Source of the DNA: Candidatus Binatia bacterium
Lineage (GTDB): Bacteria; Desulfobacterota; Binatia; HRBIN30; BPIQ01
Assembly (NCBI GenBank): GCA_026004195.1
Contig: BPIQ01000001.1
Location: 461,871 to 525,870 of the forward strand
Reading direction: 5' to 3'
Length of the DNA: 64,000 nucleotides
In this document: positions 1 through 64,000 of the stretch, in pieces
Layout of the letters: each line of letters opens with the position of its first letter
Position numbering within the stretch: position 1 is the stretch's first letter
Notes under the pieces: model-generated
Database searches by the model: none
What the model saw: only the letters and a program-made list of their open reading frames with translations
What the model was told of the DNA's origin: nothing
Made by a program: the position numbers and the translations under genes

Positions 1-2026
1 TCACGTTGCGGATGACCCCGTACACCCACTTGGCGTTGTTGATGAGGTTCACGTTCGTGAAGAGGATCGCCTTCGTCGGCGTCGGCATGTGGGTCTGGCC
101 CGTGAAGTTGCGGCGTCCGTACTTCGGCGTCTCGACGACGAGCGCCCGGTCTCCGTGGTTCCAGTAGGCCGGCTCCTCGTCCTTCGCATAGGGCTTGACC
201 TTCACCTCCTTGCCGTGGGCCTTCGGGTCGAGGTTCGGGTGGAAGGGGTCCTCCGCGACCCAGCCTTTGAAGCCCGGACCCGTCCAGGGCGAACCCTGGA
301 AGAGGGCGGCCTTGTAGTTCCCCGCCCACGTGTGGCACCCGGCTCCCGGCTTGCCGATGTTTCCCGTCAGCATCAGCGGCAGGTAGGCGGCCCGGTTCAT
401 TTCCGTGGCGTGGAACCAGTGGTTGATCCCTTCGCCCTGGTGGATGGCGACGGGCCGAATCGTGGCGATGTCCTCGACCAGCTGGAGAACGAGGTCCTTC
501 GGGGCTTGCGTGATGTCGCACACCGTGTCCAGGTCGTAGTCCCGGAGGTGGACCTGGTAGAGGTTCCAGAGGGTCGCGACCTCGACTTCCTTCCCGTCCG
601 CGAGCCGCACCCGGAACCGACCGTCCAGGACCGGGTCGATACCTCTTTCCGCCAGGCGGCTTCCCACGTCGTCCCGGGTGACGGCAGCCGGCCGGTCGGT
701 CTTGGCGTCCCAGACGACGAAATCGCCGATCTTCTCGTGCTGTTCGGGAGTGAGTCCCTGGATTTTCCGCGAAGGCCCCTCCGGAGACAGCGGGCTCCTG
801 TAGTCGGGAAACACCTCGTGGGCGCGCAACCGCCGCAACGTGTCCAGGCGCACGAGAAGGGGGAAGTCGGTGAACTCCTTCACGAACTTTTCGTCGTACT
901 GCTTGCGTTCGACGAGAAGGCGCGTCACCCCGAGCCACAGCGCCGCGTCGGTACCCGGGCGAATCGGGATCCAGTAGTCGGCCTTCGTGGACGGGGGGCC
1001 GTACTCCGGCGTGATGACGACGATTTTCGCCCCGCGCTCCATGCACTCGATGAACCAGTGAGCGTCCGGCAGCTTGTTCTCGACGAGGTTCTTCCCGTCC
1101 ATGATGATGAGCTTGGTGAATCGGAGGTCGTTGAAGTCGCAATCCGAGGCCTGGAGCCCGTGGACCCAGGGGTGGCCGGGAGCCTGGTCGCCGTGCCACG
1201 TGTAGTTCGACCAGTTCCTTCCCCCGAGTGCCTTCTCGGGTGGAACCCCCCGAATCTGCGCATCGAGGAGCGCGAGGCAGTTGTTGAGCCGGTACATCCC
1301 GTACTTGCCGAGGACGCCGAGTAGCCCCATGCCTCCGCGCATCTTGATCGTACGGGTACCGGCCCCTTGCATCGCCGCGACCATTTCGGGCTGGTATCCC
1401 TGCTCGAGGAGTTTCCGTGCTCCTTCGTCGCCGCTGTAGCGGCGGGCGATGGCCACGATCGCCCGGGCGATCGCGTCGAAGGCGTCCTCCCAGGAGATCT
1501 GGACGAACTCGTCGTCCCCGCGCCTGTCGAAGTAGTACTTCGACTTGAGCTCGGGCGTGAGGTCGGGGCACCCGGCGTCCACCCACTCTTTCCACCGGCG
1601 CCGGACGATGGGATGCCGCAGCCGGTAGGGGCCGTAGATGACCCGATGGAACGTGTATCCCTTCGCGCACTGTCTCGGGTTCCAGTTCACCGTGGCGTGG
1701 TTGCCGTAGAGGTCGCTGTAGTCCTGGTAGTCGTAGGTGGAGCCGAGCCGCGTCACGATGCCGTTGCGCACGTACGCACGCACCCGGCAGGCGTGCGTGT
1801 CGTTCGGAGAACAAACCCAGTCGAAGTAGGAGTCGTAGCGGTACTGGTCCCGGTAGATCCGCTCCCAGTCCCGAGCCGGAGACCCGGCCAGAGGGTTGAC
1901 CCCGGGCCGCTCGGCCGCCAGCAGCCGCAACGGAAATTGCGTGGCGGCAGCCGCACCCGTGCCGACGCCGAGCCAGCGCAGAAACTCCCGGCGGGTGACT
2001 TCCGGACCGTTACCGAGCTTTCCCAT
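1..2026 (-). CDS. Molybdopterin oxidoreductase catalytic (alpha) subunit, type II DMSO-reductase family (NarG/EbdA/SerA-like); N-terminal ~675 aa, C-terminus lies beyond the window start
   Basis: Minus-strand translation from ATG at 2024-2026 (RBS GGAGGAG 4 nt upstream) stays open to base 1, so it has no in-window stop and is absent from the ORF track. Twin-arginine signal RREFLRWLGVGTGAAAA. NarG-like N-terminal FS0 region (WVCSPNDTHACRVRAYVRNGIV ... NWNPRQCAKGYTFHRVIYGPYRLRHPIVRRRW). The plus-strand ORF 89..1324 is its antisense shadow. Confidence 0.8.
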   Translation of the reverse strand, partial: MGKLGNGPEVTRREFLRWLGVGTGAAAATQFPLRLLAAERPGVNPLAGSPARDWERIYRDQYRYDSYFDWVCSPNDTHACRVRAYVRNGIVTRLGSTYDYQDYSDLYGNHATVNWNPRQCAKGYTFHRVIYGPYRLRHPIVRRRWKEWVDAGCPDLTPELKSKYYFDRRGDDEFVQISWEDAFDAIARAIVAIARRYSGDEGARKLLEQGYQPEMVAAMQGAGTRTIKMRGGMGLLGVLGKYGMYRLNNCLALLDAQIRGVPPEKALGGRNWSNYTWHGDQAPGHPWVHGLQASDCDFNDLRFTKLIIMDGKNLVENKLPDAHWFIECMERGAKIVVITPEYGPPSTKADYWIPIRPGTDAALWLGVTRLLVERKQYDEKFVKEFTDFPLLVRLDTLRRLRAHEVFPDYRSPLSPEGPSRKIQGLTPEQHEKIGDFVVWDAKTDRPAAVTRDDVGSRLAERGIDPVLDGRFRVRLADGKEVEVATLWNLYQVHLRDYDLDTVCDITQAPKDLVLQLVEDIATIRPVAIHQGEGINHWFHATEMNRAAYLPLMLTGNIGKPGAGCHTWAGNYKAALFQGSPWTGPGFKGWVAEDPFHPNLDPKAHGKEVKVKPYAKDEEPAYWNHGDRALVVETPKYGRRNFTGQTHMPTPTKAILFTNVNLINNAKWVYGVIRNV

Positions 2027-2041
2027 GGAACTCCTCCCGTC

Positions 2042-3625
2042 TCACTTCTCGAGCTCCAGTTCCTGCCAGATCGTGACCGACTTCTTTCCGTCGCGGTCTC
2101 CCTCGGCTCCGTCCCAGACCGCGAACGCGACGGACGTTTTCGAGCCAGGACGCAGCGACACCGCGTGTTTCCCCTTGCCGCGGAGTTCCCGGCGGAAGAG
2201 CACCCGGTACGACCCGACTCCGTACACGCCTTGCGCCTTCACCTGCTGCTCGGAACGAGATCGCGCCCGGAGGGTCCCGAAGCCCTCGGCCCAGAGGTCC
2301 TCCGCCGCGCTCGCAAAGGTCGGATCCGCGACGATGTTGCCTGCTCCCCAGGCGGTCACGAACGTCGGGTCGGAATCCAGCGTGAGCGCATGGCGGTGCG
2401 GCTGTTCGAGCGGGGACTTGAGGAAGTTCGGGTACGAGTCGATGCCAAGGTTCGGGTACACCTTCTCGAGGTCCTGGAACGTGACTTCGAGGTCGGCCTG
2501 GCGCTCCGCCTTCCACATCCAGATGTTGACGGGCTTTCCGGGCGATCCCATGGCGAAAAACGGCGGGTCCCGGTCGGTCGCGAACTGGATGGCGGCCGCG
2601 TCCCGGAAATCCTGGGGCCGCATGGCAGTCGAGTCGTGGGTGAGATCCGACCAGACGAGGAGGAAGGCAATGGACTTCCCGTCGTGGACCGCCCTTACGG
2701 TCACCGTTTCCGGACGGTTCGGCCTCCACCAGAGCGGCATGAGATGCAGGTCGACCTTGGGCGCCCTGGCCCAGAGCCCGTCGTCCGGGTGCTGTGGCAG
2801 GCGCTCGACCCGCTTGGCCAGGATCGTAAAGCGCCGCATCTCCGCTCGCTCGCGCTGCCTCGGGCTCGACAGCGAGAGGATGTAATGGACGAGATGCCAC
2901 GCGTCCTCGCCGTACGCCCAGTCGCTCGAAGGCATGGGCGTGCCCGGCATCCCGGCCACGATGCGGCGGTAAAGGGACTCGGGTTCCGGAGAGCCCTTGA
3001 AAACGCCCGACCAGAAATCCCGGGGCCGGATGGGGTATCCGTCCTCGTCGAACTGTTCTTCGGCGCCGTCGCCCCGCCCGGTGGCACCGTGACAGGACGC
3101 ACACGCCTCCGCGAAAAGCTCCTTGGCCCTGGCTTCCTCCGGGGCTCCGTACGCGGGCTCGTCGGGTACCAGAATGACGCCGGCTCCGCGCCCTCCTTCC
3201 TCGGCAGGGCGCGTCTCGGGAACGACGAAGGGCTTTTCCCGCAGCGACTTTACGTAGGCCACGAGCGCGCGCAGGGTCCCTTCCGGGAGATGCCCCCAGG
3301 AAGGCATGGCCGAGCCCGGCATCCCCCTGCGCAGCACCGAGAGGATGTCGTCGTCGGTGGGAACGCCCTCCCAGGTGGACACGATCCGGAAGCTTCCCGA
3401 GCGCAGGTTGCGTGGCTTGGGGTAGAGGAGATAAGCGGCCGGTCCGTCACCCTTCCCCTCCGGGCCGTGGCAGGAAACGCAGTGCCGCTCGTAAGCCGCT
3501 TTTCCTTCCGCCAGGAGGTCCGCTCGCTCGGCCGCGAACAGAGAGGGCCCGAGCAGGAGCACGAGGAGAACCACCCCGAGACTCGGCCAGATCATCGCTC
3601 TTTCCCCCGCTGCGTGACGGGCCAA
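2042..3625 (-). CDS. Diheme cytochrome c fused to an EB_dh (ethylbenzene-dehydrogenase gamma-like, heme-b) domain; putative electron-transfer subunit of the adjacent molybdoenzyme
   Basis: 527-aa ORF with a signal peptide (alternative start at MIWPSLGVVLLVLLL, 3595). Two CxxCH motifs (CVSCHG, CASCHG). C-terminal region resembles the gamma subunits of type II DMSOR enzymes (…WWRPNRPETVTVRAVHDGKSIAFLLVW…, …IWMWKA…). Ends 15 nt upstream of the alpha-subunit start. Confidence 0.72.
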   Translation of the reverse strand: MARHAAGERAMIWPSLGVVLLVLLLGPSLFAAERADLLAEGKAAYERHCVSCHGPEGKGDGPAAYLLYPKPRNLRSGSFRIVSTWEGVPTDDDILSVLRRGMPGSAMPSWGHLPEGTLRALVAYVKSLREKPFVVPETRPAEEGGRGAGVILVPDEPAYGAPEEARAKELFAEACASCHGATGRGDGAEEQFDEDGYPIRPRDFWSGVFKGSPEPESLYRRIVAGMPGTPMPSSDWAYGEDAWHLVHYILSLSSPRQRERAEMRRFTILAKRVERLPQHPDDGLWARAPKVDLHLMPLWWRPNRPETVTVRAVHDGKSIAFLLVWSDLTHDSTAMRPQDFRDAAAIQFATDRDPPFFAMGSPGKPVNIWMWKAERQADLEVTFQDLEKVYPNLGIDSYPNFLKSPLEQPHRHALTLDSDPTFVTAWGAGNIVADPTFASAAEDLWAEGFGTLRARSRSEQQVKAQGVYGVGSYRVLFRRELRGKGKHAVSLRPGSKTSVAFAVWDGAEGDRDGKKSVTIWQELELEK

Positions 3626-3698
3626 ACAAAAGGCGGGCCACGCGGACGGAGAGGGCAGGCCGTCGCCGAACCGAGGTCGATTCCCAGGTCCGGGAAAC

Positions 3699-5159
3699 TC
3701 ACGCCCCCGAAAGCCGCGCTCGTTTCTCGGTTACGGGAGTTGCCGAGCGTCGCGGCGGCTTGCGCCCGGCCCGGACAGCCAGGGCCCGGAGTTCGTCGAA
3801 GGAGTCGCGCACTGCGGCGACGAACTCGGGGTAGTCTTCCACCACGCCCGCGTCCACGTGAAATCCCCAGAAGAGTTCGCGGTGGTAAGTGAAAAGCGCG
3901 ATCCCCAGACCCTGTTTCTCGAACAGGGGGACCACAGGATAGGCCGAGCGAATCGGGTCGCCCAGAAAGTAAAGCGGAAACGTGGGCCCGGGCACGTTGG
4001 TGACGATCAGGTTGTAGGGCGGTCTCACGCTGGCAAGCCTTACCCAGAGGTCGAGAAGCGAGTCGGCCCATTCGCCCATCCCGCTCGCCAGCTCGACTCC
4101 GTGGGCTTCCCCCTTGGCCTTGAGCAGGGCGGTGAGCTGCCTCACACGGTCGTACCTCTCGCGGGGGTCACGCACGTCCAGGGGAAGCGAGGTCAGCCAT
4201 GCCGAGACCCGGTTCCCGACTATCCTCTCGGCCGGCGTCCTCAGGTTCACGGGCACGAGTGCTCGGAAATCCCTTCCCGAAACGGGCCATCTCTTGCGCC
4301 GGAAAAACCGGCGAACCGCTCCCGCCACCGTCGCGAGGGCCACGTCGTTGACGGTCCCGCCGAGCCGGTCCTTGACCAGCCGGACATCTTGGAGCGGGAC
4401 CGCCCACCACTCGAACCTCCGATCGGGCCCCACGTCTCCGTTGAGGGGAGTCGGCGGAGCGGGCGAGAGGACGATTCGGCCGAGCATTTCCGCCGTGGTG
4501 CCGACTCCCAGGGCGATTTCCCGGAAAAGCTTGCCGGGCTCTCGCGGCAGCGAAACGAGAGCGCGGGCACGAGGCCTTGCGCCCGGCGGAGTCTCCAGCG
4601 TGCGTCGGCCACGAGCAAACGCCAAGGGTCCACCACCGCTTTTCGCCGGGGGACCGACGAGCAGCTTTCCGAAGGACCCGCGACGGGCTCGAGGTCGAGG
4701 AGCGCCGAGACCAGATCCACGCCGCTCACTGCCGTCCACCATGGCGTGGTGCACCTTCGCCAGGAGCGCGTAGCCGCCGTCGCGAAGACCTTCGACGACC
4801 CAGAGTTCCCAGAGAGGCCGCCGGCGGTCGAGCGGCTGCGCGAAAAGCCTCGCCGAAAGCTCCTTGAGCTGCTCCTCGGTCCCCGGCCGGGGAAGGGCGA
4901 CGTGGTGGACGTGAGCTCGAATGTCGAAGCGGGGGTCTTCGACCCAGAAGGGGTGACCCGTGAGCGGCGCGCGAACGAGCCGCTGGCGGTAGCGAGGGAT
5001 CCGGTCGAGCCGGCTCTCCACGTGGGCACGGACCCGAGCGACGTCCACCCGCGGTTCCGGGCCCGAGGGTTCGACGACGAGCACGCCGCCGATGTTCATC
5101 GGGGTGTGGAGATGTTCGAATTCGAGGAAGGAGAAGTCTTGTGCGCCGAGCCTTTCCAT
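3699..5159 (-). CDS. Wax ester synthase / acyl-CoA:diacylglycerol acyltransferase (WS/DGAT family)
   Basis: 486-aa product starting MERLGAQDFSFLEFEHLHTPMNIGG, carrying the catalytic HHAMVDG (HHxxxDG) motif. The R/P-rich N-terminal extension of the 845-aa tracked ORF is rejected; the true ATG at 5157-5159 has GGAGGA upstream and overlaps the upstream gene stop (TGATG). Confidence 0.85.
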   Translation of the reverse strand: MERLGAQDFSFLEFEHLHTPMNIGGVLVVEPSGPEPRVDVARVRAHVESRLDRIPRYRQRLVRAPLTGHPFWVEDPRFDIRAHVHHVALPRPGTEEQLKELSARLFAQPLDRRRPLWELWVVEGLRDGGYALLAKVHHAMVDGSERRGSGLGAPRPRARRGSFGKLLVGPPAKSGGGPLAFARGRRTLETPPGARPRARALVSLPREPGKLFREIALGVGTTAEMLGRIVLSPAPPTPLNGDVGPDRRFEWWAVPLQDVRLVKDRLGGTVNDVALATVAGAVRRFFRRKRWPVSGRDFRALVPVNLRTPAERIVGNRVSAWLTSLPLDVRDPRERYDRVRQLTALLKAKGEAHGVELASGMGEWADSLLDLWVRLASVRPPYNLIVTNVPGPTFPLYFLGDPIRSAYPVVPLFEKQGLGIALFTYHRELFWGFHVDAGVVEDYPEFVAAVRDSFDELRALAVRAGRKPPRRSATPVTEKRARLSGA

Positions 5160-6031
5160 CAGCGTCCTCCTTTTCGCGCACCGGGCCCTCCTCCGTGCCC
5201 CGCACCCTGCCCGGCCGGTCCCCGTTCGTCGCCCACGTAGCGACTGAACACGATGCCCCGGCGGCGCTCGAGCGTGTCGTCGATCAGATCCTGCAGGGCG
5301 CGACGTACCTCCTCGTTGTAGCGATCCACCGTCCTCTGGTCCCGGGCAGCACGGGCACCGCCCCGCAGGCGGATCGGCGGTCCGAACCTCACGTAAATCT
5401 TCACGGGCAGGGGGAACGGGAAGGCCACGACGGGGAAAAAGGGCACGCGCAACAGCCTGGCCAGAGGCGAAAGGTTGGCGAGCAGCACGTGAGCCTCTTC
5501 CGCTCCTACGACGGCCATCGGGACGATGGGCGCACCTGCACGGAGGGCAACCTTGATGTATCCCCCGTGCCCGGGGGCGAAACCCTTGTGGGGTAACACG
5601 CGGTAGGGGTGTTTCCAGTAAGGCCGGGTCATGTCGAGGGCCCCGCCGGGCATGACGAGCAGGATGTTTCCTTCGCGCAGAAGTTCGACGGCCACGTCGC
5701 GGTCGCCCACCACGGCACCCCGCCTGCGGAGGAAATCGTACAAGGGGCCGAGCTTTCCCCAGAACTGGTCCCCCACCGCTCGCGCGAGCCTCCCGGTGCA
5801 GCGTTCGATGGCCACGAGCGCCAGGGCGGCGTCGTACGGCATCACGCCCCCGTGGCAACCCACCACCATGCACCGCCCCCGGGGGAGGTTCTCGCAGCCC
5901 AGGACCTCGAACCGGAAGTAGCGACCGATCGTTTCCCGGACGAGCCGCAACCAGAATCGCGTCCCTTCGGGGTCGAACTCCGGGTTCGCCGACCGGCCAC
6001 GTCGCGAGACGCTCTTCGTTGCCCCTCTCAC
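5159..6031 (-). CDS. DGAT2/MGAT-like acyltransferase (LPLAT superfamily)
   Basis: Only the C-terminal ~290 aa of the 658-aa tracked ORF look protein-like. The VVGCHGGVMPYDAALA and LLVMPGGALD…GFAPGHGGYIKVALRAGAPIVPMAVVGAEE blocks resemble the HPHG and downstream motifs of DGAT2-type acyltransferases. Proposed GTG start at 6029-6031 overlaps the ACAD stop (GTGA). Confidence 0.55.
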   Translation of the reverse strand: MRGATKSVSRRGRSANPEFDPEGTRFWLRLVRETIGRYFRFEVLGCENLPRGRCMVVGCHGGVMPYDAALALVAIERCTGRLARAVGDQFWGKLGPLYDFLRRRGAVVGDRDVAVELLREGNILLVMPGGALDMTRPYWKHPYRVLPHKGFAPGHGGYIKVALRAGAPIVPMAVVGAEEAHVLLANLSPLARLLRVPFFPVVAFPFPLPVKIYVRFGPPIRLRGGARAARDQRTVDRYNEEVRRALQDLIDDTLERRRGIVFSRYVGDERGPAGQGAGHGGGPGARKGGR

Positions 6032-7212
6032 GGCGAAAGTCCCAGGGAGCGAGCGATCGTCCTTCGTTGCATTTCCGAGGTGCCTTCCCAGATGGTGCCG
6101 ACCCGGGCATCGCGCAAGTACCGCTCGACGGGAAATTCCGTCGTGTAACCGTAGCCGCCGTGGATCTGGAGCGCTTCGTTGGCGATGCGGACGGAGGCCT
6201 CGCTCGCGAAAAGCTTCGCCATCGAAACTCTCGCACCCGCCTTTTCCCCTCGGTCGAAGGCCCGTGCGGCCGAAAACACCAGGAGCTCCGCCGCCTCGAG
6301 CTCGAGGGCCATGTCGGCGAGCTTGAAGCCTATGGCCTGGTGGTCTCCGATGGCCTTTCCGAACGCCTTGCGCACCTTCGCGTACCCGAGCGCCGCCTCG
6401 AACGCCGCGGCCGCGATCCCGAGAGACAGCGCTGCCACGTAGAGGCGACTTCGCTCGAGGACGCGGAGAAGGCCGAGGAAATTCCCCCTGTTCCCCCCGA
6501 GACGGTTTTCGGCCGGCACGAAGCAGTCGTCCAGGACGATCTCGCCGGTCTCGGAAGCCCGCATGCCGAGTTTTTCGATCCGCCGGGAGATCCGGAACCC
6601 CGGCTCCTGCGGGCGCACGAGGAAAAGCGCGATCCCCGCCGCCCGCTCCGGGCCGGGCCGGCGGGCAAAAGAGTCGAGGACGGCCGCGACGAGAAAAAGG
6701 TCCGCCACCGGGGCGTTGGTCACGAAGGTCTTCGTCCCGCGAAGGACGAACCCCTCTCGGGCGGGCGTCGCCACGGTGCGCATCGCCACGACGTCGGAGC
6801 CGGCCTCGGGTTCGGTCAGCGCAATGGCGGCCATGTGCTCGCCGTCCATGAGCGGTGGAGCCAGACGGTCGAACTGCTCCCTCGTGCCCAGGTCGGCGAG
6901 GAGCGAAGGACCGAGTACCGACGGAAGGACGGACACGGCAAAGGAACCGGAGACCCGGCCGATTTCCCTGGCGATCTCGCACTGCAGGACGAGGCCGCCT
7001 CCGAGTCCTCCGAGCTCTTCCGGCACGCCCAACCGGAAGATGCCGAGCTCGGCCATGGGTCGGAGAATCCGCTCGCGAGGAAAACGCTCGAGCGCCTCCG
7101 AACGTGCGACGAGCGGAGCCAGTCTTTCCTCGCAAAACGTCCGGAGAGTCCGGCGAAAGATGTCGATTTCGTCCACCGGCCGCCCCCCTTTTCTACGATC
7201 GAGGGTTACCAC
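6028..7212 (-). CDS. Acyl-CoA dehydrogenase
   Basis: 394-aa ORF with the canonical ACAD fold across its length (…ALTEPEAGSDV…, …GGYGYTTEFPVERYLRDARV…, …TIWEGTSEMQRRTIARSL). Confidence 0.9.
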   Translation of the reverse strand: MVTLDRRKGGRPVDEIDIFRRTLRTFCEERLAPLVARSEALERFPRERILRPMAELGIFRLGVPEELGGLGGGLVLQCEIAREIGRVSGSFAVSVLPSVLGPSLLADLGTREQFDRLAPPLMDGEHMAAIALTEPEAGSDVVAMRTVATPAREGFVLRGTKTFVTNAPVADLFLVAAVLDSFARRPGPERAAGIALFLVRPQEPGFRISRRIEKLGMRASETGEIVLDDCFVPAENRLGGNRGNFLGLLRVLERSRLYVAALSLGIAAAAFEAALGYAKVRKAFGKAIGDHQAIGFKLADMALELEAAELLVFSAARAFDRGEKAGARVSMAKLFASEASVRIANEALQIHGGYGYTTEFPVERYLRDARVGTIWEGTSEMQRRTIARSLGLSP

Positions 7213-7334
7213 GACGGGGAATCGGGCGCACGGCCGGAGCTGACCTGCGTCAACAGACTGAAGCTGATCTTCGTCACTTCCACTTCGAATTTCCTTTTCT
7301 CCCCTTTCGGGGCCGTGTTAGCAGTGGCTTTCCC

Positions 7335-7985
7335 GTGGAGCGCATCCTCGTCTTCGGCACCCATCCCGACGACGCCGAGATCGGTGCCGGCGGTACCATC
7401 GCCAGCTTCGCTCGCCGCGGCTACCCGGTGCTCATCGTGAACTTCCGGATCCCTGCCGGAAACGGCGACGCCTCCGAGGCCGAACGCGAGCGAAGGCGAA
7501 AGGAAGGGGAGAGGGCGGCCGGAATCCTCGGGGCGCAACTGTGTTCCTTCGGTCTGCGGCGAGAGGAAATCCGCCCCGACGCTCGGCTCGTCGGCACCCT
7601 CGACCGGCTCCTCCAGGAATTCCGGCCGACACAGGTCTACACGCACTGGGTCGGCGACAGCCACCCGGAGCACGTGGCCACGACGCGCGCGGTGCTCGCC
7701 GCGACGCGCCGGAACAGCTGCTCCGTTTACATGTACGAAGCGACGATACCGGGCGGAATCACCGAGCGGGCGTTTCGCCCCCAGCGGTTCGTCGACATCT
7801 CGGACACGATCGAGTGCAAGATCCGCAGTCTCGAGTCCTACGAAACCCAGCTCGAGGTCTACGGCCCTGGCTGGATCGCTGCCGTTCGCGGTAGAGCAGC
7901 GGAACGCGGATTCCAGGTCGGCTGCGCTTACGCCGAGGCCTTCGAGGTCGTCAAAGAAATCGTGCGCCCGGAGCCCCGAGCATGA
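7335..7985 (+). CDS. PIG-L / LmbE-family N-acetylglucosaminyl deacetylase
   Basis: Motif RILVFGTHPDDAEIGAGGTIA followed by HPEH. Chosen GTG start at 7335 follows the 122-bp divergent spacer after the ACAD start (7212); the first 160 codons of tracked ORF 6855..7985 are antisense of ACAD and rejected. Stop overlaps the E1alpha start (ATGA). Confidence 0.72.
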   Translation: MERILVFGTHPDDAEIGAGGTIASFARRGYPVLIVNFRIPAGNGDASEAERERRRKEGERAAGILGAQLCSFGLRREEIRPDARLVGTLDRLLQEFRPTQVYTHWVGDSHPEHVATTRAVLAATRRNSCSVYMYEATIPGGITERAFRPQRFVDISDTIECKIRSLESYETQLEVYGPGWIAAVRGRAAERGFQVGCAYAEAFEVVKEIVRPEPRA

Positions 7986-8962
7986 CCGACCCGTCGCCCC
8001 GCGAATGCCGGCAGTGGCTCTTCCGGATGTGGCTCATCCGGCTCTTCGAGGAGAAAGTCCTGCGGCTCGTCTCCGAAGGGATCATCCGAGGCACGACGCA
8101 TCCCTACGTGGGACAGGAGGCCGTCGCCGTGGGGGCGTGTTCCGTCCTCGAGCCTTCCGATTGCACGGTGAGCACCCACCGGGGACACGGCCATCTCCTC
8201 GCCAAAGGCGGGTCGCCGAAAAAGCTCATGGCCGAACTTTTCGGCAAAGTCACGGGATACGGAGGCGGTCGGGGAGGCACGCAACACGTGGCCGATTTTT
8301 CCGTCGGCCACCTGGGGTCGTTCGGCATCACGGGAGGGGGAATCCCCCTCGGCACCGGAGCTGCGCTGGCCATGCGGATGCGGCGTCGCAAGAGCATCGT
8401 GGTCGTCTTTTTCGGCGACGGAGCCACCAACCAGGGTGTCTTTCACGAGTCGCTCAACCTGGCTGCACTCTGGCGCCTGCCGGTCGTCTACCTCTGCGAG
8501 AACAACCTCTACGCCATGTCCACGCACGTGCGCGAAGCCTGCGCGACCGAAGACCTCGCCCGCCGGGCCCTGGCCTACGGAATCCCGGGTGTGCGGGTCG
8601 ACGGCATGGACGTCCGGGCCGTCGCGGAACACGTCGGCGAGGCCGCCGAAAGGGCCCGAAGAGGGCAGGGGCCCACACTGCTCGAATGTCTCACCTACCG
8701 GTTCCTCGGCCACTCGAAGAGCGACCAGAGGGTCTACCGCACGCGGGAGGAGGAAGAGGCGTGGCGGAAGAGGGACCCGATCGTCCTGTTCTCGCGCTGG
8801 TGTACGGAGACGCAGCGGCTTCGCGAGGAAGACGTCGAGGCGGTCCGGCAGGAGGCTCTCGCCCGGGTCGACGAAGCCGTCGCCTTCGCCCGAGAGAGCC
8901 CCTTCCCGGCACCCGAGAGCGCCGGAGAAGGGGTCTTCACGCCCGACCCATGGCCGAACTGA
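7982..8962 (+). CDS. 2-oxoacid dehydrogenase E1 component, alpha subunit (TPP-dependent; PdhA/AcoA-like)
   Basis: 326-aa ORF: …YVGQEAVAVG…, TPP motif GDGATNQGVFHESLNLAALW…PVVYLCENNLYAMST, …YRFLGHS…. Confidence 0.9.
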   Translation: MTDPSPRECRQWLFRMWLIRLFEEKVLRLVSEGIIRGTTHPYVGQEAVAVGACSVLEPSDCTVSTHRGHGHLLAKGGSPKKLMAELFGKVTGYGGGRGGTQHVADFSVGHLGSFGITGGGIPLGTGAALAMRMRRRKSIVVVFFGDGATNQGVFHESLNLAALWRLPVVYLCENNLYAMSTHVREACATEDLARRALAYGIPGVRVDGMDVRAVAEHVGEAAERARRGQGPTLLECLTYRFLGHSKSDQRVYRTREEEEAWRKRDPIVLFSRWCTETQRLREEDVEAVRQEALARVDEAVAFARESPFPAPESAGEGVFTPDPWPN

Positions 8963-9930
8963 CGTACGCCGCCGCCATCCGAGAGACGCTCCGCCGCGAG
9001 ATGCGGCGCGACCCGGACGTTTTTCTTCTCGGCGAGGACATCGGCGTCTACGGCGGAGCGTTCGGAGTCACGAAGGGGCTCCTGGACGAGTTCGGACCCG
9101 AACGCGTCCGTTCGACTCCGATTTCGGAAGCGGCGCTGGTGGGCGTCGCTACCGGGGCCGCGCTTCTGGGCCTGCGGCCCGTGGTCGAGATCATGTTCAT
9201 GGACTTCCTCACGCTGGCCATGGACCAGCTCCTCAACCACGCGACCAAGTTCCGTTACGTCTACGGCCCGCAGGCCAGGGTGCCGCTGGTCCTGCGCACT
9301 CCGGCCGGCGGAGGGCGCTCGTACGGGGCGACCCACTCCCAGAGCCTGGAAGCCTGGTTCCTCCACGCACCGGGCCTCAAGGTCGCGACACCCGCCACGC
9401 CGGCGGACGCCGCGAAACTCCTCCGCACTGCGATCCGCGACGACAACCCCGTGCTCTTCGTCGAGCACAAACTCCTGTACGCCACGACGGGAGAAGTCCC
9501 GGAAGATCCCGAGCCGGAACCTTTCGGCCGAGCGGCGATCCTCCGCGAAGGCAGGGACGTGACGCTCGTGGCCTATTCTCACGGCACCCTGCTCGCTCTC
9601 GAGGCTGCACGGGAGCTCTCCGGCGAGGGAATCGAAGCGGAAGTGATCGACCTGCGCACGCTCGTGCCGCTCGACACCGTCACGGTCTGCGACTCGGTCC
9701 GGAAAACCGGGCGCCTCGTCACGGTGGAGGAGGGAGCGTACACCGGAGGGGTCGGTGCGGAAATCGTCGCGCGTGTTTGCGAAGAAGCCTACGAGTACCT
9801 CGACGCTCCCGTGCGCAGGGTGGCCGCGCTCGACGTGCCGATCCCGTTCAGCCCGGTCCTCGAACGTGCCGTGCTGCCGCAGGCGGGGGACATCGCCCGC
9901 ACGGTGCGAGAGGTCCTGCGCCCGGCCTGA
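8950..9930 (+). CDS. 2-oxoacid dehydrogenase E1 component, beta subunit
   Basis: ATG at 8950 (MAELTYAAAIRETLRREM…). …RVRSTPISEAALVGVATGAALLGLRPVVEIMFMDF… is typical of PdhB/AcoB. Overlaps the E1alpha 3' end by 13 nt. The upstream part of tracked ORF 8005..9930 is an out-of-frame shadow. Confidence 0.9.
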   Translation: MAELTYAAAIRETLRREMRRDPDVFLLGEDIGVYGGAFGVTKGLLDEFGPERVRSTPISEAALVGVATGAALLGLRPVVEIMFMDFLTLAMDQLLNHATKFRYVYGPQARVPLVLRTPAGGGRSYGATHSQSLEAWFLHAPGLKVATPATPADAAKLLRTAIRDDNPVLFVEHKLLYATTGEVPEDPEPEPFGRAAILREGRDVTLVAYSHGTLLALEAARELSGEGIEAEVIDLRTLVPLDTVTVCDSVRKTGRLVTVEEGAYTGGVGAEIVARVCEEAYEYLDAPVRRVAALDVPIPFSPVLERAVLPQAGDIARTVREVLRPA

Positions 9931-9943
9931 CCCCCCCTCGACC

Positions 9944-11533
9944 ATGGAAGCCGTCTACCTACCCGTGCTCGGAGCGAACATGACCCACGCCACGGTGCGA
10001 CGGTGGTACAAGCAGGAGGGCGAAACCGTAGCCCCGGGTGACCTTCTCGTGGAGGTCGAGACCGACAAGGTGAACGTGGACATCGAAGCCGAGACGGGGG
10101 GCGTGCTCCGCAAAATCGTGGCTCCGGAAGGCCGACGCGTCCCGGTCCTTTCGATCCTCGCCTTCGTGGGTGAAAAAGACGAACCCGTTCCCCCGCCCGA
10201 CGCCTGGCCGAAAAAAGCCCTCCCCGAAGAGATCTGCGGAGAACCGGCCGTGACCGGGCGCGCCGAAAGAGGAACTCCCGGGCGAAGGTCCTTGGGCCCG
10301 GAGCCCGACCGATACCCGGCAAGTCCCGCCGCCCGTCGGCTCGCCCGCGAGCTCGGCGTCTCCCTCGAGGGGCTCCGAGGCAGTGGCCCCCGGGGGGAAA
10401 TCACACGGGAGGACGTCCTCCGGGCCCGCGGTGCGGGAGAGCTGGACCCTGGTTTCCTCGACCTCCTCCGAAGGTACCCCGAACGCTTTCGCGACCTTCC
10501 GTCCGAGGCGAAAGTGGAACTGTACCGCAGGCACGGAGCCGCGATCGGGGAGGGGGTTCGCATCGAGCAGGGCACGCTCGTTCTCGCCAGGGAAATCCGG
10601 ATCGGCGGAGGGACGGTCCTCGGACCGGAGAGCCACTTCGAGTGCGAGAAGCTCGAGCTCGGGCGTCTGGTGGCTTTCGGGCGGGGTACGAAACTCGAGT
10701 GCCGGGAAGCGAGGGTAGGGGACGCGCTCTGGTCGAAAGATCGAGTGACCATCGGAGGGGGAGGTCGGAACGAGCCCGAAGCCCGGCTCGAGATCGGCGA
10801 CGCCTGTTTTCTCGGGGACGGCGCGTACCTCAACCCGGGGCTTCCCATCCGCCTCGGCGACGAGGTTTGTATCGGGGCCGGTGCCATGCTCTTCACCCAC
10901 AGCCACTGGCAGTCGATCCTCCGGGGCTACGCGTCCGTCTTCGCGCCGATCGAGATCGGGGACCACGTTTTCGTCGGGAACAACGCCTTCGTGTTTCCCG
11001 GCGTGCGGATCGGCAGCGGCGCGACCGTGCTCGTCCAGTCGTTCGTCGCCCTCGACGTCCCGGAACGCGTGCTCGTCGGGGGAGTGCCGGCTCGCGTCAT
11101 CCGCGAGATTCGCCCCCTCACGCGAGAGGAGCGCATCGCCGAGTTCTCGCGCAGGCTGCCCGAGCTCGTCCGGCGCCTGGAACGCCTGGGATGGCCGGTC
11201 GCGCAGGAACGAACCGGGCAAGGTACGTGGATGCGGCTCGGCCCGAACGCGGCCGTAGGCTTCTTCCCCGATAGCGTCCCGCGTATCGAGAACGACGGGC
11301 GAGTCGTCCTCCTCGTGTTCGGCGCGGCCACACCCGAAGGATGCACCGTATTCGACCTCGAGGCGGGTCGCGTCGTGGGGCCGCAGGACGAGCTTTCCGA
11401 CGAAGTGCGGGAGTTCTGCCGCAGGCTCGGGATTCGTTTCCGGCCCTTCGCCTGGCGCTATCGCGTGGGCCACTTCGAAGGAGACCGCTTCGTCCGGCGG
11501 GAGTTCTCAGGCTCGGGGCCGAAAGCGCGGTAG
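9944..11533 (+). CDS. Fusion protein: lipoyl-attachment domain, peripheral-subunit-binding (E3/E1-binding) domain, left-handed beta-helix hexapeptide-repeat acyltransferase, and a C-terminal ~130-aa domain of unknown function (E2 replacement)
   Basis: ATG at 9944, 14 nt after the E1beta stop. Lipoyl domain with lipoyl-lysine motif (LLVEVETDKVNVDIEAE). PSBD (ASPAARRLARELGVSLEGLRGSGPRGEITREDV). Hexapeptide repeats (IGDHVFVGNNAFVFPGVRIGSGATVLV; IGGGTVLGPES; LGDEVCIGAGAMLFTHSH). No CAT-fold E2 catalytic domain. Confidence 0.8.
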   Translation: MEAVYLPVLGANMTHATVRRWYKQEGETVAPGDLLVEVETDKVNVDIEAETGGVLRKIVAPEGRRVPVLSILAFVGEKDEPVPPPDAWPKKALPEEICGEPAVTGRAERGTPGRRSLGPEPDRYPASPAARRLARELGVSLEGLRGSGPRGEITREDVLRARGAGELDPGFLDLLRRYPERFRDLPSEAKVELYRRHGAAIGEGVRIEQGTLVLAREIRIGGGTVLGPESHFECEKLELGRLVAFGRGTKLECREARVGDALWSKDRVTIGGGGRNEPEARLEIGDACFLGDGAYLNPGLPIRLGDEVCIGAGAMLFTHSHWQSILRGYASVFAPIEIGDHVFVGNNAFVFPGVRIGSGATVLVQSFVALDVPERVLVGGVPARVIREIRPLTREERIAEFSRRLPELVRRLERLGWPVAQERTGQGTWMRLGPNAAVGFFPDSVPRIENDGRVVLLVFGAATPEGCTVFDLEAGRVVGPQDELSDEVREFCRRLGIRFRPFAWRYRVGHFEGDRFVRREFSGSGPKAR

Positions 11534-12451
11534 GACCTCGCGGGCGAAGCGTTCGAGGACGTCGAGGTTGAACGGCGTGAGCGTCAGGATGAAATGCGTC
11601 ACGCCGACGTCGAGGAACGCACGGATCTGCCGTTCCACTTCGTCGGGGTTCCCGAGGAGCATCCACTTCCGGGCCTCCGCTTCCGGGAGACCCTGGTAGG
11701 CTGCGTAGCCTTGCACGAGAGCCTCGGCCTCCGCCGCGTCGTCCGTGATCGCGGCGGGCACGAGAACGGACTTCTCCAGGGCATCGGCGTCCCGGCCCTC
11801 GCGGCGGCAGAGCTCCGCGAGGAGATCGATTTTCCGCCGGAACACCTCCGGCGAGCCGAACGACGACCAGTGGTCGGCGTGTCGTGCGACCACGGGCAGA
11901 AGCTTCTTTTCTCCGGCTCCCGCCACGACGATCGGCGGGTGGGGCTTCTGCCACGGCTTGGGCTCGTGGATCGCCTTGTCGAGGCGGTAGTACTTCCCCT
12001 CGAAGGAAGCTTCCCGCTCGGTCCAGAGCCGCCGGATCACGTGCAGCGCTTCGTCGAGCCGCTCGCACCGTTCCCCCGGAGTCCCGAACGGGAGCCCGAA
12101 CATCCGATGTTCGGGCTCGTACCAGCCCGCACCGATGCCGAACTCGAGCCGCCCCCCGCTGATCGTGTCCACCGTGGTGGCGATCTTCGCCAGGATGGCC
12201 GGGTGACGGTACGTGTTGCCGGTCACGAGCGCCCCGATTCGGATCCTTTTCGTGTGCACGGCAAGAGCCGCAAGGCAGCTCCAGCCCTCCAGGGTCGGGT
12301 CGAAAGGGTCCATCATGACGGCGACGAAGTGGTCGTACGTCCAGGCCGTGTCGTATCCGAGCTCCTCCGCGCGCTGCCAGAGTTCGACGATCTCCTTCCA
12401 GCTCGCGAACTGCTGGCCTGTCTGGATTCCGAACCGAACCCGCCGTTCCAT
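11507..12451 (-). CDS. LLM-class (luciferase-like) flavin/F420-dependent oxidoreductase
   Basis: 314-aa product MERRVRFGIQTGQQ… with …DTAWTYDHF… and …GGRLEFGIGAGW…. ATG at 12449-12451 overlaps the upstream stop (TGATG). The N-terminal R-rich part of the tracked 605-aa ORF is rejected. Converges on and overlaps the 3' end of 9944..11533 by 27 nt. Confidence 0.8.
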   Translation of the reverse strand: MERRVRFGIQTGQQFASWKEIVELWQRAEELGYDTAWTYDHFVAVMMDPFDPTLEGWSCLAALAVHTKRIRIGALVTGNTYRHPAILAKIATTVDTISGGRLEFGIGAGWYEPEHRMFGLPFGTPGERCERLDEALHVIRRLWTEREASFEGKYYRLDKAIHEPKPWQKPHPPIVVAGAGEKKLLPVVARHADHWSSFGSPEVFRRKIDLLAELCRREGRDADALEKSVLVPAAITDDAAEAEALVQGYAAYQGLPEAEARKWMLLGNPDEVERQIRAFLDVGVTHFILTLTPFNLDVLERFAREVLPRFRPRA

Positions 12452-13458
12452 CAGCACCTCCCGACGGCTTGCGTGATCCAATCGACGAGAAGCGGGAAGA
12501 CCTCCTCCCGCACTCGGTGCCCGAAAACGAGATCCACGTGTCCGTAGTCCGCGGAGAACCCGGCGTCCTTCGAGAAAACCACGAACTCCTTTTCCGGACT
12601 TCCGAGAAGCTCGAAGCCCCGGCCGACGGCCTCGACCGTGGCAAGACGGTCCGCGGCGCCGGCGCAAACCAGGAACGGAAGCGCAACGCGACGAAGTCCC
12701 GCCCGGTAGTCGAGGGTTCCGTCCGCGGAGGCGAACCTTCCGGTCATGGACCAATGGGCGAGTTGCCGCAGCTTGCCCCGGGAGACGTTCGTGAGGGCTT
12801 TTCTCAGAGCCTCTCCGGCGGCGTCCAGGTCCGTGTTGGCGGGATTCATCCCGATCTCCACGGCACGCGTCCAGCCGACCAGACGCCACAGCGCGCCGAG
12901 GACCTGCCGCTGCGGGACGCGACTTCCGATGGGAAGGGAGAGGAAAAACTGGCCCAGGTAGCGCGCGGCTTCCGAAGCGACCGGGGGGAAGACGACGGGC
13001 GAGGCGAGTGTCACCCCGCCGAGCGGCTTCGGACCCTCTTCGCCGGCGGCCGAGAGGTAGGCGTAGAGAAGCATGCCTCCCATGCTGTGCCCCACCCAGA
13101 CCATCCTCTCGTGTCCGACTTCTCCGCGGACGAAAGAAAGAACCGCGGGAACGTCGACCAGGGCCAGGTCGTCGAATGTCCACCAGTCCGGCGACCGGCA
13201 TTGGCCGCTCGGATAACTCGCGCCCCGGCCGCGAAGCTCGACGACCCAGCTGTCGAGCCCGAAGGAGGCGAAGAACCTCGCGAGGGAGTATCGAGCGTCG
13301 AAGTCCACGAAAAAGCGGTTGCAACCGTAGCCGGGGCAGACGAGAACGGTCGGGGCACCCGGAACCGGGTAGCGGTGGAGAGCGAGCCTCCAGCCGTCGT
13401 GCGTCGCCGCGAAGTACGTCGTGGGTTCCCGGGCCATCTCGTTCGAGCGATCGACCAT
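12451..13458 (-). CDS. Alpha/beta-fold hydrolase
   Basis: Nucleophile elbow VGHSMGG. Start placed at ATG 13458 (MVDRSNEMAREP…) so it does not overlap the divergent dGTPase start; ATG 13437 is an alternative. Confidence 0.65.
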   Translation of the reverse strand: MVDRSNEMAREPTTYFAATHDGWRLALHRYPVPGAPTVLVCPGYGCNRFFVDFDARYSLARFFASFGLDSWVVELRGRGASYPSGQCRSPDWWTFDDLALVDVPAVLSFVRGEVGHERMVWVGHSMGGMLLYAYLSAAGEEGPKPLGGVTLASPVVFPPVASEAARYLGQFFLSLPIGSRVPQRQVLGALWRLVGWTRAVEIGMNPANTDLDAAGEALRKALTNVSRGKLRQLAHWSMTGRFASADGTLDYRAGLRRVALPFLVCAGAADRLATVEAVGRGFELLGSPEKEFVVFSKDAGFSADYGHVDLVFGHRVREEVFPLLVDWITQAVGRC

Positions 13459-13541
13459 CGCGTTTTCCACGACTTCGCGCAAGAGGTGCGCCTTGCCGGG
13501 CGAAGAGCGGGTCGCTAAGAAAGCGCGGAGACGCAAGCTCG

Positions 13542-14687
13542 ATGAAGCACGCCGGCCTGGACTTCGAGGAGCGCGTCCTCGCACCCTACGCGGCGCGCAG
13601 CGCCCGCTCGCGGGGAAGGGTACATCCGGAGTGCGAGCATCCTTTTCGTTCGGCCTTCCAGCGGGACCGCGATCGGATCATCCACAGCTCCGCCTTCCGC
13701 CGTCTCGAGTACAAAACGCAGGTCTTCCTCAACCACGAGGGTGACTACTACCGGACCCGCCTCACCCACACGATGGAAGCCGCGCAGATCAGCCGCACGA
13801 TCGCACGCGCGCTCGGTCTGAACGAAGACCTGGCCGAAGCGGTGGCGCTCGCTCACGACCTGGGCCACACTCCCTTCGGACACGCGGGCGAGCGCGTGCT
13901 GCACGAGTGCATGCTCCCGTACGGGGGATTCGAGCACAACGCGCAGAGTCTTCGGATCGTCGAGAAACTCGAGCGGCGGTACCCCGGGTTTCCGGGGCTG
14001 AACCTCACCTTCGAGGTTCGCGAGGGTATCGTGAAGCACTCGCCCCCGTACGACCGTCCCCTGGCCCGCGATTTCGAGCCCGGCCTCGCTCCGGCTCTCG
14101 AGGCCCAGATCGTCGACCTGGCCGACGAAATCGCCTACACCGCTCACGACATCGACGACGGCCTCCAGTCCGGGATGCTCGACGCCGGGGACCTCCTCGG
14201 AGTGGAGCTCTGGCGGGAAAGCGCGGCGCTCGTCTGGGCCTCCCACGTCCAGGATCCCGCCGTGACCCGCTACCAGGCCATCCGCCACCTGATCGATCGC
14301 CTGGTGACGGACCTCGTAGGCAACGTCCGCGAAACTCTCGAGCGAAACGGCATCCGCTCCTACGAGGACGTCCGCCGTTTCGGAAAGCCTCTGGCCGCTT
14401 TCCGCGAGCCCCTACGCGAGAAGTTCTCGGAACTCAAGGCGTTTCTCTTCGAACATCTCTACCGGCATCCTCGTGTCGTGCGGATGACACGGAAGGCCCA
14501 GCGCGTGGTACGGGAGCTTTTCGAGGAATACATGGCCGAGCCCCGCCAGCTTCCCGAGCACGTGTTCCGAAGGGCCGAATCCGAAGAATCGTTGCCCAGG
14601 GTCGTGGCGGATTACATTGCCGGTATGACGGACCGTTTTGCCCTCGAAGAGCACCGAAAGCTCTTCGACCCGTCCGCACGCGTCTAG
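13542..14687 (+). CDS. dgt: Deoxyguanosinetriphosphate triphosphohydrolase-like HD-domain protein
   Basis: ATG at 13542 (MKHAGLDFEER…). HD motif …AHDLGHTPFGHAGE… and …IVDLADEIAYTAHDIDDG… The 178 codons upstream in tracked ORF 13008..14687 are shadow. Confidence 0.85.
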   Translation: MKHAGLDFEERVLAPYAARSARSRGRVHPECEHPFRSAFQRDRDRIIHSSAFRRLEYKTQVFLNHEGDYYRTRLTHTMEAAQISRTIARALGLNEDLAEAVALAHDLGHTPFGHAGERVLHECMLPYGGFEHNAQSLRIVEKLERRYPGFPGLNLTFEVREGIVKHSPPYDRPLARDFEPGLAPALEAQIVDLADEIAYTAHDIDDGLQSGMLDAGDLLGVELWRESAALVWASHVQDPAVTRYQAIRHLIDRLVTDLVGNVRETLERNGIRSYEDVRRFGKPLAAFREPLREKFSELKAFLFEHLYRHPRVVRMTRKAQRVVRELFEEYMAEPRQLPEHVFRRAESEESLPRVVADYIAGMTDRFALEEHRKLFDPSARV

Positions 14688-14691
14688 GGAC

Positions 14692-14708
14692 CGGGGCACC
14701 CGGCCCCG
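14692..14708 (+). terminator. GC-rich hairpin (CGGGGC-ACCCG-GCCCCG) 5 nt after the dGTPase stop; candidate terminator without a U-tract
   Basis: Perfect 6-bp inverted repeat with a 5-nt loop in the convergent intergenic region 14688..14838. Confidence 0.25.
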
Positions 14709-14822
14709 AGCCGCGCCTCGTCGTGAGCGGGTTTGCGGGACCGCGGGGTGTCGGGAGAAAGCGGCCCGGGTACAGAGGAGCGTGCTCCCGGCCCGAAAAA
14801 CCGCCGCGCTGGCATAACGTCT

Positions 14823-14840
14823 GATAATGAACATTATGTC
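14823..14840. promoter_or_regulatory. AT-rich inverted repeat GATAATG-AA-CATTATG (Fur-box-like) overlapping the stop codon of the TPR gene
   Basis: ATAATG(AA)CATTAT is a perfect palindrome inside an otherwise ~70% GC region. It resembles GATAATGATAATCATTATC-type operators. Confidence 0.3.
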
Positions 14841-15519
14841 AACTAGCTCCCACGGCCCCTTCGAGCCACGCAACCCGTTCCTCCACGAACTTCCGCTCCG
14901 GAAGGTTCCCGTACCTCGCAAGAAACTCCCGATACGCCTCGAGAGCCCTCTCCTTCCGACCGGCAAGCTCGAAATTCCGCCCCGCACCGAGAAGAGCCAC
15001 CGCGGCCTCGCCACCCGGAAGCTCCGACGCCTCGAAAAAGTGCTGTGCCGCGCTCGCATGGTCGCCGAGCGCTTCTTCGGCATACCCGAGCGCGACGAGC
15101 GCCCCCTGCCGCAAATACGCCTCCTCGAGCCCCGAGGCCGCTTCCTCGAGCACGGAGCGAGCTCCGGCTGCGTCACCGGTCTCCAGGAGAACCCGCCCGA
15201 GATAAAGAGCCGCGAGCGCCCGGAGCCGCGAATCCCCGAACTCCGACCGGAACCCCTCGAGGGCACTTCGAGCTTCCCCGTACTTCTTCGCCTCGTGGAG
15301 GCTCACGGCACGGGCCAGAACCGCGTTCTCTCGTTCCCGCTGCACCCGACGCACATGCGTCGTCCAGGCCAGGCCACCGAGGAGTACGCAGCCTGCCACG
15401 GCCGAAACGAGCAGAACGCGCCGATGTCTCTGCGCGTACCGAACGATGCGCAGGGTCGTGCTGACGAACTCGTCGGGCCGCCGCAGATCCTTGCGCCGAA
15501 TACGGACCTTCGTGGCCAC
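14839..15519 (-). CDS. Tetratricopeptide-repeat protein with N-terminal membrane anchor
   Basis: 226 aa with a TM helix (LLVSAVAGCVLLGGLAW) and Ala-rich TPR-like helices (AALYLGRVLLETGDAAGARSVLEEA…). Confidence 0.6.
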   Translation of the reverse strand: MATKVRIRRKDLRRPDEFVSTTLRIVRYAQRHRRVLLVSAVAGCVLLGGLAWTTHVRRVQRERENAVLARAVSLHEAKKYGEARSALEGFRSEFGDSRLRALAALYLGRVLLETGDAAGARSVLEEAASGLEEAYLRQGALVALGYAEEALGDHASAAQHFFEASELPGGEAAVALLGAGRNFELAGRKERALEAYREFLARYGNLPERKFVEERVAWLEGAVGAS

Positions 15520-15540
15520 CTCTCGGGCCTTCGCGGGGTC

Positions 15541-16053
15541 CTACATCTTGTACTTGAAGTCCTCGGGCGTCATGCGTTCGAGAATTTCCGCCCACTTGTC
15601 GGGCGAAACGTTCGAAAGGTTCGTGTCGGCGCCTTCTTCCATTTGCTGGAGCACGCTCGACGCTTCGAGGACTTTTTTCGCGACGTAGATCGGACTCTTC
15701 GTCCGCAGCGCGAGCGAGATGGCGTCGCTCGGTCTCGCGTCGATCGCCAGTTCGCTCCCGCGGTAGCGCAGGTGGATCAGCGCGAAGTACGTGTTTTCCC
15801 GCAGGTCCGTGATCTCGACGAACTCCACCGTCGCCCCGAGGTCGCTCAGGATGTTTTTCAGGAGATCGTGCGTCATCGGGCGGGGCATCTTGATCCCCTC
15901 GAGTTCGGTCGCCATCGCCGTGGCCTCGAGGAGCCCGATCCAGATGGGTAAATTCAGCTTGTTCTCCGGGTCGCGCAGGATCACGATGGGGGTTTTCGTC
16001 GTCGGATCGAGCGTGAGCCCCCCGACGTTCATGAGAATCACGTCGTCACGCAT
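15541..16053 (-). CDS. Bifunctional nuclease (BFN / DUF151) family protein
   Basis: …PIVILRDPENKLNLPIWIGLLEATAMATELEG… matches the BFN domain signature. Confidence 0.72.
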   Translation of the reverse strand: MRDDVILMNVGGLTLDPTTKTPIVILRDPENKLNLPIWIGLLEATAMATELEGIKMPRPMTHDLLKNILSDLGATVEFVEITDLRENTYFALIHLRYRGSELAIDARPSDAISLALRTKSPIYVAKKVLEASSVLQQMEEGADTNLSNVSPDKWAEILERMTPEDFKYKM

Positions 16054-16119
16054 GACCGATCTCCTTCCGCTCGGGTATTCTGCTCAGAAAGCGCCCGGCA
16101 CGTCAACGCCTTCTCCCGG

Positions 16120-17529
16120 TCACGCCACCAGCCGGTCGATGACGCGGTAGAGCTGATTGAGATTCCGGCACTCGTGCACGAGGTCGCAGTACGGCCCGTA
16201 GCGGTCCATTTCACTGTCGCCGAAGCCCCACGTGAGGCGATTCTCGGGATTGAGCCAGATCAGCTGCTTGGCCCGCTGCCGGATGTCCCGCAGGACCCAC
16301 TCGTGCGGCTGGTTGTAGTTGTTGCGAGCGTCGCCGAGAATGATCACCGACGTCTTCTTGTTCACCGCGCCGAGGTAATCCCGGTGGAAAATCCGGAAAG
16401 CGCGGCCGAAATCGGAGTGGGCGAAGACGTTGACGACGGCCCCGCTCAGGGCGAGATCGATCGCTCGCTGGATTTCGTTCTCCTCGAAAAGCCGCGTCAC
16501 TTCGCCGAGGTCGCTCACGAAAATGAAGCTGCGGACGCGGGAGTAGAGATCCTGCAACGAGTAGACGAACTGCAGCATGAAGCGAGAGACGTTGCGGACG
16601 GAATCCGATACGTCGCAGAGAACCATCACCTGGGGCTTTTCCCGGACGCGCCGATCGAATTCGATGTGGAAGGGGACCCCGCCGTGCTGCAGGTTGCGTC
16701 GCAGGGTCGCCTTGAGGTCGAAGCGCCCCCGCTTGCCCCGCCGACGTCGGATGGCCACCACGTTCTTGAGCCGCTGCGCCAGCTTGGTGACCGCCTCGCG
16801 CATCCGGCGGATCTCGTCCTCGCTCAGGTAGTAGAAGCTTTTCTCGGCCAGGTTCTGGATGCGCAGGTCGTCTTCCGACCCCCGCCGCCGTTTGGCGAGC
16901 TCCGCCCGAACGTAGCGCTGGACCATCTCCGTGAGGTCCCGGAACCGCCGCTCGACGAACCTCCGGAGGAGCTCCTTGCGCCCCGGGTCGAGGTCCGAGT
17001 CCCGGAGCCTCTCCTGGAACGCGTCGAGCTCTCGCTGGAGCGCGGCCAGCCCCAGGGCCTGGGCGATGCTGTGCGTGTAACGGCCCTCCTGGAACGGCTT
17101 TTCGATACGCCCGACCTGCACGGCGGCTCCGGCCTCCCGCAGCAGACGCTCGAGCCGGCCCGAATCGGCCTCGAGCAACGCCCGCGCCAGCTCGGAGAAC
17201 TCCATCCCCCATTCCCGGGCGAGCTCCCGGAGCTGCTCGACGACTTGCTGGAAATCGGCCCCGCTGAGACCGAAATCCTCCCGCATCGCCGTCTCCACCC
17301 CTCGCACCACGGCGCCCGCCCCCGAGAAGTAGAGGTCGAAAAGCTCGTCGAAGACCTGGATGTCGACACTGCGCTTCACCAGAGAAGCGCGAAGCGTGTT
17401 CTTGACGATCTCGCGCTCCGCGAGTCCCGCCAGCGCGAGAGCCCGGGCCGCGTCCAGGTGCTCGGACATCGACACACGGAGGCCGTTCTCGCGAAGCAGC
17501 GCGGCGAATTCGGCGAGTCGCTCTTCCAC
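16120..17529 (-). CDS. VWA-domain protein, CoxE-like (MoxR partner)
   Basis: 469 aa; C-terminal VWA with MIDAS-like …VLCDVSDSVRNVSRF…; sits immediately downstream of the MoxR ATPase. Confidence 0.8.
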   Translation of the reverse strand: MEERLAEFAALLRENGLRVSMSEHLDAARALALAGLAEREIVKNTLRASLVKRSVDIQVFDELFDLYFSGAGAVVRGVETAMREDFGLSGADFQQVVEQLRELAREWGMEFSELARALLEADSGRLERLLREAGAAVQVGRIEKPFQEGRYTHSIAQALGLAALQRELDAFQERLRDSDLDPGRKELLRRFVERRFRDLTEMVQRYVRAELAKRRRGSEDDLRIQNLAEKSFYYLSEDEIRRMREAVTKLAQRLKNVVAIRRRRGKRGRFDLKATLRRNLQHGGVPFHIEFDRRVREKPQVMVLCDVSDSVRNVSRFMLQFVYSLQDLYSRVRSFIFVSDLGEVTRLFEENEIQRAIDLALSGAVVNVFAHSDFGRAFRIFHRDYLGAVNKKTSVIILGDARNNYNQPHEWVLRDIRQRAKQLIWLNPENRLTWGFGDSEMDRYGPYCDLVHECRNLNQLYRVIDRLVA

Positions 17530-17536
17530 GGTGCCC

Positions 17537-18490
17537 TCAGTGGAGGAGATCCTTGTCCGACGCCCCGGGCTCCGCCTTGCGGCGCTCTTCCACGTATTCG
17601 CGGAGTTCGCGTTCGGCCTTCCGCAGGTCCGCCTCGTATTTCACCAGGCTGTTGAGCGTCCCGGCCACCATTTCCCCGTCGAGCCGGTCCACGTTGAGCA
17701 GCACGAGTGCCCGAGCCCAGTCGAGGGTCTCGCTGATGCTCGGACCCTTTTTCAGGTCGAGCTGACGGATGCGGTGCACGACCTCGACGAGCTCCCGTGC
17801 CAGCGTTTCGGAAATCCCGGGAACTTTGAGGCGGACGATCTCGAGCTCCTGCGAGACCGGAGGGAAGTCGATGTAGAGGTGGAGGCAACGGCGCTTGAGC
17901 GCGTCGCTCATCTCCCGGGCGTTGTTGCTCGTGAGCACCACGAGCGGGACGTGACGGGCCCGTACCGTCCCGATTTCCGGCACGCTCACCTGGAAGTCGC
18001 TCAGCACCTCGAGCAGAAAAGCTTCGAATTCCGTGTCCGCCTTGTCGATTTCGTCCACGAGCAGCACCGTTCGCCGCTCCGAAAGAATGGCACGCAACAG
18101 AGGACGCGGCAGGAGAAACCGCTCCGAGAAGAACACGTCGTCTTCGGCCGCGATCCGCTCCACGGCCTGGGCCAGCGTGCGGGCTCCGCCCACGACCTCG
18201 TTGATCTTGTCCTTCAGGATCTGGGTGTAGAGAAGCTGTTTCGAGTACTCCCACTCGTAGAGCGCCTTGGCCTCGTCGAGCCCCTCGTAGCACTGGAGCC
18301 GGATCAGTTCGTGGTCGAGCGCGCGGGCGAGAACCTTGGCCAACTCCGTCTTCCCCACCCCGGCAGGGCCCTCCACGAGGATCGGCTTTTCGAGCTTGGC
18401 GGCCAGGTAGACGACGGTCGCGATCCGCCGGTCGCAGATGTAATGCAGTCGCGCGAAGCGCTCGATGACCTCGTCGATGGACTGGAACAC
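17537..18490 (-). CDS. MoxR-family AAA+ ATPase (CoxD-like)
   Basis: Walker A LVEGPAGVGKTELAK, Walker B VLLVDEIDKA, …LVVLTSNNAREM…. Confidence 0.85.
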   Translation of the reverse strand: MFQSIDEVIERFARLHYICDRRIATVVYLAAKLEKPILVEGPAGVGKTELAKVLARALDHELIRLQCYEGLDEAKALYEWEYSKQLLYTQILKDKINEVVGGARTLAQAVERIAAEDDVFFSERFLLPRPLLRAILSERRTVLLVDEIDKADTEFEAFLLEVLSDFQVSVPEIGTVRARHVPLVVLTSNNAREMSDALKRRCLHLYIDFPPVSQELEIVRLKVPGISETLARELVEVVHRIRQLDLKKGPSISETLDWARALVLLNVDRLDGEMVAGTLNSLVKYEADLRKAERELREYVEERRKAEPGASDKDLLH

Positions 18491-18600
18491 GACCGGAACC
18501 TCCGTCGACCGAAGCTACCACGCCCCCCGCGGCCAGACAACGGCGAGCCGGCGGTCGCGTTGCCGAAGGCCGGAGCCGCCCGTTATGATGCTCGTGCTGC

Positions 18601-19362
18601 ATGTGCACGCTCGCCGTCTACTTCCGGGCTTCCCGCCGTTATCCCCTGCTCCTCGCCGCCAACCGCGACGAGTTCCTCGCGCGGCCCACGCGCGAACCGG
18701 CCGTGCTCGACGAGCGGCCGTGGATCGTCGCCGGCTTGGACCTCGAGGCGGGAGGAACCTGGCTCGGCCTTCACGCCTCGGGACTCGTGGCGGCGATTCT
18801 CAACCGGCGGACTTCCGGAGGACCGGACCCGACCCTGCGGTCGCGCGGTCTCCTCTGTCTCGAAGCGCTCCGCCAGGGCTCGGTCGAGCGGGCACTCGCC
18901 TTTCTCCGGGCCCAGGATCCCTCTCGCTACAACCCGTTTCATCTCCTGCTGGCCGACGGAGCTCGCGCCGTCCTGGTTCGGAACCGCCAGGCGGGGTTCG
19001 AGGAGCGAGAGTTGCGAGCCGGTCTCCACCTGGTGAGCAACCTCGATCTCGACGACCCGACTTGCCCGCGCATCGCCGGTTCCTACCTGTCGTTCGCCTT
19101 TCTCTGTCCGCTTCTCGATCGCCTGGCCCCTCGCGAGGTCGTGAGCCGCCTCCGACAGGTTCTCTCCCGGCACGAAACACCGCTCGACCCCCGAGACCCG
19201 GAGACGTCGGGAAGCCTCTGCGTCCACCGGGGCCCCTACGGCACGCGCTCCTCCACGGTCGTGCTCCGCGAAGGACCGACCGTCCGGTACTTCCATGCTT
19301 CCGGTCCCCCCTGCCGGTCGAGCTTCGCGGAGGTTCCGGTGCCCGCGGACTCTCCGCCCTGA
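18601..19362 (+). CDS. NRDE-family protein (TANGO2-like, DUF833)
   Basis: Starts MCT…; motif LLLAANRDEF. Confidence 0.8.
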   Translation: MCTLAVYFRASRRYPLLLAANRDEFLARPTREPAVLDERPWIVAGLDLEAGGTWLGLHASGLVAAILNRRTSGGPDPTLRSRGLLCLEALRQGSVERALAFLRAQDPSRYNPFHLLLADGARAVLVRNRQAGFEERELRAGLHLVSNLDLDDPTCPRIAGSYLSFAFLCPLLDRLAPREVVSRLRQVLSRHETPLDPRDPETSGSLCVHRGPYGTRSSTVVLREGPTVRYFHASGPPCRSSFAEVPVPADSPP

Positions 19363-19375
19363 GGGCAGCAATCCC

Positions 19376-19954
19376 GTGCCACCGGATCCCATCGGAAAGT
19401 TCGGGACCTGGTTCGCCCGGGCGCGCCGCGCCGGGGAGCCGCAGCCCGAAGCCATGGCTCTGGCTACCTCGGACCCCAGGGGGAAACCGTCGGTGAGGTT
19501 CGTCCTGCTCAAGCACGTCGACCGCCGAGGGTTCGTCTTTTTCACGGACCGGCGGAGCCGCAAGGGGCGCGAGCTGCGGAACAACCCGAGGGCAGCCGCC
19601 GTCCTTTACTGGCCGCGACTCGGGCGGCAGGTGCGGCTCGAGGGGCGCGTCGAGCCCGTCTCTTCCGACGAGGCGGATCGCTACTGGCGAACGAGGCCCA
19701 AAACGAGCCAGATCGCCGCCTCCGTATCGCGTCAGAGCCGGCGTCTCGCGAGCCGGACCGAGCTCCTGCAGGAGTGGCGGCGGCTCCGAAAACGCTTTGC
19801 GCGGACGGAAGTTCCGAGGCCGGCTTACTGGACGGGCTTCCGTTTGGTACCCGAAACGATCGAGTTCTGGACCCACCGGGCGCACCGTCTCCACCACCGC
19901 GAATGCTTCGTGAGAAGCCCGAGCGGCTGGAAGTCCTTTCTCCTGCAACCCTGA
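19376..19954 (+). CDS. pdxH: Pyridoxamine 5'-phosphate oxidase
   Basis: …DPIGKFGTWFARARRAGEPQPEAMALATSD…RFVLLK…GFVFFT… and C-terminal …IEFWTHRAHRLHHR… GTG start at 19376 with GAGGG 10 nt upstream, just after the NRDE stop; the tracked ORF start is shadow. Confidence 0.72.
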   Translation: MPPDPIGKFGTWFARARRAGEPQPEAMALATSDPRGKPSVRFVLLKHVDRRGFVFFTDRRSRKGRELRNNPRAAAVLYWPRLGRQVRLEGRVEPVSSDEADRYWRTRPKTSQIAASVSRQSRRLASRTELLQEWRRLRKRFARTEVPRPAYWTGFRLVPETIEFWTHRAHRLHHRECFVRSPSGWKSFLLQP

Positions 19955-20009
19955 GAGCTCTCCGCAGCCCTGGACTTCCGTCCGAGCTTGGCGTAAGGAG
20001 CAGCGCGGG

Positions 20010-20972
20010 ATGTGGGGGCGTGGGTTTTTGCTGGTGACGGCCGTGGCTCTACCCCTCGGGGCCACCGCGCCGGGCGCACCGCAGGGCCTGGCATGGCCCG
20101 TAGGGCAGGCCCTTGCGGACAGCACCCCGGAGTCCTCGGGCCTCCGCCGTGTCGGGACGAGTTCCGCCTCGGACCGACCGTCGGAAGACGTTCGGAGACG
20201 GTGCGCCCGGCTCGAGGTGGAACCGGCTCCCCCGGGGAACGGCTCGGCGACGGCGGCGAGCACGGGGAGTGCCCCGACCGCTCCGGGAGCCGGCCCGGAA
20301 GCCCCGCCGGATCCGCCTCCCTCCCGCGAAAAGCAGCTCGAGGCCGAGCTTTCCCGCGAACGAAAGCGTCGAGCCGCGCTCGAGGAAGAACTGCGACGAC
20401 TCCGGGAAGAAGTTTCCGTACCGCCCTTCGCCGAGCCCGAGCATCGCGGCCAGGACGAGCTTTCCGTCCTGCGCGAAGAGCTCCTGGCCGAGCGGAGAGA
20501 GAACCAGCGGCTACTCGGCGCGCTTCGGGACCTGCAGCGGCGCCTTTCGAGCGCGGGCGACGGCCGAGCCGGACGGACGGAAGCTCTCGCTCTCCGGGCG
20601 CGACTCCTCGAGATCGAAAGCCGCCAGCAGGAAGTCCTCTCGAGTCTTTCCCGAACGATCGCGGCCGACCACCGGCGGGAACAGGAACTCTCGCGCCAGC
20701 TCCAGGAGCTCCGCGCCCGGATCGCCAGAGCTTCGGTGGAGCGGCAGCCGGGTGGAGAGCGTTTCGCGAGCCGCGGGGACGCGGAGGTGGAGTCCCTGCG
20801 GGAAGAAAACCGGCGGCTCCAGGCCCTCCTCGCCGAGGAGCGCGAGCGCAACGCGCGTCTCGCCGCCAAACTCAAGCTCGCGGGCCGGGTGACGGAACTC
20901 CTTTTCCGGTTGCGGAAAGCTCGGGCGGGCGAGGAGCCCGGAGAGTCCGACGCTCTCCCCGCCGCACCCTAG
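20010..20972 (+). CDS. Secreted coiled-coil protein (hypothetical)
   Basis: Signal peptide MWGRGFLLVTAVALPLGATAPGA, Pro-rich linker, then ~200 aa of heptad-like E/R/L-rich sequence. Confidence 0.5.
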   Translation: MWGRGFLLVTAVALPLGATAPGAPQGLAWPVGQALADSTPESSGLRRVGTSSASDRPSEDVRRRCARLEVEPAPPGNGSATAASTGSAPTAPGAGPEAPPDPPPSREKQLEAELSRERKRRAALEEELRRLREEVSVPPFAEPEHRGQDELSVLREELLAERRENQRLLGALRDLQRRLSSAGDGRAGRTEALALRARLLEIESRQQEVLSSLSRTIAADHRREQELSRQLQELRARIARASVERQPGGERFASRGDAEVESLREENRRLQALLAEERERNARLAAKLKLAGRVTELLFRLRKARAGEEPGESDALPAAP

Positions 20973-21187
20973 CGCTCGGCGCGGTAGGCGAGCAACGCGC
21001 AACCGAAGCACACGCCCGCGACGAACGCCGACGCGAGAAACCAGCGGGCCACCAGGGGGCTGTCGGCCACCAAGGTGAGCACGGCGAGCGAGGCGAAAAG
21101 AGACGCCGAGGCGACCAAGCCCAGGACGAAAAAAGTCCGGCGCATCGTGCCGTACAGGCGTCGGCGCTCCTCCGGCCCCCACGCCAC
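20969..21187 (-). CDS. Small two-TM membrane protein (hypothetical)
   Basis: 72-aa ORF directly downstream of yqeY on the same strand; two hydrophobic helices. Confidence 0.3.
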   Translation of the reverse strand: MAWGPEERRRLYGTMRRTFFVLGLVASASLFASLAVLTLVADSPLVARWFLASAFVAGVCFGCALLAYRAER

Positions 21188-21190
21188 CGG

Positions 21191-21625
21191 TCACTCCAGC
21201 TTGCGGATCAACTCGCTCGCCAGCTTCGCGTCGAATCTACCCGGATACCTGTCCCGCAAAGCCGCCATCAGAGGCCCGATGGCCTTCGTGCCGAGCTCCC
21301 TGGAGAGTTCGCGGATGGCGTTCTCGAGGGCGGCAGGGTCGAGTTCGGGCGGGAGGTAGCGCTCGAGCACGGCACACTCCCGCTCGTTCCGCTCCACCAG
21401 GTCCGTCCGGCCCGCGTCGCGCGCGAACTCGATCGCTTCGAGCCGTTTTTTTCGCTCCGCGCGCACGAGCCGCAGGACCTCCTCCTCGGCGAGTTCCGCC
21501 TTCCCGGTCTCGACCTTCCGGTTCTTGATGGCCGTAAGGAGCCCGCGCAGCGTGTCGGCTTCCTCCCTGGCGCGGGCTTTGATGGCTCGGACGAGCGCCT
21601 GCTGGATTTCCGATTCGCTCGGCAC
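21191..21625 (-). CDS. GatB/YqeY-domain protein
   Basis: …LLTAIKNRKVETGKAELAEEEVLRLV…ERYLPPEL…LGTKAIGPLMAAL… Start placed at GTG 21625 (AGGGCGAGG upstream), giving a YqeY-like length of about 144 aa; the upstream part of tracked ORF 21191..22099 is shadow. Confidence 0.68.
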   Translation of the reverse strand: MPSESEIQQALVRAIKARAREEADTLRGLLTAIKNRKVETGKAELAEEEVLRLVRAERKKRLEAIEFARDAGRTDLVERNERECAVLERYLPPELDPAALENAIRELSRELGTKAIGPLMAALRDRYPGRFDAKLASELIRKLE

Positions 21626-21638
21626 GGAGCCTCGCCCT

Positions 21639-24207
21639 TCACCCGCGGAAAATCCGGACACCCACCGATACCGCGTCGTTCGCGTCGAGCGTGCCGTCTC
21701 CGTTGGCATCGGCACCGCGCGTCGCAACGAGCCCCGACCGGAACGCGTCCTCCACGGCCCGGCCGTTCGCGCCGGAGACGAGCGCCCTCGCGACGCCCAC
21801 GACATCCGCGGCGTCGATCCGCGTATCGCCGTTCGCGTCTCCCCGGAGGGTTCCGGGTCCCCGTTCGCTCGTGAAGATCGTGACGTTCGAGCCGCCGTCG
21901 TTCGCGGCCGCCACGTCGTAGTCCCCGTCGTCGTCGAAATCCGCGGCGACGACGTCCACGGGGGTGCGACCGGCGACGAGGCAGTTCGGCTCGGGACACG
22001 CGAAGACCGCGGGGTTGAAATACGGAGGCGTGGCGCGCCCGCCGGGCAAGATGCGGATCCGCTCGCCCGTCCGATCGGCGAGGATCGCGTCGAGAACATC
22101 GTCGCCCGTGAGGTCCCGCAACGCCAAACCCGCAGGCACGCTTCCCGTACCGGTCGCCGCGACGGCCGCCGCGAAGGAGCGCCCGCCGAGGTTTTCGAAG
22201 ACGAGCAGTCCCTGCGAGTCCTCGTTCCCCGTGACGAGGTCGAGCCTACCGTCCCGGTTGACGTCGTGCGCCAGCACCCGGAAGGGTCGGCGCCGGGCCG
22301 GAAGGGCCACGGGGGTCTCGAAGCCGAGGTCGCCTCGCCCGAAGAGAACGAAAACGAAGCCCGTGTCCTGGAAGCTCGTCACGGCCACGTCGACCTTCCC
22401 GTCCCCGTCGAGATCCCGCGCCACGAGGCCGAGCGGGAAAATTTCCTCGTCGAGACCCTCGGGGCGCACTGCCACGGCCATGGGCGGCCCGAACTCGAAC
22501 CCTCCCCTTCCCGGCAGGACGACGATCCTCTGCGCGGTCCCCTGCGTGGCTACCAGGTCGACTCTTCCGTCCCCGTCGAAATCCGCCGCGTCGACTCCGC
22601 CTCCTAGAGAGGCGCCCGTCGCGAAGGTCCGAAAGGAACCGAACCCGCCCCTCCCGTCGCCGGGCGCGACGAGGAGACTCTCTCCCGCCGGCAGCACCAC
22701 GTCCGGGTGCGCGTCGCCGTCGAGATCGCGGAGCAGGACCGAGGTCGCGGGCCGGCCGAGCCGGAACTCCCTTCGCACGAACCCCTCGCGCAGCGGCGAA
22801 AGAACCGTGAGCAGGTCGCTGTCCGTGCTCGCGACCACGAGATCGGGCCGCGCGTCGTTCGAAAGCTCCCCGACCGCCAGAGCCTTGGGCTTGGCCCCGA
22901 GCGGCAGGTTTTCGGGCGCAGCGAACCGACCTCCGCCCTCCCCGCGGAGCACCGCGAAGCTCGAGCCCTCCTGGACCACGACGTTCACGGCCACGAGATC
23001 GAGGAGGTCGTCGCCGTCGAAAAGACCCACGAGGACGGCCGAAGTCCCCGCGTCGCTCAGGAAGTCGCGGCGCCGCGGAAAGTTTCCCGAACCGTCCCCG
23101 AACGCCACGGTCACGTCGTACGAAAGATTGTTCGCGAGTGCCACGTCCAGATGACCGTCGCCGTCGAAGTCTCCCGCCGCGATGCCCACGGGCTGGATCC
23201 CCGCCGGAAACGACCTGGGCGCACCGAATCCCGCGTTTCCATCGCCCCGGACGAACGTGAACGCATTCTGGTCTCTCGATGCCAGGATCACGTCGAGGAC
23301 GCCGTCCTCGTCGAAATCGGCGAGCACGGCCGCCCGCGGCGAGGAGCCACAGGGGTATTCCACCCCTTCCTCGAAGCGGCCGGAGCCGCCGTTCCGAAAA
23401 ACCGTGATGTCGTTCGAGTTCCGGTTGACGGCCACGATGTCCGGGTCCCCGTCTCCGTCCAGGTCCCCCACGAGCGCCGCGACGGGCAAGGCCCCGGTAG
23501 CCAGCTCCCCGTCCTCCGAAACCCGGAAGCGCCCGTCTCCCGACCCCAGCAAGACCACCACGGAGCCCAATTCCTCCCCGTTGACGACGACCGCGTCGAG
23601 GTGGCCGTCCATGTCGACGTCGAGCCCTTCTCCGCCTTCCACTTCCGCGGCCACGGCCACGGGCGCGTCGAGAACGACCACGCATCGCTCGCGGTTGCAC
23701 TCTCCGGCGCTCCCGCAGGGTCTTCCCCGAGATGGCGCACACGCCCTCGTCACAGGTCTCGACCGGGGGGCAGTCGGCGGACACCTCGCAGGCCCCGCCC
23801 GAGAACTCGCACAGGCCCGGCGTCGACACGACCGCATCCTGCGGACACGTGGGGCCGCCCGTACCCCGTAAAACCGCCACGGAACCCGCGTCCACCGCGA
23901 GGAGGTCCCGCAGGCCGTCCTCGTCGAAATCTCCCGTTCCGAGAGCCAGTGTCTGCACGGGCGCCGGGCAGTCCTCTTGAGGCCGGAAGGTACCGTCCCC
24001 GAGTCCGAAAAACGCCGCGACCGTGCTCGCCTGCCCCGCGGGAAAGAAGAGGTCGAGATTTCCGTCGCCGTTCAGGTCCGAGGCAACCTGCCCCGTCGTT
24101 CCCCCGAAGATTTCTTCGATCCGCGCGGTCCGGAACTGCGGCTGCGCCCAGGTCGAGCCGGCCCATGCGAGAGTTCCGAAGAAAACGAGCCCCAGAGAAA
24201 TCCGCAT
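21639..24207 (-). CDS. FG-GAP/VCBS-repeat (integrin-alpha-like beta-propeller) protein with signal peptide, Cys-rich linker and C-terminal dockerin-like Ca-binding repeats; reading frame interrupted by a +1 frameshift in a G4 run (~23725-23728)
   Basis: N-terminus (24207 downward) MRISLGLVFFGTLAWAGSTWA plus FG-GAP repeats (DLNGDGNLDL; GDFDEDGLRDL) continues as tracked ORF 21639..23837 (many …DxDGDGxxD… repeats; C-terminal GDANGDTRIDAADVV…ADANGDGTLDANDAV). Removing one G from CTCGGGGAAG joins …GVCAISGRPCGSAGECNRERC… in a single frame. Confidence 0.65.
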
Positions 24208-24260
24208 GCCTCACCTCCCAGGGTCGGGTTCCAAGCCGATGCCTTCCCACCGGACAAAAG

Positions 24261-24920
24261 TCAATGGATGCGGTCCCCGAGCCTTTCCCACCGGACCCAA
24301 CGGTCGTTCCCGTCCCAGGACCAGTAAATCAAAAACGCCTTTCCCTTGATGGCATCGAGGTCGACGAAAGGGCTCGGCTTTCCGTCGATCGTCCAGAAGC
24401 GACTGTCGTAGCTGCGGTCCCGATTGTCGCCGAGGACGAACACTTTGCCCGGGGGAACGACCAGAGGACCGTAGTTGTCGCGCGGTCCCAGCGTCGTGCC
24501 GTTCTCTCCGTCCGCGAAATAGGCGTGGCAGTCCTGGGCCAACGTGCCGTTGACGTAAACCTTCTTGTCGCGGATCTCGATCGTGTCCCCTTCCACGGCC
24601 GCGACGCGCTTGATGAAGTCCTTGCTCGGGTCCACCGGATACACGAAGACGATCACGTCGCCGCGACGGGGCCGCGAGAACGCGTAGAGCCGCTTGCCGA
24701 GGAAAGGGACCCGCGGGCCGTAGACCAGTTTGTTGACGAGGATGTAATCCCCGATCTGCAAGGTGGGTTCCATCGAGCCCGAAGGGATCTTGAACGCCTG
24801 GACGACGAACGTACGGAGGAGCAGCGCGAGGAGGACCGCGGTACCGAGCGCCTCGGCGTACTCCCGGGCCGCCGACTTCTTTTTCGTCGCTTCCGACGCG
24901 GGTTCGTGTTTCCTGGCCAC
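24261..24920 (-). CDS. lepB: Signal peptidase I
   Basis: …IPSGSMEPTL…, …GDNRDRSYDSRFW…. Confidence 0.9.
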   Translation of the reverse strand: MARKHEPASEATKKKSAAREYAEALGTAVLLALLLRTFVVQAFKIPSGSMEPTLQIGDYILVNKLVYGPRVPFLGKRLYAFSRPRRGDVIVFVYPVDPSKDFIKRVAAVEGDTIEIRDKKVYVNGTLAQDCHAYFADGENGTTLGPRDNYGPLVVPPGKVFVLGDNRDRSYDSRFWTIDGKPSPFVDLDAIKGKAFLIYWSWDGNDRWVRWERLGDRIH

Positions 24921-24934
24921 TGTTTCCCCCGCGG

Positions 24935-26719
24935 TCAGGTTCCGACCTTGAGTACGGCCAGGAACGCCTCCTGCGGGATCTCGACGCGCCCGACCTGTTT
25001 CATGCGGCGCTTGCCTTCTTTCTGCCTTTCGAGAAGCTTCCGTTTGCGCGTCACGTCACCGCCGTAACACTTCGCGGTCACGTTCTTCCGGAGGGGCTTG
25101 ACGACCTCGCGCGCCACGACCTTCGACCCGACGGCTGCCTGGATCACGACCTCGAAAAGCTGGCGCGGGATGAGCTCCCTCATTTTCTGGGCGAGTTCGC
25201 GTCCCCGAACGTACGCCTTTTCCCGGTGGACGATCGACGAAAGGGCGTCGAGCGGCTCGCCGTTGATCCTCAGGTCGAGTTTCACCAGGTCGCCCGGGCG
25301 CCATTCCAGGAACTCGTAGTCGAGCGAAGCATAGCCGCGCGTCAGGGACTTGAGCCGGTCGTAGAAGTCGAGCACCACTTCGCTCAGGGGTAACTCGTAG
25401 CGCAGGAGAAAGCGCCCGCGGCCCAGGAACCTGAGTTCCCTCTGCACCCCTCTTTTTTCCTCGCAGAGACCCAGCACCGAACCGAGCGCCTCCTCCGGCA
25501 CGTGGATCGTGGCGAGGATGAAAGGTTCCTCGATGGCCGCGATCTTCTGCGGGGGCGGAAGTTTGGCGGGACTGTCCACCGAAAGCGTCTCGCCGGCCGT
25601 GGTCCGGACCCGGTACTCCACCGTCGGGGCGGTGGCGATCAGCGCGAGCCCGAACTCGCGCTCGAGCCGTTCCCGCACGATGTCCATGTGAAGGAGCCCG
25701 AGAAACCCGCACCGGAAACCGAAGCCGAGAGCGGAGGACGTCTCCGGTTCGTACGTGAAGGACGAGTCGTTGAGCCGGAGCTTTTCGACCGCGTCCCGGA
25801 GCGCCCCGTACTGCTGCGTCTCGACGGGGTAGAGACCGCAGAACACCATCGGCTTGACCGGCCGGAATCCCGGCAGGGGGACCGCCACCCCGCGCTCGGC
25901 GTACGTGATGGTGTCTCCGATCTGCGTGTCCCGGACTTCCTTGATGCCGGCCATCACGAAGCCCACCTCCCCGGGACCGAGCTCTTCCACCTCGACGGGC
26001 CGAGGCGTGAAGACGCCCACCCGGGAGACTTCGAACACCTTCCCGGTCGCCATCATCCGGATCCTCACGCCACGGCGCAGCACGCCGTCGAAGACCCGCA
26101 CGACGCAGACGGCTCCGTGGTACGAGTCGAACCAGCTGTCGAACACGAGCGCCCGGAGCGGCTCCTGCCGACTTCCCCGCGGAGGGGGAACGACGCGCAA
26201 GATCCCCTCGAGGACCTCGCGGATGCCCCGTCCCTCCTTGGCGCTCACGAGCAGGGCCGAACTCGCGTCGAGCCCCACGATGTCCTCGATCTCGGCGCGC
26301 ACACGGTCGGGATCGGCACTCGGCAAGTCGATCTTGTTGATCACGGGCAGGATCTCGAGGTCGTGTTCCAGAGCCAGGTAGGCGTTCGCCACGGTCTGCG
26401 CCTCCACGCCCTGCGTCGCGTCGACGACCAGGATGGCTCCCTCGCACGCCGCGAGGCTACGGGACACCTCGTAGGAAAAGTCGACGTGGCCCGGGGTGTC
26501 GATGAGGTTCAGGACGTAGTCTCCGTATCGCAACCGCACGGGACTCGCCTTGATCGTGATCCCCCGCTCGCGCTCGAGCTCCATGCTGTCGAGCATCTGC
26601 TCGGTTTTTTCCCGCTCGCTCACGGCCCCGGTGATCTCGAGGAGGCGGTCCGCCAGGGTGGACTTGCCGTGGTCGATGTGGGCGACGATGCAGAAGTTCC
26701 GGATCCGAGCGAGGTCCAT
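24935..26719 (-). CDS. lepA: Elongation factor 4
   Basis: [27 protein letters not shown]… translational GTPase; 594 aa; classic lepA-lepB pairing. Confidence 0.95.
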
Positions 26720-26750
26720 GGCCCCAAGATCCCGCGCGCCGCGCCCGGCT

Positions 26751-27716
26751 TCAAGCCCGCTCCGGGAAGAGGATCTGCCGGAAGTAATCGATCGTCCGGC
26801 GCAGTCCTTCTTCGAGGGGCACCCGGGGTTCCCACCCGAGCAGCTTCCGCGCTTTCGTGATGTCCGGTCTCCGCGTGTGCGGATCGTCCCGCGTCCGCTC
26901 GTCCTCGGGAACCACGAAGACGATCTCGGATCGGCTCCCCGTGAGCCGGCGGACGAGGTGGGCGAATTCCAGAATCGTCATTTCTTCCGGGTTTCCCAGA
27001 TTGACCGGCTCCACCTCCTCGGAATCGAGAAGGCGCACCATCCCCTCGACCAGGTCGCTCACGTAACAGAAGCTCCGCGTCCTCGCGCCGTCGTCGTACA
27101 CGGTCAGGGGCTCCCCCCGCAGCGCCTGTGCCACGAAGTTGGTCACCACCCGCCCGTCGTCGGGACGCATCCTCGGCCCGTAGGTGTTGAAGATCCTGCA
27201 GATCCTGGTCTCGAGACCGTGGTACCGATGGTAGGCCATCGTAAGGGCCTCGGCAAAGCGCTTCGACTCGTCGTACACCCCCCGAGGTCCGGTCGGGTTC
27301 ACGTTGCCCCAGTAGCTCTCCGGTTGAGGGTGCACCTGGGGGTCCCCGTAGACTTCGGAGGTCGAAGCGAGAAGAAAGCGGGCCTTCTTGGCCCGGGCGA
27401 GGCCGAGCGCCTTGTGCGTTCCCAGGGCACCGACTTTCAGCGTCGGAATGGGTTTGCGCAGGTAGTCCACGGGGCTCGGAAGGGAGGCGAGATGAAGCAC
27501 GGCGTCCACCGGGCCGTCCACGTACACGTAGTCCGTCACGTCGAGCTTGATGAGCCGGAAGTTCGGGTGGCCCATCAGGTGCTCCACGTTCCGCGGGTGC
27601 GAGGTGCTGAAGTTGTCGATGGCGATCACGGAATTCCCGTCGGCGAGAAGCCGGTCGGCGAGGTGCGAGCCGATGAACCCCGCCCCGCCCGTGACGACGA
27701 CGCGTTTTCCCGTCAT
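26751..27716 (-). CDS. UDP-glucuronate decarboxylase (UDP-xylose synthase), NAD-dependent SDR
   Basis: Start at [19 protein letters not shown] (ATG 27716, ATGA overlap with the ugd stop). …YDESKRFAE… catalytic YxxxK. The 50 upstream codons of the tracked ORF are rejected. Confidence 0.82.
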
Positions 27717-29026
27717 GGGAAGATCGGAGCCCGCCCGATCGAGTAGTAGACGAACCCGAACTCCCGCATCTCCGCGGGGTCGTAGACGTTCCGACCGTCG
27801 AAGATCACGGGCTGCCGCATGAGGCGCCTCATCCGCTCGAAGTCCGGGCGCCGGTACTGGTTCCACTCCGTGACCAGCAGCAGCGCGTCGGCTCCCTCCA
27901 GAGCTTCGTAATTCACGCGATGGTAGACCACGCGGTCCCCGAAGATCTTGCGAGCCTCGCGCATGGCCTCGGGGTCGTGCACGTGGAGCTCCGCGCCCGC
28001 CTCGAGGAGCCTACCGACGATCGTGATCGACGGGGCTTGCCTCATGTCGTCGGTCCTCGGCTTGAAGGCGAGTCCCCACACCGCGAGTCGCTTTCCCTCG
28101 ACGTTTCCCCCGAAATGCGACAGCACCTTTTCCGCCAGGATCCCCTTCTGGCGCTCGTTGACCTCCTCGACGGCCTCGAGAAGCCGGAACGGCAACCCGT
28201 GCTGGTTGGCCGTTCGGATCAGAGCACGGACGTCCTTGGGAAAACACGACCCGCCGTAGCCCACGCCCGGGAACAGGAAATGGTGGCCGATCCTCCTGTC
28301 GAAACCCACCCCGCGGCGCACGTCGTCCACCTCCGCGCCCGTCCTTTCGCAAAGGTTGGCGATCTCGTTGATCAGCGAGATCCGCGCGGCCAGAAGCGCG
28401 TTCGCGGCGTACTTCGTCATTTCGGCGCTTTCCGGACTCATCACCAGAATCGGATGCTCGGTCCGCACGAACGGCGCGTAGAGCTCCCGGAGGAGTTCGA
28501 TGGCACGCGGCCCGCGACAGCCGATGATCACGCGGTCGGGCTTCATGAAGTCCTCGATCGCCGCCCCTTCCTTGAGAAACTCCGGATTCGAAGCCACGTC
28601 GAACTCGTGCCGTGTGCGGCTCGCGACCAGCTCGCGGATTTTTTCCGACGTCCCTACCGGCACGGTGCTTTTCGTCACGATCACGCGATAGCCGTCCATC
28701 GCCTCGGCGATTTGCGCCGCGGCTCCGAAAATCCCGCTCAGGTCGGCCCCGCCGTCCTCGGCCTCCGGCGTACCCACGGCGAGGAAACACAGCAGCGACC
28801 GCCGTACGGCATCGCGCAGGTCCGTCGTGAAATCGAGTCTCCCGGCCTCCAGGTTCCGGCGGACGAGCTCTTCGAGCCCGGGCTCGTAGATCGGAACGGT
28901 GCCCCGGCGAAGTTGTCCGACCTTTTCGGCGTCGATGTCCACGCACACCACGTCGTTCCCGCTCTCGGCGAAGCACGTCCCGGCCACGAGCCCGACGTAT
29001 CCGGTCCCGACCACGCAGAGTTTCAA
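27713..29026 (-). CDS. ugd: UDP-glucose 6-dehydrogenase
   Basis: [16 protein letters not shown]…, …GGSCFPKD… catalytic Cys; 437 aa. Confidence 0.9.
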
Positions 29027-29084
29027 CGCTTCCTCCTTTCCGTTTCCCCGAAGGCTCTCGGCGCTTCGCCACGCGCCGCCCCGT

Positions 29085-29991
29085 TCAGGGCGGCACGTCC
29101 GTCAGGCTCACGAACTGCCTGTAGCGGCGATCGAGCTCTTCTCGGGTCAGCGTGCGCAGCCTCCCGAGCCCGAAATCCTCCACCGCGAAGGAGGCCAGCA
29201 CGGTTCCGTAGACGATCGCCCGGCGCACCGCTTGCTCGTCCTCGTGGCCCCACCGAGCGAGGGCCCCCATGAATCCTCCCGCGAAGGTATCGCCCGCCCC
29301 GGTCGGGTCGAACACCTCCTCGAGCGGAAACGCGGGGACGGCGAAGACCGAGTCGGGGGAAAAGCGCAGAACCCCGTACTCCCCCCGTTTGACGAGCACG
29401 CTCCGCGCTCCCTTCTCCAGGATGCGTCTGGCGGCCCGCACGATGTTGCGTTCTCCCGAGAGCAGTCGCGCCTCCTCGTCGTTGATGACGAGAAAGTCGA
29501 CCGCGGGCAGCAACGACTCGAGCTCCCGCCGCGAATTCTCGATCCAGTGGTTCATCGTGTCGCAGCCTACCATCCTGGGCCCGCGGAATTGTTCCAGCAC
29601 GCTGCGCTGCAGGACAGGGTCGATGTTCGCGAGAAAACAGTACGGAGCCTCGCGATACGAGGGCGGCAGCCGCGGGTCGAAGTCCGCGAACACGTTCAAC
29701 TCGAGCGACAGGGTGTCCCGGAAATTCATGTCTTCGTGGTAGCGCCCCCTCCACCGGCCCGTACGCCCCGGGCGTACTCTCCACCCCGGTCAGGTCGACG
29801 CCCCTCGCCTCCAGCGAGGCGAGCTCGCTCCGGGGAAAATCTTCCCCGACCGCCGCGACCATCTTCACCGGGGCGAAAAAACTCGCGGCGAACGAAAAAT
29901 AGGTGGCCGCCCCTCCCAGCGTTTCCTCGACGAAGCCGTGCGGCGTTTCGATCGTGTCGTAAAAAACCGATCCTACCACGACGATGCTCAC
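29085..29991 (-). CDS. PfkB-family carbohydrate/nucleoside kinase (frameshifted in a G4 run at ~29784-29787)
   Basis: N-terminal part from GTG 29991 (VSIVVVGSVFYDTIETPHG…LEARGVDLTG, inside tracked ORF 29023..31806). C-terminal part is tracked ORF 29085..29729 with …DPTGAGDTFAGGFMGALA. The frames join if one G is removed from ACCGGGGTGG (…TGWRVRPGRTGRWRGRYHEDMNFRDTL…). Start overlaps the mtnP stop (GTGA). Confidence 0.6.
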
Positions 29992-30854
29992 CGGCGGCGC
30001 CTCCCGTGTCCTTCGAGCAGGGGAGCCAGCTCCTCGCGGACGCGCGGGGGAACGGCTTCCGGGGCCGTGACGACGGCGTTCTCGAGAGCCCGCGAGCACG
30101 GGCAGGTCCGTTCGGCCGGCAAGAGTTCGGCGGTTCGGGCGACCACCCGCCGGGCCAGCGAGACGTTCTCGCCCAGAATCCGCAACACGTCCTCGATCTC
30201 CACGTCGCCGGACGCAGGATTCCAGCAGTCGTAGTCGGTCACCAGCGAAAGGCTCGCGAAGCACATCTCGGCCTCTCTCGCGAGTTTCGCCTCCTGCACC
30301 GCCGTCATCCCGATCACCGTCCCCCCCCAACTCCGATGCAACATCGACTCGGCACGGGTGGAAAACTGCGGCCCCTCCATGCACACGTAGACCCCGCCGT
30401 CGTGGACCGTGGCACCACAATCTTCGGCCGCCCGGCGAACGCAGCGGCGAAACTCCGAACACACGGGATCCGCGAACGCGACGTGAGCCACGATCCCGCG
30501 GCCGAAAAACGTGCTCGGCCTTCCCCGGGTGCGGTCGAGGAACTGGTCCGGGAGCACCAGGTGTCCCGGGGCCACGTCCTCCCTCAGGCTTCCGACCGCA
30601 CCGACGCTCAGGAGCCACTCGGCACCGAGGACTTTCAGGGCGAACACGTTGGCCCGGTAGTTGACCTCTCCCGGAAGGTAGCGGTGTCCCACTCCGTGAC
30701 GCGGTAGGAAGAGAACCCGCACTTCCCCGATGCGGCCGCAGACCACCTCGTCGGACGGCTCGCCGAACGGCGTACGCACCTTCCGCCGCTCGACGTCCGT
30801 GAAGCCCCCCATCTCGTAGAGGCCGCTCCCTCCGATGACCGCCAGTGTCCGCAA
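29988..30854 (-). CDS. mtnP: S-methyl-5'-thioadenosine phosphorylase
   Basis: MRTLAVIGGSGLY…, …VGMTAVQEAKLAREAEMCFASLSLVTDYD…. Confidence 0.85.
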   Translation of the reverse strand: MRTLAVIGGSGLYEMGGFTDVERRKVRTPFGEPSDEVVCGRIGEVRVLFLPRHGVGHRYLPGEVNYRANVFALKVLGAEWLLSVGAVGSLREDVAPGHLVLPDQFLDRTRGRPSTFFGRGIVAHVAFADPVCSEFRRCVRRAAEDCGATVHDGGVYVCMEGPQFSTRAESMLHRSWGGTVIGMTAVQEAKLAREAEMCFASLSLVTDYDCWNPASGDVEIEDVLRILGENVSLARRVVARTAELLPAERTCPCSRALENAVVTAPEAVPPRVREELAPLLEGHGRRRR

Positions 30855-30866
30855 CGCCCTCGCTCC

Positions 30867-31958
30867 TCAGGCCGCGGCCGGGAGGCTTCCCGCCAGCTGC
30901 CCGCACGCCGCGCCGATGTCGCGCCCCCGGCTCGCCCGGACGGTCGCGTGGATCCCACGACGAAGGAGGACCTCCTGGAATCGTCGGGTCGCTTCCGAGG
31001 ACGGCGGCTCCCCCGGGGCTCCCGGGAAGGAATTGAACGGGATCAGGTTCACCTTGCACCGGATCGGGCGAAGGAGCTCGGCGAGCCGTTCCGCGTCCGC
31101 CTCCGAGTCGTTGACACCGCGCAGCAGTACGCACTCGAACGTGATCCTGCGGCGAGTCGGGATGGGAAGCGCCCGGCAGGTTCGAAGAAGCACCTCCACC
31201 GGGTAGCGGCGGTTCGCCGGAATCCACTCGCCTCGCGTCGCGTCGTCCGCCGTGAAGAGCGAAACCGCGACCTGGACCCGGGTTTCCCGCACGAGCCGTT
31301 CGAGCCCCGGCACGAGCCCGACCGTCGAAACGGTGATACGACGGGAGGCCAGGCGGGGACCCCAGGGGGCCGTCAGGATTCGGATGGCGCCCAGAACGGC
31401 GTCCAGATTGTGGAGGGGCTCGCCCATTCCCATGAACACCACGTTCGTGATGCGCTCTTCCGGCCCGAGGATGTCCCGCGCGGCGAGGTACTGCGCGACG
31501 ATTTCTTCCGCGGCGAGCTGGCGCCTGAGCCCGAGCCGCGCCGTCGCACAGAACTTGCAACCCATCGCACAACCGACCTGGCTCGAGACGCAGAGCGTGA
31601 GCCGCTTTCGGTCGGGAATGAGAACGGCCTCGAACCGGTCGCCGCCGCTCGACCGGAACACGAGCTTGCGGGTCCCGTCCACCGAGCGAAAGACCCGTTC
31701 CGGCTCCAACCGGACGAGATCGAAGCGCGCGGCGAGTGCCTCCCGGAGTTCCCGTCCCACGTCCGTCAGAGCCGAGAACGACCGGGCCCCCTTGCCGAAA
31801 ATCCACCGCAGGATCTGCTCGGCTCGATAGGCAGGCTCGCCCCTCTCGGCCAGAAACGCGCGCAACCCTTCCGGCGTGAGAGGCTCGCGCGCCTCAGCGA
31901 CCGAGCTCGTATTGGCTGAAAAAGAAGGCAATTTCCCAGCGCGCCGTGTCGGGACCAT
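30867..31958 (-). CDS. rlmN: 23S rRNA/tRNA (adenine-C2)-methyltransferase, radical SAM
   Basis: …PAYRAEQILRWIF…, radical-SAM CVSSQVGCAMGCKFCATA, …GMGEPLHN… The tracked start at 31958 overlaps the ndk 3' end by 65 nt; no in-frame alternative ATG/GTG downstream. Confidence 0.82.
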   Translation of the reverse strand: MVPTRRAGKLPSFSANTSSVAEAREPLTPEGLRAFLAERGEPAYRAEQILRWIFGKGARSFSALTDVGRELREALAARFDLVRLEPERVFRSVDGTRKLVFRSSGGDRFEAVLIPDRKRLTLCVSSQVGCAMGCKFCATARLGLRRQLAAEEIVAQYLAARDILGPEERITNVVFMGMGEPLHNLDAVLGAIRILTAPWGPRLASRRITVSTVGLVPGLERLVRETRVQVAVSLFTADDATRGEWIPANRRYPVEVLLRTCRALPIPTRRRITFECVLLRGVNDSEADAERLAELLRPIRCKVNLIPFNSFPGAPGEPPSSEATRRFQEVLLRRGIHATVRASRGRDIGAACGQLAGSLPAAA

Positions 31959-32313
31959 CGGAACCGTGTACCGCGTTTCTCTCGATGTCGGTGCCGAAAT
32001 CGCCCCGGACCGTACCCGGCGCGGCCTTCGCCGGGTCCGTGGGGCCCATGACTTCTCTCCACTTCTCGATCGCGTTCTCGCCTTCGAGGACGAAAACGAG
32101 AACGGGGCCCTCCGACATGAAGCCCACGAGGCTCCGGTAGAAGGGCTTGTCCTTGTGGACGACGTAGAATCGGGCCGCGTCCGAGGGCGTCAGGCGCAGG
32201 AATTTGAGACCCACGATCCTGAGGCCGGCCTGCTCCGCACGGCGCAGGACCTCGCCCACGAGATTCCGCGCCACGGCATCCGGCTTCACGATACCGAGCG
32301 TACGTTCCACCAT
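31894..32313 (-). CDS. ndk: Nucleoside diphosphate kinase
   Basis: MVERTLGIVKPDAV…, …NAVHGSDGPDTA… (active-site His); 139 aa. Confidence 0.92.
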   Translation of the reverse strand: MVERTLGIVKPDAVARNLVGEVLRRAEQAGLRIVGLKFLRLTPSDAARFYVVHKDKPFYRSLVGFMSEGPVLVFVLEGENAIEKWREVMGPTDPAKAAPGTVRGDFGTDIERNAVHGSDGPDTARWEIAFFFSQYELGR

Positions 32314-32319
32314 ACGTTC

Positions 32320-33195
32320 TCAAGCTCGTCCGAGGACCCTCGCCATCGTGAGCCCGAGCTCCGCCGGGCTGCGGGCTACCGTGACTCCGGCCGCTTCGAA
32401 CGCGGCGATCTTTTCCGCTGCCGTACCCCGCCCCCCGGCGATGATCGCGCCCGCGTGGCCCATCCGCTTGCCCTTCGGTGCCGTCTGGCCCGCGACGAAA
32501 GCCACCACGGGCTTCGACACCCGCTCCCGGATGAACGCCGCCGCCTCCTCTTCGGCCGTGCCTCCGATTTCCCCGATGAGTACGATGGCCTCGGTCTCGG
32601 GATCCTGCTCGAAGAGTTCGAGGACGTCGACGAATCCGGTCCCCACGATGGGGTCGCCCCCGATCCCGACGCACGTCGACTGGCCCAAGCCGAGCTTCGT
32701 GAGCTGGTAGACGGCCTCGTAGGTGAGCGTTCCGCTCCGGGAGACGACGCCGATCCGCCCGGGCGTGTGGATATACCCGGGCATGATCCCGATCTTGCAT
32801 TGACCCGGAGTGATGACCCCCGGACAGTTGGGCCCCACGAGTCTCGTCGGTTTCCCCTCGAGAAAGCGCCGTACCCGCACCATGTCGAGCACCGGGATCC
32901 CCTCCGTGATGCAAACGACGAGCTCGATTCCGGCGTCGGCCGCCTCGAGAATGGCGTCCGCAGCGAACGGCGGCGGCACGTAGATGACCGAGGCATTGGC
33001 GCCCGTCGCCCGCACGGCCTCTTCGACCGTGTCGAAGACGGGAATTCCCTCGAAGTCCGTCCCCCCTTTGCCCGGCGTGACACCGGCCACCATGAGCGTA
33101 CCGTATTCCCGGCAGGCTCTCGTGTGGAATTGGCCGGTCGCCCCGGTGATGCCCTGCGTGAGGACGCGCGTATTTCGGTCCACGAGGATGCTCAT
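32320..33195 (-). CDS. sucD: Succinyl-CoA synthetase alpha subunit
   Basis: Starts [21 protein letters not shown]…; …GVTPGKGG…, …SRSGTLTYE…, …[10 protein letters not shown]… The first 11 codons of the tracked ORF are rejected. Confidence 0.9.
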
Positions 33196-33246
33196 CGCAC
33201 TCCCTTCGTCCCTCCGCCCTCCGGCCACCTCCGTCCCTCGCGGACG

Positions 33247-34221
33247 CTAGCCCCTTGTCTTTCCCAAGTCAATTTCGTCCTGCCCGACCCCCCACGTCCG
33301 CCGGAAATATTCGTACGTGCGACGCAGGCCCTCCTCGAAGCCGACTTTGGGTCGGTACCCGAGACGCTCGCGCGCCTTCTCGATCGACGCCTCGGTGTGC
33401 CGCACGTCGCCGGGCCGGGGGGCCGTGTGACGGCGAGCGATGGGCCGGCCGGAGAAGCGCTCGAACACGTCCAGGATTTCGAGAAGCGTGTGCCGCTCCC
33501 CGCACGCTACGTTGAACACCTCCCCGGCCACCCCCGGCGCTGCGAGAGCCAGCAGATTCGCCTCCACCACGTTGTCGATGTAGGTGAAGTCCCTCGACTG
33601 CAGTCCGTCTCCGTGCACCTCGGCGGGTTCGCCCCGAAAACAAGCCTGGAGAAAGAGGGGAATCACGGCGGCGTATTTCGATTCCGGGCTCTGGCGCGGC
33701 CCGAAAACGTTGAAATAGCGCAGCGACACCGTTTCGAGCCCGTAAAGGTGCGAGAAGACACGACAGTAGTACTCGCCGGTGAGCTTCGAGACCGCATACG
33801 GTGAAATCGGGGAGGGAAGCTGGTCTTCCCGTTTCGGGAGTTCCGGGCGATCCCCGTAGACGGAAGAAGACGAGGCGTAAACGAGCCGCCGCACGGTTCC
33901 CGAATCGCGCGAGGCGACGAGCAGGTGCAGCGTCCCGCGTACGTTCACGTCGTCCGTGCTCAGCGGGTCGTCCACGGATCGCAGGACGGAGCGGAGCGCC
34001 GCCTGGTGGAGAACGAACTCGACCCCCTCGACGGCCCGGCGCACGGCCGCGAGCTCCCGCAGGTCCCCCTCGACGACCTCGATTTTCCCTTCCCACGGCC
34101 GGAGGAACTCCCTTCGTCCCGTGCTGAAATTGTCGAAAACGCGCACTCTCTCGCCCCGTTCGACGAGAGCTTCGACCAGATGGCTTCCGATGAAGCCCGC
34201 TCCACCCGTCACCAAGTACAT
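33247..34221 (-). CDS. NAD-dependent epimerase/dehydratase (UDP-hexose 4-epimerase-like)
   Basis: [19 protein letters not shown]…, …YAVSKLTGE… (YxxxK). Confidence 0.85.
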   Translation of the reverse strand: MYLVTGGAGFIGSHLVEALVERGERVRVFDNFSTGRREFLRPWEGKIEVVEGDLRELAAVRRAVEGVEFVLHQAALRSVLRSVDDPLSTDDVNVRGTLHLLVASRDSGTVRRLVYASSSSVYGDRPELPKREDQLPSPISPYAVSKLTGEYYCRVFSHLYGLETVSLRYFNVFGPRQSPESKYAAVIPLFLQACFRGEPAEVHGDGLQSRDFTYIDNVVEANLLALAAPGVAGEVFNVACGERHTLLEILDVFERFSGRPIARRHTAPRPGDVRHTEASIEKARERLGYRPKVGFEEGLRRTYEYFRRTWGVGQDEIDLGKTRG

Positions 34222-35327
34222 CCCTCACCTCCGAAAGAAGTCGACCTTCGGTCCCGCACGGCCCCTCCCGGCACGTCCGTCGCGAGGCGTGGAGGGACCG
34301 GCTCTTCACCGAGCCAGAGACCGGCGAAGCGGACCGCACCCACCAGGAATCCGACGCCCCAGGCGGTGTGCATGACCGCGAGAGCGAGCGGCAACCACCG
34401 GAAGGACCCGACGGCTCCCGCCCGTCGCCGAATCGAAGCCGTCATTCCGCCGAGAGCCGCGAGATAGGCCGCCCAGCCCCCGAGCCCGAGCCAGCCGAGC
34501 GGAGGCACGCCCCAGGAGAGGGCGGGCGACGCCAGAGCGAGAACCAGCGCGGGAGGAACGAAGTGTCGCCAGCTCATCTGCCGCGGGTGCTTCTGGCACA
34601 CCCGGACCTTCCAGAATCCGTACTCGTAGAACTGGCGTGCCAGAGAGCGGAGGTCCCGGCGATTCTGGTAGGAGGAGCGCATCGTCGGTACCAGAAAGAT
34701 CCGACCGCCGGCCTTCCGCAGGCGGTAGTTGAATTCGTCGTCCTGGTTCCGAACGAGCTCCTCGTCGAAAAGTCCGACCTCCTCGAAAACCCGGCGTGGC
34801 CACATTCCCAGGTAGACGGTATCGACCTCGCGTTCCTCCGTGCCGTAGTGAAAGTAGGCTCCCGCCCCGAAGGGCGAGTTCAACGCGGCTGCAATCGCGT
34901 CGCCGACCGGCCCGCCTCCACGGGCCACCATGGGCCCTCCCACGTTGGCCGCACCGGTTCGGCGAAGAGCGAGAACCCCCTGCCGCAGGTAGTCGGGAGC
35001 GAACGTGGTGTGGGCGTCGATTCGTGCCACCACGTCCCCCCGGGCCTCGCGGATCGCGAGGTTCAACCCGGTGGGTACGATTCGTTTCGGGTTCTCGAGA
35101 AGCCGGACCCGGGCGTCTCGCCGGGACCACTCGTCCACGATGGCACGGGTCCGGTCTTCGGAAGCACCGTCCACCACCAGGACTTCCATCCTGTCGGGCG
35201 GGTAATCCTGCGCGAGAATCGACTCGAGACAGGAACCGATGTACGCTTCCTCGTTCCGGCAAGGCAGGACGACGCTCACGAAGGGCCAGCTCGCGCCCCG
35301 GGGTGTCTCGGTCGGTCGCGCGGTCAT
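34209..35327 (-). CDS. Family-2 glycosyltransferase with C-terminal membrane helices
   Basis: ATG 35327 (MTARPTE…SVVLPCRNEE…) overlaps the upstream GT4 stop (ATGA). GT-A DxD region (…VVDGASED…) and two or three C-terminal TM helices. Confidence 0.8.
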   Translation of the reverse strand: MTARPTETPRGASWPFVSVVLPCRNEEAYIGSCLESILAQDYPPDRMEVLVVDGASEDRTRAIVDEWSRRDARVRLLENPKRIVPTGLNLAIREARGDVVARIDAHTTFAPDYLRQGVLALRRTGAANVGGPMVARGGGPVGDAIAAALNSPFGAGAYFHYGTEEREVDTVYLGMWPRRVFEEVGLFDEELVRNQDDEFNYRLRKAGGRIFLVPTMRSSYQNRRDLRSLARQFYEYGFWKVRVCQKHPRQMSWRHFVPPALVLALASPALSWGVPPLGWLGLGGWAAYLAALGGMTASIRRRAGAVGSFRWLPLALAVMHTAWGVGFLVGAVRFAGLWLGEEPVPPRLATDVPGGAVRDRRSTSFGGEGCTW

Positions 35328-36382
35328 CTCCCCAGGCTCTCGTAGAGAGCTCGCATGCTCTCGAGCATCCGTTCTTTCGAAAAGCGCGCGGCCCGCTCCC
35401 GCGCCCGCGAAGAGAACGCCCGCCAGCACGCGGCGTCCGAAAGCAGTGCCGAGCTGTAGTCGACGAACCCGGAAACGTCGCCGGGAGCCACGAGAAACCC
35501 TTCCCGACCCGAGCGGAAAAGCTCTCGGGTTCCTCCCACGTCCGTCGCGATCGGAGGCACTCCGCTGGCCATGGCTTCGAGGACCACGTTCGGAAGCCCT
35601 TCCCACTCCGAGGTCAGCCAGAAGAGCGACGCCCTGGCAAGAACACCGGGCACGTCTTTCGTGATTCCCGGGAGCGACACCCGACGGCCGAGGCCCAGCT
35701 CCCCGACTTTCTTCTCGAGGGACCGCCGGAGAGGGCCTTCTCCGAAGAACACGAAGGACGCGTCGGGCGCTCGCCCCGAAAGGCGCGCTGCCGCGTCGAC
35801 GAAAAGATCGGGGTTTTTCTGCCGGACGAGTCTTCCCATACCCACGACGAGACCCTCACGCCCGTCTCCCGCCCGCGCGCCGAACTCCCCGAGGTCCACA
35901 CCGTTGTACACGACCACCACGCGCTCCCGCGGGGCACCATAAGCCCGGCTGACGTAGTCGGCAACCAGTCGCGAATTCGCCACGATCGCGCGGCTCCGGC
36001 GGAAGGCGAGACGGTTGAGCACGTCCACGGCTCCCCCCTGGCGCTTGCAGTTGCGCGCCGAGGTGACGAGCGGGATCTCCTTGCGACCCGCGACGGCGAG
36101 AAAGGCGTAAGCGTTGCCGAGATAGAGCCAGGAGTGGACGACGCGAACACCGTCTCCGACAAGGGCGGCCCGCAATCTTGCCACGCGCTCCGGGGGAGAA
36201 CCGCCGAACGCTCTCAGGGGAACCCCCGCAGCGCGGATTTCGTCCCCGAAAGGGTCGGTCTTCTCGCTCGTGGAATACACGATGGGCTCCCACCCCCAGC
36301 TCCTGAGAGCGCGCGCGACCAGCGAGAGCTGCCTTTCGGCCCCTCCGGCCGTGAGCTGACCGATGACGAGGCCGATCCTCAT
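35324..36382 (-). CDS. GT4-family glycosyltransferase
   Basis: MRIGLVIGQLTAGGAERQL… Rossmann N-domain; C-terminal …EGLPNVVLEAMASGVPPIATDVGGTREL… ATG 36382 overlaps the upstream stop (ATGA). The first ~450 codons of tracked ORF 35324..37723 are shadow. Confidence 0.85.
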   Translation of the reverse strand: MRIGLVIGQLTAGGAERQLSLVARALRSWGWEPIVYSTSEKTDPFGDEIRAAGVPLRAFGGSPPERVARLRAALVGDGVRVVHSWLYLGNAYAFLAVAGRKEIPLVTSARNCKRQGGAVDVLNRLAFRRSRAIVANSRLVADYVSRAYGAPRERVVVVYNGVDLGEFGARAGDGREGLVVGMGRLVRQKNPDLFVDAAARLSGRAPDASFVFFGEGPLRRSLEKKVGELGLGRRVSLPGITKDVPGVLARASLFWLTSEWEGLPNVVLEAMASGVPPIATDVGGTRELFRSGREGFLVAPGDVSGFVDYSSALLSDAACWRAFSSRARERAARFSKERMLESMRALYESLGR

Positions 36383-37794
36383 GGGTGAAGGGAGGGAGGC
36401 TCTCGGTCTCCCGCTTCCGAGCCGCCGAGTGGATTTTCCTCGAGACCGAATTCGCTCAAGATCAGACGGTGGATCGCTTCCAGCGCCCAGCCCTCGATTT
36501 CCCGGCCACCGAGAGTCGACGTACACGGCCGGTAGACCCACGAGCCGAACCAGTCGTGGTTCGCGCCGTCCGGTCCGCGGTCGTTTTCCCGGATCCGGAA
36601 AGTTCCGTGTCCTACGCTTCCGATCACGCGCCACCCGAGATCCCCGAAGTACGCGAGAAGATCGGGCGCAGGACCGCGCACGGTGCGGTAGAGCTCCTCC
36701 GGTGTATGGACGGAAGTTTCGAGGCGCCCACCTTCGGCGGTCTCCAATTCCCGTAGCGCCGCGGCAACCTCGCTCCGCACCCTTTCGTACTCGGTCCGAG
36801 CCACGTACCCGCACGGTTCCCGGCCCCGAACGTTGAGGTAGACGCGGCCGCAGTAACCACCGTCGGCCCACGCCACCGTCCGGCGCCAGTCGACGAGTTC
36901 CGGGCGAAATTCCGTCGCTCCCCTCGGGGTTTCCCGCAGCCGGAGAAGACCCCGAGCCGCGAGCCAATCGTTGAGGCACACCCCGCCCTCCATTCGACGT
37001 GCCCCGTGGTCGGAAAGGACCAACACGCTCGTGTCCGGTCCGACCACCTCCAGGAGCTTCGCCATCTCTTCGTCCAGAAAGCGGTAGTAGTCGCGGAGAA
37101 CCCACCGGAACGACCCCTCCGGATCGAACCGATCCGAACCGGGGTCGCAAAACGCCCAGAAGGCATGCTGCAAGCGATCGACCGCGATCTCGACGAACAC
37201 GCAGAGGTCCCAGCGCCGGGTCGCGCAGAGGTACCGCACCAGGTCGAAATCCTTTCTCGTCTTCTCGTAGACCTCGCGCAGGATCCTGGGATATTCGGCC
37301 GAACGGAATCCCTCGACGTCGAAGCGGTAACTCCCGAATCGACCCGAAACTTCTTCCGCCAGAGAAGCCGGGAACGTCCACCGTGGCCCCCCCGGCGGCG
37401 TGAGAAAGCAACTGACGACCTCGCCCCGAATCTCCGGTGCCGGGTAGGTCTGGGGGACCCCTACGAGAAGGCTCCGGAATCCCCGGCGACCGAGTCGGTC
37501 CCAGACGCGCGGAAACGGAACGCTGCGCGAGGAAGCCAGATCGTAAGTACCGTACGAGTACGACGTACGCGTCCGGAAGCCGTAGCATCCGAGCTCCCCG
37601 GGGTCCCGTCCCGTGAAAACGCAACTCCACGCCGGAACCGTGATGGGCGGGTGGCAGCTCTCGAGACGCCCCCAGACGCCCTGGGCAGCGAGCGAGGAGA
37701 AGGTCGGAAGCTCCTCTCGCCACTCTCGGAAAAGCTTCTCCGGAGAGAGGGCGTCGAGCCCCACGACCAGAAGCTTGTGTCGTTCTCTTCGCAT
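36379..37794 (-). CDS. Alkaline-phosphatase-superfamily protein (type I phosphodiesterase / nucleotide pyrophosphatase-like)
   Basis: …LLVVGLDALSPEKL…, …VLVLSDHG…; paralogous to 61798..63444. Confidence 0.68.
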   Translation of the reverse strand: MRRERHKLLVVGLDALSPEKLFREWREELPTFSSLAAQGVWGRLESCHPPITVPAWSCVFTGRDPGELGCYGFRTRTSYSYGTYDLASSRSVPFPRVWDRLGRRGFRSLLVGVPQTYPAPEIRGEVVSCFLTPPGGPRWTFPASLAEEVSGRFGSYRFDVEGFRSAEYPRILREVYEKTRKDFDLVRYLCATRRWDLCVFVEIAVDRLQHAFWAFCDPGSDRFDPEGSFRWVLRDYYRFLDEEMAKLLEVVGPDTSVLVLSDHGARRMEGGVCLNDWLAARGLLRLRETPRGATEFRPELVDWRRTVAWADGGYCGRVYLNVRGREPCGYVARTEYERVRSEVAAALRELETAEGGRLETSVHTPEELYRTVRGPAPDLLAYFGDLGWRVIGSVGHGTFRIRENDRGPDGANHDWFGSWVYRPCTSTLGGREIEGWALEAIHRLILSEFGLEENPLGGSEAGDREPPSLHP

Positions 37795-37867
37795 GCTCCC
37801 GCCCGTCCGGCCCCGCCGGTCGGCCGGACGCTCGACCTCCCGCTCGCCCGAACCTTCCGCCTACGAC

Positions 37868-39157
37868 TCACGTGTGGCGGAGTCTGCAGGGGTCGGAGAC
37901 AGGCAGTTTACAGAACCACGTCCAGAACTCCTTCATGTATCGGTCCGGTCTGCGGGCCAGTCGTACCCGGAACGCCAGGACGAGGTTCTCCCATTTCGCC
38001 TCTTCGGAGACCCCGAGGAACACGAGCTTGTCCTGCATTCGAAGCCGCAGGTTCCAGTCCGACGGAGCCCCCCGCCGGACGAGCTCTCCCCGGCCGGTGA
38101 AATCCACGGTCCAGTCCCCCCCCTGTGGCCCCGTGACCTCCCACCAGGTCACGATGCCTACCCTACGGGCCGCCTCCGGATCCGCCGCCACGACGCGCTG
38201 GAAGTAGTCACGGAAGCGGTCGAAGAGGTCCGGCGGCGCCGTGGGCTCCGAGGCGAAATACTCGGCGATCCGGGCTGCGTTTCGCGCGCTCAGTTCCTCG
38301 ATTTCCTCCATGCGACGCTCCCAGTCGGGCGGCGGAGCGGCCCGCTCCAGTCCCCCCTCGGGCGTCCAGACGTCGCCGGGGTTCATCTGTAACCCCTCGA
38401 TGTCGGGAGCCTCGGTCGCCAGAGCTGCAATCGCCTCCGCTGGTGTGTTCACGTACTGCGGTGTGTTGAGAAAAAGCTGGTCCGGAGCGAGTAGAGCGTA
38501 ATTTCCGGCGGCCGGCACGGCTCTTTTCGCCCGCAAGAGGCGAGCCCAGTGGACGAATTCCTCCAGATGGGCGTGCTTGGAGGCTCGATACCGTTCCAGC
38601 TTCGACGCCAGGGGGAAGTCGAAACATCCCGGATACTGGCTCGCCCCCGTGAACGTCAGGAAGGCGATGTCGATGTCGTATTCCTCCCCCAGCCGTTTCA
38701 GGGTCGCGTCGTCGAGGTGACAGTCGTTCACGTTGAGCAGGGTACGGCCGTCGCTCTGCACGAGGATGGCGCTGTCGTCCCAGGGCCGGTCGGGGGGGAC
38801 GAGTCGCACGGAAAGACCGGGTGCGAGAGACACCGTCTTCCCGAACGGGAGTTCCCGGATATCCGAGAAACCCAGGTGGCGAATCCGCTCCCGAAATCCC
38901 TTTTGCCGAAAATCGGCGATCACGACGGTGGCATCCTTGTCGAGTTCACCGAGCGTGGCGGGATCGAAGTGATCCGGATGCTCGTGGGAAATGTAGAGAA
39001 AGTCGATCCTCGGTAGATCCCGTGCCGTGAGCCGCAGCGGCGGGTAATGCCACCACGTCCCGTGGTACGTGGGGTCCTTGAGCCACGGATCCATCAGGAT
39101 CCGCTTTCCTTGTGCTTCCACGAGCCAGCAGGCGTGGCCCAGATACGTGACCTTCAT
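37868..39157 (-). CDS. MBL-fold metallo-hydrolase with C-terminal extension
   Basis: Start MKVTYLGHACWLVE (ATG 39157, ATGA overlap with the upstream stop); metal motif FLYISHEHPDHFD (HxHxDH). Confidence 0.75.
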   Translation of the reverse strand: MKVTYLGHACWLVEAQGKRILMDPWLKDPTYHGTWWHYPPLRLTARDLPRIDFLYISHEHPDHFDPATLGELDKDATVVIADFRQKGFRERIRHLGFSDIRELPFGKTVSLAPGLSVRLVPPDRPWDDSAILVQSDGRTLLNVNDCHLDDATLKRLGEEYDIDIAFLTFTGASQYPGCFDFPLASKLERYRASKHAHLEEFVHWARLLRAKRAVPAAGNYALLAPDQLFLNTPQYVNTPAEAIAALATEAPDIEGLQMNPGDVWTPEGGLERAAPPPDWERRMEEIEELSARNAARIAEYFASEPTAPPDLFDRFRDYFQRVVAADPEAARRVGIVTWWEVTGPQGGDWTVDFTGRGELVRRGAPSDWNLRLRMQDKLVFLGVSEEAKWENLVLAFRVRLARRPDRYMKEFWTWFCKLPVSDPCRLRHT

Positions 39158-40344
39158 GACTCGCTCCTTTGCTCCAGCCGAGCGACCAGGGCGGCCACCT
39201 CGAGCTTCCTGGACACGGCCTTGGCTTCCCACAGTGTCTCGTAGAGGCGCTCGACCCGCTCCACCATTCTTTCGAGGGAGAACCCGCGCTCCATCGCATG
39301 CCGGGCGGCTCGACCCAGGCGCGAAGCGAGGTCCGGATTCTCGAGCACGCGCAGGATCGCGGCGGCGAGCGGGGGGACCTCCCTGGGCGGCACGAGCAGC
39401 CCCGAGACTCCTTCCTCGATGAGCTCCGGGGCGCCGCCGACGTTCGTAGCCACGACGGGCTTCCCCGCGGCCATGGCCTCCATGATGGCATTAGACATCC
39501 CCTCGTCGTGGGAAGACAACACGAAAATGTCGAAGGCCGCCAGAACCTCGGGCATGTCGGTCCGCGTCCCCAGAAGAAAAAGCCGGCGCTCGAGGTCGAG
39601 CTCGCGAACGAGAGCCCAGGGGACCTTTTCTTTCGTGTCCTGACCGACCACGACCACCTGGACCTCCGGACGCGAGCGGGCCACCTCGGCAGCGGCTCGA
39701 AGAAATTCTTCGTACCCTTTCCTCACCCTCGCTCTCGTGACCGTCCCGACGACGGGCCGTTCGGGATCCAGACCCAGCCGAGCCTTGAACGGGCGCGCGT
39801 CCTCGACGGGGGCGAAGCGCCGCGTGTCGACGCCGTTTTCGATGACGACGATTTTTTCGAGCGGGCAATTCTCGTCCGCCGAGACGAAGTCGCGCACGGC
39901 CCGGGCGTTCGCCACCACGACGTCGGCGAGGTAGTTCGCCACGCGACAACCCACCGCTTCCGCACCGCGCCGGTAGTGGCAACCTCGCTTGCCGCAGAGA
40001 AGCACCGGCACCCGGGCCAGGCGCGCCGCGAGCGAGCCCACGAATTCCCCGCGGGGCAGGAACGTGTGCACGATATCCACCCGCTCGCGGCGGAAGAGTC
40101 GCGCGAGCCGCACGACCGCGAGAGCCGTCGCCGGCGAGAGAAGCGAGCCCGAAAGCCCGCACTCGAAAACCGGAACGCCCAGTGATTCGACCCGCCCGAT
40201 GAGCTCCCCCCTCCGCCAGAGACAGTGGAGCGAAGGGCGGAACCGCGTCCGGTCCAGCCGCTCGAAAAGCTGTACGAGGTGGTTTTCCGTGCCGCCGCCG
40301 AGGCGGAAGTCGCGGATCACGTAGGCGACGCGAAGGGGACGCAT
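39154..40344 (-). CDS. GT4-family glycosyltransferase
   Basis: …GGTENHLVQL…, …EGMSNAIMEAMAAGKPVVATNVGGAPELI…. Confidence 0.85.
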   Translation of the reverse strand: MRPLRVAYVIRDFRLGGGTENHLVQLFERLDRTRFRPSLHCLWRRGELIGRVESLGVPVFECGLSGSLLSPATALAVVRLARLFRRERVDIVHTFLPRGEFVGSLAARLARVPVLLCGKRGCHYRRGAEAVGCRVANYLADVVVANARAVRDFVSADENCPLEKIVVIENGVDTRRFAPVEDARPFKARLGLDPERPVVGTVTRARVRKGYEEFLRAAAEVARSRPEVQVVVVGQDTKEKVPWALVRELDLERRLFLLGTRTDMPEVLAAFDIFVLSSHDEGMSNAIMEAMAAGKPVVATNVGGAPELIEEGVSGLLVPPREVPPLAAAILRVLENPDLASRLGRAARHAMERGFSLERMVERVERLYETLWEAKAVSRKLEVAALVARLEQRSES

Positions 40345-40362
40345 GGGCTTCGAAATCTCACC

Positions 40363-42966
40363 TCAAGGTGGGTAGTGGAACCCGAGATCTACCGGTCCCG
40401 AGTCCGGGACCCCATCGACGCGAGTCGTCCGACCGGCGACGCCGGCAGTTCCGGGATCCGTGTCGCCGGCATCCACGGCCGGGCTATCGTAGGGATGGCC
40501 CGTCGCCCTCTGCCGAAGACGATAGTCACCGGTATCTTCCGCCACGAAGAGCGGATCCACGACGAGGACGTCGTGGAGACCCGGCGGCGTGGCGGCACCG
40601 TAAGGGCCCGTCACGAGATTGTAGTCGCCGACGTACCCGGGGAGAGAGAGCCGATTGACCTGCAAGTCGGCGACCCCGTTTCCGTGAAAGATGTTCCGAA
40701 GCACGGAACCGGAGTCCGAAGGCGGCTCGAGGTCGCTACCCCCGAGAAGGAGTCCCCGGTTCGCGTTGCCGACGATCGTATTCTGCACGATCCTGGCCCG
40801 AGGTGACCCTTCGGTCTCTCCGCTGACGAGCACGCCCGTCGAGCCGTTGTCGGCGACCAGATTGTTGTGCACGACAAGGTCGGGACAGTCGATCGCTCGC
40901 AAGCCGTCTCCACCGTTGGCCCGCAGAAAGGTACCGCTCAGGGTCGCACCGGCAATTTGCACGAGCTGAACGCCGTTCTCCTCGTTCTCCGAAACGTCGG
41001 ATTCCAGCAGCGAGAGTTCCAGCACGGAGCTCGCCGTCAACCCGTGGCCGCCGTTCTCCTGGAGCTCGGCTCCCGCGACTTCCAGCTCCCCGCCCACCAC
41101 TCTGATCCCGTCCCCTCGATTTTCCGTCACGTAGGGCGCGACGAGGCGGGCCGCCGTCTGCTGCAGCAAGAGACCTTCCTTCGCGTTGGCACAGGCTCTC
41201 GCGCCGACGACTTCCAGAAAGCGAGCGCCCGACACCCAGATACCTGGCCCACCGTTCGCGCAGAACTCCCCTCCTTCGATGTGCCCCTCGGAATCGCCCT
41301 GCACCTGGACTCCGGACTGCACGTTCGAGCGCACGGAAGTCGTCCCGATCCAAAACTCGCTGCGCGAAAGCGAGATGCCTTCGGTGCCATTCTCCACGAA
41401 CTGCGAATCACGAATCCAAACCGAGCTCCCGATCGAATTCAGTCCGCGGCCCCCGTTCGCCCTTGCCCGGACCCGCTCCAGCGTCAGATTCCCCGAATCG
41501 GTGCGGACGCCGTCACTGCCGTTCTCCTCGAGTAGGGCGTCCCGAATCGAAACCTCCGCTCCTTCTCTCACGTCGATCCCGACGGACCCGGCACCGCGGA
41601 CGGCCAGCCGCCGGAGCTCCAGGCGCGTCTTGCCCGGCACACGGAGCCCGCGGGTCTTGCCTCTCGCGTCGAGCACGACCATCCCCCTCCTCCCCCTCAA
41701 CACCAGCTCCCTGGTCCCGTCACCGTACACCGGTACGTCCAGGTCCCCCTCGGCAAAGACCGGGGATCCCAGCAACACGACGTGCCCCGGTCTCGCCAGG
41801 GCCAGCGATCGCGAAAGGGTGCGCAGTGGATCCGCCGGCGTTTGTCCGGATCCTTCGTCCCGGCCTCGCCCCGAGTCCGCGAACAGCGGGACTTTCCGAA
41901 CCCGAATCCGGCGGCCGGGCCAGTCCACCCGCTCCCGGAGGCGACCCGGGTAGTGGAAACCCGCATCCGCCCACGAGCGGTCCCATCTTCCGTCCGTGCG
42001 CGTCGTCCCCCGCGTCAAGCGCAACCGGCGTGCGAAATCCACGCCCGCGTCGACGGCCGGACTGTCGAATGCCTGCCCCGAAGAACGCTGCGCCAGCTCG
42101 AAGCGGTCCGACGCGAACATGAGTCCTCCCACCTTGGGCGCGGAGTCGGCGAACCCCACGTCTTCGACCCGCCGATCGGTGGCATCGACGGGCGTCCCGG
42201 TGGGAAACCGGTCGGCGGACACGTTGCCCGCCCCCAGGAAGCCCGGGCGCGAGACCTCGTTCACCTGGATTCCCGCGACCGCATTGCCCTGCAAGACGTT
42301 GTTGAGCACCCGGCCTCCGGGCGAACCGATCGTGGTTCCCGAAAAGAAAATCCCCCGACCCGCGTTCCCGTAAACGGTGTTGTGCACCACCCACGCGCCG
42401 GGAGAGCCGGCGACGTTGCCGGTAACGAGGATCCCGTTCTCCCCGTTCTTGTACACGAGGTTGTTGAAGACGACGACGTTCTTGGAATCTTGAACGTAGA
42501 TACCGTGGCGCTCGCAAGCGGTGACGATGTTGTTCTGCACGAGGCTACCGTCGGAACCGCTTTTCACGTGCACGCCGAACTGTGGCCCCAGAATCACGAA
42601 GCCATCCACCCGGACCTTCAGCTTACCCGAGATTCGGAAACCGGTGTCGAACCCCGTGGCATCCACGACCACGTGGCCAGGATCCGCGCCGGTCATCGTA
42701 CCGGAGAAGTCGGCCAGGAAGGAAACGTGCCCGAAGGCCCGAGGCTCCAGATTCCCCTCGGTATAGATCCCCGGAGCGACGACGATCGTATCACCGGGGT
42801 TCGCACTGGTGGCAGCCCGGCCGATCGTGCGGAATGCCCGCTCCGGAGCAAGCCCATCTCCGTCGTCGTTCCCCCCGGGGGCCACGTAGAAAACCGTCGC
42901 CAGAACGCTCGAAGCGTGCAAGAAAAACACGAGACCGAGAACGAATCCAGAGCGGGCTCCGCCCAC
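40363..42966 (-). CDS. Secreted right-handed parallel beta-helix repeat protein (867 aa) with an internal duplicated module
   Basis: Signal peptide MGGARSGFVLGLVFFLHASSVLA. Repeated NNxVxxN[GA] beta-helix turns (NNLVYKNGENGILV; GNAGRGIFF; NNLVADNGSTGVLV; GNANRGLLL). Both the N- and C-terminal modules end …DSPAVDAG…GFHYP. Confidence 0.75.
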   Translation of the reverse strand: MGGARSGFVLGLVFFLHASSVLATVFYVAPGGNDDGDGLAPERAFRTIGRAATSANPGDTIVVAPGIYTEGNLEPRAFGHVSFLADFSGTMTGADPGHVVVDATGFDTGFRISGKLKVRVDGFVILGPQFGVHVKSGSDGSLVQNNIVTACERHGIYVQDSKNVVVFNNLVYKNGENGILVTGNVAGSPGAWVVHNTVYGNAGRGIFFSGTTIGSPGGRVLNNVLQGNAVAGIQVNEVSRPGFLGAGNVSADRFPTGTPVDATDRRVEDVGFADSAPKVGGLMFASDRFELAQRSSGQAFDSPAVDAGVDFARRLRLTRGTTRTDGRWDRSWADAGFHYPGRLRERVDWPGRRIRVRKVPLFADSGRGRDEGSGQTPADPLRTLSRSLALARPGHVVLLGSPVFAEGDLDVPVYGDGTRELVLRGRRGMVVLDARGKTRGLRVPGKTRLELRRLAVRGAGSVGIDVREGAEVSIRDALLEENGSDGVRTDSGNLTLERVRARANGGRGLNSIGSSVWIRDSQFVENGTEGISLSRSEFWIGTTSVRSNVQSGVQVQGDSEGHIEGGEFCANGGPGIWVSGARFLEVVGARACANAKEGLLLQQTAARLVAPYVTENRGDGIRVVGGELEVAGAELQENGGHGLTASSVLELSLLESDVSENEENGVQLVQIAGATLSGTFLRANGGDGLRAIDCPDLVVHNNLVADNGSTGVLVSGETEGSPRARIVQNTIVGNANRGLLLGGSDLEPPSDSGSVLRNIFHGNGVADLQVNRLSLPGYVGDYNLVTGPYGAATPPGLHDVLVVDPLFVAEDTGDYRLRQRATGHPYDSPAVDAGDTDPGTAGVAGRTTRVDGVPDSGPVDLGFHYPP

Positions 42967-42997
42967 GATGTGACACTCGGTCCTGCAGGCCCGGGCT

Positions 42998-43174
42998 TCA
43001 GAACAACGTGTAGATGAACGGTCCCAACGCCGAGCTCTGGGCCGTCACCATGATGCCGCCGAAGACCAGCAGAACGAGCACCATGGGGATCATCCACCAG
43101 AGCTTGCGCCGCCAGAGAAAGACGAGCAGCTCCCCGGCGATTCCCGCGCGCGCACGAGCCTTCTCGAAAGCCAT
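42998..43174 (-). CDS. DUF5989/SxtK-like small membrane protein (58 aa)
   Basis: Not in the ORF track (too short). ATG at 43172-43174 with GAGGTGA RBS; product MAFEKARARAGIAGELLVFLWRRKLWWMIPMVLVLLVFGGIMVTAQSSALGPFIYTLF, a pattern I recall as a family commonly found next to carbamoyltransferases. Confidence 0.55.
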   Translation of the reverse strand: MAFEKARARAGIAGELLVFLWRRKLWWMIPMVLVLLVFGGIMVTAQSSALGPFIYTLF

Positions 43175-43180
43175 CTTCGC

Positions 43181-44372
43181 TCACCTCGCTGGTTTTTCCC
43201 GGAGCCAGCCTCCCCGGAGGAGAAAGTCCGCGACGGCCCCGGCCGCGAACTCGTGGCCGGCCGCGTTCCAGTGCCCATCGTACCGATAATAGAACTCTTT
43301 CGCACGCTCGTTTTTCATCACGGAACGCCAGGCACGAAAACGGGCACGCCCAGGCGGCGGAACATGGCCTCCGCTCGCTCGCGCGGAGCGTCGCGCTCCG
43401 ATCCCCGGGCCCGCGCAACGAGGGGTAGGCGTCGAGCAGCTCCTCCCAGCACGAGTCCCGCACACCTCCTCGCGGGAGGGAACGATCACGGCAACCAGCT
43501 CCGCTCCGGCCCGGCGCACTTCGCGATTCCGCAGCTCGCGCACCAGTTGCTCGGTCCTTTGCCACGCACGCTCCCACGCGAGCGTCGGGGGGGCCCGTAG
43601 ACTTCGTAGGCTACCGGTCACGCGCCTTTTTTCGAACCCGCTCGGCCGTACGCTCGCCCACCACCCCGATCCCGGCGAGCCACTCCACCAGTTCCGGCCT
43701 GGCCCAGAGGGTCATGCGGCGGAGGTAGCGGTAGGCTTTCGACCAGGCCAACCAGCCGCCCGGGGAAGCTTCTCTCCGTTCGCCCGCTCGCGGGTGAATC
43801 CGCACGGGCCGTCCCCGCTCGTCGTAGACGGGCACCAGGACGTCCTCGAGCTCCGGGCTGTTGTTCAGCACGTCGTTCCCCGGATAGAAGGCCAGGAGCA
43901 CGAGGTCCGGGTCGAACCGCACCCCACGTTCGCGGAAAAAGAGGAGCTCGCCTGCCGTCCCGTAGGCGCTGTGGCCCGCGTTGATCACCTCCACGGGGCG
44001 GCCGAGGCGCGAGGAGAGCTCCCGCTCGAGAACTTGCGTGAACGCTCGTTCGAGCGGAACCTGCAGTGCCTCGAGAAAGGAATCCCCGAGGGCGAGGATC
44101 CGGAAGACCCCGTCCGCTTTCTCGAGCTTGCGCGGTACGTCCCTGAGCCCGAGATCGTTGATCTCGACCCACACCAGGAACTCGCGCTCCTCCTGCGTCC
44201 ACCAACCTTTTTTCCCCGGAACGAGGCGAGCCCCGAGCACCGGGTCCGCTTCCCAGAAACGATCGGGTTCGAGCCGCGCGAGACGCACGCCCACCTCGAG
44301 AAGGCCGAACCCGAAAAGGACCCCGAGCAGGCCGAGAACGGCCGCGTACGCCCACTCCTTCGGCCTCGACAA
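43181..44372 (-). pseudogene. SGNH/GDSL-family hydrolase (AlgX/AlgJ-like N-terminal TM plus esterase domain) interrupted by several frameshifts
   Basis: ORF 43611..44372 carries the TM helix plus blocks I-III (ILALGDSF; INAGHSAYGT; FYPGNDVLNN). Block V (YRYDGHWNAAGHEF) lies in a different frame in ORF 43181..43621. Protein-like segments in all three frames between 43250 and 43600 (LVAVIVPSREEV / SCWEELLDAYPSLRGPG / RERAEAMFRRLGVPVF). A G7 run sits at 43585-43591. Confidence 0.55.
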
Positions 44373-44373
44373 C

Positions 44374-46158
44374 TCAGGAGCTCTCCTTCCGGAGGATGCA
44401 GTTCCCGAGGACGAGCACGTCCATTTCGCTGCGCTGGAAGGTCGAGAACGCGTTCTCGGGTGTCGTGACGATCGGCTCGCCCTTCAAGTTGAAGGACGTA
44501 TTGAGCACGACGGGCACCCCCGTCGCGTCGCCGAACCGGCGTATCAGGGCATGGTAGAGAGGGCTTTCCCCGGCGTGCACCGCCTGGAGCCTGGCCGTGC
44601 CGTCCACGTGCGTCGTGGCGGGGACTTCGTGTTTTCGCTCGGGCTTCACGTCGACGACGTAAAGCATGAAGCGTGCGGGGTAGTGGCGCCGCGCGTCCGG
44701 TAGGTCGAAGTACTTCTCCGCTTCCTCGACCAGGACCGAGGGAGCGAACGGTCGGAAGGGTTCGCGGAACTTGATCTTGGTGTTCACGATTTCTTTCATT
44801 TCCTCGCGTCGGGGGTCGGCGAGGATGCTCCGAGCACCGAGCGCCCTCGGGCCCCACTCGAACCGCCCCTGGTACCATCCCACGACCTTGCCGGCTCGGA
44901 GCTCTTCGACGACCCGGTCGAGGAGCGCGTCTTCGTTCGACACTTCCTCGTAAGGGTAATTCGACTTCCGCAAAAAGTCGTGCACGGCCCCGTCTCCGTA
45001 CTCGGCGCCCCAGTAGGCGTGCTCGAGCACGAAGCGCCGCGGCTGTCCCAGCACCGTGTGGTAAGCGTAAAGCGCCGCCCCGAGAGCTCCGCCTCCGTCG
45101 CCCGCAGCCGGCTGGATGAAGAGCTCGCGGAAGGGAGTCTCGCGGAGCAGCCTCCCGTTGGCCACGCTGTTCAGCGCCACGCCTCCGGCCAGGCAGAGTC
45201 TGTCGAGGCCCGTCCGCGCGTGGAGCGCCCGAGCCATCGTGAGAACGATCTCCTCCGTCACTTTCTGGATGCTCGCCGCGATGTCCGCGTAATGCTGGTT
45301 TTTCCGGGCCATCTCGTCGTAGTTCGCGGGTCGCGCGCCGAAATACGACGGGTAGCCGGAGCTCGGGGTGAAGAACTTCCAGCTCGGGTCGCGCGGCTCC
45401 CCGAAAAGCTCCTCGAACTTGGGCTTGTACGTTTTGCTGGCCGAGTGGTGGAAGCAAAAGTAGTCCATGTCGAGCCAGATGCTTCCGTCGTCGTGGATCC
45501 GTACCAGTTTGCGAACCTTGTCGACGTACTTCGGCTCGCCGTAAGGGGCCATCCCCATGACCTTGTACTCGCCCTCGTTCACTTCGAAACCGAGAAAGGC
45601 GGTGAAAGCGCTGTAGAGAAGGCCCACGGAGTGGGGAAACCGAAGCTCCTGGAGCAGTTCGATCGAAGTCCCGCGCCCGCGGCCCATGGTCGCCGTCGCC
45701 CACTCGCCCACGCCGTCGATCGTGAGCACGGCCGCCTCTTCGAAAGGAGAGCAGAGAAACGCGCTCGCGGCGTGCGAGACGTGGTGCTCGCTGAAGAGGA
45801 TGCGCTCCGCCGGAACCCCGAGCTCCTGCTGGATCAGGTTCTTGACCCAGAGTTTGTCGAGAAACCAGGTCGCCATCGCGTCGCCGAAGACTCTCCAGGA
45901 CCGGGGAACGGCCTGGAGGGTCGTTTTCAGAATGCGTTCGAACTTCACGAAAGGCTTTTCGTAGAAGACCACGTAGTCGAGATCGGGCCCCCGGAGGCCG
46001 CCGCGTTCCAGGCAGAATCGAATCGCACGCCTCGGGAAATCGTAGTCGTGCTTGATCCGCGAGAACCGCTCTTCTTCGGCCGCGGCCACGAGCTGCCCGT
46101 CGCGAAGAAGAGCCGCTGCCGCGTCGTGGTAGAAACACGAAATTCCCAGGATGTTCAT
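44374..46158 (-). CDS. Carbamoyltransferase (NodU/CmcH family)
   Basis: 594-aa product MNILGISCFYHDAAAALLRDGQLVAAAEEERFSRIKHDYDFP… with the typical N-terminal ASKHA-like fold and C-terminal YrdC-like domain. ATG 46158 overlaps the upstream GT4 stop (ATGA). Upstream part of tracked ORF 44374..47169 is shadow. Confidence 0.9.
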   Translation of the reverse strand: MNILGISCFYHDAAAALLRDGQLVAAAEEERFSRIKHDYDFPRRAIRFCLERGGLRGPDLDYVVFYEKPFVKFERILKTTLQAVPRSWRVFGDAMATWFLDKLWVKNLIQQELGVPAERILFSEHHVSHAASAFLCSPFEEAAVLTIDGVGEWATATMGRGRGTSIELLQELRFPHSVGLLYSAFTAFLGFEVNEGEYKVMGMAPYGEPKYVDKVRKLVRIHDDGSIWLDMDYFCFHHSASKTYKPKFEELFGEPRDPSWKFFTPSSGYPSYFGARPANYDEMARKNQHYADIAASIQKVTEEIVLTMARALHARTGLDRLCLAGGVALNSVANGRLLRETPFRELFIQPAAGDGGGALGAALYAYHTVLGQPRRFVLEHAYWGAEYGDGAVHDFLRKSNYPYEEVSNEDALLDRVVEELRAGKVVGWYQGRFEWGPRALGARSILADPRREEMKEIVNTKIKFREPFRPFAPSVLVEEAEKYFDLPDARRHYPARFMLYVVDVKPERKHEVPATTHVDGTARLQAVHAGESPLYHALIRRFGDATGVPVVLNTSFNLKGEPIVTTPENAFSTFQRSEMDVLVLGNCILRKESS

Positions 46159-47438
46159 GGTCGTCGCTCCCCGCGAAGAATCTGCTCGTAGAGTTCCGTC
46201 ATCCGCGCGACGTGGTTCTCGATCCGGAACCGATCCCGTACCTCTTCCCGAGCCGCATGGCCGAGCCTCGACCGCAGCTCCGGCTCCACGGCCAGCCGCA
46301 GGAGCGCCGCCGCGAGCGCCTCGACGTCTCCCGGCGGCACGAGGAGGCCGGTCCACCCGTCCCGGACGAATTCCACGACACCGCCGGCCGAAGTGGCGAT
46401 CACGGGCTTTCCGAGAGCCATGGCCTCGAGCAGCACGCGGCCGAACGGTTCCGGGCGGACGGACGCGTGCACGACGATGTCCAGGGCCTGCATCACGTCC
46501 GGCACGTCCTGGCGAAAACCCAGAAACAGAACGCGCCGCTCGAGCCCCAACTCGCGCACCCTGCCGACGAGCTTCCGCGCGTACTCTTCGCCCGCCCGAT
46601 GGACACCGCCCACCACGACACACCAGAGGTCCTCGCGTCCCGACGCGATCGCCCGTGCGAACGCTTCGACCAGGACGGCCTGTCCCTTCCATTCCTGGAT
46701 CCCGCCCACGATCCCGCAAACGAGTGCGTCGGGGCCCAGTCCCCATTCCGAGCGGACCTCCTCCCTCGACCTCCCCGGTCGGAAGCGGCCGAAGTCCAAC
46801 GCGTCGTAGATGACGCGGGTACGAGGTGCGACCACGCCCGCCGACTCGCAGTGCAGCCGGATCGCTTCGGTCATGCACACCATCGCGTCGAGCTTCCGTG
46901 CCGCCCAGCGCTCGCGGCTTCCGTACTTCTCGAATCCCTTGACGTGACACACGCAGGGCAGCCCGCAAAGCCAGCTCGCCAGGATGCCGTCGAAGTTCGC
47001 CCGGACGCCGTTGGCCAGGTGCACGACGTCGGGCTTTTCTTCGCGGAAGATCCGGGCCAGTCGCACCGCGGCGGGGAACTCTTCGAACGCGGTCCTGAGC
47101 GAAGTCCGTGCCGCCCGGAAAAGCCGCCGAATTTCGGGGGCACGCCGGGCCCGGTGGTAGACTTGCCAAGCTTGCAGCGGGTGCTCTTTCGGCAACCTCC
47201 TTCTCCGTACGTGTCGGACCCGAACGCCGGCCGCCTCGAGCTTCGGCTCGATCCCCTTGGGCTCGTAGAGCACGAGCACGCTTTTCCAGTTCTCGCCCAT
47301 CCCGTCGATCTGTTGCAGGATCCCCGTGAGCGAGCCCCCGACGATGCCCCCACTCGAAGCCTCGACGAACGCCACGGTCCGCGGCGCCGCGCGCGATTCA
47401 GGATCCCGCAGAACGGCTACGACCGGTTTCGAGCTCAT
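46155..47438 (-). CDS. GT4-family glycosyltransferase
   Basis: …RTVAFVEASSGGIVGGSL…, …EPFGRVLLEAMALGKPVIATSAGGVVEFV…. Confidence 0.85.
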   Translation of the reverse strand: MSSKPVVAVLRDPESRAAPRTVAFVEASSGGIVGGSLTGILQQIDGMGENWKSVLVLYEPKGIEPKLEAAGVRVRHVRRRRLPKEHPLQAWQVYHRARRAPEIRRLFRAARTSLRTAFEEFPAAVRLARIFREEKPDVVHLANGVRANFDGILASWLCGLPCVCHVKGFEKYGSRERWAARKLDAMVCMTEAIRLHCESAGVVAPRTRVIYDALDFGRFRPGRSREEVRSEWGLGPDALVCGIVGGIQEWKGQAVLVEAFARAIASGREDLWCVVVGGVHRAGEEYARKLVGRVRELGLERRVLFLGFRQDVPDVMQALDIVVHASVRPEPFGRVLLEAMALGKPVIATSAGGVVEFVRDGWTGLLVPPGDVEALAAALLRLAVEPELRSRLGHAAREEVRDRFRIENHVARMTELYEQILRGERRP

Positions 47439-48522
47439 CGTTTCCCGCCAGAAGATTTCCGAGCAGTTCGGCCGCGTCGGCGGGCGAGACTTGCGGGGTC
47501 AGTCCGACTTCGTAGGTCGGTACGTCCCGGACCAGTCGTTCCACCGCGGCGAGCCGCCCCTGCTCGATGGCCGAGGGTTCCAGGAGTTCCAGTACGGCTG
47601 CAAAGGCTCTGTATCTGCGAAGGTCGTTCACGAGATCGTTCGAGGCGAAGATCCGCGAAGCGGCTTCCCTCGAAGAGACGGGGCGGACGAACCGTTCGGG
47701 AGCCCGCCTCGGGAAGACGAGCGCGGCCGCCTTTCCCCCCCCGGTCAAGGCCCGGGACGGGAAAAGGAAACCGTCCCGGCCGAGCACGTAGGCGTGGCTC
47801 GGAACGCGCTCGAGAAGACCGAGCCGTTCGCCGAGCCATCGCTGGCTCCAACCGTCGAGAAGGACGGGCTCGGGCACGGCCAGAACCGACCGGCCGTCCG
47901 TCAGAACGAACGTGTCTCCCAGAAATCGGCCCCCGAGCTCCGACACCAGGGCCACGCAGAGCGTCGATTTGCCCACACCGCTCGGTCCCGCCAGAAGGAG
48001 CGTCCGACCACCCACGTCGACCGCCGCGGCGTGAACCGGGTGTGCCGTTCCCTCGTGCTCGAGAGTCCAGAAGACCGGATAGAAAACGAGGTAGTAGAGA
48101 AGCGTCGTGAAACGACGACGGCGCCGCCGCTCGAGATCCCGCAGGTTCCAGAGGCGCCGGAGCCGATCCTTCCACGCCACCTTGCTGAGCCTGTGGTAGT
48201 AGTCACCCCGGAGCTCGATGGTCGAACCGTCCCAGTCGAACACCAAGTGGAGATCTCGCAGGTCGTCGACCCGAAACCAGTAAGCTCGTCCTTTTCCCGA
48301 GTAGAGATCGCGATCCCAGCGCTCGCAGCCCCGGAGCTCCGGATAGGTCGCACGCAGGTCGGAGGGCGGCTGCCCCTCGTGCCAGCGGAGTCGGGCGGAA
48401 ACCCGGACGGGCCCCTCGCACGCACCCCCGGCCTGCCGCAAGTGGACCTCGGCGTACTCGTCCAGCCGAGGCCAATCCGAGGCGAATTCCACGTCCACGC
48501 CGGCGATTCGAACTCGCAGCAT
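47398..48522 (-). CDS. HprK-related serine kinase-like P-loop protein
   Basis: Walker A LLAGPSGVGKSTLCVAL in the C-terminal half, resembling the HprK C-domain. Confidence 0.62.
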   Translation of the reverse strand: MLRVRIAGVDVEFASDWPRLDEYAEVHLRQAGGACEGPVRVSARLRWHEGQPPSDLRATYPELRGCERWDRDLYSGKGRAYWFRVDDLRDLHLVFDWDGSTIELRGDYYHRLSKVAWKDRLRRLWNLRDLERRRRRRFTTLLYYLVFYPVFWTLEHEGTAHPVHAAAVDVGGRTLLLAGPSGVGKSTLCVALVSELGGRFLGDTFVLTDGRSVLAVPEPVLLDGWSQRWLGERLGLLERVPSHAYVLGRDGFLFPSRALTGGGKAAALVFPRRAPERFVRPVSSREAASRIFASNDLVNDLRRYRAFAAVLELLEPSAIEQGRLAAVERLVRDVPTYEVGLTPQVSPADAAELLGNLLAGNDELETGRSRSAGS

Positions 48523-48528
48523 GGGGCG

Positions 48529-49275
48529 TCACATCCGCCGGGCCACCACGACCCAGAAGGAGGGGTTGCGGCTCGGCACGATCTCGACCGCGCGAATCGA
48601 GAACCGCGCCAGGGTCCCCAGACCCAGACGCCTCAGGCGGTTCAGTTTTCTCTGGAGTCCCGGGTGCCGGATCGAGCCCAGGAGTTCGACGACCGAGAAG
48701 CCGGACCCGGCGAGCTCGGCCTCGAGCGACTCCTCGGTGTACAGCTCGTCGAAAATCGGCTGCCGCGCGACTCGGGCCGGCTCCCGCACCCTCCGGTTCG
48801 GAGCGTCGAGGACCAGGATTCCTCCGGGTCGCAGGACCCGTCGCAGCTCGCCGTACAGCCGCTCGCGGTCCGCCGGCGAAAAGTGCCGGACGAACCGGAA
48901 GGAGTAGGCGAAGTCCACGCTGGCGTCGCGCAGGGGGAGAGAAAAGGCATCGGCCCGAACGAGCTGCCACCCGTGGCAAGATGCCGCCCCGAGTCTCGTC
49001 CGGGCCTCCGCCAGCATCGGTTCGCTGAACTCGACCGCTACACCGAACCGAACCTGGGGCAGCTCGGCCGTGAGCCTCGCCGGACCGGGAGCGATCTCGA
49101 GCACGGCTCGAGGCCCGTACCGATCGAGCAGAGACCGCAGGATTTCCACCTGCCTCGTGTGAAGGACCCGGCCCAGGGGGTGGCCGGTTCGCCTCCGCAG
49201 GTAGTCTTCCACGACGTCGGACCTGCGGTAGTAGGAACGAAGGTCCGCGGGGCTGTCCAAAGGTCGGAGTTTCAT
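48529..49275 (-). CDS. Class I SAM-dependent methyltransferase
   Basis: Start MKLRPLDSPADL (ATG 49275, ATGA overlap); SAM motif I VLEIAPGPARLT and motif post-I …DASVDFAYS…. Confidence 0.75.
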   Translation of the reverse strand: MKLRPLDSPADLRSYYRRSDVVEDYLRRRTGHPLGRVLHTRQVEILRSLLDRYGPRAVLEIAPGPARLTAELPQVRFGVAVEFSEPMLAEARTRLGAASCHGWQLVRADAFSLPLRDASVDFAYSFRFVRHFSPADRERLYGELRRVLRPGGILVLDAPNRRVREPARVARQPIFDELYTEESLEAELAGSGFSVVELLGSIRHPGLQRKLNRLRRLGLGTLARFSIRAVEIVPSRNPSFWVVVARRM

Positions 49276-50264
49276 GGCGAGCTGGCGCGAACCTCTACCG
49301 GTCGGAACGAGAGTCGAAGCCCCTCCCGGAGCGAAGTTTCCGGACTCCAGCCTAACTCCCGGACGGCCCGTCGGCAATCGTAGACGGCGCTCCGCGAGGC
49401 CCGCTCGAGGGCGTGCGCCGACACCGGAGGACGCCGCGAAAGGACACGGAACGGGAACTCCGCGACCCGCACGAAAGGCACGACGAACCCTGGCCGCAGG
49501 AACCGAACCCGAAACCTCTCCCCGGAAACCTCCCTTCGCAGCTCGAGATAATCCACCAGGGGGACCTGGGGGTCGACGAGGTGGTAGATCTTCCCTCGCG
49601 CCCCCGGGCATTCGAGAACGAGGCGAATTCCCCGAGCGACGTTGTCGACGAAAGAAAGAGGCAGGAGGTAGCGCCTGGTCCCGAACACGACCCGCGTTCC
49701 TCGCACCCCGAGGCTCCACCGGCCCAGCGGCGGAGGCCGACCCGGGCCGTAGAGAATTCCGGGCCGTACGACGGACACGGGGACACCACGCCGTGCGGCC
49801 TCTACGGCGAGCCGGTCGGCCAGGAGCTTGGACCGCGTGTAGCCGCCGCGGTCGGCGGCGGGATCCTCGAGGGGATTCTCCTCGGTCACCACGTCTCCCC
49901 CCGCCCGCAAGGCCACCACCCCGAGGGAGCTTACGTGGACGAGGAGACCGATCCTTCCCGCCTCCGCGAGTTCGACGAACGTGCGGGTCGAGCCGACGTT
50001 CGTGCGTTCGAACTCCTCCCACGGCCCCCGCGTCGTCACTCTGGCTCCGGCGTGAACCACGGCGTCCACGCCGTCGGCCGCCCGCTCGATGTCCTCGCGA
50101 TCGCGGAGATCGCCCCGACGGATCTCGACCGGAGATGGCAGTCCCTCGAGGCGGCTCGGGTGCGCGGCCCGAACGAAGGCACGAACCTCGTGGCCCGCTT
50201 CGACGAGGTCGCACACCACGCGCGACCCGAGAAAACCGGAAGCCCCGGTGACGAGAACCCTCAT
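49272..50264 (-). CDS. NAD-dependent epimerase/dehydratase (SDR)
   Basis: Start MRVLVTGASGFLGSRVV (ATG 50264, ATGA overlap); …YTRSKLLAD… YxxxK. Confidence 0.8.
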   Translation of the reverse strand: MRVLVTGASGFLGSRVVCDLVEAGHEVRAFVRAAHPSRLEGLPSPVEIRRGDLRDREDIERAADGVDAVVHAGARVTTRGPWEEFERTNVGSTRTFVELAEAGRIGLLVHVSSLGVVALRAGGDVVTEENPLEDPAADRGGYTRSKLLADRLAVEAARRGVPVSVVRPGILYGPGRPPPLGRWSLGVRGTRVVFGTRRYLLPLSFVDNVARGIRLVLECPGARGKIYHLVDPQVPLVDYLELRREVSGERFRVRFLRPGFVVPFVRVAEFPFRVLSRRPPVSAHALERASRSAVYDCRRAVRELGWSPETSLREGLRLSFRPVEVRASSP

Positions 50265-51331
50265 GCGCAAAGCTGCTCGGCCGCCGGCGCGCCCGATGCG
50301 AGCTCCCACATACGCTCGAGAAAGGCGACGACTTCGAGACCCTCCTCGGGCGTCGTGGGCGGCGGCGAACCGGCCGCGAGGTGGAGGTAGAAGCGCCGGA
50401 CGAGCTCGCCCATGCCCGGGTAGAGCCTCTGCCGACCGCGAACGTACTCGACCGAGTTCCGGACGGTCGAGAAGAGAAGCTGACCCGCCTGCTCGAGGTT
50501 GGGGACGACCTTCCCCAGAAGCTTCGGTAGCGTCCGCGGCCTTCGGACGACGAGCGTCATCGTGTTGAGGTCCACTTCCGCCGTCGCCCGGGTACCGAGA
50601 ATGCGGATGCCGTTCAGGACGGGCCGGGCGGACATCGAAAGCGAAAGCGTCCCGAGGCTGCGAGAGCCCCGGGCCAGGGCTCGAACCTCTTCGAGTCCCG
50701 CCGCCCCTGCTCGGGCCTCGACTCGTGGCTCCCGAAGCTCTCCCGCGAATTCTCGAAGGAGGTAGACCGGGTGCGGCGCCACGTCCTCGAGGGGGCCCGC
50801 CGGGAGAGAACCTTTCCAGTCCCCACGGGGTGCGGTGCTACCCGGCTCCGCCGCGCCGCCTTGAAAAGCTTCCACCCCGACGATCTCCCCGAGCTCGCCC
50901 CGTTCCACCATCGCTCGGACGCGCCGCACCGGCGGGTCGAACTTTCGGTTGTGGTCCACCACGAGAGACCGCCCCACCCGTCGCGCGACTTCCACGACCC
51001 GCTCGGCGTCGGCGACCCGCAGCGCCATGGGTTTTTCTACCAGCACGTGCAGGCCCGCCTCGAGCGCGGCGAGGCTCGTCCTCGCGTGGTCCTGGGGCGG
51101 CGTCAGCACGTGCACGGCGTCGAGTTCCACCGCGGAGAGCATGCTCCGGAAGTCGCCGAACCATCGCACGCCCTCTTTCCGCCCGGCGAACGCTCGGGCT
51201 GCTTCTTCCGAGACGTCGCAAACGGCCACGAGACGGACGTGGGGCAATTCGGAGACGTAGGACTCGTGGACGCGCGCGATGCGCCCGCAACCGACGAAAC
51301 CTACGCGAATCGGAGTGGGTACGACCCTCAC
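50261..51331 (-). CDS. Gfo/Idh/MocA-family oxidoreductase
   Basis: GTG 51331 overlaps the upstream stop (GTGA); IRVGFVGCGRIARVH…, …HVLVEKPMAL…. Confidence 0.8.
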   Translation of the reverse strand: MRVVPTPIRVGFVGCGRIARVHESYVSELPHVRLVAVCDVSEEAARAFAGRKEGVRWFGDFRSMLSAVELDAVHVLTPPQDHARTSLAALEAGLHVLVEKPMALRVADAERVVEVARRVGRSLVVDHNRKFDPPVRRVRAMVERGELGEIVGVEAFQGGAAEPGSTAPRGDWKGSLPAGPLEDVAPHPVYLLREFAGELREPRVEARAGAAGLEEVRALARGSRSLGTLSLSMSARPVLNGIRILGTRATAEVDLNTMTLVVRRPRTLPKLLGKVVPNLEQAGQLLFSTVRNSVEYVRGRQRLYPGMGELVRRFYLHLAAGSPPPTTPEEGLEVVAFLERMWELASGAPAAEQLCA

Positions 51332-52344
51332 CGCCCTGGAAGGGCCTCCGGGTAGGCCGCGTATTTCGTGCCTTTCAGGCGGAGCGCGGCGGCGTTGTGA
51401 AACTCCGGCTCCCGATAGTCGATCTCGTGGCCGTTCGACAGGAGGTGCCGCACCTCGAGGATCGCGTCGTCCACCGTCCGCTGCGCTTCGAAGCCGAGCT
51501 CTCGACGGATTCTCTCGAAGCGCACCCGATAACTCCTCGGGTCGTTCCGCGACGGGACGGTCTCGAGGCGGATACCGGGCACGAGCGTGGCGACCTTCCT
51601 GGCCACCTCCTCCACCGTGAAGTTCTGACCGTCGCTCCCGACGTTGTAGACCCGGAAGCCCACGCGCGGAGCTTCGACCGCGCGGGCGAAGGCCTCGGCC
51701 GCGTCCTGGACGTGGACGTGCGGCCTCCACTGCTTCGGGCCGAAGATCCGCACATGGCCCTCGACCACCGCCCGCGCGGTCATCGTGTTGACCATGAGGT
51801 CGAACCGCATCCGGGGCGAGACCCCGCAGACGGTAGCGAGCCGTAACACCACCACGTCGACGGGGCCTCGGTTTTCCGCCAAGAACCGCTCCGAAAGAAT
51901 CCTCGTGCGCGCGTAGAGAGAAACGGGGTTGAGCGGCGACTCCTCGTCGAGGAGGTGGTCCCCGTTGGCGCCGTACACGCTACACGAGGAAGCGAAAACG
52001 ATCCGACGGACGCCGAGCTCGCGGCAGACCGCGAGCAGGCGCTTGGTCGCCTCGAAGTTGACCTCCATGGTGTAGACAGGGTCGAAGTCGCAAGCGGCGT
52101 CGCCGACCAGGGCGGCGAGAGCCACGGCAGCCTCGCATCCCTCGAGAGCTCGCCGCAGGTCCGCCGTGCGACAGATGTCTCCCCGAAGGACCTCGAGCCG
52201 GGGCGTCTCCGGAATCCCCTCGAGTCCGCGGTTCCCGTAGAGAAAGCTCTCGAGGACCCGCACATGGACCCCCCGGTCGAGAAGCTTCCGCACCAGATGA
52301 GAACCCACGTAGCCGGCACCGCCGGTAACCAGGATTTTTCTCAC
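51328..52344 (-). CDS. NAD-dependent epimerase/dehydratase
   Basis: MRKILVTGGAGYVGSHLVRKLL…, …YARTRILSE…. Confidence 0.85.
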   Translation of the reverse strand: MRKILVTGGAGYVGSHLVRKLLDRGVHVRVLESFLYGNRGLEGIPETPRLEVLRGDICRTADLRRALEGCEAAVALAALVGDAACDFDPVYTMEVNFEATKRLLAVCRELGVRRIVFASSCSVYGANGDHLLDEESPLNPVSLYARTRILSERFLAENRGPVDVVVLRLATVCGVSPRMRFDLMVNTMTARAVVEGHVRIFGPKQWRPHVHVQDAAEAFARAVEAPRVGFRVYNVGSDGQNFTVEEVARKVATLVPGIRLETVPSRNDPRSYRVRFERIRRELGFEAQRTVDDAILEVRHLLSNGHEIDYREPEFHNAAALRLKGTKYAAYPEALPGR

Positions 52345-52440
52345 GGATCTTCCCCCCTTTTCGTCCCGGAACTCAGTCGCGCCGACGTCGGAACTCGCGA
52401 CGCTCTGCCGAACGAGGTCGTTTCCGCCGGTCCCACGGCT

Positions 52441-53844
52441 CTACGCCGTGCGCGCGGCGACGTGCGTCCCGGCGCGCACGGAGAGTGCCGCCCCCTGACC
52501 GTTCAAAAGGTCGTTCAACGTCGGCACGAAACGGCAGTGAACACCTGCGCTTTCGCATATCTCGACGGTTCTTTCCACCATACTTCGGTCCAGATCGGAA
52601 AGACAAACGAAAACTGTACGAACCCCGTTCGCCTGGATGGCCAGCCCGAGCTCCCCGAGCCCGCCGAGAATCTTCACTCCGTGGATCATGGAACCCCAGC
52701 GCTCCGGCGACTCGTCGATCAGTCCGGCCGGCTCGTAAGGAACGCTCGGGTCCTCGAGGAGCGCGCGGGCGATCTGTTCCCCTCCGACCCCGGCTCCGAC
52801 GATCAGGACTTTTTCCTTTTCCTGCCGTCTGCCGCGGGGGTGGCGGCGGACCCAGCTCCGGAGCGCGAACCGGAAGCCGCCCAGGAGAAACAGCGCGAGT
52901 GCCCAGTCGATCACGACCACGGACCTCGGAAAATTCTGTAGACCCCCGAGAAACGTGAGACCGGCGACCACGAGCGAACCTACGGTCACGGCCCGGAAAA
53001 GGGCCATGAGATCCCAGAGCGCGAAATACTTCAGGATGGCCTGGTATGCCCCGAAGTAGAGAAGAGCCACGGGCCGAACGACGACGAGCAGGAGGAGCGG
53101 GTAGACGAGGAACCAGGGGTTGCGGGGCAAGGTGAAATCGAAGCGGACCAGGTATGCGGCGAGGAAGGAGAGCGCGCTCAGCACGACGTCGGCCGCCATG
53201 AGCGCGATGCGCCGACGACGCCGCCAGAGATACTTCGTCTTGATCGCGCCGACCACCGTGACCCAGAGCCCTCGCAAGAGCAGCTTCAGGTCTCCGAAGA
53301 ACGTGGCCTCCTCCACGTACCTGAGATCCCGCTCGAGCTTCTCCGGCAGGATGTTCTCGATGTAGTACCGCTCCGTGTCGACGATGCCCTCCGGATAGCT
53401 CTCGAGTTCGTCGCGCCCCTCGATCTGGCTCGGCCCCACGATGCCCGGCCGGACGGAAAGGACTTTCCGCTGTCTCGGCGTGTAAAATTGGACGAAATAC
53501 GGGTCTTCCGGCCGTGGCCCGATCAGGCTCATTTCGCCCCGCACGACGTTGATCAGTTGTGGCAGCTCGTCGATCTTGAACCACCGCAGTACTTGTCCCA
53601 CCCGCGTCACCCGGGGGTCTCGCTTCGCCGTGAGCCGCGAACCCATCCGGTAGGCTCCGTCGACCATCGTCCGGAACTTGTAGATCTCGAAGAGCTTGCC
53701 GTCCCGTCCCACCCGCTTCTGGCGGAAGAACACGGGCCCCCGGGAATCGAGCTTGATCAGCAGAGCCACGAGCAGGAAGAGCGGTAACAGCAAAACGAGG
53801 CCCACCGCCGCGACCAGGACGTCGAAAACACGCTTGGCTCTCAT
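52441..53844 (-). CDS. Phosphoglycosyl transferase fusion: N-terminal PglC/WbaP-type sugar-transferase catalytic domain, then 4 TM helices and a Rossmann-like (CoA-binding-type) domain
   Basis: Residues 1-215 form a complete small PGT (re-entrant helix [25 protein letters not shown]; [24 protein letters not shown]; [21 protein letters not shown]). Residues 220-467 resemble the N-terminal half of large WbaP-type PGTs (TM bundle plus [19 protein letters not shown]…). Single uninterrupted 467-aa ORF. Confidence 0.8.
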
Positions 53845-53847
53845 CCG

Positions 53848-55041
53848 TCACGACCTCGCCGGGAGAAGAATTCCTTTGAGTGTCTCCGTCACGTAGTCGA
53901 CGTCGTCTTCCGTGAGAGTCGGGTACAGCGGCAGGGACAGCGCTTCCCGGGCCGCCCGGGTCGCCACGGGGAAATCCTCGGGCGTCCAGCCGAAGGTCTC
54001 GCGGTAGAACGTATGGAGGTGCAAGGGCACGAAGTGCACGCTCGTACCGATGCCCGCACCTCGAAGGCGCTCGATCACTTCGTCCCTCGTCACGCGAAAA
54101 CGGCCTTCCTCGATCCTCACGACGTAGAGATGCCAGGCATGCTCCACGCCGTCCCGCGTCGTCGGCAGACGCAGGCCGGGCACGTCGCGCAACCGCTCCG
54201 TGTACCACCCCACGATTTCGTTCCGCCGAGCCTGCAAGTCCGCAAGGCGCGCGAGCTGCACGAGTCCGATCGCGGCGTTCAGGTCCGTCGTGTTGTACTT
54301 GAACCCGGGGTAGAGAACGTCGTACCGCCAGCTCCCCGACCGCGAGTACCGATTCCAGGCGTCGTAACTGAGACCGTGGAGGCGGCGGGTCCGGACGCGG
54401 GCGGCCAGTTCCTCGTCGCCCGTCGTGAGCATGCCGCCTTCGCCCGTCGTCATGTTCTTCGTCGCATAGAAGCTGAAAGCCGTCGCGCGACCGATCGTGC
54501 CGATCCGACGGCCCCGGTAGGAAGCCGGAAGAGCGTGGGCCGCGTCCTCGACGACCGCGATGCCGCGGGCGTCGGCGATCTCCAGCAGCCGGTCCATCGA
54601 AGCGGGGTGACCGGCGAAGTGGACGGGAACGATGGCGCGTGTTTTCTTCGTGACCTTGCGCTCGACGTCGGCGGGATCGATGTTGAGCGTGTCGGGTTCG
54701 CAGTCCGCGAGCACGAGTCGCGCGCCGCAGTGCAAGACGACGGCCCCGGTGGCCGTGAACGTGTACGTCGGGACGATCACCTCGTCCCCTTCCGCCACAC
54801 CGAGCGCGTCGAGCGCCAGGTGGAGAGCCGCGGTACACGAGGAGACCGCCACGGCGTGCGCGGCGCCGAGCTTTTCGGCGAACGCACTCTCGAACTCCCT
54901 GGTCTTCGGACCCATCGTGATCCAGCCCGTGCGCAGCGTCTCGACCACGGCCGCGACCTCCTCGTCGCCGAGCGACGGCCGGTGGAACGGGATTTCTTTG
55001 CGCGCCCGGGACCCGAGTTCGACCGAGCCCGTGACCATCAA
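53848..55041 (-). CDS. DegT/DnrJ/EryC1/StrS-family PLP-dependent sugar aminotransferase
   Basis: …IPFHRPSLGDEEV…, …FSFYATKNMTTGEGGML… (PLP-lysine), …LSLPLYP…. Confidence 0.9.
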   Translation of the reverse strand: MMVTGSVELGSRARKEIPFHRPSLGDEEVAAVVETLRTGWITMGPKTREFESAFAEKLGAAHAVAVSSCTAALHLALDALGVAEGDEVIVPTYTFTATGAVVLHCGARLVLADCEPDTLNIDPADVERKVTKKTRAIVPVHFAGHPASMDRLLEIADARGIAVVEDAAHALPASYRGRRIGTIGRATAFSFYATKNMTTGEGGMLTTGDEELAARVRTRRLHGLSYDAWNRYSRSGSWRYDVLYPGFKYNTTDLNAAIGLVQLARLADLQARRNEIVGWYTERLRDVPGLRLPTTRDGVEHAWHLYVVRIEEGRFRVTRDEVIERLRGAGIGTSVHFVPLHLHTFYRETFGWTPEDFPVATRAAREALSLPLYPTLTEDDVDYVTETLKGILLPARS

Positions 55042-55132
55042 TCCCTACCCTCCTCCGCCCCGGAGCCGACACCGCCGGAGCGCCTCCGCCCCGACCACGG
55101 CGCCACGTTCCGGGTGCCCGGTCGCGGCCTCT

Positions 55133-56026
55133 TCATACGGTCCCTCCTTCCTCCGCGAAGGCGAGCAGCCCGACCGCCTTGCGCCAAAAGGCGCTCGGCC
55201 CTCGCGACTCGCTCCCCCGTCGCGCCACCGCCCTGGCCAAGCGGCGAAAAGAGGAGCGGCGGAGAAGCAAAGAAACGGCCGGATGGAACACGACCGCTTG
55301 GCGGATCGGCCGTGGCCGGAACCCCATGGAAAACTTGAACTCGTCGAGCGGCCCGACGGGCTCGAGCGACTCGATTCCGAACGTGACTTCGCGGAGCCCC
55401 CTTTCGTGGAGCATCTCGTGCAGGGTCCGGTAAACCAGGGCGTTGTTCGGGTAAGCACCCAGGGCGTCCGTGCGAGAGCGCGCCACGGAGAACTCGGCCG
55501 AATCTTCGAACACGAGACAAACGAGGAACGCGGCGAGCTCGTTCCCTACCCACGCGCCTCGGACCTCCACGTCGGGCGTTCTCGCCACGGCATCCCAGAA
55601 GAGGTCCCACCGAACCCGGCCCCAGTCTCCCTGCCGGCCTTGCCGCACGACGGTATCCCGGTGAGCCTCGTAGCCGTGACGGCGCGCTTCTTCCGCCGAG
55701 AGCGGGGCGATCTCGCACCGTCGCAAGCCTCGTCGGACCTTGCTCCGCGTGTTGGCGCTCAGCTTCTCGAGCGAGTAGTCCCTGTCGTCGCACACGATCT
55801 GGTAGCTCGCTCTCCCCTTCGCGTGCAGAGGGGCCGTGTAGCGGGCCCCGGCAAAGCCGCCCCGCACGAGCAACTTCCGCAGCTCTTCGGGAGGCGGTTC
55901 GCGGAGCTCGTGGGAAGGCGCGCCGAGCAGGAAATAGCGCGCGGCATCGTACCAGAGCCCCGACTCGGTGCGGACGACACGATGCCCGATGGCGGAAAGA
56001 AAGGATGCGTACTGCTCGCTCTTCAC
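55133..56026 (-). CDS. FemAB-related / GNAT-fold acyltransferase
   Basis: C-terminal ~297 aa of the 742-aa tracked ORF (VKSEQYASFLSAIGHRVVRTESGLWYDAARYFLLGAP…). GTG 56026 overlaps the upstream stop (GTGA); the remaining N-terminal part is antisense shadow. Confidence 0.55.
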   Translation of the reverse strand: MKSEQYASFLSAIGHRVVRTESGLWYDAARYFLLGAPSHELREPPPEELRKLLVRGGFAGARYTAPLHAKGRASYQIVCDDRDYSLEKLSANTRSKVRRGLRRCEIAPLSAEEARRHGYEAHRDTVVRQGRQGDWGRVRWDLFWDAVARTPDVEVRGAWVGNELAAFLVCLVFEDSAEFSVARSRTDALGAYPNNALVYRTLHEMLHERGLREVTFGIESLEPVGPLDEFKFSMGFRPRPIRQAVVFHPAVSLLLRRSSFRRLARAVARRGSESRGPSAFWRKAVGLLAFAEEGGTV

Positions 56027-57447
56027 CGCCGCGCTCCGCCTTCTTCGCACACCGAACGCTGGAGGACGACCGAAAGCCCGATGAACCAGTGGAAGATGAT
56101 CACGCGCCAGAGGTCGCCGACCAGGGAGAAAGCGAGAAAGACCACGAAGCCCGTACGCAGCGTTCGCACGGTCCAGAGAAAGAGCCACGCATCTCGAACG
56201 GCCCTGGCTTCGACGGCTCGCTCCGCTTCGTTGTAATTTCGCAACGTTCTCGCGAACAGCACGAGGTAGAGCACGAGCGACAGGATCCCTCCTTCGGCCA
56301 GCGCGGCCAGGTAGGAACTGTGCGGGGGGGCCACGTACCGGGCCGGGTCGCGCAGGTACCGGACGACTTCCCAGTTGCCGACCCCGACACCGATCAAGGG
56401 GTTCCGCTCGGCGAGGTCCAGCGCCACCTGGAGACCGTAACCCCGACGCTCGATGGACCCTCCTCCCAGGGGGTCCGCTTCCCGGCCGGTACCGGGCAGC
56501 ACGGAAAGTCTCTCGAGACTGCGCTCCGGAACCAGGTTCGCGACGAGCGGGAACGCCAGAACGACGACGGTCGCTCCCGCCAGGAGCTTTTTGACCGAGA
56601 CACCACCTTCGAAAAACAGGAGAAGTCCCGCGAGCGCGAGACCCGCCACGCCACTGCGGGACGCCGTCATGAAGACGGCCAGAACCAAGAGCGGCGTGAG
56701 GACCAGAGCCGAAACTCCGGTCGGAAAACCCGGCCTCGACTGCCACAGGTAACGCAGCGCCAGGATCGCGATGATGCAGAACAAGGCGAGTCGATTGGGG
56801 TTCCCTGCGGCGGCTACGAAAAGACCCCAGTTGGCGCGATACCCGGCGAATCCTTCGCCCCCGAGGACCCGCACGATCCCCGCGAGACCGCTCGCCACGA
56901 AAAGAACGATCGCGAGGACGAAAGCCGCGTACGCGTAACGCCGGTCGCGGACGAAGGCGACGAAAAGAACGAAAAAGGCGAACCGCCCGAACAGGATGTC
57001 GGCGGGGTCCTGCCCCCGTCGCTCGAGCTCCCCGACGAGCGAACGCGTGAGCTCGTCGAAGGGATTGAGGAACCGGGAGAAGAGCCCGATCCCCGTGATG
57101 GCACCCAGAAGAAGCACCTCGGGCCTTTTCAGGTACGACCAGTCGCCGGTCCGGGCCGACCGGTAGAAAAGAACGAGGGCCAGGAGCCCGCCGAGGGCGT
57201 TGTTGAGGCTCACGGGGCCCGCGTTCACGAGCCACGGCGGGTAGGTGTAGAGAAAGGACGAGAGAAGAAAGAGAACACCCAGCTCGGGACGCGAGAGAAC
57301 GAGAGCGAGGCCGGCGAGCCCGACGACGAGAACCGCCGAAAGCTCGATCCCCAACGTCCACTGGAGCCCGGCGACCACGAGGCCCAGGCCGACCGCCAGG
57401 AGGGGGAGCGTCGTCTCCTCACGAGGGCGCGTGGCCACGGTCGCCAT
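56023..57447 (-). CDS. O-antigen ligase-like (Wzy_C) polytopic membrane protein
   Basis: 474 aa, ~10-12 TM helices with a large periplasmic loop (…LAERNPLIGVGVGNWEVV…); resembles exosortase-locus O-antigen-ligase-like proteins. Confidence 0.75.
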   Translation of the reverse strand: MATVATRPREETTLPLLAVGLGLVVAGLQWTLGIELSAVLVVGLAGLALVLSRPELGVLFLLSSFLYTYPPWLVNAGPVSLNNALGGLLALVLFYRSARTGDWSYLKRPEVLLLGAITGIGLFSRFLNPFDELTRSLVGELERRGQDPADILFGRFAFFVLFVAFVRDRRYAYAAFVLAIVLFVASGLAGIVRVLGGEGFAGYRANWGLFVAAAGNPNRLALFCIIAILALRYLWQSRPGFPTGVSALVLTPLLVLAVFMTASRSGVAGLALAGLLLFFEGGVSVKKLLAGATVVVLAFPLVANLVPERSLERLSVLPGTGREADPLGGGSIERRGYGLQVALDLAERNPLIGVGVGNWEVVRYLRDPARYVAPPHSSYLAALAEGGILSLVLYLVLFARTLRNYNEAERAVEARAVRDAWLFLWTVRTLRTGFVVFLAFSLVGDLWRVIIFHWFIGLSVVLQRSVCEEGGARR

Positions 57448-57456
57448 CGACGAACC

Positions 57457-58185
57457 TCAGAGCAGGACTTCGAGGAAGGCGGGAATGTACGTCCGCTTGC
57501 GGTTCAACACGGCTCCGAGAAGCCTCGCCCCCACTCTTTCCAGCTGGCGCTTGGCCGCGTCGGCTTCCGCGACCGGTGTCCGGTCGGCCTCCACGACCAG
57601 AATGACGCCGTCCGCCTTGGGCGCCAGGAGGGAAGTGTCCGCGTAGAGGTTCACCGGAGCGCCGTCGATCACGACGAAATCGAACCGCCCCCGCAACTTC
57701 CCCACCAGATCCCCGAGCACTTCCAGGTCGTCCGGCCGCGGAGCCGCCTCCAGGCTCCCACCCACGGGCAGGACGGAGAATCCCAGTCCCTCGACTCGCA
57801 CGGTGGCCCTTTCCTCGTCCCCGTCGCCGGCGAGCAAACGGGCGAAGCCACAGTCCGGCGGCAGCGCCAGCGTGCGATGCAGGGCGGGAGTCCGAAGGTT
57901 GGCCTCGACGAGCAGCACGCGCGAGTCCTTCTCTTTTCCCAGGGCCCGCGCGAGTCCGAGCGAAACGGTGGTCGCGCCCTCTCCGTGGCCCGGGCTCGTC
58001 ACGAGGATGGTCCGCACGCCCGTGAGTCCCGCCGCCGTCAGCAGATTCGCCCGCAGCTTCCGGTATTCTTCCTCGACCGCGGGAAGTTTCGGCGGCGACG
58101 CCGGCGAGATCCGAGGGAGCGCGGGGGATCGGCTCTGTTCCCGCTCCTGCTCGGCCTTTTTCAGCGCCTCGTAAATCTTGCTCAC
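57457..58185 (-). CDS. BY-kinase-type P-loop ATPase (exosortase-locus EpsG-like tyrosine autokinase)
   Basis: Characteristic N-terminus MSKIYEALKKAEQER; Walker A-like VTSPGHGEGATTVSLGLA; Walker B …FDFVVIDGAPV…. Confidence 0.75.
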   Translation of the reverse strand: MSKIYEALKKAEQEREQSRSPALPRISPASPPKLPAVEEEYRKLRANLLTAAGLTGVRTILVTSPGHGEGATTVSLGLARALGKEKDSRVLLVEANLRTPALHRTLALPPDCGFARLLAGDGDEERATVRVEGLGFSVLPVGGSLEAAPRPDDLEVLGDLVGKLRGRFDFVVIDGAPVNLYADTSLLAPKADGVILVVEADRTPVAEADAAKRQLERVGARLLGAVLNRKRTYIPAFLEVLL

Positions 58186-58199
58186 GGAGTCCGCCTTTC

Positions 58200-59762
58200 T
58201 CAGGCCTCGCCCACCTCGGGGAGCGAACCGAGCGCGGGGAGCCCGAGAAACCGTTCCACGTCGCGTTCGCTACGGATCGTCCGCCCGAAGTACTCCACGC
58301 CGAACGTCCCCGCAGCCGCCACCACCAGCCCCGAAAGCAGCGCCACCAGCGTCGATGCCTGCCGCCGTCCGGTCCTCGGAAGCGGCAGCGCGGGCCGCTG
58401 CACGACCTCGACGTTCACCATCTTTTCCTGGTCCATCGCCTCGGAAACCCGGGCCTCTTCCTCCCGCTTGATGTAAAGTTCGTACGTGTTCCGCCAGTTC
58501 CTGACCTCCTGCAGCAGGCGGTCGTACTCGAGGCTCTTCGCTTTCAGGCGAACGAGCTGTCGGTTCAGCCGGCTCAACTGCTCTTCCAGGGATGCCCGCC
58601 GAGCCCTCGCCTCCTGAAGTTTTCCTTGAAGTTCGAGGAGCTCCCGCACCCGGTCGTCCCGGACGGGATTGCGCCGCAAAATCTGCCGGCCGGGTACCGT
58701 GGGCTTTTTCGCGAGTTCCTGCTCGAGCTCGTTTCCGAGGTCGCGAATTTCCGCCGTCGCGTCGCGCACGTGTCGTTCCTTCTCCGTGTACTTCCGCAAG
58801 AGAGCGATACGGTCGGCCTTCCGAACGGCCAGCTGCTCGGTCAACGCCTCGACGACCGGGTTGACCTCCACGTACTCGTACCACTTGACATCCGGCGGTT
58901 CCGAGGCCACCTGCCGCTCGGTCGTGCGGAGCCGTTCCTCGAGACCGCTGATGGCCGCGCGGACCTCGCGGAGCTCTTGCTCGGTTTTCGAAATGGAAAG
59001 GACGGCGGCCTGGATCTCCGCCTCCGGGTCGACGATGCCCTCGCGGACGGAAAACTCGCGCAGGGCCCTTTCGGCTCGAGCCAGGCTGTCTTGCAGGCTG
59101 CGCCGCTGCTCTTCGTAGAAGCGGGCGAGGCCTTTCGCACCGTGGACGAGCGCGTGGTAGGCCAGATACTCGTCGACGACGCGATTGACGACCAGCGCCG
59201 CCTGCCTCGCCTTGGGGTGATAGTAGTCGATCTGGATGACGTTCGAGTTGCGGATCGGCGTCACCTGCAGGCTGTCGGCGAGCCGCAGCACCTGCCGGCC
59301 GAGCACCCCGCGGCTTTTGTCCTGGTCTCCGCCGTTTTCCGTGCGCGCGCGAACCCGACGTACGGCACCGTTCCCGTTGAGCTTCTCGACGACCCGCTCG
59401 AGCAGTTCCCGGCTCCGGATGATGTGGACCTCGGAGTTGACGACCGATTCGTTCAGGTTGATCGTCGTAAGCCGGGTCAAATCCGTCGGCTGGATGGTGA
59501 TATCCGCCCGCTGCGTGGTGATGAGAACCTTCGCCGTCGCCACGTAGAGCGGTTCCCGCAACAGCACGAGCACGAGGCCGGGAAGCGACACCAGGAGAAA
59601 GAGCGTCAAGAAAAGCCGCCAGCGTTTGAACAGGACGTGCAGGACGTCGCGGATCTGCTCCTGGAGGGCGTAGCCGTTTCCGTTTCCGTTTCCGTTTCCG
59701 TTGGGCCGAAAGCGAGAACCGTTCGCCGGTCGCCCGTTCGTCGCGTTTCCGTTGCCTGCCAT
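58200..59762 (-). CDS. Polysaccharide chain-length determinant protein (Wzz/GumC/EpsF-like)
   Basis: N-terminal (GN)n tract, TM helix (LFLTLFLLVSLPGLVLVLL), long coiled-coil periplasmic domain, C-terminal TM (STLVALLSGLVVAAAGTFGV). Confidence 0.8.
   Translation of the reverse strand: MAGNGNATNGRPANGSRFRPNGNGNGNGNGYALQEQIRDVLHVLFKRWRLFLTLFLLVSLPGLVLVLLREPLYVATAKVLITTQRADITIQPTDLTRLTTINLNESVVNSEVHIIRSRELLERVVEKLNGNGAVRRVRARTENGGDQDKSRGVLGRQVLRLADSLQVTPIRNSNVIQIDYYHPKARQAALVVNRVVDEYLAYHALVHGAKGLARFYEEQRRSLQDSLARAERALREFSVREGIVDPEAEIQAAVLSISKTEQELREVRAAISGLEERLRTTERQVASEPPDVKWYEYVEVNPVVEALTEQLAVRKADRIALLRKYTEKERHVRDATAEIRDLGNELEQELAKKPTVPGRQILRRNPVRDDRVRELLELQGKLQEARARRASLEEQLSRLNRQLVRLKAKSLEYDRLLQEVRNWRNTYELYIKREEEARVSEAMDQEKMVNVEVVQRPALPLPRTGRRQASTLVALLSGLVVAAAGTFGVEYFGRTIRSERDVERFLGLPALGSLPEVGEA
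59664..59692. repeat. Tandem hexanucleotide repeat (CCGTTT)x4.8 inside the wzz-like gene, encoding an N-terminal (Asn-Gly)n tract
   Basis: CCGTTTCCGTTTCCGTTTCCGTTTCCGTT on the plus strand, which reads (AACGGA)n as NGNGNGNGNG on the minus strand. Confidence 0.8.
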
Positions 59763-59810
59763 CGTTCGTTCGAGTCGGGAACCCGGTGTCCCCCCGCAAA
59801 TTCGGAGGCT

Positions 59811-60515
59811 TCAGGGCGTGAAGCCGAACCTCGGGGGAATGGGAAGAAGGTTGCGAATATAGAGTCGCACGAAGGTGGCGGCGTCTCCGATGAACGTGCG
59901 CGGAACGTAGAGGACGTCGTTGGGACCGAGAACGACCGTTTCCGGAAGGCCCCGGTCCACCACTCCGGTGAGGTCGAGCCGCACACCGCGGTAGTCGGTT
60001 TCGTCGGCGGTCACGTAAAGGACGCTGTCGACGCGCGCCGTGTCCGTGAAGCCCCCCCGGTCGAGGATCGCCTGCAGTGGCGTGAGGCCCGGTCTGTAAG
60101 GCACGAAGCCCGGCGCCTTCACCTCGCCACCGACGTAGACCTTCTGCTGCCCCAGCATGGCCACGATGACCGTCACTTCGGGTTCACGGAGACGATCCGA
60201 AGAAAGCTCTTCGATCTCTCGCGCCAGCTCCTCGGGCGTGCGCCCGGCAGCCACGATTTCCCCCGTGGTCTCGAGCGAGATCTTTCCGTCGGGACGAACG
60301 GGCACCCGAGTGTCGTACTCCGGGTGGTAGGTGAACTTCACGCGAAGGAGATCGCCCGGCTGGAGGCGGTAGAGCCCGTCGGCCGGCCGCGCAGGGACGG
60401 AGTCAAGCGGCGGCAGGGGCTGCACTTCGGGACGGCGTGCTCCGCATGCCGTGAAAACCGCGAGTGCGAAGACCGCGCAAACGAGAAACCGGAGAGAACG
60501 ATCGAGAAAATCCAT
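59811..60515 (-). CDS. Polysaccharide export outer-membrane lipoprotein (Wza/EpsE-like, Poly_export + SLBB)
   Basis: Start at MDFLDRSLRFLVCAVFALAVFTAC (lipobox; ATG 60515); …LQPGDLLRVKF…, …RPDGKISL…. Confidence 0.75.
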   Translation of the reverse strand: MDFLDRSLRFLVCAVFALAVFTACGARRPEVQPLPPLDSVPARPADGLYRLQPGDLLRVKFTYHPEYDTRVPVRPDGKISLETTGEIVAAGRTPEELAREIEELSSDRLREPEVTVIVAMLGQQKVYVGGEVKAPGFVPYRPGLTPLQAILDRGGFTDTARVDSVLYVTADETDYRGVRLDLTGVVDRGLPETVVLGPNDVLYVPRTFIGDAATFVRLYIRNLLPIPPRFGFTP

Positions 60516-60580
60516 GGTGTTCACGGCCGGCACGCCTTGTCCGACAACGCCGCCGTCCGTGTCGACTCGCTGTCGGCCGA

Positions 60581-61801
60581 TTATCCATATGACCCCCAAA
60601 GCGCCTTTTTTTGCAACAGGTTTTTGCAGTCCTGCAACGGCGTATGCACCCCCCGGCGAAAACTCGTCACTCGGTCGTAGACGGCCTCGAAACCGGTCAG
60701 AACTTCGGACCGCAGTTGTCCGAGGGGAACCGCTTCCTCTCGGGCCGGACCTCCCGAGTCGAGCGCCACGAGAATCGCCCGGGCCAGACCCGCCGAGTCT
60801 CCGTCAAAGGAAAAAACCCGAGTGCCCGCTTTCCGCCCGACCAGGCGAGCGACGGCCCGGCTCGTCACTACGGGAAGGCCCGTCGCGAGGTAGTTCCAGA
60901 TCTTGATGGGGAAGCCGGACCACGAAGTTCGCGGACACACGAGAACGTCGGCGGCGCAGAGAGCGGACCAGACTCCTTCGAAGTTCTCCGCCACCCGAAT
61001 TTCCACGTTGGGCCTCCCGGCCACGAGCGTATCCGTCCCGAGACTCGGCGAGCCGGCATGCGTGACGATCCAGAGTTTCGTCTCGGGCCTGACACGAGCG
61101 ACGGCGTCCATGGCTCGTAGGAGAGCCGGAATGTCCTGGTACGGGTCCAGATTCCCGGCATAGACGACCAGCGGCCCCTCCGGTTCGCGGAGCTTCGGAA
61201 AGTCCCTCGCGTGGCGTCGCGGCACGGCTACGGCGGGCGGTAGAATCACGAGTTTCTCCTCGGGAACGCCGCACCGGCGCAAGAACCGCGCCATGGGTTC
61301 GGACAGGGCAACGACAGCGTCGGCGGCGGCGGGGACCCGACGGTCGAGATACCGGGCCAGCAGTCGGGCACATTTCCGTCCCGGGGCCGTGCGAAAGTAA
61401 CGGGCGAGTTCGTCGCTCATCACGTTGTGACCGTGGTAAACGACCGGGATGCCCGTCCACCGTCGTACGAGGTAGGCCAGAATCGGCGCCTCGTAGTTGT
61501 GAGCGTGGATCACGTCGATCGAGAAGACCCTGACGACGCGGAACAGTGTCGGGAGGAGGAGGAGCGTGTAGGCGACCCTCCGGAGGGAAGGCCCGTAACA
61601 TTCGGGGCGCCCGAGAAACGAGGGTGCGCGGTGGACCCACACGCGCTCGGGAGGAGTCCAGGGCTGCCCCGCGGCGTAGCACACGACGTGCACCTCGTGA
61701 CCGCGCTCCGCCAGGCCTTCGGCCAGGTCACGAACGAGGACCTGCGAGCCCCGCGGCGACGGAAACGGGGCCGCGACGACCATGGCGATCCGGTACGTCA
61801 T
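60581..61801 (-). CDS. GT4-family glycosyltransferase
   Basis: Start MTYRIAMVVAAPFPSPRGSQV (ATG 61801, ATGA overlap with the upstream stop). The 47 upstream codons of the tracked ORF are rejected. Confidence 0.85.
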   Translation of the reverse strand: MTYRIAMVVAAPFPSPRGSQVLVRDLAEGLAERGHEVHVVCYAAGQPWTPPERVWVHRAPSFLGRPECYGPSLRRVAYTLLLLPTLFRVVRVFSIDVIHAHNYEAPILAYLVRRWTGIPVVYHGHNVMSDELARYFRTAPGRKCARLLARYLDRRVPAAADAVVALSEPMARFLRRCGVPEEKLVILPPAVAVPRRHARDFPKLREPEGPLVVYAGNLDPYQDIPALLRAMDAVARVRPETKLWIVTHAGSPSLGTDTLVAGRPNVEIRVAENFEGVWSALCAADVLVCPRTSWSGFPIKIWNYLATGLPVVTSRAVARLVGRKAGTRVFSFDGDSAGLARAILVALDSGGPAREEAVPLGQLRSEVLTGFEAVYDRVTSFRRGVHTPLQDCKNLLQKKALWGSYG

Positions 61802-63444
61802 CCGAAGTAGCCGAGGGCGCGCAGCCGCGACTCGATCTCCCGCTCTTCCTCCGAAGAATACGGAGCTTCGACGCCACCCGAGTCGGGAACCGACACCGAC
61901 ACCGCCGCCTCGCCTTCGACGAGCGAAGTTCCCTCCATCCATTCCGGGGGACGAAGTCCGCAGAGGGAAAGGATGGTCGGAGCCACGTCCAGAATGGACA
62001 CGCCGCTCCTCCGTCCCGGGGCGAGGCCGGGTGCCGCAAGGGCGAACACCCCGTCCGGCCTGTGGCTACCCCCGAGTCCGAGTGCCTTTCCACCTTCGAG
62101 TTCCGGCGGAGCCAGCTCCCGGAGGCATTCCCCCGGCCGTCCGGCGCTGCGGAGGCAAAGGTAACTGTAGCCAGCCGGCTCCTCGAGTTCGAGCACGATA
62201 TCGGGGGCCCGCTCGACGGCGGGGCCCGCGTAGAGTTCCTCCCGGCGCCACGCCCGCCGGATCACGGGACGCCCCGTGGCCGGATCGGACCAGTCGTGCA
62301 AATCTTCGATCAGTTCGTCCCGCACTTTCTCGTACTCCGCCGGGTCCACCCGGCCCGAGGCGTCCCGCCCCCGAACGTTGAGCCAGATCGAGGGAAAATA
62401 ATTGAGCTCCTCGGAAAACGCTCGCGTCCGGGTCCAGTCGATTCCCGCGAACCGAGCCCGGGCTTCGAGCTCCCCGGCCAGCCTTCCACCGCCCAGCCGC
62501 ACCAGATGGGCCTGCCACCCCGCCGGTACGACGCGGGCGGCCAGAGACCTCGCCCGTCCGAAAACGTCCGCGAAGCTTTTCCCCGTAAAGGCGAGCCAGC
62601 CTCTCCGCGCGAGCCACCGGTTCAGGTAAATCCCCCGCGTTCCGCTCCCTCCGAACCCGTGGTCGGAAGCCACGAGCACCGCGCGCGGTGCCGCGACCTC
62701 GAGCAGTGTCCCGAGGGCCCTGTCGACGGCCTGGTAGACTCGCTCGATGGCCGTCCCGAGGTGTTCGGGAGTACCCGGTCGGTAGCGCGGAGAATCGGGG
62801 TCGAAAAACTGCCAGAAATGGTGGGCCACGGTGTCCGACTCACCGAGCACCAGCACGAAGCAATCCCACGACTCTTCTCGCAGAAGCCGTTCGGCGAGTC
62901 TCGTCTTCGTCTCGATGCCGCCGAGAAGGCGCGCGAGAGCTCGCTCGTACCACCCCCGGCCCACATGGAACTCCTGGAAATCGGCGTAAGGAAACCCTCC
63001 GGAAGCCAGGACGTCGTCGGCCCACTCCGGAGGGTAGACGAACGATCGTCCCGCCCGGGTCGTGACGGGGGAATCGAATCCCGAAATCATGCGCCCGTTC
63101 ACGGGCTCCGGGGGGTACGTTCCCGGCATTCCCAGAACGGCGACCCGACGGCCTGCGAGGCTCAACATGCTCCAGATCGTCGGACACCGGCGGTAGCTAC
63201 CGTTGACGAAGCGAATTCCGTACTCGGGGGTGCGTGCCGTGAAGTCGAAAATCCCGTGGCGACCGGGATTCACGCCGGTCATCAAGGTCGTCCAGTTGGG
63301 CATCGTGGCCGGCGGAAGGACCGAACGCAGCTCGCCCCAAGCCGATACCCGCAAGAGCCGGCCGAAATTCGGAAGCCGACCCTCCTCGACCCACGGTTCG
63401 AGGAGCCGGAGCGTGCCGCCGTCGAGGCCGAGAACGAAGAGCAT
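61798..63444 (-). CDS. Alkaline-phosphatase-superfamily protein (type I phosphodiesterase / nucleotide pyrophosphatase-like)
   Basis: MLFVLGLDGGTLRLLEPW…, …VLVASDHGFG…; paralog of 36379..37794. Confidence 0.7.
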   Translation of the reverse strand: MLFVLGLDGGTLRLLEPWVEEGRLPNFGRLLRVSAWGELRSVLPPATMPNWTTLMTGVNPGRHGIFDFTARTPEYGIRFVNGSYRRCPTIWSMLSLAGRRVAVLGMPGTYPPEPVNGRMISGFDSPVTTRAGRSFVYPPEWADDVLASGGFPYADFQEFHVGRGWYERALARLLGGIETKTRLAERLLREESWDCFVLVLGESDTVAHHFWQFFDPDSPRYRPGTPEHLGTAIERVYQAVDRALGTLLEVAAPRAVLVASDHGFGGSGTRGIYLNRWLARRGWLAFTGKSFADVFGRARSLAARVVPAGWQAHLVRLGGGRLAGELEARARFAGIDWTRTRAFSEELNYFPSIWLNVRGRDASGRVDPAEYEKVRDELIEDLHDWSDPATGRPVIRRAWRREELYAGPAVERAPDIVLELEEPAGYSYLCLRSAGRPGECLRELAPPELEGGKALGLGGSHRPDGVFALAAPGLAPGRRSGVSILDVAPTILSLCGLRPPEWMEGTSLVEGEAAVSVSVPDSGGVEAPYSSEEEREIESRLRALGYFG

Positions 63445-63453
63445 CGACCCTCG

Positions 63454-64000
63454 TCACCTCGAAGGGGCAACGGGCGGCGACCATCCACGTCCGGCGGCGA
63501 GCGCCAGCAGCTCTTCGACCTTTTCCGGCATGCGCGACGCCAGATTCTCGGTTTCACCGGGGTCTCGCCCGAGATGGTAGAGTTCGACTTCGTCGAGTCC
63601 CCTGGGATTGCCCGGATTGGCCAGCACGAGCTTCCACGGCCCCGCGCGCACCGCGGAAAGAACGTTGCCCTCGAGTTCCTCCTCGGCCCAGAGAAGGTCG
63701 GGCGGAGTGTAATCGCCGAAAAGGTCTTTCCCTTCGAAGTCCTCGGGAACCTCGAGGCCCGCCTGCCCGAGCAGCGTGGGGGCCACGTCCAGAAGACGCA
63801 CGGGATGGCGCACCACGCTCCCGGCGGAACGATTCCCGGGCAGCTTCACGACGAGCGGCACGTGGACCTGCTCCTCGTAGAGCGTCGTACCGTGCCACCA
63901 CCCGCGGTGTTCGTAGAACTCCTCGCCGTGATCGGACGTCAGCACGATCAGCGCGTCCCGGTAGAGCCCCTTTTTCTTCAGAACCTCGAGCACGCGGCCG
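63454..64000 (-). CDS. Sulfatase-family protein, C-terminal portion (N-terminus beyond window end)
   Basis: …ALIVLTSDHGEEFYEHRGWWHGTTLYEEQVHVPLVV… is the internal SDHG region of arylsulfatases. The frame is open to base 64000; the tracked M is an internal GTG. Confidence 0.7.
   Translation of the reverse strand, partial: GRVLEVLKKKGLYRDALIVLTSDHGEEFYEHRGWWHGTTLYEEQVHVPLVVKLPGNRSAGSVVRHPVRLLDVAPTLLGQAGLEVPEDFEGKDLFGDYTPPDLLWAEEELEGNVLSAVRAGPWKLVLANPGNPRGLDEVELYHLGRDPGETENLASRMPEKVEELLALAAGRGWSPPVAPSR

Follow-up and report, generated by a model that had tools for sequence, protein, structure and literature searches.

The last gene of a four-gene operon in a Candidatus Binatia bacterium codes for an E2-like subunit of a 2-oxo acid dehydrogenase in which the catalytic core has been swapped. 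The gene lies at 9944..11533 of the window (the entire 64-kb stretch of DNA that was analysed), and its product combines the front half of an E2 with a left-handed beta-helix (LbH) acyltransferase domain and a C-terminal domain (CTD). Judged by its structural model, the CTD is a new, confidently folded domain family of ~140 amino acids, represented neither in Pfam nor among the solved structures searched. For the assignment as an E2-like subunit the operon context, featuring both E1 genes, weighs more than the E3-binding domain. Taken together, this arrangement suggests an undescribed way of placing 2-oxo-acid-derived acyl groups on carbohydrates.

The operon and its immediate neighbours comprise the following genes:

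5159..6022, minus strand, PlsC-type acyltransferase (Pfam Acyltransferase, 3e-9)
7335..7985, plus strand, PIG-L/LmbE-family de-N-acetylase, first gene of the operon (Pfam PIG-L, 9.8e-20; GTG start at 7335)
7982..8962, plus strand, ThDP-dependent, PDH-like 2-oxo acid dehydrogenase E1 alpha subunit (Pfam E1_dh, 5.3e-87)
8950..9930, plus strand, E1 beta subunit (Pfam Transket_pyr and Transketolase_C; NF006667, 386 bits against a cutoff of 321)
9944..11533, plus strand, E2-like protein of 529 aa (ATG at 9944, stop codon at 11531-11533)
11507..12430, minus strand, F420-dependent luciferase-like oxidoreductase (Pfam Bac_luciferase, 8e-58; TIGR03560, 277 bits against a cutoff of 231)
12451..13584, minus strand, alpha/beta hydrolase (Pfam Hydrolase_4 and Abhydrolase_1), syntenic in the Binatia-type loci L008, L092, L094, L097 and L113

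Within the operon (PIG-L, E1 alpha, E1 beta, lipoyl-LbH-CTD gene) the coding ends overlap or nearly abut: the PIG-L stop overlaps the ATG of E1 alpha, and E1 beta, with its ATG at 8950, shares its first 13 nt with the end of E1 alpha. The PIG-L protein is weakly BshB1-like (95 bits, cutoff 182). E1 alpha scores slightly below the cutoff of the pyruvate dehydrogenase model TIGR03182 PDH_E1_alph_y (358.6 against 393.85 bits), and its nearest solved structure is human PDH E1 alpha (5e-64). The luciferase-like gene is convergent with the lipoyl-LbH-CTD gene, shares a 3' overlap of 27 nt with it (11507-11533) and is syntenic in other Binatia loci. The PlsC-type gene lies directly downstream of the LbH-CTD gene in the Binatia loci L002, L007 and L008, as judged by tblastn synteny, and is present in 10 of the 19 group-A metagenome loci with downstream room. 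The conserved Binatia neighbours are of a lipid type (PlsC, alpha/beta hydrolase, WS/DGAT, acyl-CoA dehydrogenase), and no glycosyltransferase gene was found near the Binatia operon. By tblastn, with an approximate E. coli Lpd sequence as the E3 query, neither a canonical E2 catalytic domain nor an E3 gene was found in the 64-kb window, and 13 related loci gave none either.

The gene is real, since an identical protein, annotated as hypothetical, occurs in a Candidatus Binatia MAG, and ~95 homologues share the whole architecture; the same homologues rule out a frameshift or gene-fusion artefact as the origin of the CTD. In public records the homologues are termed “hypothetical”, “E3 binding domain-containing” or “isoleucine patch superfamily” proteins. 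The translation is identical to the sequence quoted in an earlier, sequence-only reading of this DNA. From the N- to the C-terminus the protein consists of a lipoyl domain, a linker, a peripheral-subunit binding domain (PSBD), a pre-LbH segment, the LbH and the CTD:

9944..10177, plus strand, lipoyl domain, residues 1-78 (Pfam Biotin_lipoyl, PF00364; model pLDDT 88-97)
10067-10069, plus strand, codon of the predicted lipoyl-lysine Lys42 (motif VETDKV)
10178..10318, plus strand, flexible Pro/Ala/Glu-rich linker, residues 79-125 (pLDDT <50 at 97-121)
10319..10420, plus strand, peripheral-subunit (E3/E1) binding domain, residues 126-159 (Pfam E3_binding, PF02817)
10436..10552, plus strand, conserved pre-LbH segment at the N-terminal end of the LbH, residues 165-203 (homologue alignments)
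10553..11107, plus strand, LbH acyltransferase domain, residues 204-388 (Pfam Hexapep; maltose/galactoside/WcaF-like)
10898-10900 and 10904-10906, plus strand, codons of His319 and His321 in the LbH loop THSHWQS
11108..11530, plus strand, CTD, residues 389-529 (AlphaFold2 model; assigned to no family)
11345..11470, plus strand, conserved Arg-rich core of the CTD, residues 468-509 (TVFDLxxxRVxGxQDxLSDEVREFCRRxGIRFRPFAWRYxxG)

Pfam recognizes Biotin_lipoyl at residues 4-72 (4.5e-14), E3_binding at 126-159 (2.3e-15) and Hexapep at ~335-362 (7.7e-11), along with further hexapeptide matches to PF00132 and PF14602. The architecture of lipoyl carrier, LbH core and uncharacterised C-terminal domain proposed in the sequence-only reading is correct in its named parts, yet that reading omitted the E3-binding domain and the operon context. 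The CAT-like domain of canonical E2 proteins (2-oxoacid_dh, PF00198) gave no Pfam match anywhere in the protein, nor did a hydrolase-fold domain. Curated NCBIfam E2 equivalog models cover residues 1-170 only, with 56-88 bits against cutoffs of 378-722, and a canonical E2 used as tblastn query matched only the lipoyl and PSBD part. Likewise, a Foldseek search of the PDB with the full-length model returned almost only lipoyl or biotinyl carrier domains, plus E2 models hit through the lipoyl/PSBD part.

Like the E2 subunits of pyruvate, 2-oxoglutarate and branched-chain dehydrogenases, the protein thus carries an N-terminal lipoyl domain with an ETDK lysine, a flexible linker and a PSBD; its gene directly follows those of E1 alpha and E1 beta, and its catalytic domain is expected to be trimeric. 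In contrast to these subunits, it bears the LbH and the new CTD instead of the CAT fold, there is no E3 gene nearby, and its operon partners are carbohydrate-modifying. The exchange of an E2 core has a precedent in the AcoC-type acetoin dehydrogenase E2 (NF011457), which joins a lipoyl domain to a non-CAT catalytic domain and works with a heterodimeric E1 alpha/beta. Yet the catalytic domain of AcoC is an alpha/beta hydrolase rather than an LbH, and NF011457 matches the present protein over residues 2-170 only (76 bits against a cutoff of 307).

Of 88 aligned sequences, 86 have the lysine of the ETDK motif, Lys42. In Foldseek searches the closest folds by E-value are lipoyl domains of PDH E2 subunits (rmsd 1.1-1.4 A, 44-46% identity), whereas biotin carboxyl carrier domains superpose about equally well at an identity of only ~25%. 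Together with the E3-binding domain and the upstream E1 genes, these data led to the rejection of a biotin carrier and support the proposal, first made from the motif, that Lys42 is lipoylated and not biotinylated; it is the predicted lipoylation site. The inter-domain linker is poorly conserved (identity to homologues 0.24, many indels), in contrast to the PSBD (0.65), which is absent from the group-B relatives.

The LbH shows the same identity to homologues as the PSBD (0.65), and its model contains short beta strands all along residues 212-356. It is preceded by the conserved segment with the consensus LDPxFLxxLRRDxxAFRxLSSExKxxLYRxHGAxIG, which P0171 and P0174, two relatives without a lipoyl domain, also possess. 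Residues ~280-390 find their best sequence matches among maltose, galactoside and WcaF O-acetyltransferases (1OCX, 1KRR, 3ECT); the top PDB entries are 3ect (5e-17), followed by 1ocx and 6ag8 (~1e-14), and 1kqa is also matched. All scores against the corresponding NCBIfam models remain below cutoff (WcaF, 68.9 against 192 bits; Maa, 50.5 against 314; LacA, 46.7 against 347), as does that against the NeuD/PglD model TIGR03570 (51.5 against 160.8). With the maltose/galactoside/WcaF enzymes the LbH shares its hexapeptide coils, the TxxH loop, which is catalytic in those enzymes, and a GGxPAxxI coil at the C-terminal end, conserved in the family as GGVPAxVIR. These enzymes, however, are ~180-200 aa in length, use free acetyl-CoA as donor and lack the lipoyl domain, the PSBD and the CTD. 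For the LbH described here, an acyl donor other than free acetyl-CoA is suggested, from sequence, by its fusion to a lipoyl domain and by the E1 genes.

The loop around the THSH motif had been proposed to hold the active-site histidine. His319 is invariant (101/101 relatives), which leaves no variation with which residues of the CTD could co-evolve, and His321 is found in 94 of the 101, with A, T or I in the remaining seven, all distant members. In the HMMER alignment to maltose acetyltransferase/3ect, however, the known catalytic histidine falls under His321, two residues past the invariant His319.

The CTD was predicted to match no recognised family, and this held up in profile-HMM and structure-based searches. 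Residues 389-529 have no match in Pfam, even at E<=10, and none in NCBIfam or, by sequence profile, in the PDB; Foldseek yielded at best E 0.5 in the PDB (query-normalised TM <=0.28) and E 0.06 in BFVD (query-normalised TM <=0.42). Membership in a known family is accordingly not supported. A frataxin/CyaY-like fold, which has the same helix-sheet-helix order, was dismissed, with a non-significant TM of ~0.23 over 47-49 columns. The domain modelled alone by AlphaFold2 reaches a pLDDT of 90.2 and a pTM of 0.85, and combines six beta strands with two helices, one of 21 residues at 394-414 and the other at 483-494, and with a beta hairpin at 509-518; the linker between LbH and CTD (380-390) is modelled at a pLDDT of ~51. 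Its sequence entropy of 3.82 bits is close to that of the LbH (3.90), and mean identity to 80 homologues is 0.48 for the whole domain and 0.67 for the core 453-509. The normal entropy, the folded model and the conservation in homologues argue against a low-complexity or disordered, unconserved tail, the outcome that would have undone the proposal of a genuine domain.

Invariant or near-invariant are F470, D471, L472, G479, D482, S485, D486, R489, E490, R493, R494, G496, R498, F499, P501, W504, R505 and G509, and the signature in the wider family reads FDL..G..D.LSDEvReFcRRRGIRFxPxxWRY. An exhaustive HMMER search with the CTD produced 72 matches, and the LbH is present in every complete protein examined, where the CTD always stands behind an LbH of the maltose/galactoside/WcaF subtype; when the CTD alignment served as a profile against a word-indexed protein database, the matches were mostly fragments. 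Probably this Arg-rich domain is an accessory for ligand binding; the suggestion of the sequence-only reading that it could set acceptor specificity or mediate oligomerisation is plausible.

The family is widespread, with ~145 confirmed metagenome loci and dozens of clusters at 50% identity. In all 26 metagenome loci with enough sequence the LbH-CTD gene is immediately preceded by that of E1 beta, while the first gene of the operon differs by clade. PIG-L precedes E1 alpha in 8/8 group-A metagenome loci with room and also in L001, L002, L007 and L008, and a carbohydrate sulfatase takes this position in eight group-B loci. By sequence, this group-B enzyme belongs to the S1 carbohydrate sulfatases in general and is not demonstrably a sulfamidase: the latter assignment has only a weak SGSH_C Pfam match, the nearest solved enzymes are O-sulfatases, and it was kept as speculation. 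Group-B proteins, which have no PSBD, keep the CTD and the coupling to E1 alpha/beta, and their loci contain an MFS transporter and a flavoprotein; no biosynthetic glycan genes were found there.

Remote members reside in biosynthetic clusters that include NeuB, CMP-sugar synthetase, DegT, Wzx flippase and glycosyltransferases. Two of these loci (L005, L087) are nonulosonic-acid clusters with NeuB, Epimerase_2, PglD-like, DegT and PIG-L genes, and a third (L003) is a WbpB/E/D-like polysaccharide cluster. At locus L131 a lipoyl domain is fused to a full-length sugar N-acetyltransferase of the NeuD/PglD family (TIGR03570, 164.2 bits against a cutoff of 160.8), directly upstream of genes for a lipoyl-LbH-CTD protein, PIG-L and a Wzx flippase. 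Locus L016 combines a fused E1 alpha-beta, a lipoyl-LbH protein and a PF01522 deacetylase. Both L016 and L131 harbour lipoyl-LbH proteins without a CTD, and consequently the CTD is dispensable for unloading of the arm in general; at L016 such a protein still occurs with E1. Conversely, there are LbH-CTD relatives without a lipoyl domain that adjoin PIG-L and GT4 glycosyltransferase genes, which suggests, at the level of gene neighbourhoods, that the LbH-CTD unit is itself an acceptor-directed glycan acyltransferase. Among the lipoyl-less relatives, P0171 and P0174 keep a CTD with the same invariant Arg-rich motif, and no E1 gene was seen in the sole locus read for them, the 1.4-kb contig L088; the Firmicute proteins P0096-98 retain a diverged CTD and have no E1 genes nearby. 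Separate acyltransferases are present at many loci of the family.

We give about even credence to an E2 variant whose lipoyl arm carries an acyl group derived from a 2-oxo acid to the LbH site, where the group is handed to a carbohydrate. Domain identities and operon structure suggest that pyruvate, or a 2-oxo acid closely similar to it, is decarboxylated by a PDH-like heterotetramer of E1 alpha and E1 beta, which reductively acylates lipoyl-Lys42. The lipoyl-lysine arm would then swing on its linker into the thiol-arm groove of a trimeric LbH, which replaces the CAT-fold core, and would stand in for the pantetheine arm of acyl-CoA. From the recurrent gene neighbourhoods, the LbH site, with its loop of His319 and His321, would pass the acyl group to a carbohydrate acceptor, which the first enzyme of the operon would have unmasked: PIG-L in the present operon, the carbohydrate sulfatase in the sister clade, and perhaps an aminotransferase or a polysaccharide deacetylase in remote relatives. 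A housekeeping E3, recruited via the E3-binding domain, would reoxidise the reduced arm. The weakest step concerns the Arg-rich face of the CTD (RxxxRRxGxRFxPxxWR), which most likely binds a phosphate-bearing part of a ligand; candidates are the nucleotide or polyprenyl-phosphate handle of the acceptor or, in lipoyl-less relatives, the nucleotide of CoA.

Analogous divisions of labour are known. LpxA and LpxD are acyl-ACP-dependent LbH acyltransferases: their acyl group arrives on a thiol arm attached to a carrier protein, and behind the helix, on its C-terminal side, they have an additional domain for docking of the carrier. The parallel is one of function only: there is no specific sequence relationship beyond generic hexapeptide matches, their C-terminal domains are all-helical whereas the CTD is alpha/beta, and the carrier here is a lipoyl domain in cis. 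NeuD, PglD and VioB are LbH enzymes that acylate the free amine of a nucleotide sugar, with the acceptor held by an extra alpha/beta domain, PglD_N; this accessory domain, however, is N-terminal and unrelated to the CTD. By analogy, the CTD would resemble the extra domains of PglD or LpxD.

Several points weigh on this mechanism. As the E1 subunits resemble those of ordinary pyruvate dehydrogenase, the acyl group might simply be acetyl, in which case deacetylation followed by reacetylation looks futile, unless the positions differ. Given the lipid-type neighbours and the missing glycosyltransferase, Binatia may use a glycolipid, or another kind of molecule, as acceptor. Moreover, LbH enzymes of the maltose/galactoside/WcaF type normally bind CoA, and CoA rather than a sugar could therefore be the acceptor. 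The protein would then be a true E2 that arose by non-orthologous displacement: the LbH would move the acyl group from dihydrolipoyl-Lys42 to CoA in an ordinary (pyruvate) dehydrogenase complex, and other enzymes, e.g., the nearby PlsC-type or PglD-type acyltransferases, would use the acyl-CoA. This is unlikely in our estimate, yet it is the strongest of the alternatives, as the conserved GGVPAxVIR coil, the PDH-like E1 subunits, the classical PSBD, the separate acyltransferases at many loci and the non-CAT core of AcoC (although NF011457 matches the lipoyl part only) are all compatible with it. It does not readily explain why the operon is linked to carbohydrate-modifying enzymes and not to central metabolism, or why the module travels without an E3 gene. 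The lipoyl fusion to a bona fide NeuD/PglD N-acetyltransferase is hard to square with CoA as sole acceptor, and the occurrence, in glycan loci, of LbH-CTD relatives without a lipoyl domain implies that this LbH subtype uses an acceptor other than CoA.

A further alternative concerns the CTD alone, which might bind no ligand and instead serve as a structural module that caps or bundles LbH trimers into a higher-order core, or docks E1 or E3 where the PSBD is missing. In canonical 24- and 60-meric E2 cores C-terminal residues make the inter-trimer contacts, and by analogy such a role would suit a domain that follows the LbH on its C-terminal side behind a flexible linker, opens with a 21-residue helix and is retained, together with the E1 coupling, in group-B proteins devoid of a PSBD. 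We regard it as somewhat less probable still than transfer to CoA, for the Arg-rich motif is intact in P0171 and P0174 (no E1 seen on the 1.4-kb L088), and the CTD persists, in diverged form, in the lipoyl-less Firmicute proteins, which have no E1 gene nearby. Furthermore, its most conserved residues are charged or polar (Arg, Asp, Glu, Ser) rather than those of a hydrophobic interface, and the lipoyl-LbH proteins that dispense with the CTD still occur with E1. Finally, a catabolic module, in which the LbH protein acts with E1 alpha/beta and with the deacetylase or sulfatase to break down an acetylated or sulfated amino sugar or glycan, with E1/E2 oxidising the resulting 2-oxo acid, would fit the typical association of sulfatases and deacetylases with glycan catabolism, the transporter and flavoprotein of group-B loci without biosynthetic glycan genes, and the acyl-CoA dehydrogenase and hydrolase of the Binatia neighbourhood, but is improbable, as remote members sit inside clearly biosynthetic clusters and catabolism has no evident need for a sugar-type acyltransferase in place of an E2 core.

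To our knowledge, textbook 2-oxo acid dehydrogenase complexes all unload the lipoyl arm onto CoA via a CAT-fold E2, with the hydrolase-fold AcoC as the known exception. The literature searched yielded no account of lipoyl domains fused to hexapeptide proteins, nor of nonulosonic-acid clusters with E1/lipoyl genes, and a Legionella LPS-locus paper and a Tannerella paper do not mention such genes. According to PMC5378307, little is known of the genetic basis of modifications such as the unusual N-acyl groups that bacterial sialic-acid-like sugars carry.

Across the family, deacetylase, sulfatase, nonulosonic-acid and polysaccharide genes surround an E1-coupled lipoyl-LbH gene. A broader proposal, which we put forward tentatively and hold to be rather less probable than the acyl transfer itself, is that lipoate serves as a biosynthetic acyl carrier for CoA-free tailoring of glycans, with the CTD as a new fold that grips the acceptor by its phosphate-bearing handle. 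The acyl group may be acetyl, with glycolyl and propionyl as further candidates if a different 2-oxo acid is the source, and at least three LbH subtypes (WcaF-like with CTD, WcaF-like without CTD, and NeuD/PglD-like) may have been adopted, with carbohydrate amines and hydroxyls as targets. If true, the family would constitute E2 proteins of a new class and open a new route by which surface sugars, nonulosonic acids among them, acquire diverse N-acyl groups; it could also account for the unusual ones on bacterial sialic-acid-like sugars. A widespread family built on a hexapeptide core would thereby take the biochemistry of lipoate into carbohydrate modification.

The gene for the 529-residue protein closes a compact operon (PIG-L, E1 alpha, E1 beta, lipoyl-LbH-CTD), in which a de-N-acetylase and both subunits of a 2-oxo acid dehydrogenase E1 precede a fusion of a lipoyl domain, a left-handed beta-helix (LbH) acyltransferase domain and a C-terminal domain (CTD). 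A block of lipid-type genes (3702-7212, minus strand) lies divergently upstream.

3702-5150, minus strand: WS/DGAT wax-ester or diacylglycerol acyltransferase, divergent upstream block
5159-6022, minus strand: PlsC-type acyltransferase, same block
6028-7212, minus strand: acyl-CoA dehydrogenase, same block
7335-7985, plus strand: PIG-L de-N-acetylase, its stop overlapping the E1 alpha start
7982-8962, plus strand: E1 alpha, pyruvate-dehydrogenase (PDH) type
8950-9930, plus strand: E1 beta, PDH type, overlapping the E1 alpha end by 13 nt
9944-11533, plus strand: lipoyl-LbH-CTD protein, 529 residues, ATG start 13 nt past the stop of the upstream gene

The solved structure closest to E1 alpha is a human PDH subunit (5e-64). 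Genes for a canonical E2 catalytic domain or for an E3 are absent from the 64-kb window and from 13 related loci. The last operon gene and a minus-strand gene for an F420-dependent luciferase-like oxidoreductase converge in a 27-nt 3' overlap (11507-11533) that includes both stops. At the window end (2-3730, minus strand), a truncated molybdopterin oxidoreductase adjoins a protein that combines two cytochrome c domains with an ethylbenzene-dehydrogenase gamma-like (EB_dh) domain; in the related loci L001 and L009 a molybdopterin enzyme 25% identical to that of the window lies directly upstream of PIG-L.

The sequence quoted in the sequence-only reading is found in the translation of this open reading frame, and the identical protein from a Candidatus Binatia MAG (KatS3mg076) is already on record, annotated as hypothetical. 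Pfam places a lipoyl/biotinyl domain at residues 4-72, an E3-binding (peripheral-subunit-binding) domain, PSBD, at 126-159, and hexapeptide repeats thereafter. NCBIfam E2 models cover residues 1-170 only, and WcaF-, maltose- and galactoside-acetyltransferase models cover residues ~280-390, in both cases far under the curated cutoffs. The full-length architecture is common to ~95 proteins (45-60% identity), and database names across the family are uninformative.

Among single-domain solved chains, the lowest Foldseek E-values for the lipoyl domain belong to its counterparts in PDH E2 (44-46% identity, rmsd 1.1-1.4 A); superposition is just as good for biotin carrier domains, whose identity is only ~25%. 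Together with Lys42 of the ETDK motif, kept in 86 of 88 sequences, this argues for lipoylation rather than biotinylation, as had been proposed from the motif alone. For the LbH, the best matches are acetyltransferases of maltose/galactoside type (3ect, 5e-17; 1ocx, 3e-14). In its T318-H319-S320-H321-W-Q-S loop, His319 is invariant (101/101 sequences) and His321 is kept in 94/101; the two lie two residues apart on an extended loop, and an HMMER alignment sets the catalytic His of the maltose acetyltransferase family opposite His321. Either residue could serve as the active-site base. Since no component other than the LbH could unload the lipoyl arm, the protein would be an E2 analogue whose catalytic core has been exchanged.

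The C-terminus had been noted as matching no recognised family, and wider searches bear this out. The last 140 residues have no Pfam match, even at E<=10, and no NCBIfam match; a profile from 34 diverse CTDs, run against PDB sequences, retrieved designed helical repeats and nothing else. Foldseek searches with the CTD model gave nothing significant against the PDB (best E 0.5, query-normalised TM <=0.28, including a few frataxin/CyaY-like alpha-beta sandwiches at TM ~0.23) or BFVD (best E 0.06). The CTD thus has no detectable relatives of known family or structure in Pfam, NCBIfam, PDB sequences, or the PDB and BFVD by Foldseek.

Sequence conservation and structure prediction nevertheless mark the CTD as a genuine domain, predicted to be folded. 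Its composition is normal (entropy 3.82 bits vs 3.90 for the LbH), and an AlphaFold2 model of the CTD alone, built from 98 aligned sequences, reaches pLDDT 90.2 and pTM 0.85, with a 21-residue helix, six beta strands, a second helix and a beta hairpin. When the whole protein is modelled, the CTD scores pLDDT 84-96, and residues 380-390 form a low-confidence join to the LbH. Against 80 homologues, mean identity reaches 0.65 in both PSBD and LbH, 0.62 in the lipoyl domain and 0.48 across the whole CTD, rising to 0.67 in the CTD core (residues 453-509); the inter-domain linker has just 0.24. The C-terminus is accordingly neither low-complexity, disordered nor unconserved. In a diverse alignment the N-terminal strands vary between relatives, and the signature FDL..G..D.LSDEvReFcRRRGIRFxPxxWRY is near-invariant.

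With the CTD alone as query, HMMER searched 1.84 billion representative proteins exhaustively and returned 72 matches. Among these, an LbH precedes the CTD in every complete protein, and an N-terminal lipoyl domain is present in most as well; complete lipoyl-less LbH-CTD proteins are P0171, P0174 and, from Firmicutes, the group P0096-98. Metagenome contigs were scanned with the CTD motif [LC]R[RK]RGIRFxP, yielding 145 confirmed loci, 80 of which were fetched. E1 beta lies directly upstream of the lipoyl-LbH-CTD gene wherever sequence suffices (26/26), and the loci form two clades. Group A is Binatia-like, has the PSBD and places PIG-L ahead of E1 alpha (8/8). Group B lacks the PSBD (CTD identity ~35-40%) and is exemplified by L166 (3638-10304), L123, L133, L141, L142, L146, L158 and L162; an S1-family carbohydrate sulfatase is the first gene in all eight loci with room, followed by E1 alpha, E1 beta, lipoyl-LbH-CTD and often a Pyr_redox_3 flavoprotein. 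This sulfatase weakly matches SGSH_C (sulfamidase C-terminal), and its closest solved relatives are O-sulfatases.

More distant family members are located within clusters for glycan biosynthesis. Two of these, L005 (36% identity) and L087, are of nonulosonic-acid type and encode NeuB, a CMP- or NDP-sugar transferase, a hydrolysing 2-epimerase, a PglD-like acetyltransferase and PIG-L; L005 has three DegT aminotransferases besides, and L003 is a WbpB/E/D-like polysaccharide cluster. The L087 cluster is of legionaminic-acid type and contains HisF/HisH-like genes; its NeuB, E1 alpha, E1 beta and lipoyl-LbH-CTD genes are immediately preceded by homologues (L087:1558-3965) of LuxE, an acyl-protein synthetase, and LuxC, an acyl-CoA reductase. 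In L131 (2-1096, plus strand) a lipoyl domain is fused to a full-length NeuD/PglD/VioB-family amino-sugar N-acetyltransferase (TIGR03570, 164.2 bits vs cutoff 160.8), directly upstream of a lipoyl-LbH-CTD gene (1234-2751), PIG-L and a Wzx-type flippase; the contig begins within the fusion gene. In a Pseudomonadota MAG (L016:3378-7313), E1 alpha and E1 beta form one 657-residue polypeptide, followed by a 348-residue lipoyl-LbH protein without CTD and a PF01522/DUF3473 polysaccharide deacetylase. The Firmicute lipoyl-less genes are found in spore-coat-like loci, next to PIG-L and a pair of GT4 glycosyltransferases. Those of P0096 and P0098 (L006:8308-13564 and L089:4374-11626) also neighbour YutH- and CotH/HipA_2-like kinases and a YheC/D ATP-grasp protein, and both CTDs have a diverged motif with a 10-residue insertion.

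Function is inferred here throughout from sequence, predicted structure and gene neighbourhood. The module recurs beside a remover of carbohydrate substituents (de-N-acetylase, polysaccharide deacetylase, sulfatase) or a sugar-amine maker (aminotransferase), lipoyl fusions are found for three different LbH sugar-acyltransferase subtypes, and stand-alone LbH-CTD enzymes occur in glycan loci. For these reasons we favour, at about even confidence, that the lipoyl arm would hand a 2-oxo-acid-derived acyl group directly to a carbohydrate acceptor. The main rival, transfer to CoA in the manner of a classical E2, appears rather unlikely. For direct carbohydrate transfer, a glycolipid or lipid-linked acceptor is hinted at by the divergent lipid-type block and by genes that travel with the operon: PlsC-type acyltransferase, alpha/beta hydrolase and F420-dependent luciferase-like oxidoreductase genes flank it in the window, accompany it in other Binatia loci and often lie downstream in group A. 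The E1 looks like a pyruvate enzyme, in which case the acyl group would be acetyl. Speculatively, hydroxypyruvate (yielding glycolyl) or 2-oxobutyrate (yielding propionyl) would better fit a deacetylate-and-reacylate logic. Quinocarcin and naphthyridinomycin are made with a glycolyl unit that comes from an E1-like/lipoyl E2-like system.

The CTD-less lipoyl-LbH proteins of L016 and L131 show that the CTD is not a general requirement for lipoyl-dependent transfer. Its retention in lipoyl-fused and lipoyl-less proteins implies that it serves something common to both. The invariant residues, mostly Arg, Asp, Glu, Ser and aromatics on and after the second helix, suggest a surface that binds a phosphate-bearing ligand, not a hydrophobic interface. 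The CTD is joined to the C-terminal end of the beta-helix, which in known LbH acyltransferases seats the nucleotide end of CoA or a carrier protein (LpxA, LpxD). Given this shared conservation, residue pattern and attachment site, a putative ligand-binding accessory domain is favoured, whose ligand could be an acceptor handle or the CoA nucleotide. The alternative would be an assembly or docking module.

In the full-text literature searched, neither a lipoyl-hexapeptide fusion nor the presence of E1/lipoyl genes within nonulosonic-acid clusters is described, and for Tannerella nonulosonic acids the genetic basis of N-acyl modifications is stated to be largely unknown (PMC5378307). The E2 itself is of a known kind; what would be new are its different catalytic fold and its accessory domain.

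Follow-up and report, generated by a model that had tools for sequence, protein, structure and literature searches.

Within a metagenome-assembled genome of Candidatus Binatia bacterium KatS3mg076, a long run of polysaccharide genes had been described as an exosortase-type polysaccharide locus with decorating enzymes, which raises the question whether it belongs to an exosortase system at all. The stretch analysed (the window) comprises 64 kb. Domains were called for all 26 genes with Pfam and NCBIfam, and a companion contig, assembled independently from this population and 99.8% identical, provided a further 12 kb upstream of the window. Colinear loci of relatives (∼16) were surveyed in a range of ±10 kb around the ortholog of G08. 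Biosynthesis and export with decorating enzymes were borne out, the exosortase-type assignment was not.

Layout and gene content of the locus

The locus is a real, large and tightly packed cluster whose genes build a decorated surface polysaccharide and export it. According to a codon-usage gene call, 26 minus-strand genes form an array without break at 33247-63444 (Table 1). Most neighbours abut or overlap by 4 bases, and the widest intergenic gaps measure 44-96 nt with the exception of one decayed gene. The span given in the initial annotation thus holds as an unbroken array, but the locus continues upstream past 63444 and beyond the window end; it probably measures roughly 36 kb on the chromosome, with 33247-63444 as its main part. 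Downstream of G26, sucD is the next gene. GC content is even across the 64-kb window and therefore, the locus is not a recent island.

Table 1. Predicted genes of the locus with their positions in the window and the supporting matches.
Gene	Assignment	Position	Strand	Evidence
G01	membrane-anchored sulfatase-fold/alkaline-phosphatase-superfamily protein	63454->64000 (3' part only)	-	Sulfatase 55 bits on fragment
G02	cytoplasmic alkaline-phosphatase-superfamily protein (Phosphodiest), 548 aa	61798-63444	-	PF01663 150.8 bits
G03	GT4 glycosyltransferase	60581-61801	-	Glyco_transf_4 102 bits, Glyco_trans_1_4
G04	short (Class-3-type) OPX lipoprotein	59811-60515	-	Poly_export 74.6 bits, one SLBB (Pfam)
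G05	PCP-2-type co-polymerase without kinase domain	58200-59762	-	Wzz 33.9 bits (Pfam)
G06	stand-alone bacterial tyrosine pseudokinase	57457-58185	-	BY-kinase fold, degenerate motifs; begins MSKIYEALKKAEQER
G07	Wzy_C (O-antigen polymerase/ligase family) polytopic membrane protein	56023-57447	-	PF04932 47.4 bits
G08	PF13480-type GNAT acyltransferase, 'FemAB-like'	55133-56026	-	Acetyltransf_6 23.7 bits, cutoff 22 (marginal)
G09	DegT-family sugar aminotransferase	53848-55041	-	PF01041 438.6 bits
G10	priming phosphoglycosyl transferase (PGT)	52441-53844	-	Bac_transf residues 4-196; CoA_binding_3 265-441
G11	SDR sugar-nucleotide dehydratase/epimerase	51328-52344	-	Epimerase 152 bits, weak Polysacc_synt_2
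G12	Gfo/Idh/MocA oxidoreductase	50261-51331	-	PF01408 93 bits
G13	SDR (HpnA/thioester-reductase-like) epimerase/reductase	49272-50264	-	Epimerase 94 bits, NAD_binding_4 90 bits
G14	class I SAM methyltransferase	48529-49275	-	Methyltransf_11 62.6 bits
G15	PEPCK/HprK-fold P-loop protein	47398-48522	-	lineage-restricted 'hypothetical' family
G16	GT4 glycosyltransferase	46155-47438	-	Glycos_transf_1 130.7 bits; stp2 155 bits (cutoff 409)
G17	NodU/CmcH-type carbamoyltransferase	44374-46158	-	Carbam_trans_N 275.8 bits, Carbam_trans_C 234 bits
G18	ALGX/SGNH-type putative O-acyl-handling protein, disrupted	43175-44372	-	weak GDSL_2
G19	DUF5989 small membrane protein	42998-43174	-	PF19451 70 bits
G20	secreted right-handed beta-helix protein, 867 aa	40363-42966	-	Beta_helix 135 bits (4 stretches), NosD, DUF1565
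G21	GT4 glycosyltransferase	39154-40344	-	Glycos_transf_1 127.6 bits; stp2 206 bits (cutoff 409)
G22	metallo-beta-lactamase-fold hydrolase	37868-39157	-	Lactamase_B_3 49 bits, Lactamase_B_2 42 bits
G23	cytoplasmic alkaline-phosphatase-superfamily protein (Phosphodiest)	36379-37794	-	PF01663 142.5 bits
G24	GT4 glycosyltransferase	35324-36382	-	Glycos_transf_1 114 bits; stp2 124 bits (cutoff 409)
G25	GT2 glycosyltransferase with hydrophobic C-terminal region	34209-35327	-	Glycos_transf_2 100.7 bits
G26	SDR epimerase (TviC/GalE-like), last gene of the locus	33247-34221	-	Epimerase 205 bits

Every gene listed in the initial annotation was recovered with Pfam or NCBIfam, namely the Wza-like lipoprotein, the Wzz-like protein and the BY-kinase-like protein, the O-antigen-ligase-like membrane protein, four GT4 and one GT2 glycosyltransferases, three epimerases, the DegT aminotransferase, the Gfo/Idh/MocA oxidoreductase, the methyltransferase, the carbamoyltransferase, the MBL hydrolase and two paralogs of the alkaline phosphatase family. 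The list had missed the PGT, the beta-helix protein, the DUF5989 protein and the ALGX/SGNH protein.

Export, priming and decoration

G04, G05 and G06 had been likened to EpsE/F/G, with ordinary Wza/Wzc as the contrary case. They matched neither the XrtA-associated models above cutoff nor ordinary Wza/Wzc, which is a third outcome. G04 has the lipobox FTAC and contains Poly_export and a single SLBB and nothing else, as in the definition of Class-3 OPX proteins (PMC12819527). It reached 109.7 bits on TIGR03027 (cutoff 180) and aligned from end to end with its best PDB match, the 186-aa export protein 9n9a. The gene call of the other assembly indicates that G04 may start at 60533. No outer-membrane beta-barrel porin was found as a partner for this OPX protein within the 64-kb window. 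G05 shows a PCP-like topology: two TM helices span residues 50-68 and 471-489, and the cytoplasmic tail is short (∼31 aa). It scored 105 bits on TIGR03007 and 103 bits on TIGR03017, both under cutoff.

G06 aligns with CapB/VpsO/Etk/Wzc. Its Walker A motif reads GEGATT (Lys→Ala), its Walker A' motif is VEAN and not VDGD, so that the DxD is missing, and the C-terminus has one Tyr only and no Tyr tail. All these losses were seen in four out of four orthologs. G06 is probably a catalytically dead BY pseudokinase and matches the EcpK/HfsB class; published BY pseudokinases pair with kinase-less PCP-2 proteins (PMC12004946). Unlike ordinary group-1 Wza/Wzc, the triad thus combines a Class-3 OPX protein, a kinase-less PCP-2 protein and a BY pseudokinase.

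G10 opens with a PglC-like catalytic core, after which come 4 TM helices and then a nucleotide-binding domain (PF13727). Its accessory domains stand in the reverse of the canonical PGT order (PMC10312794). The protein scored 329.8 bits on TIGR03025, above the cutoff of 295.55, with the model matched in two stretches. It resembles PglC in sequence as well as in its AF2 model (pLDDT 82.7), for which Foldseek returned PglC (TMt 0.75-0.79) and 3nkl (TMt 0.76). The order of G08 to G11 (acyltransferase, aminotransferase, PGT, dehydratase) parallels the Pgl bacillosamine genes. Concerning the sugar-nucleotide enzymes, the nearest equivalogs of G09 were ArnB (399 bits) and PseC (368 bits), G12 was UDP-GlcNAc 3-dehydrogenase-like with 108 bits, G13 reached 138 bits on HpnA and G26 235 bits on TviC and 180 bits on GalE. 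Given the fact that all of them lie under the equivalog cutoffs, the sugar identities are guesses. Orthologs of G11 in relatives carry PF02719.

G08 had been annotated as a FemAB-related acyltransferase. It retains a marginal PF13480 GNAT match, but no NCBIfam model matched, including the XrtA FemAB model TIGR03019, nor did any PDB sequence. Its family has 842 representatives.

The suggestion of an HprK-related kinase for G15 holds at the level of the fold only. The AF2 model (pLDDT 93.4) matched PEPCK (E 1.7e-7) and HprK/P (E 1e-4, TMt 0.53) with Foldseek, while only 38 bits were reached on TIGR04352 (cutoff 200). The family has 214 members, for the most part in Binatia, and its GxSGVGKST motif is invariant.

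The alkaline-phosphatase superfamily is represented three times at the locus. G01 has 593 aa at full length in the companion contig (L003 10820-12601), with 170 bits on Sulfatase and ∼5 TM helices at the N-terminus. At the nucleophile position, T-R-P-S-I was found in place of C/S-x-P-x-R, which makes a formylglycine sulfatase unlikely. G02 has no predicted TM helix and is kept at the same position in relatives; it shares 31% identity with G23 (BLASTP, E 5e-40).

G17 is 71-81% identical in relatives. In G18, an intact ORF (43611-44372) is followed by frameshifted remnants, and the frame switches at least three times in 43200-43700 (tblastn with the intact 401-aa ortholog of L007, which carries PF16822 ALGX). 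The disruption indicates that the locus is perhaps partly decayed or that the assembly is wrong at this gene. G19 takes the same position in L007. G20 starts with a signal-like helix, lacks a PEP-CTERM motif at its C-terminus and is a candidate polysaccharide lyase, epimerase or hydrolase. Concerning the glycosyltransferases, G03 and the OPX gene form a single in-frame fusion in 7 relatives, and the C-terminus of G25 contains one or more TM segments.

The exosortase question and other readings

XrtA/PEP-CTERM models of NCBIfam were best or joint-best for G04, G05, G06, G07, G16, G21, G24 and an ExeA-like SPOR-domain ATPase, which lies together with sigma-54 regulators upstream of the window on the companion contig. 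All XrtA-associated matches remained under their curated cutoffs with 110 vs 180, 105 vs 279, 90 vs 231, 45 vs 188 and 281 vs 324.5 bits, the last for the ATPase on TIGR03015 at full model coverage. Two upstream sigma-54 response regulators matched the PrsR model TIGR02915 with 398 and 438 bits. These matches would support the exosortase reading weakly. It would imply a genuine XrtA/PEP-CTERM-coupled EPS locus whose exosortase and PEP-CTERM substrates are encoded at another place in the genome, and a polysaccharide in which the sorted proteins find their matrix or anchor. This is unlikely. AtoC and NtrC models equal or beat PrsR on the same regulators, PrsK and PrsT were not found, and TIGR03019 is touched by only one of 66 sampled members of the G08 family (E 1e-3). 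In canonical systems, the exosortase lies inside the EPS locus. Here, the absence of an exosortase gene from the window, as initially annotated, was confirmed by Pfam and NCBIfam searches, and the proposed check of flanking sequence, run on the 12 kb upstream, revealed neither exosortase nor PEP-CTERM proteins. Over these ∼76 kb and the ∼16 colinear loci, there was also no PEP-CTERM tail, nor any polytopic membrane ORF left without assignment. The accessory families have no diagnostic value, since EpsH alone is without homologs in PEP-CTERM-negative genomes (Haft 2006). The locus appears distantly related to XrtA-type EPS loci and is not demonstrably an exosortase system.

G07 with its at least 10 hydrophobic segments leads to another reading. 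Its only recognised domain, Wzy_C, is common to polymerases, WaaL-type ligases and PglL-type O-oligosaccharyltransferases and would fit any of these roles, and its sole NCBIfam match is the 'putative O-glycosylation ligase' model TIGR03097 (45 bits, cutoff 188). Together with a primer module resembling PglC, PglE and PglD and the absence of both Wzx and porin from the locus, this would allow a short bacillosamine-primed Und-PP glycan that G07 transfers to lipid A-core or proteins. It is likewise unlikely, as the PCP-2 protein, pseudokinase and OPX protein, hallmarks of high-molecular-weight polymer export, adjoin G07 in all colinear loci, and a second Wzy-like gene for the polymerase would be missing. 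Least probable is that the 30 kb join two or more adjacent sugar clusters of shared orientation, namely export and priming (G01-G13), decoration (G14-G19) and glycosyltransferases with hydrolases (G20-G26). The minus-strand co-orientation continues far past the locus through housekeeping genes, down to position ∼21 kb, so that orientation alone proves nothing. The decoration genes also vary among relatives: G14 and G15 are absent in many, a Wzx or MBOAT gene occurs in some (in two, Wzx stands between the methyltransferase and a G15-like gene), and conservation of G21-G26 was glimpsed in L015 only. Against separate clusters, gene boundaries overlap or abut all through the array, G02 through G17/ALGX are colinear in the ∼16 loci with G20 or G21 next in L007 and L015, and one pathway needs all parts, with priming and export supplied by the first module and glycosyltransferases by the third.

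A proposed pathway

The identities of the domains, the lost motifs, the folds, the synteny and the lack of an exosortase nearby were observed directly; substrates, reaction order and protein partners are inferred. The locus likely makes and exports a decorated, probably acidic, amino-sugar-containing heteropolysaccharide on a Wzy-dependent plan. G11, G13 and G26 together with G12, G09 and G08 would make modified UDP-sugars, one of them likely a 4-amino-4,6-dideoxy-HexNAc as bacillosamine-type primer. The PglC-like G10 would place the first sugar-phosphate onto undecaprenyl phosphate, and four GT4 and one GT2 enzymes would build the repeat unit. G17 and G14 are predicted to decorate it; G15, G01, G02 and G23 may do so likewise, G01 probably on the periplasmic side. 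A flippase encoded outside the locus would carry the repeat unit across the membrane, G07 would polymerise it, and G05, scaffolded by G06, would set chain length and export. G04 may hand the polymer to an outer-membrane porin likewise encoded elsewhere. The ExeA-like SPOR ATPase and the sigma-54 response regulators probably assemble and regulate the machine.

This gene order recurs in ∼16 MAG loci with labels such as Binatia and 'delta proteobacterium', which points to a functional unit under selection. The locus is essentially an ordinary polysaccharide locus in a form specific to this lineage.

The gene array and its surroundings

The G+C content lies between 64 and 71% and is uniform along the window. 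As raw ORF lists are noisy at such a high G+C content, the gene map was derived from a codon-usage model trained on obvious genes. It placed 26 minus-strand genes from 63444 down to 33247. Most junctions in this array are 4-base overlaps or spacings of less than 25 nt, with 44–96 nt at five junctions, and one stretch of ~440 nt is a decayed gene. Pfam and NCBIfam scans recovered every gene type listed in the initial annotation, including the kinase-like protein G06 that starts with MSKIYEALKKAEQER, and added a priming phosphoglycosyl transferase, a secreted beta-helix protein of 867 aa, a DUF5989 mini-protein and a disrupted ALGX/SGNH gene. The two AP-family proteins G02 and G23 are true paralogs (31% identity, E 5e-40).

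Coordinates of the features discussed
Feature	Sequence	Position
Molybdopterin oxidoreductase and cytochrome c/EB_dh protein	window	2-3595
E1 alpha and beta genes	window	7982-9930
Lipoyl/hexapeptide-repeat protein	window	9944-11533
ugd and UXS/ArnA-like SDR genes	window	26751-29026
sucD-like gene	window	32320-33228
Polysaccharide locus (minus strand)	window	33247-63444
Beta-helix protein	window	40363-42966
DUF5989 mini-protein	window	42998-43174
Decayed gene stretch	window	43175-43610
ALGX/SGNH gene	window	43175-44372
Priming phosphoglycosyl transferase (G10)	window	52441-53844
BY-kinase-fold protein (G06)	window	57457-58185
Sigma-54 -24/-12 element, TGGCACGCTCCGTGCT	L003 (companion contig)	3301-3316
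561-aa sigma-54 activator/histidine-kinase protein	L003	4893-6578
GT4-OPX fusion ORF	L006 (related locus)	16079-18217
Second sulfatase-fold gene	L006	20070-21959

Downstream of 33247, sucD, ndk, rlmN and other housekeeping genes continue on the minus strand down to ~21 kb. Shared orientation alone is therefore not evidence of one unit, and the array was treated as such because of its tight packing and its synteny in relatives. The sucD-like gene (succinyl-CoA ligase alpha subunit), the first of this series, follows the last EPS gene after only 18 nt and has no adjacent sucC. No tRNA genes were found and, with the uniform G+C content, nothing points to a mobile island. A search for sigma-54 -24/-12 motifs gave only intragenic matches within the locus, and a scan for sigma-70 promoters and terminators returned matches no more frequent than chance. 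The lone intergenic near-consensus sigma-54 element lies on the companion contig, upstream of a hybrid histidine kinase/radical-SAM operon and not of the EPS genes.

The ALGX/SGNH gene beside the carbamoyltransferase gene would normally be the usual companion of the carbamoyltransferase and methyltransferase. About 250 of its codons are intact; beyond them, the frame changes at least three times compared with an intact 401-aa ortholog in the related locus L007. Either the gene has become a pseudogene, or the assembly contains an indel error here; the independent contig gives no coverage of the frameshifted stretch.

Two other gene groups in the window were also noted. The genes for E1 alpha and E1 beta and for a PIG-L deacetylase are directly followed by the gene of an unusual protein, in which lipoyl and E3-binding domains precede hexapeptide (LbH acyltransferase) repeats in place of the 2-oxoacid dehydrogenase catalytic domain. 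At the start of the window, a molybdopterin oxidoreductase adjoins a protein that combines an ethylbenzene-dehydrogenase-type (EB_dh) haem domain with two cytochrome c domains, a pairing that suggests a periplasmic type II DMSO-reductase-family enzyme.

The region past the window end was read from two contigs of the public read-set assembly DRR290133, which are 99.8–99.9% identical to the window and of which one extends 12 kb past its end. This public assembly differs from the window by SNPs at G02. Two locus proteins and an ATPase encoded upstream match KatS3mg076_0453, _0458 and _0468 at 100% identity, all three from a Candidatus Binatia bacterium MAG. On the companion contig, the full-length G01 has 593 aa, with approx. 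five TM helices at the N-terminus and a domain of sulfatase fold. It is unlikely to be a true sulfatase, as the nucleophile motif C/S-x-P-x-R is replaced by T-R-P-S-I. Upstream of G01 lies the gene for a 656-aa ExeA-like AAA ATPase that has a single TM helix and includes a SPOR domain in its C-terminus, followed farther upstream by a sigma-54 response regulator and a 217-aa protein of no assigned function. Past those, further two-component genes and radical-SAM genes are divergently oriented. One protein of this region (561 aa) mixes sigma-54 activator AAA/lid pieces with HisKA-like histidine-kinase pieces; it is conserved, divergent and upstream of the locus also in the related loci L004 and L006.

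The neighbourhoods of homologs of this ATPase and of G10 were compared. They share the order sulfatase-fold protein, AP, GT4, OPX, Wzz, kinase-like protein, Wzy_C, GNAT, DegT and phosphoglycosyl transferase, continued by SDR, Gfo/Idh/MocA oxidoreductase, SDR, (methyltransferase), (G15-like), GT4, carbamoyltransferase, ALGX and DUF5989. A scan of species-representative genomes, a collection outside which the source MAG falls, with a G08 alignment yielded 27 loci, ~16 of them colinear, from MAGs labelled Binatia, 'delta proteobacterium', Thermodesulfobacteriota and similar. As the gene order recurs across loci, the cassette can be regarded as a conserved, selected unit. A second sulfatase-fold gene, which the window lacks, stands between the PCP and pseudokinase genes in L006 and also in the colinear loci L012-L018, L025 and L028.

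Export module and priming transferase

The OPX protein G04, a lipoprotein of 234 aa (lipobox FTAC), contains one Poly_export and one SLBB domain and no others. Its residues 26–208 align to residues 6–185 of 9n9a, a 186-aa export-protein structure, while PslD and Wza match less well. Class-3 OPX proteins consist of D1 (Poly_export) and D2 (SLBB) only, lack the outer-membrane helix and require a beta-barrel porin (PMC12819527), and G04 has this architecture. Neither the window nor the 12 kb upstream contains a candidate gene for a Wzp-like outer-membrane beta-barrel porin, which may be encoded elsewhere.

G05 completes the PCP and OPX export pair. It has a Wzz domain and the topology of a PCP-2 (TM helices at 50–68 and 471–489), no kinase domain and a cytoplasmic tail of ~31 residues. 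Its neighbour G06 aligns with CapB, VpsO, Etk and Wzc; however, its Walker A motif reads GEGATT where CapB has GAGKST (Lys to Ala), its Walker A' motif VEAN where CapB has VDGD, and a single Tyr is found in the last 25 residues. The same losses and a common YIPxFLExxL ending were observed in the orthologs of L004, L007 and L009. A canonical BY kinase was rejected for G06, since the Walker A lysine, the Walker A' DxD and the C-terminal Tyr cluster are all missing. BY pseudokinases such as EcpK and HfsB scaffold kinase-less PCP-2 proteins in the pairs EcpK-EpsV and HfsB-HfsA (PMC12004946). With its catalytic motifs lost, G06 matches this class as a putative interaction partner of the kinase-less G05.

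The likeness to the EcpK/EpsV-type system extends to the short Poly_export and SLBB OPX lipoprotein, a PCP-2 with a short cytoplasmic tail, a stand-alone BYK-fold protein that has lost Walker A, Walker A' and the Tyr tail, and a phosphoglycosyl transferase with a Wzy_C protein. In EcpK all motifs are missing and the gene is not adjacent to epsV (PMC12004946), whereas G06 can still be recognised as a BYK by sequence (E 6e-20 to CapB), retains the Walker B Asp and is encoded directly beside its PCP gene. The Binatia locus further differs in lacking a Wzp-type porin and Wzx and in its extra conserved modules, namely, the ExeA-like ATPase, the TM-anchored sulfatase-fold protein, the AP paralogs and the PEPCK/HprK-fold protein. 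For Wzx, no window gene gave a Polysacc_synt or MurJ match. In the relatives L008 and L009 a Wzx gene lies between the methyltransferase and the G15-like gene, but most colinear loci have none. The Wzy_C protein G07 is polytopic and reached 47.4 bits on Wzy_C (cutoff 31.7), a domain that does not separate polymerase from ligase.

In seven relatives (L006, L012-L015, L017 and L018), the orthologs of the glycosyltransferase G03 and of G04 are fused in one ORF, while they are separate genes in the window. The OPX signal-peptide region is kept between the two parts. To have a cytoplasmic GT4 and a periplasmic OPX domain in one ORF is topologically odd for an 'outer-membrane' export protein; the OPX domain of such a fusion would be tethered to the inner membrane.

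The priming transferase G10 scored 329.8 bits on TIGR03025 (cutoff 295.55), in two stretches, and 202 bits on Bac_transf. Its Bac_transf core (4–196) precedes four TM helices within 215–327 and a PF13727 domain at 265–441. In large phosphoglycosyl transferases the accessory domains, which are common to PglF-like dehydratases, are N-terminal to the core (PMC10312794). G10 shares the 4-TM bundle and PF13727 with WbaP and PglF-like dehydratases, but places them after the core, and was thus rejected as a WbaP-type large monotopic enzyme. In its structural model (pLDDT 82.7), the core was most like PglC (33% identity, TMt 0.75–0.79, ~0.77), and the C-terminal domain matched 3nkl, a PglF/WbpM-like fragment, with a TMt of 0.76. 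The reversed order is common, being found at 61–71% identity and near-full coverage in more than 120 sequence clusters from Binatia, Vicinamibacterales, Kryptonia and other groups.

The neighbours of G10 are a GNAT, a DegT aminotransferase closest to the models ArnB and PseC, and an SDR dehydratase with Polysacc_synt_2 in the orthologs. This set resembles the Campylobacter/Neisseria Pgl pathway with its bacillosamine primer genes PglF, PglE, PglD and PglC. By this analogy, the neighbours suggest a 4-amino-4,6-dideoxy-HexNAc as primer, although the acyltransferase G08 is a PF13480 GNAT and PglD a hexapeptide-repeat acetyltransferase. The TviC/GalE-like epimerase G26, together with genes for ugd (UDP-glucose 6-dehydrogenase) and a UXS/ArnA-like SDR on the same strand 4–6 kb downstream of the locus, suggests uronic acids; the latter two may provide uronic-acid or pentose precursors of the polymer. 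The earlier guess of a carbamoylated and methylated product is supported by the methyltransferase and by the carbamoyltransferase, which reached 276 bits on Carbam_trans_N and 234 bits on Carbam_trans_C.

Relation to exosortase and Wza/Wzc loci

The locus had been proposed to be of the exosortase type. In agreement with the initial annotation, Pfam and NCBIfam scans found no exosortase (EpsH/XrtA, PF09721/TIGR03109) in any called gene of the 64-kb window. Precomputed Pfam data gave none in the 12 kb upstream or in the loci of six relatives, and PF09721 occurred in none of the Pfam-annotated neighbourhoods. Every polytopic membrane ORF of the Binatia-type loci was matched to a homolog of a window gene, leaving none unassigned. 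PEP-CTERM tails were searched with a six-frame regular expression (PEP motif, hydrophobic helix and basic tail at ORF ends); this crude and local test returned none in the window and contigs and none in 695 kb of window and related loci.

XrtA-associated NCBIfam models were the top or joint-top matches for G04-G07, three GT4s and the upstream ATPase, but none reached its curated cutoff. This consistent top rank is a true kinship signal below the cutoffs. AtoC outscored the PrsR model for both sigma-54 response regulators. The 561-aa kinase-like protein had no match to TIGR02916, and no PrsT-like match was found.

Scores on XrtA-associated models (bits)
Protein	Model	Score	Cutoff
G04	TIGR03027	109.7	180
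G05	TIGR03007	105.2	278.85
G06 (tied with EpsG and a generic eps_fam model)	TIGR03018	90.5	230.65
G07	TIGR03097	45.2	188.1
Three GT4s	TIGR03088 (stp2)	124-206	409
XrtA accessory model	TIGR03013	190	393
Upstream ATPase	TIGR03015 (XrtA/PEP-CTERM system-associated ATPase)	281.4	324.5
Two sigma-54 response regulators	TIGR02915 (PrsR)	398 and 438	502.6

Two further proteins had been taken as markers of such a system. G08, read as an XrtA-type FemAB protein, was rejected as a member on scores: its sole match was Pfam PF13480 (23.7 bits), no NCBIfam model was hit, and TIGR03019 was touched by one out of 66 sampled members of its family (E 0.0011; 842 representatives in an exhaustive HMMER search). 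A G08 profile had no match among PDB sequences. G15 reached 38.1 bits on TIGR04352 (cutoff 200), through the P-loop region alone (residues 163–219), and was rejected as 'HprK-related kinase A'. In a confident AlphaFold model (pLDDT 93.4), its fold resembles those of ATP-dependent PEP carboxykinase (E 1.7e-7) and of HprK/P (E 1e-4, TMt 0.53). Given the P-loop-only match and these fold matches, G15 is a PEPCK/HprK-fold P-loop protein; the proposed kinase assignment holds at the level of the superfamily fold, but not for the HprK-related family itself. The G15 family comprises ~214 'hypothetical' proteins, the majority from Binatia.

An exosortase-type locus would be favoured by the overall likeness to XrtA/PEP-CTERM EPS loci (Haft et al. 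2006), which share the family types in similar order (export, chain-length, kinase-like, ATPase, O-ligase-like, GNAT and GT4s), the best NCBIfam models (the set TIGR03007, 03013, 03015, 03018, 03019, 03027, 03088 and 03097) and nearby sigma-54 response regulators. However, the kinase-like protein here has no Tyr cluster, the GNAT is of a different family, the ATPase additionally has a TM helix and, in its C-terminal half, a SPOR domain, and no exosortase, PEP-CTERM protein, PrsK or PrsT was found in the window, upstream or in the ~16 colinear loci. The cassette carries no exosortase at the place where canonical XrtA loci have one. Moreover, the EPS accessory families, but not EpsH, have close homologs in PEP-CTERM-negative genomes (Haft et al. 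2006), and the accessory markers are therefore not diagnostic of an exosortase system. With all accessory scores below cutoff and the local hallmarks missing, the exosortase-type assignment is considered unlikely. No literature on exosortase together with Binatia was found. What stands of the initial EPS interpretation is a Wzy-type polysaccharide locus that is distantly XrtA-like; the testable features that define an exosortase system are all absent. An ordinary group 1 Wza/Wzc capsule locus, the outcome that the initial annotation had set against its own reading, does not fit either. The E. coli group 1 capsule and colanic acid systems follow the same logic, with OPX, PCP-2 and a kinase-fold protein coupled to Wzy-dependent polymerisation, but the equivalog scores of the triad amount to 24–50 bits against cutoffs of 333–1068: G04 reached 49.8 bits on NF011658 (Wza; 333), G05 24 and G06 37 bits on NF008568 (Wzc; 1068). 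Compared to the Wza model (~380 aa), G04 is short, has only one SLBB domain and lacks a C-terminal outer-membrane helix, and the kinase module is here a separate, catalytically degenerate protein. Scores and architecture thus rule out this type.

Reading of the locus and its significance

The array is best described as a predicted Wzy-type polysaccharide locus, conserved in Binatia and distantly akin to XrtA EPS loci, whose export module is of the Class-3 OPX/pseudokinase-PCP-2 type. All components come from known superfamilies. Their combination, i.e. the reversed phosphoglycosyl transferase, the PEPCK/HprK-fold protein, three AP-superfamily proteins and the ExeA-like ATPase, is a lineage-specific variant, and none of the features overturns current models.

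It is conceivable, but considered quite improbable, that the locus stands for a Binatia-wide, exosortase-free lineage that is sister to the XrtA EPS machinery and has an envelope architecture of its own. In such a lineage, the pseudokinase would drive the PCP, and the short OPX would be coupled directly to the cytoplasmic GT4, as the seven fusions might indicate, leaving the OPX domain tethered to the inner membrane. Phosphate-linked substituents might be added to, or trimmed from, a carbamoylated and methylated polymer by the PEPCK/HprK-fold kinase, the periplasm-facing Thr-nucleophile AP-superfamily enzyme and the two AP paralogs of the cytoplasm. To our knowledge, neither this phosphate-substituent chemistry nor the trans-envelope arrangement has been described for Wzy-type systems.

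For the annotation of related loci, XrtA-like accessory proteins without a nearby exosortase call for caution when exosortase systems are assigned from accessory markers alone. G05 and G06 provide a naturally adjacent PCP-2/pseudokinase pair of a class that was only recently recognised. Binatia are an uncultured, widespread lineage of soils and sediments with little-known cell-surface biology. Given its conservation across many Binatia MAGs, the locus probably makes a major envelope or matrix polymer of these bacteria.

Follow-up and report, generated by a model that had tools for sequence, protein, structure and literature searches.

A Candidatus Binatia phosphoglycosyl transferase with its catalytic domain in front of a WbaP/PglF-like transmembrane-Rossmann module

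Genes at the locus and domain layout of the protein

The window analysed here, a stretch of 64,000 nucleotides from a Candidatus Binatia contig (BPIQ01000001.1), contains an intact phosphoglycosyl transferase (PGT) gene that starts with ATG, has no internal stop codon and encodes a 467-residue protein that matches KatS3mg076_0458 from a Candidatus Binatia MAG with 100% identity (Table 1). The coordinates given by an earlier, sequence-only reading are right, and the strand, which that reading left unstated, is minus. The permuted domain order that it described is confirmed by the Pfam coordinates and by the swapped NCBIfam matches. Pfam places PF02397 Bac_transf at residues 4-196 (E 7.4e-60; 202 bits, cut-off 27) and PF13727 CoA_binding_3 at residues 265-441 (E 6.1e-15; 56.1 bits, cut-off 25), and finds no other domain and no second catalytic domain in the protein. 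The chain runs from the catalytic domain through four TM helices to a Rossmann domain ('DUF'). TIGR03025, the NCBIfam model of large EPS phosphoglycosyl transferases (445 positions), matches the protein in two non-collinear stretches: residues 2-198 correspond to model positions 256-440, and the C-terminal 267 residues, searched alone, correspond to positions 2-233 (92 bits, E 4.9e-26). The halves are exactly swapped relative to the model. The total score of 329.8 bits still exceeds the family cut-off of 295.55.

The stop codon of the upstream DegT gene, whose product shares 45.6% identity with WbgX of Shigella sonnei, lies 3 nt before the PGT start, and 96 nt separate the PGT gene from the downstream SDR gene, whose product has the YxxxR motif. 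The rest of the sugar-modification cassette, a GFO/IDH/MocA oxidoreductase and a second SDR, spans 49272..51310 (-). The DegT-PGT-SDR-GFO-SDR order is conserved in five related loci (L001, L002, L003, L005 and L006), and Wzx/Wzy-pathway genes are conserved upstream in L003, L005 and L006.

Table 1. Positions in the window of the PGT gene, its parts and its neighbours
Feature	Position	Strand	Basis or remark
Whole PGT gene	52441..53844	minus	467 aa; intact ORF; Pfam and NCBIfam domain coordinates
N-terminal hydrophobic helix, aa 1-33	53746..53844	minus	Hydropathy, AF2 helix 2-33, PglC alignment
PF02397 Bac_transf catalytic domain, aa 4-196	53257..53835	minus	Pfam E 7.4e-60; Foldseek; WbgY identity
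D92-E93 catalytic dyad	53566..53571	minus	Aligned with PglC DE in 'DELPQL'; invariant in 40 homologues
Junction of catalytic domain and TM1, aa 197-209; arginine-rich cytoplasmic stretch begins here	53218..53256	minus	Gapless in relatives
Bundle of four transmembrane helices, aa 210-334	52843..53217	minus	Hydropathy and AF2
Cytoplasmic Rossmann-like domain ('DUF', CoA_binding_3 core), aa 344-447	52504..52815	minus	PF13727 and AF2
GxGxxG nucleotide-binding motif, G350-A-G-V-G-G355	52780..52797	minus	Translation checked
Low-confidence, poorly conserved short tail, aa 448-467, and stop	52441..52503	minus	pLDDT 32-51
Upstream DegT/DnrJ/EryC1 aminotransferase	53848..55041	minus	PF01041, E 2.5e-131
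Downstream extended SDR	51328..52344	minus	PF01370 Epimerase, E 2.3e-44
GFO/IDH/MocA oxidoreductase	about 50261-51310 (start approximate)	minus	Pfam
Second SDR	49272-50309	minus	Pfam
Wzy_C polymerase/ligase-like, AAA_31 kinase-like, Wzz and Wza (Poly_export) genes	56023..60599	minus	Pfam

The two halves, their junction and membrane topology

The N-terminal half is PglC-like, as the sequence-only reading had it: besides the PF02397 match, Foldseek aligns it with PglC (8g1n/8e37) at a TM-score of 0.77-0.80 normalised to the target and a probability of 1.00. It shares 50.3% identity with S. sonnei WbgY and 34% with Campylobacter PglC. In addition to the catalytic dyad, the PRP motif (P110-R111-P112) is present and invariant in homologues. 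The N-terminal helix (hydropathy maximum 3.03) is basic at its start (K4 and R5, with D8 nearby), aligns to PglC from residue 11 on and has two invariant residues, D8 and P21, in a 40-sequence alignment. The Ser of the Ser-Pro motif of the re-entrant helix is Leu here, and AF2/DSSP draws a single unbroken helix. The segment appears to share ancestry with PglC's re-entrant membrane helix, and by this homology it would be re-entrant rather than spanning.

The C-terminal half is a TM4-Rossmann module. Hydropathy resolves four hydrophobic segments within about residues 212-328, AF2 places the helices at 210-234, 244-263, 276-299 and 307-334, and the bundle corresponds to TIGR03025 positions 2 to about 130. 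AF2 builds the Rossmann domain (residues 344-440) from five strands and three helices. This domain matches 3nkl, the N-terminal domain of a WbpM-like enzyme (Foldseek TM-score 0.72-0.74 normalised to the target; phmmer E 1.3e-4), and a module-only model aligns with WbaP 8t53_A over 251 columns (E 3.7e-5). PF13727, TIGR03025 positions 2-233 and the WbaP alignment uphold the description of this half as WbaP-like; about half of the protein family described below carries a PglF-type dehydratase after the module, which makes 'PglF/WbpM-like' an equally apt name.

In and just after the GxGxxG segment, G350, A351, G354, G355 and E356 are invariant and G352 is conserved in at least 90% of the 40 aligned sequences. 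Invariant columns, the GxGxxG motif among them, are about as numerous in the module as in the catalytic half, which indicates at the level of the alignment that the module is under selection. This bears on the idea that the module has no function of its own any more, being left over from a lost dehydratase and at most a passive membrane anchor, in a protein that acts as a small PGT. Catalytic domains of large PGTs suffice for activity on their own, according to work cited in PMC12776464, and the dimerising hairpin is missing here. Nevertheless, the module is as strongly conserved as the catalytic domain, many of its Rossmann residues besides GxGxxG are invariant, and at least 120 clusters (90% identity) and about 130 of the 150 best 50%-identity representatives still carry it. 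We consider a remnant very improbable.

To describe the junction and the relatives, the catalytic domain is abbreviated CAT, the TM4-Rossmann module MOD and the PglF-type PF02719 dehydratase PS2. From query position 196 to 216 the median length is 21 residues in CAT-MOD proteins and likewise in CAT-MOD-PS2 proteins, and W207, R208, R209 and R210 are invariant in the 40-sequence alignment. The equal length and pattern across the two architectures suggest a single origin of the junction. The sequence-only reading had raised a missed stop codon near residues ~215-225, and, more broadly, a sequencing or assembly artefact could have merged a small PGT gene and a TM/Rossmann gene by a missed stop or frameshift within residues 200-225. 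An internal Met216 exists and a database entry of 256 residues (P0152) starts at the equivalent position; P0152 may itself be a truncated gene call, and beyond these two points the artefact is only an a priori possibility. Against it, the ORF contains no in-frame stop, the 120 nearest homologues (61-71% identity; NCBI, JGI, ENA and Logan assemblies, independent of one another) all have the catalytic-first order and run collinearly across the junction over 90-100% of the query, and the junction is gapless with invariant residues. The missed stop is thereby refuted, and we reject the artefact, the chance of which is negligible.

The reversed order had also been expected to have consequences for membrane topology, and none is seen. 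Lys and Arg residues number seven before TM1, eight after TM4 and zero or one in the other loops. With a re-entrant helix in one module and an even number of TM helices in the other, each is predicted to start and end in the cytoplasm. Since both modules begin and end on the cytoplasmic face, the domain order would be topologically neutral.

The structural consequence that does appear, in the models, is the loss of the C-terminal β-hairpin of the Rossmann domain. Twenty residues follow the last Rossmann helix before the chain stops, short of a hairpin-like 'VxVEDLLGR' motif; homologues end 18-25 residues past 'VPxLxDLL'. The motif is kept in CAT-MOD-PS2 and PglF-like proteins and takes the form VDVxDLGG in large PGTs. 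In the 467-residue protein, neither form of the motif is present, and the AF2 models contain no β6/β7 hairpin at the end of the DUF. That the motif represents the hairpin of WbaP is suggested by its position ~20 residues ahead of the catalytic domain. Uridine nucleotides bind to the DUF of WbaP, which dimerises via this β6/β7 hairpin (PMC10942596), whereas the DUF of the window protein ends ahead of it. A parallel is EpsZ of Myxococcus xanthus, a large PGT that, unlike the window protein, has the canonical order; its DUF likewise has a core of five strands and three helices without a C-terminal β-hairpin, and a relative of the window protein, P0144, bears a fused receiver domain. EpsZ needs a partner and is activated by the response regulator EpsW, and hence the hairpin is not universal among large PGTs (PMC12802240).

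A family with the catalytic domain first

The reversed order is real and not unique to the window gene: the protein belongs, by sequence comparison, to a large, mostly uncultured CAT-MOD(-X) family, X being in many cases a PglF-type dehydratase and in some the neighbouring SDR. The 150 best representatives of 50%-identity clusters, about 130 of them catalytic-first, comprise 56-73 CAT-MOD, 63-65 CAT-MOD-PS2, three CAT-MOD-SDR and two DegT-CAT-MOD proteins; the canonical MOD-CAT order occurs in only three. Relatives with PGT, TM4-DUF and dehydratase include P0128, P0132 and P0137. In the CAT-MOD-PS2 proteins the 'lrxVxVEDLLGR' linker of the PglF type is preserved, and the spacing from MOD to SDR is that of free PglF-like proteins. 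DegT is fused in front in P0122 and P0212, an SDR is fused behind in P0126, P0187 and P0236 (41-49% identity to the window's downstream SDR gene), in P0126 via a low-complexity linker of ~50 residues, and P0144 carries a receiver domain. We also observed that these partners, DegT in front and SDR behind, are the gene types that flank the window's PGT gene. Three loci that had looked like full-length matches in a genome scan were set aside: L023 and L031 proved to be canonical large PGTs, and L045 an adjacent pair of a PglF-like and a small-PGT gene.

Monotopic PGTs are sorted into three classes, namely small, large and bifunctional. As these classes are defined, the window protein lies outside all three. 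Small PGTs of the PglC type (Sm-PGTs) consist of the catalytic domain only, whereas the window protein adds ~260 residues of conserved TM4 and Rossmann domain. Large PGTs (Lg-PGTs), whose definition rests on a TM bundle and DUF at the N-terminus (PMC10942596, PMC11257628, PMC12802240) and which comprise WbaP, WcaJ and CpsE (TIGR03025/TIGR03023/TIGR03022), are built from the same blocks of four TM helices, PF13727 DUF and PF02397 catalytic domain with its Asp-Glu dyad, and they too are initiating enzymes of Wzx/Wzy pathways; they have the module first and the catalytic domain last, opposite to the window protein (catalytic domain at residues 4-196, module at 210-447). Bifunctional PGTs (Bi-PGTs; Neisseria PglB, for example, and fusions with sugar-modifying or receiver domains) have a second catalytic domain, which the window protein lacks. 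Its relatives P0128, P0132, P0137, P0212 and P0144 fit this class, and those with PF02719, PF01370 or PF01041 possess the second domain. Outside the PGTs, PglF, WbpM, CapD and WbgZ (TM4-DUF-PF02719) have the TM4 and Rossmann module in common with the window protein, which lacks their PF02719 domain and 'EDLLGR' linker and has a PGT domain in front instead. Full-text literature searches, whose coverage excluded the classification of O'Toole et al. (PNAS 2021), returned no description of the catalytic-first order.

Origin and proposed role

Circular permutation and gene fusion, between which the sequence-only reading did not choose, are the right pair of hypotheses, and we favour fusion because about half of the family carries a PglF-type dehydratase after the module. 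The sequence comparisons suggest that the gene encodes a functional initiating PGT of a Wzx/Wzy-type exopolysaccharide cluster and that its CAT-MOD layout probably arose by fusion of a small PGT gene with a PglF-like gene. Adjacent genes of these two kinds would have been joined end to end, and the line leading to the window gene would then have lost its dehydratase domain or had it replaced. The unfused layout exists in S. sonnei, where WbgX (DegT), WbgY (a small PGT of 196 residues) and WbgZ (TM4-DUF-dehydratase) are encoded in the same order as in the window protein and locus, with 14 nt between wbgY and wbgZ; the module shares 23% identity with that of WbgZ. Pairs of a small PGT and a PglF-like gene also occur on Rhizobiaceae plasmids. 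The small PGTs beside PglF-like genes (WbgY of S. sonnei and Plesiomonas, Rhizobium WreU, Campylobacter PglC) have the fold of the window protein's catalytic half, and they end after the catalytic domain, the TM4-DUF being encoded by the next gene, whereas the window protein joins both in one polypeptide.

A simple fission of a PglF-like gene into the module and the downstream SDR was rejected: a PF02719-type probe found no window ORF among its matches, and the SDR is of the PF01370 type with a weak PF02719 match, not of PglF's PF02719 type, so that the dehydratase was not simply split off.

Permutation would require that tandem large-PGT genes (MOD-CAT, MOD-CAT) fused and lost the first MOD and the last CAT, the dehydratase, SDR and DegT domains being added later by fusion with neighbours. 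A tandem MOD-CAT-MOD-CAT protein does exist (P0250, 880 residues), and secondary fusions to neighbours clearly occur, as in the linker-borne SDR of P0126 and the DegT fusions. TIGR03025 is the best match of both halves, in swapped order, and the query module scores 148 bits with an HMM of 10 large-PGT sequences versus 112 bits with an HMM of seven PglF modules. The latter HMM is preferred by 48 of 60 CAT-MOD-PS2 modules, which speaks against permutation, and by 34 of 60 CAT-MOD modules, a competition that hinges on profile depth, as the large-PGT model wins when only three PglF sequences are used. NCBIfam matches the module with large-PGT models only and returns no dehydratase family, a result that may be biased if the collection has no model of the PglF N-terminal module. 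Pairwise BLAST gives the module higher scores with WbpM-like modules, including that of WbgZ (65-74 bits), than with large-PGT modules (at most 58 bits). Profile comparison by hhalign scores the family at 289-336 with either group, versus 220 between large PGTs and PglF; this makes the family look intermediate, which may reflect only the greater depth of its profile. In trees, the family groups together by its catalytic domain with a bootstrap of 19, neighbour-joining trees of the module have deep-node bootstraps near zero, and in a concatenated tree with a poorly supported backbone the query lies at the same distance from the S. sonnei pair (1.36) as from large PGTs (1.28-1.39). Permutation requires more steps, and the PglF architecture, the spacing from module to dehydratase and the 'EDLLGR' linker would have to arise by chance in about half of the family. 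Moreover, the catalytic domain is closest to a free small PGT beside a PglF-like gene (WbgY, 50%). Taken together, permutation appears somewhat unlikely, and fusion of a small PGT gene with a PglF-like gene is the reading adopted here.

[quoted passage not shown] The transferred sugar is probably of the 4-keto or 4-amino-6-deoxy-HexNAc type; small PGTs of the WbgY/PglC kind use the products of PglF-type dehydratases (UDP-KdgNAc, UDP-FucNAc4N as well as UDP-diNAcBac), and the action of an SDR can follow the transfer to the lipid (PMC11626204). The module would anchor the enzyme, regulate it via putative nucleotide binding at the conserved GxGxxG motif and hold sugar-modifying enzymes near the transferase; anchoring, nucleotide-based regulation and scaffolding are its probable roles. 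Because the chain ends before the dimerising β-hairpin, any dimerisation or activation must differ from that of WbaP.

A further proposal, which we regard as quite doubtful, is that the TM4-Rossmann module acts, whatever its position, as a membrane scaffold and putative nucleotide sensor that can carry a PGT at its N-terminus and a sugar-modifying SDR at its C-terminus simultaneously. The WbaP structure paper left as a puzzle why functionally unrelated large PGTs and PglF-like dehydratases share one module. If the scaffold proposal were true, the CAT-MOD(-dehydratase) family would connect the two both physically and in evolution, it would mark a membrane 'metabolon' of DegT, PGT and SDR, and its hairpin-less members would depend on partners for dimerisation or activation.

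The window gene departs only modestly from a well-known class of enzymes that start surface-polysaccharide assembly, and the practical consequence is modest because the chemistry and the pathway role are the known ones. Score-based annotation silently files CAT-MOD proteins under ordinary large PGTs. As the family shows, the module works whether it precedes or follows the catalytic domain, and in about half of the members one chain holds a PGT and a PglF-type dehydratase joined by it. The family also bears on the question why the two enzyme classes have the module in common. The CAT-MOD(-X) proteins are natural constructs for studying the role of the module in dimerisation, in UMP/nucleotide sensing and in enzyme scaffolding.

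Domain layout and conservation of the phosphoglycosyl transferase

Three nucleotides separate the ATG of the phosphoglycosyl transferase (PGT) gene from the stop of the gene upstream, and a Candidatus Binatia MAG encodes a protein of 100% identity, KatS3mg076_0458. Its layout was drawn from hydropathy and an AlphaFold2 model (mean pLDDT 83.9). TIGR03025, a large-PGT model of 445 positions, matches the protein in two non-collinear stretches: model positions 256-440 correspond to residues 2-198, and positions 2-233 to the C-terminal 267 residues run alone (92 bits). The halves are exactly swapped relative to a canonical large PGT. Since the summed score (329.8 bits) lies above the family cut-off, the swap would escape score-based annotation.

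Features of the reversed-order PGT gene and its product
Feature	Position	Strand	Evidence or remark
PGT gene	52441..53844	-	single intact ORF, 467 aa, ATG start
PF02397 Bac_transf	aa 4-196		Pfam, E 7.4e-60
PF13727 CoA_binding_3	aa 265-441		Pfam, E 6.1e-15
N-terminal hydrophobic helix	aa 1-33		hydropathy, AlphaFold2
Two amphipathic helices	between catalytic domain and TM bundle		hydropathy, AlphaFold2
Four TM helices	aa 210-234, 244-263, 276-299, 307-334		hydropathy, AlphaFold2
Rossmann domain, five-strand/three-helix	aa 344-440		AlphaFold2
GxGxxG	aa 350-355		conserved, in Rossmann domain

PglC shares the Asp-Glu dyad (D92-E93) and the PRP motif in alignment, and the N-terminal half also resembles it in Foldseek (TM-score 0.77-0.80, normalised to target). 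The whole protein matches WbaP over 195 columns and no more, as expected if the domain order differs, while a separate model of residues 201-467 aligns with WbaP (8t53_A; 251 columns, E 3.7e-5) and with the N-terminal Rossmann domain of a WbpM-like enzyme (3nkl; TM-score 0.74). The order proposed in the sequence-only reading, catalytic domain first and TM/Rossmann module last, is borne out by the Pfam coordinates, the TIGR03025 halves and the structure matches, as are its PglC-like N-terminal half (Foldseek, dyad and PRP) and WbaP-like C-terminal half (TIGR03025 2-233, 8t53_A).

That reading had also called for homologues of the same order and for a check on a missed stop at the junction. All 120 nearest proteins, drawn from NCBI, JGI, ENA and Logan assemblies, are collinear with the query over 90-100% of its length (61-71% identity) with the catalytic half first; among the named sources are Binatia, Vicinamibacterales, Kryptonia and 'Deltaproteobacteria'. 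Residues W207 and R208-R210 at the junction do not vary, and invariant columns are about as numerous in the module as in the catalytic half. The intact ORF, collinear homologues and invariant junction refute a missed stop or sequencing error; the protein has a catalytic domain and a TM4-Rossmann module, each complete and conserved. About one-third of the 120 homologues are annotated with N-terminal extensions of 29-39 aa, probably start-codon miscalls overlapping the upstream DegT gene.

Family architectures and gene neighbourhood

HMMER, run exhaustively against 1.84 billion representatives at 50% identity, returned 77,493 hits, the best 150 of which were sorted with domain probes and HMMs. 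The catalytic domain followed by the module (CAT-MOD) occurs in 56-73 of these 150, and CAT-MOD-PS2, with a further PF02719 domain (Polysacc_synt_2, the dehydratase of PglF/CapD/WbpM), in 63-65; CAT-MOD-SDR (3), DegT-CAT-MOD (2) and canonical MOD-CAT (3) are also represented. Pfam confirms PF02397, PF13727 and PF02719 together in P0128, P0129, P0132, P0137 and P0144, PF01370 (SDR) in P0126, and PF01041 in P0122 and P0212. The dehydratase-bearing P0144 (953 aa) ends in a response-regulator receiver domain, recalling EpsW-EpsZ regulation (PMC12802240). Six CAT-MOD proteins (P0155, P0161, P0164, P0179, P0188 and P0209; 786-863 aa) carry, in the place of the dehydratase, a C-terminal extension of ~370 aa with no Pfam match at E <= 1e-5. 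P0257 and P0269 (~430 aa) contain two tandem catalytic domains. P0152 (256 aa) comprises the module only (56% identity to query residues 216-453) and starts at the equivalent of Met216 within the query; either a free-standing module or a truncated gene call would fit.

The query is located in a minus-strand Wzx/Wzy-type exopolysaccharide cluster with Wza, Wzz, an AAA_31 kinase-like gene, Wzy_C, several GT4 glycosyltransferases, a carbamoyltransferase and a methyltransferase. Its immediate cassette (DegT aminotransferase, PGT, PF01370 SDR, GFO/IDH/MocA oxidoreductase, second SDR) is kept in five related loci. The flanking DegT and SDR genes are exactly the domains fused to the PGT in relatives, which is Rosetta-stone evidence that the three work together. 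The downstream SDR (51328-52344, minus strand) reads SLYARTRI, with YxxxR where SDRs canonically have the catalytic YxxxK; this Arg is kept in the orthologues of loci L001-L003, L005 and L006 and in the fused P0187 and P0126, whereas P0236 and the Rhizobiaceae SDRs retain Lys. A 374-aa ORF inside the cluster (47398-48522, minus strand) has sub-threshold P-loop and HPr-kinase-like Pfam matches only, and counterparts in L003 and L006 (40-43% identity). Locus L005 (CAXQPB010000083.1) carries the label Nitrosopumilus sp. MAG, yet its 63% G+C and its bacterial Wza-Wzz-DegT-PGT-SDR cluster, in synteny with the Binatia loci, make mis-binning almost certain.

Origin of the reversed order

The same arrangement exists unfused in the Shigella sonnei form I O-antigen cluster, found by tblastn of plasmids: WbgX (DegT aminotransferase; 45.6% identity to the window DegT), WbgY (196-aa sugar transferase; 50.3% to the catalytic half), a 14-nt gap, and WbgZ (639 aa; 23% to the module), which is annotated 'NDP-sugar epimerase/dehydratase' and is TM4-DUF-PF02719. 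A small-PGT/WbpM-like/SDR trio likewise lies on Rhizobiaceae plasmids. The WbgY C-terminus and WbgZ N-terminus fall almost end to end on the CAT-to-MOD junction. This junction is gapless and of equal length in CAT-MOD and CAT-MOD-PS2 proteins (median 21 residues, query positions 196 to 216), which suggests that it arose once for both. CAT-MOD-PS2 proteins retain the PglF-type linker motif lrxVxVEDLLGR and the module-to-dehydratase spacing of free PglF-like proteins. With linker and spacing kept, the junction uniform and the WbgY/WbgZ ends meeting, a single fusion is the simplest history.

The sequence-only reading had offered circular permutation or gene fusion, and these comparisons incline us, with moderate confidence, to fusion of adjacent small-PGT and PglF-like genes. 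True permutation of a large PGT via duplication is rather unlikely: such a route is open, as the tandem MOD-CAT-MOD-CAT protein P0250 (880 aa; two large PGTs on one chain) shows, and the query module favours the large-PGT HMM over the PglF-module HMM (148 vs 112 bits), but 48 of the 60 CAT-MOD-PS2 modules score better with the latter. The HMM and profile competitions on module origin are ambiguous, and trees of the module, the catalytic domain and both combined give no resolution at depth. Under the favoured fusion, the adjacent genes would have joined once, and the dehydratase domain would later have been lost or replaced in the lineage of the query.

Topology, proposed working and place among PGTs

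The sequence-only reading expected the reversed order to affect membrane topology. K+R counts are 7 in the arginine-rich stretch before TM1, 8 in the basic stretch after TM4 and 0-1 in the other loops. From these counts both bundle ends are predicted to be cytoplasmic, and the Rossmann domain with them, so that the topology would be unchanged. By family resemblance, the N-terminal helix would dip into the cytoplasmic leaflet and return, and the catalytic domain would be cytoplasmic. The WbaP DUF binds UMP/UDP/UTP, and UMP inhibits WbaP activity (PMC10942596); this analogy and the conserved GxGxxG suggest that the query DUF may sense nucleotides through that motif.

The chain stops ~20 residues past the last Rossmann helix, short of the VxVEDLLGR/VDVxDLGG motif. 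In large PGTs a VDVxDLGG-type motif lies ~20 residues upstream of the catalytic domain, where the hairpin of WbaP has its apex (Ser259, vs a catalytic-domain start near 279; PMC10942596 and alignment). Because it ends before this position, the query probably lacks the β6/β7 hairpin, which accounts for most of the dimer interface of WbaP (PMC10942596). In this it would resemble EpsZ, which is hairpin-less and requires a response-regulator partner (PMC12802240).

To judge by the resemblance to WbgY (50% identity), the neighbouring DegT and SDR genes and the fusions to a dehydratase, the substrate would be a PglF-pathway sugar. Small PGTs of this kind use UDP-KdgNAc, UDP-FucNAc4N or UDP-diNAcBac (PMC11626204). 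No PF02719 dehydratase was detected among the window ORFs.

Large PGTs are defined by an N-terminal TM bundle and DUF, and bifunctional PGTs by an extra catalytic domain (PMC10942596, PMC11257628, PMC10186338, PMC12802240). The query differs from the large PGTs in domain order, from the small PGTs in having more than a catalytic domain, and from the bifunctional PGTs in having no second one. The relatives that bear a dehydratase probably belong to the 'sugar-modifying' fusions for which PMC12802240 cites O'Toole et al. 2021; we found no description of the reversed order in the accessible literature. The names given in source annotations are generic ('sugar transferase' or 'FlaA1/EpsC-like NDP-sugar epimerase / ... 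glycosyltransferase'). The query is ordinary in its chemistry and in its pathway role. The reversed-order proteins form a large family outside the field's PGT classification, and bear on how large PGTs are related to PglF-like dehydratases, a relationship called puzzling in the WbaP paper (PMC10942596).
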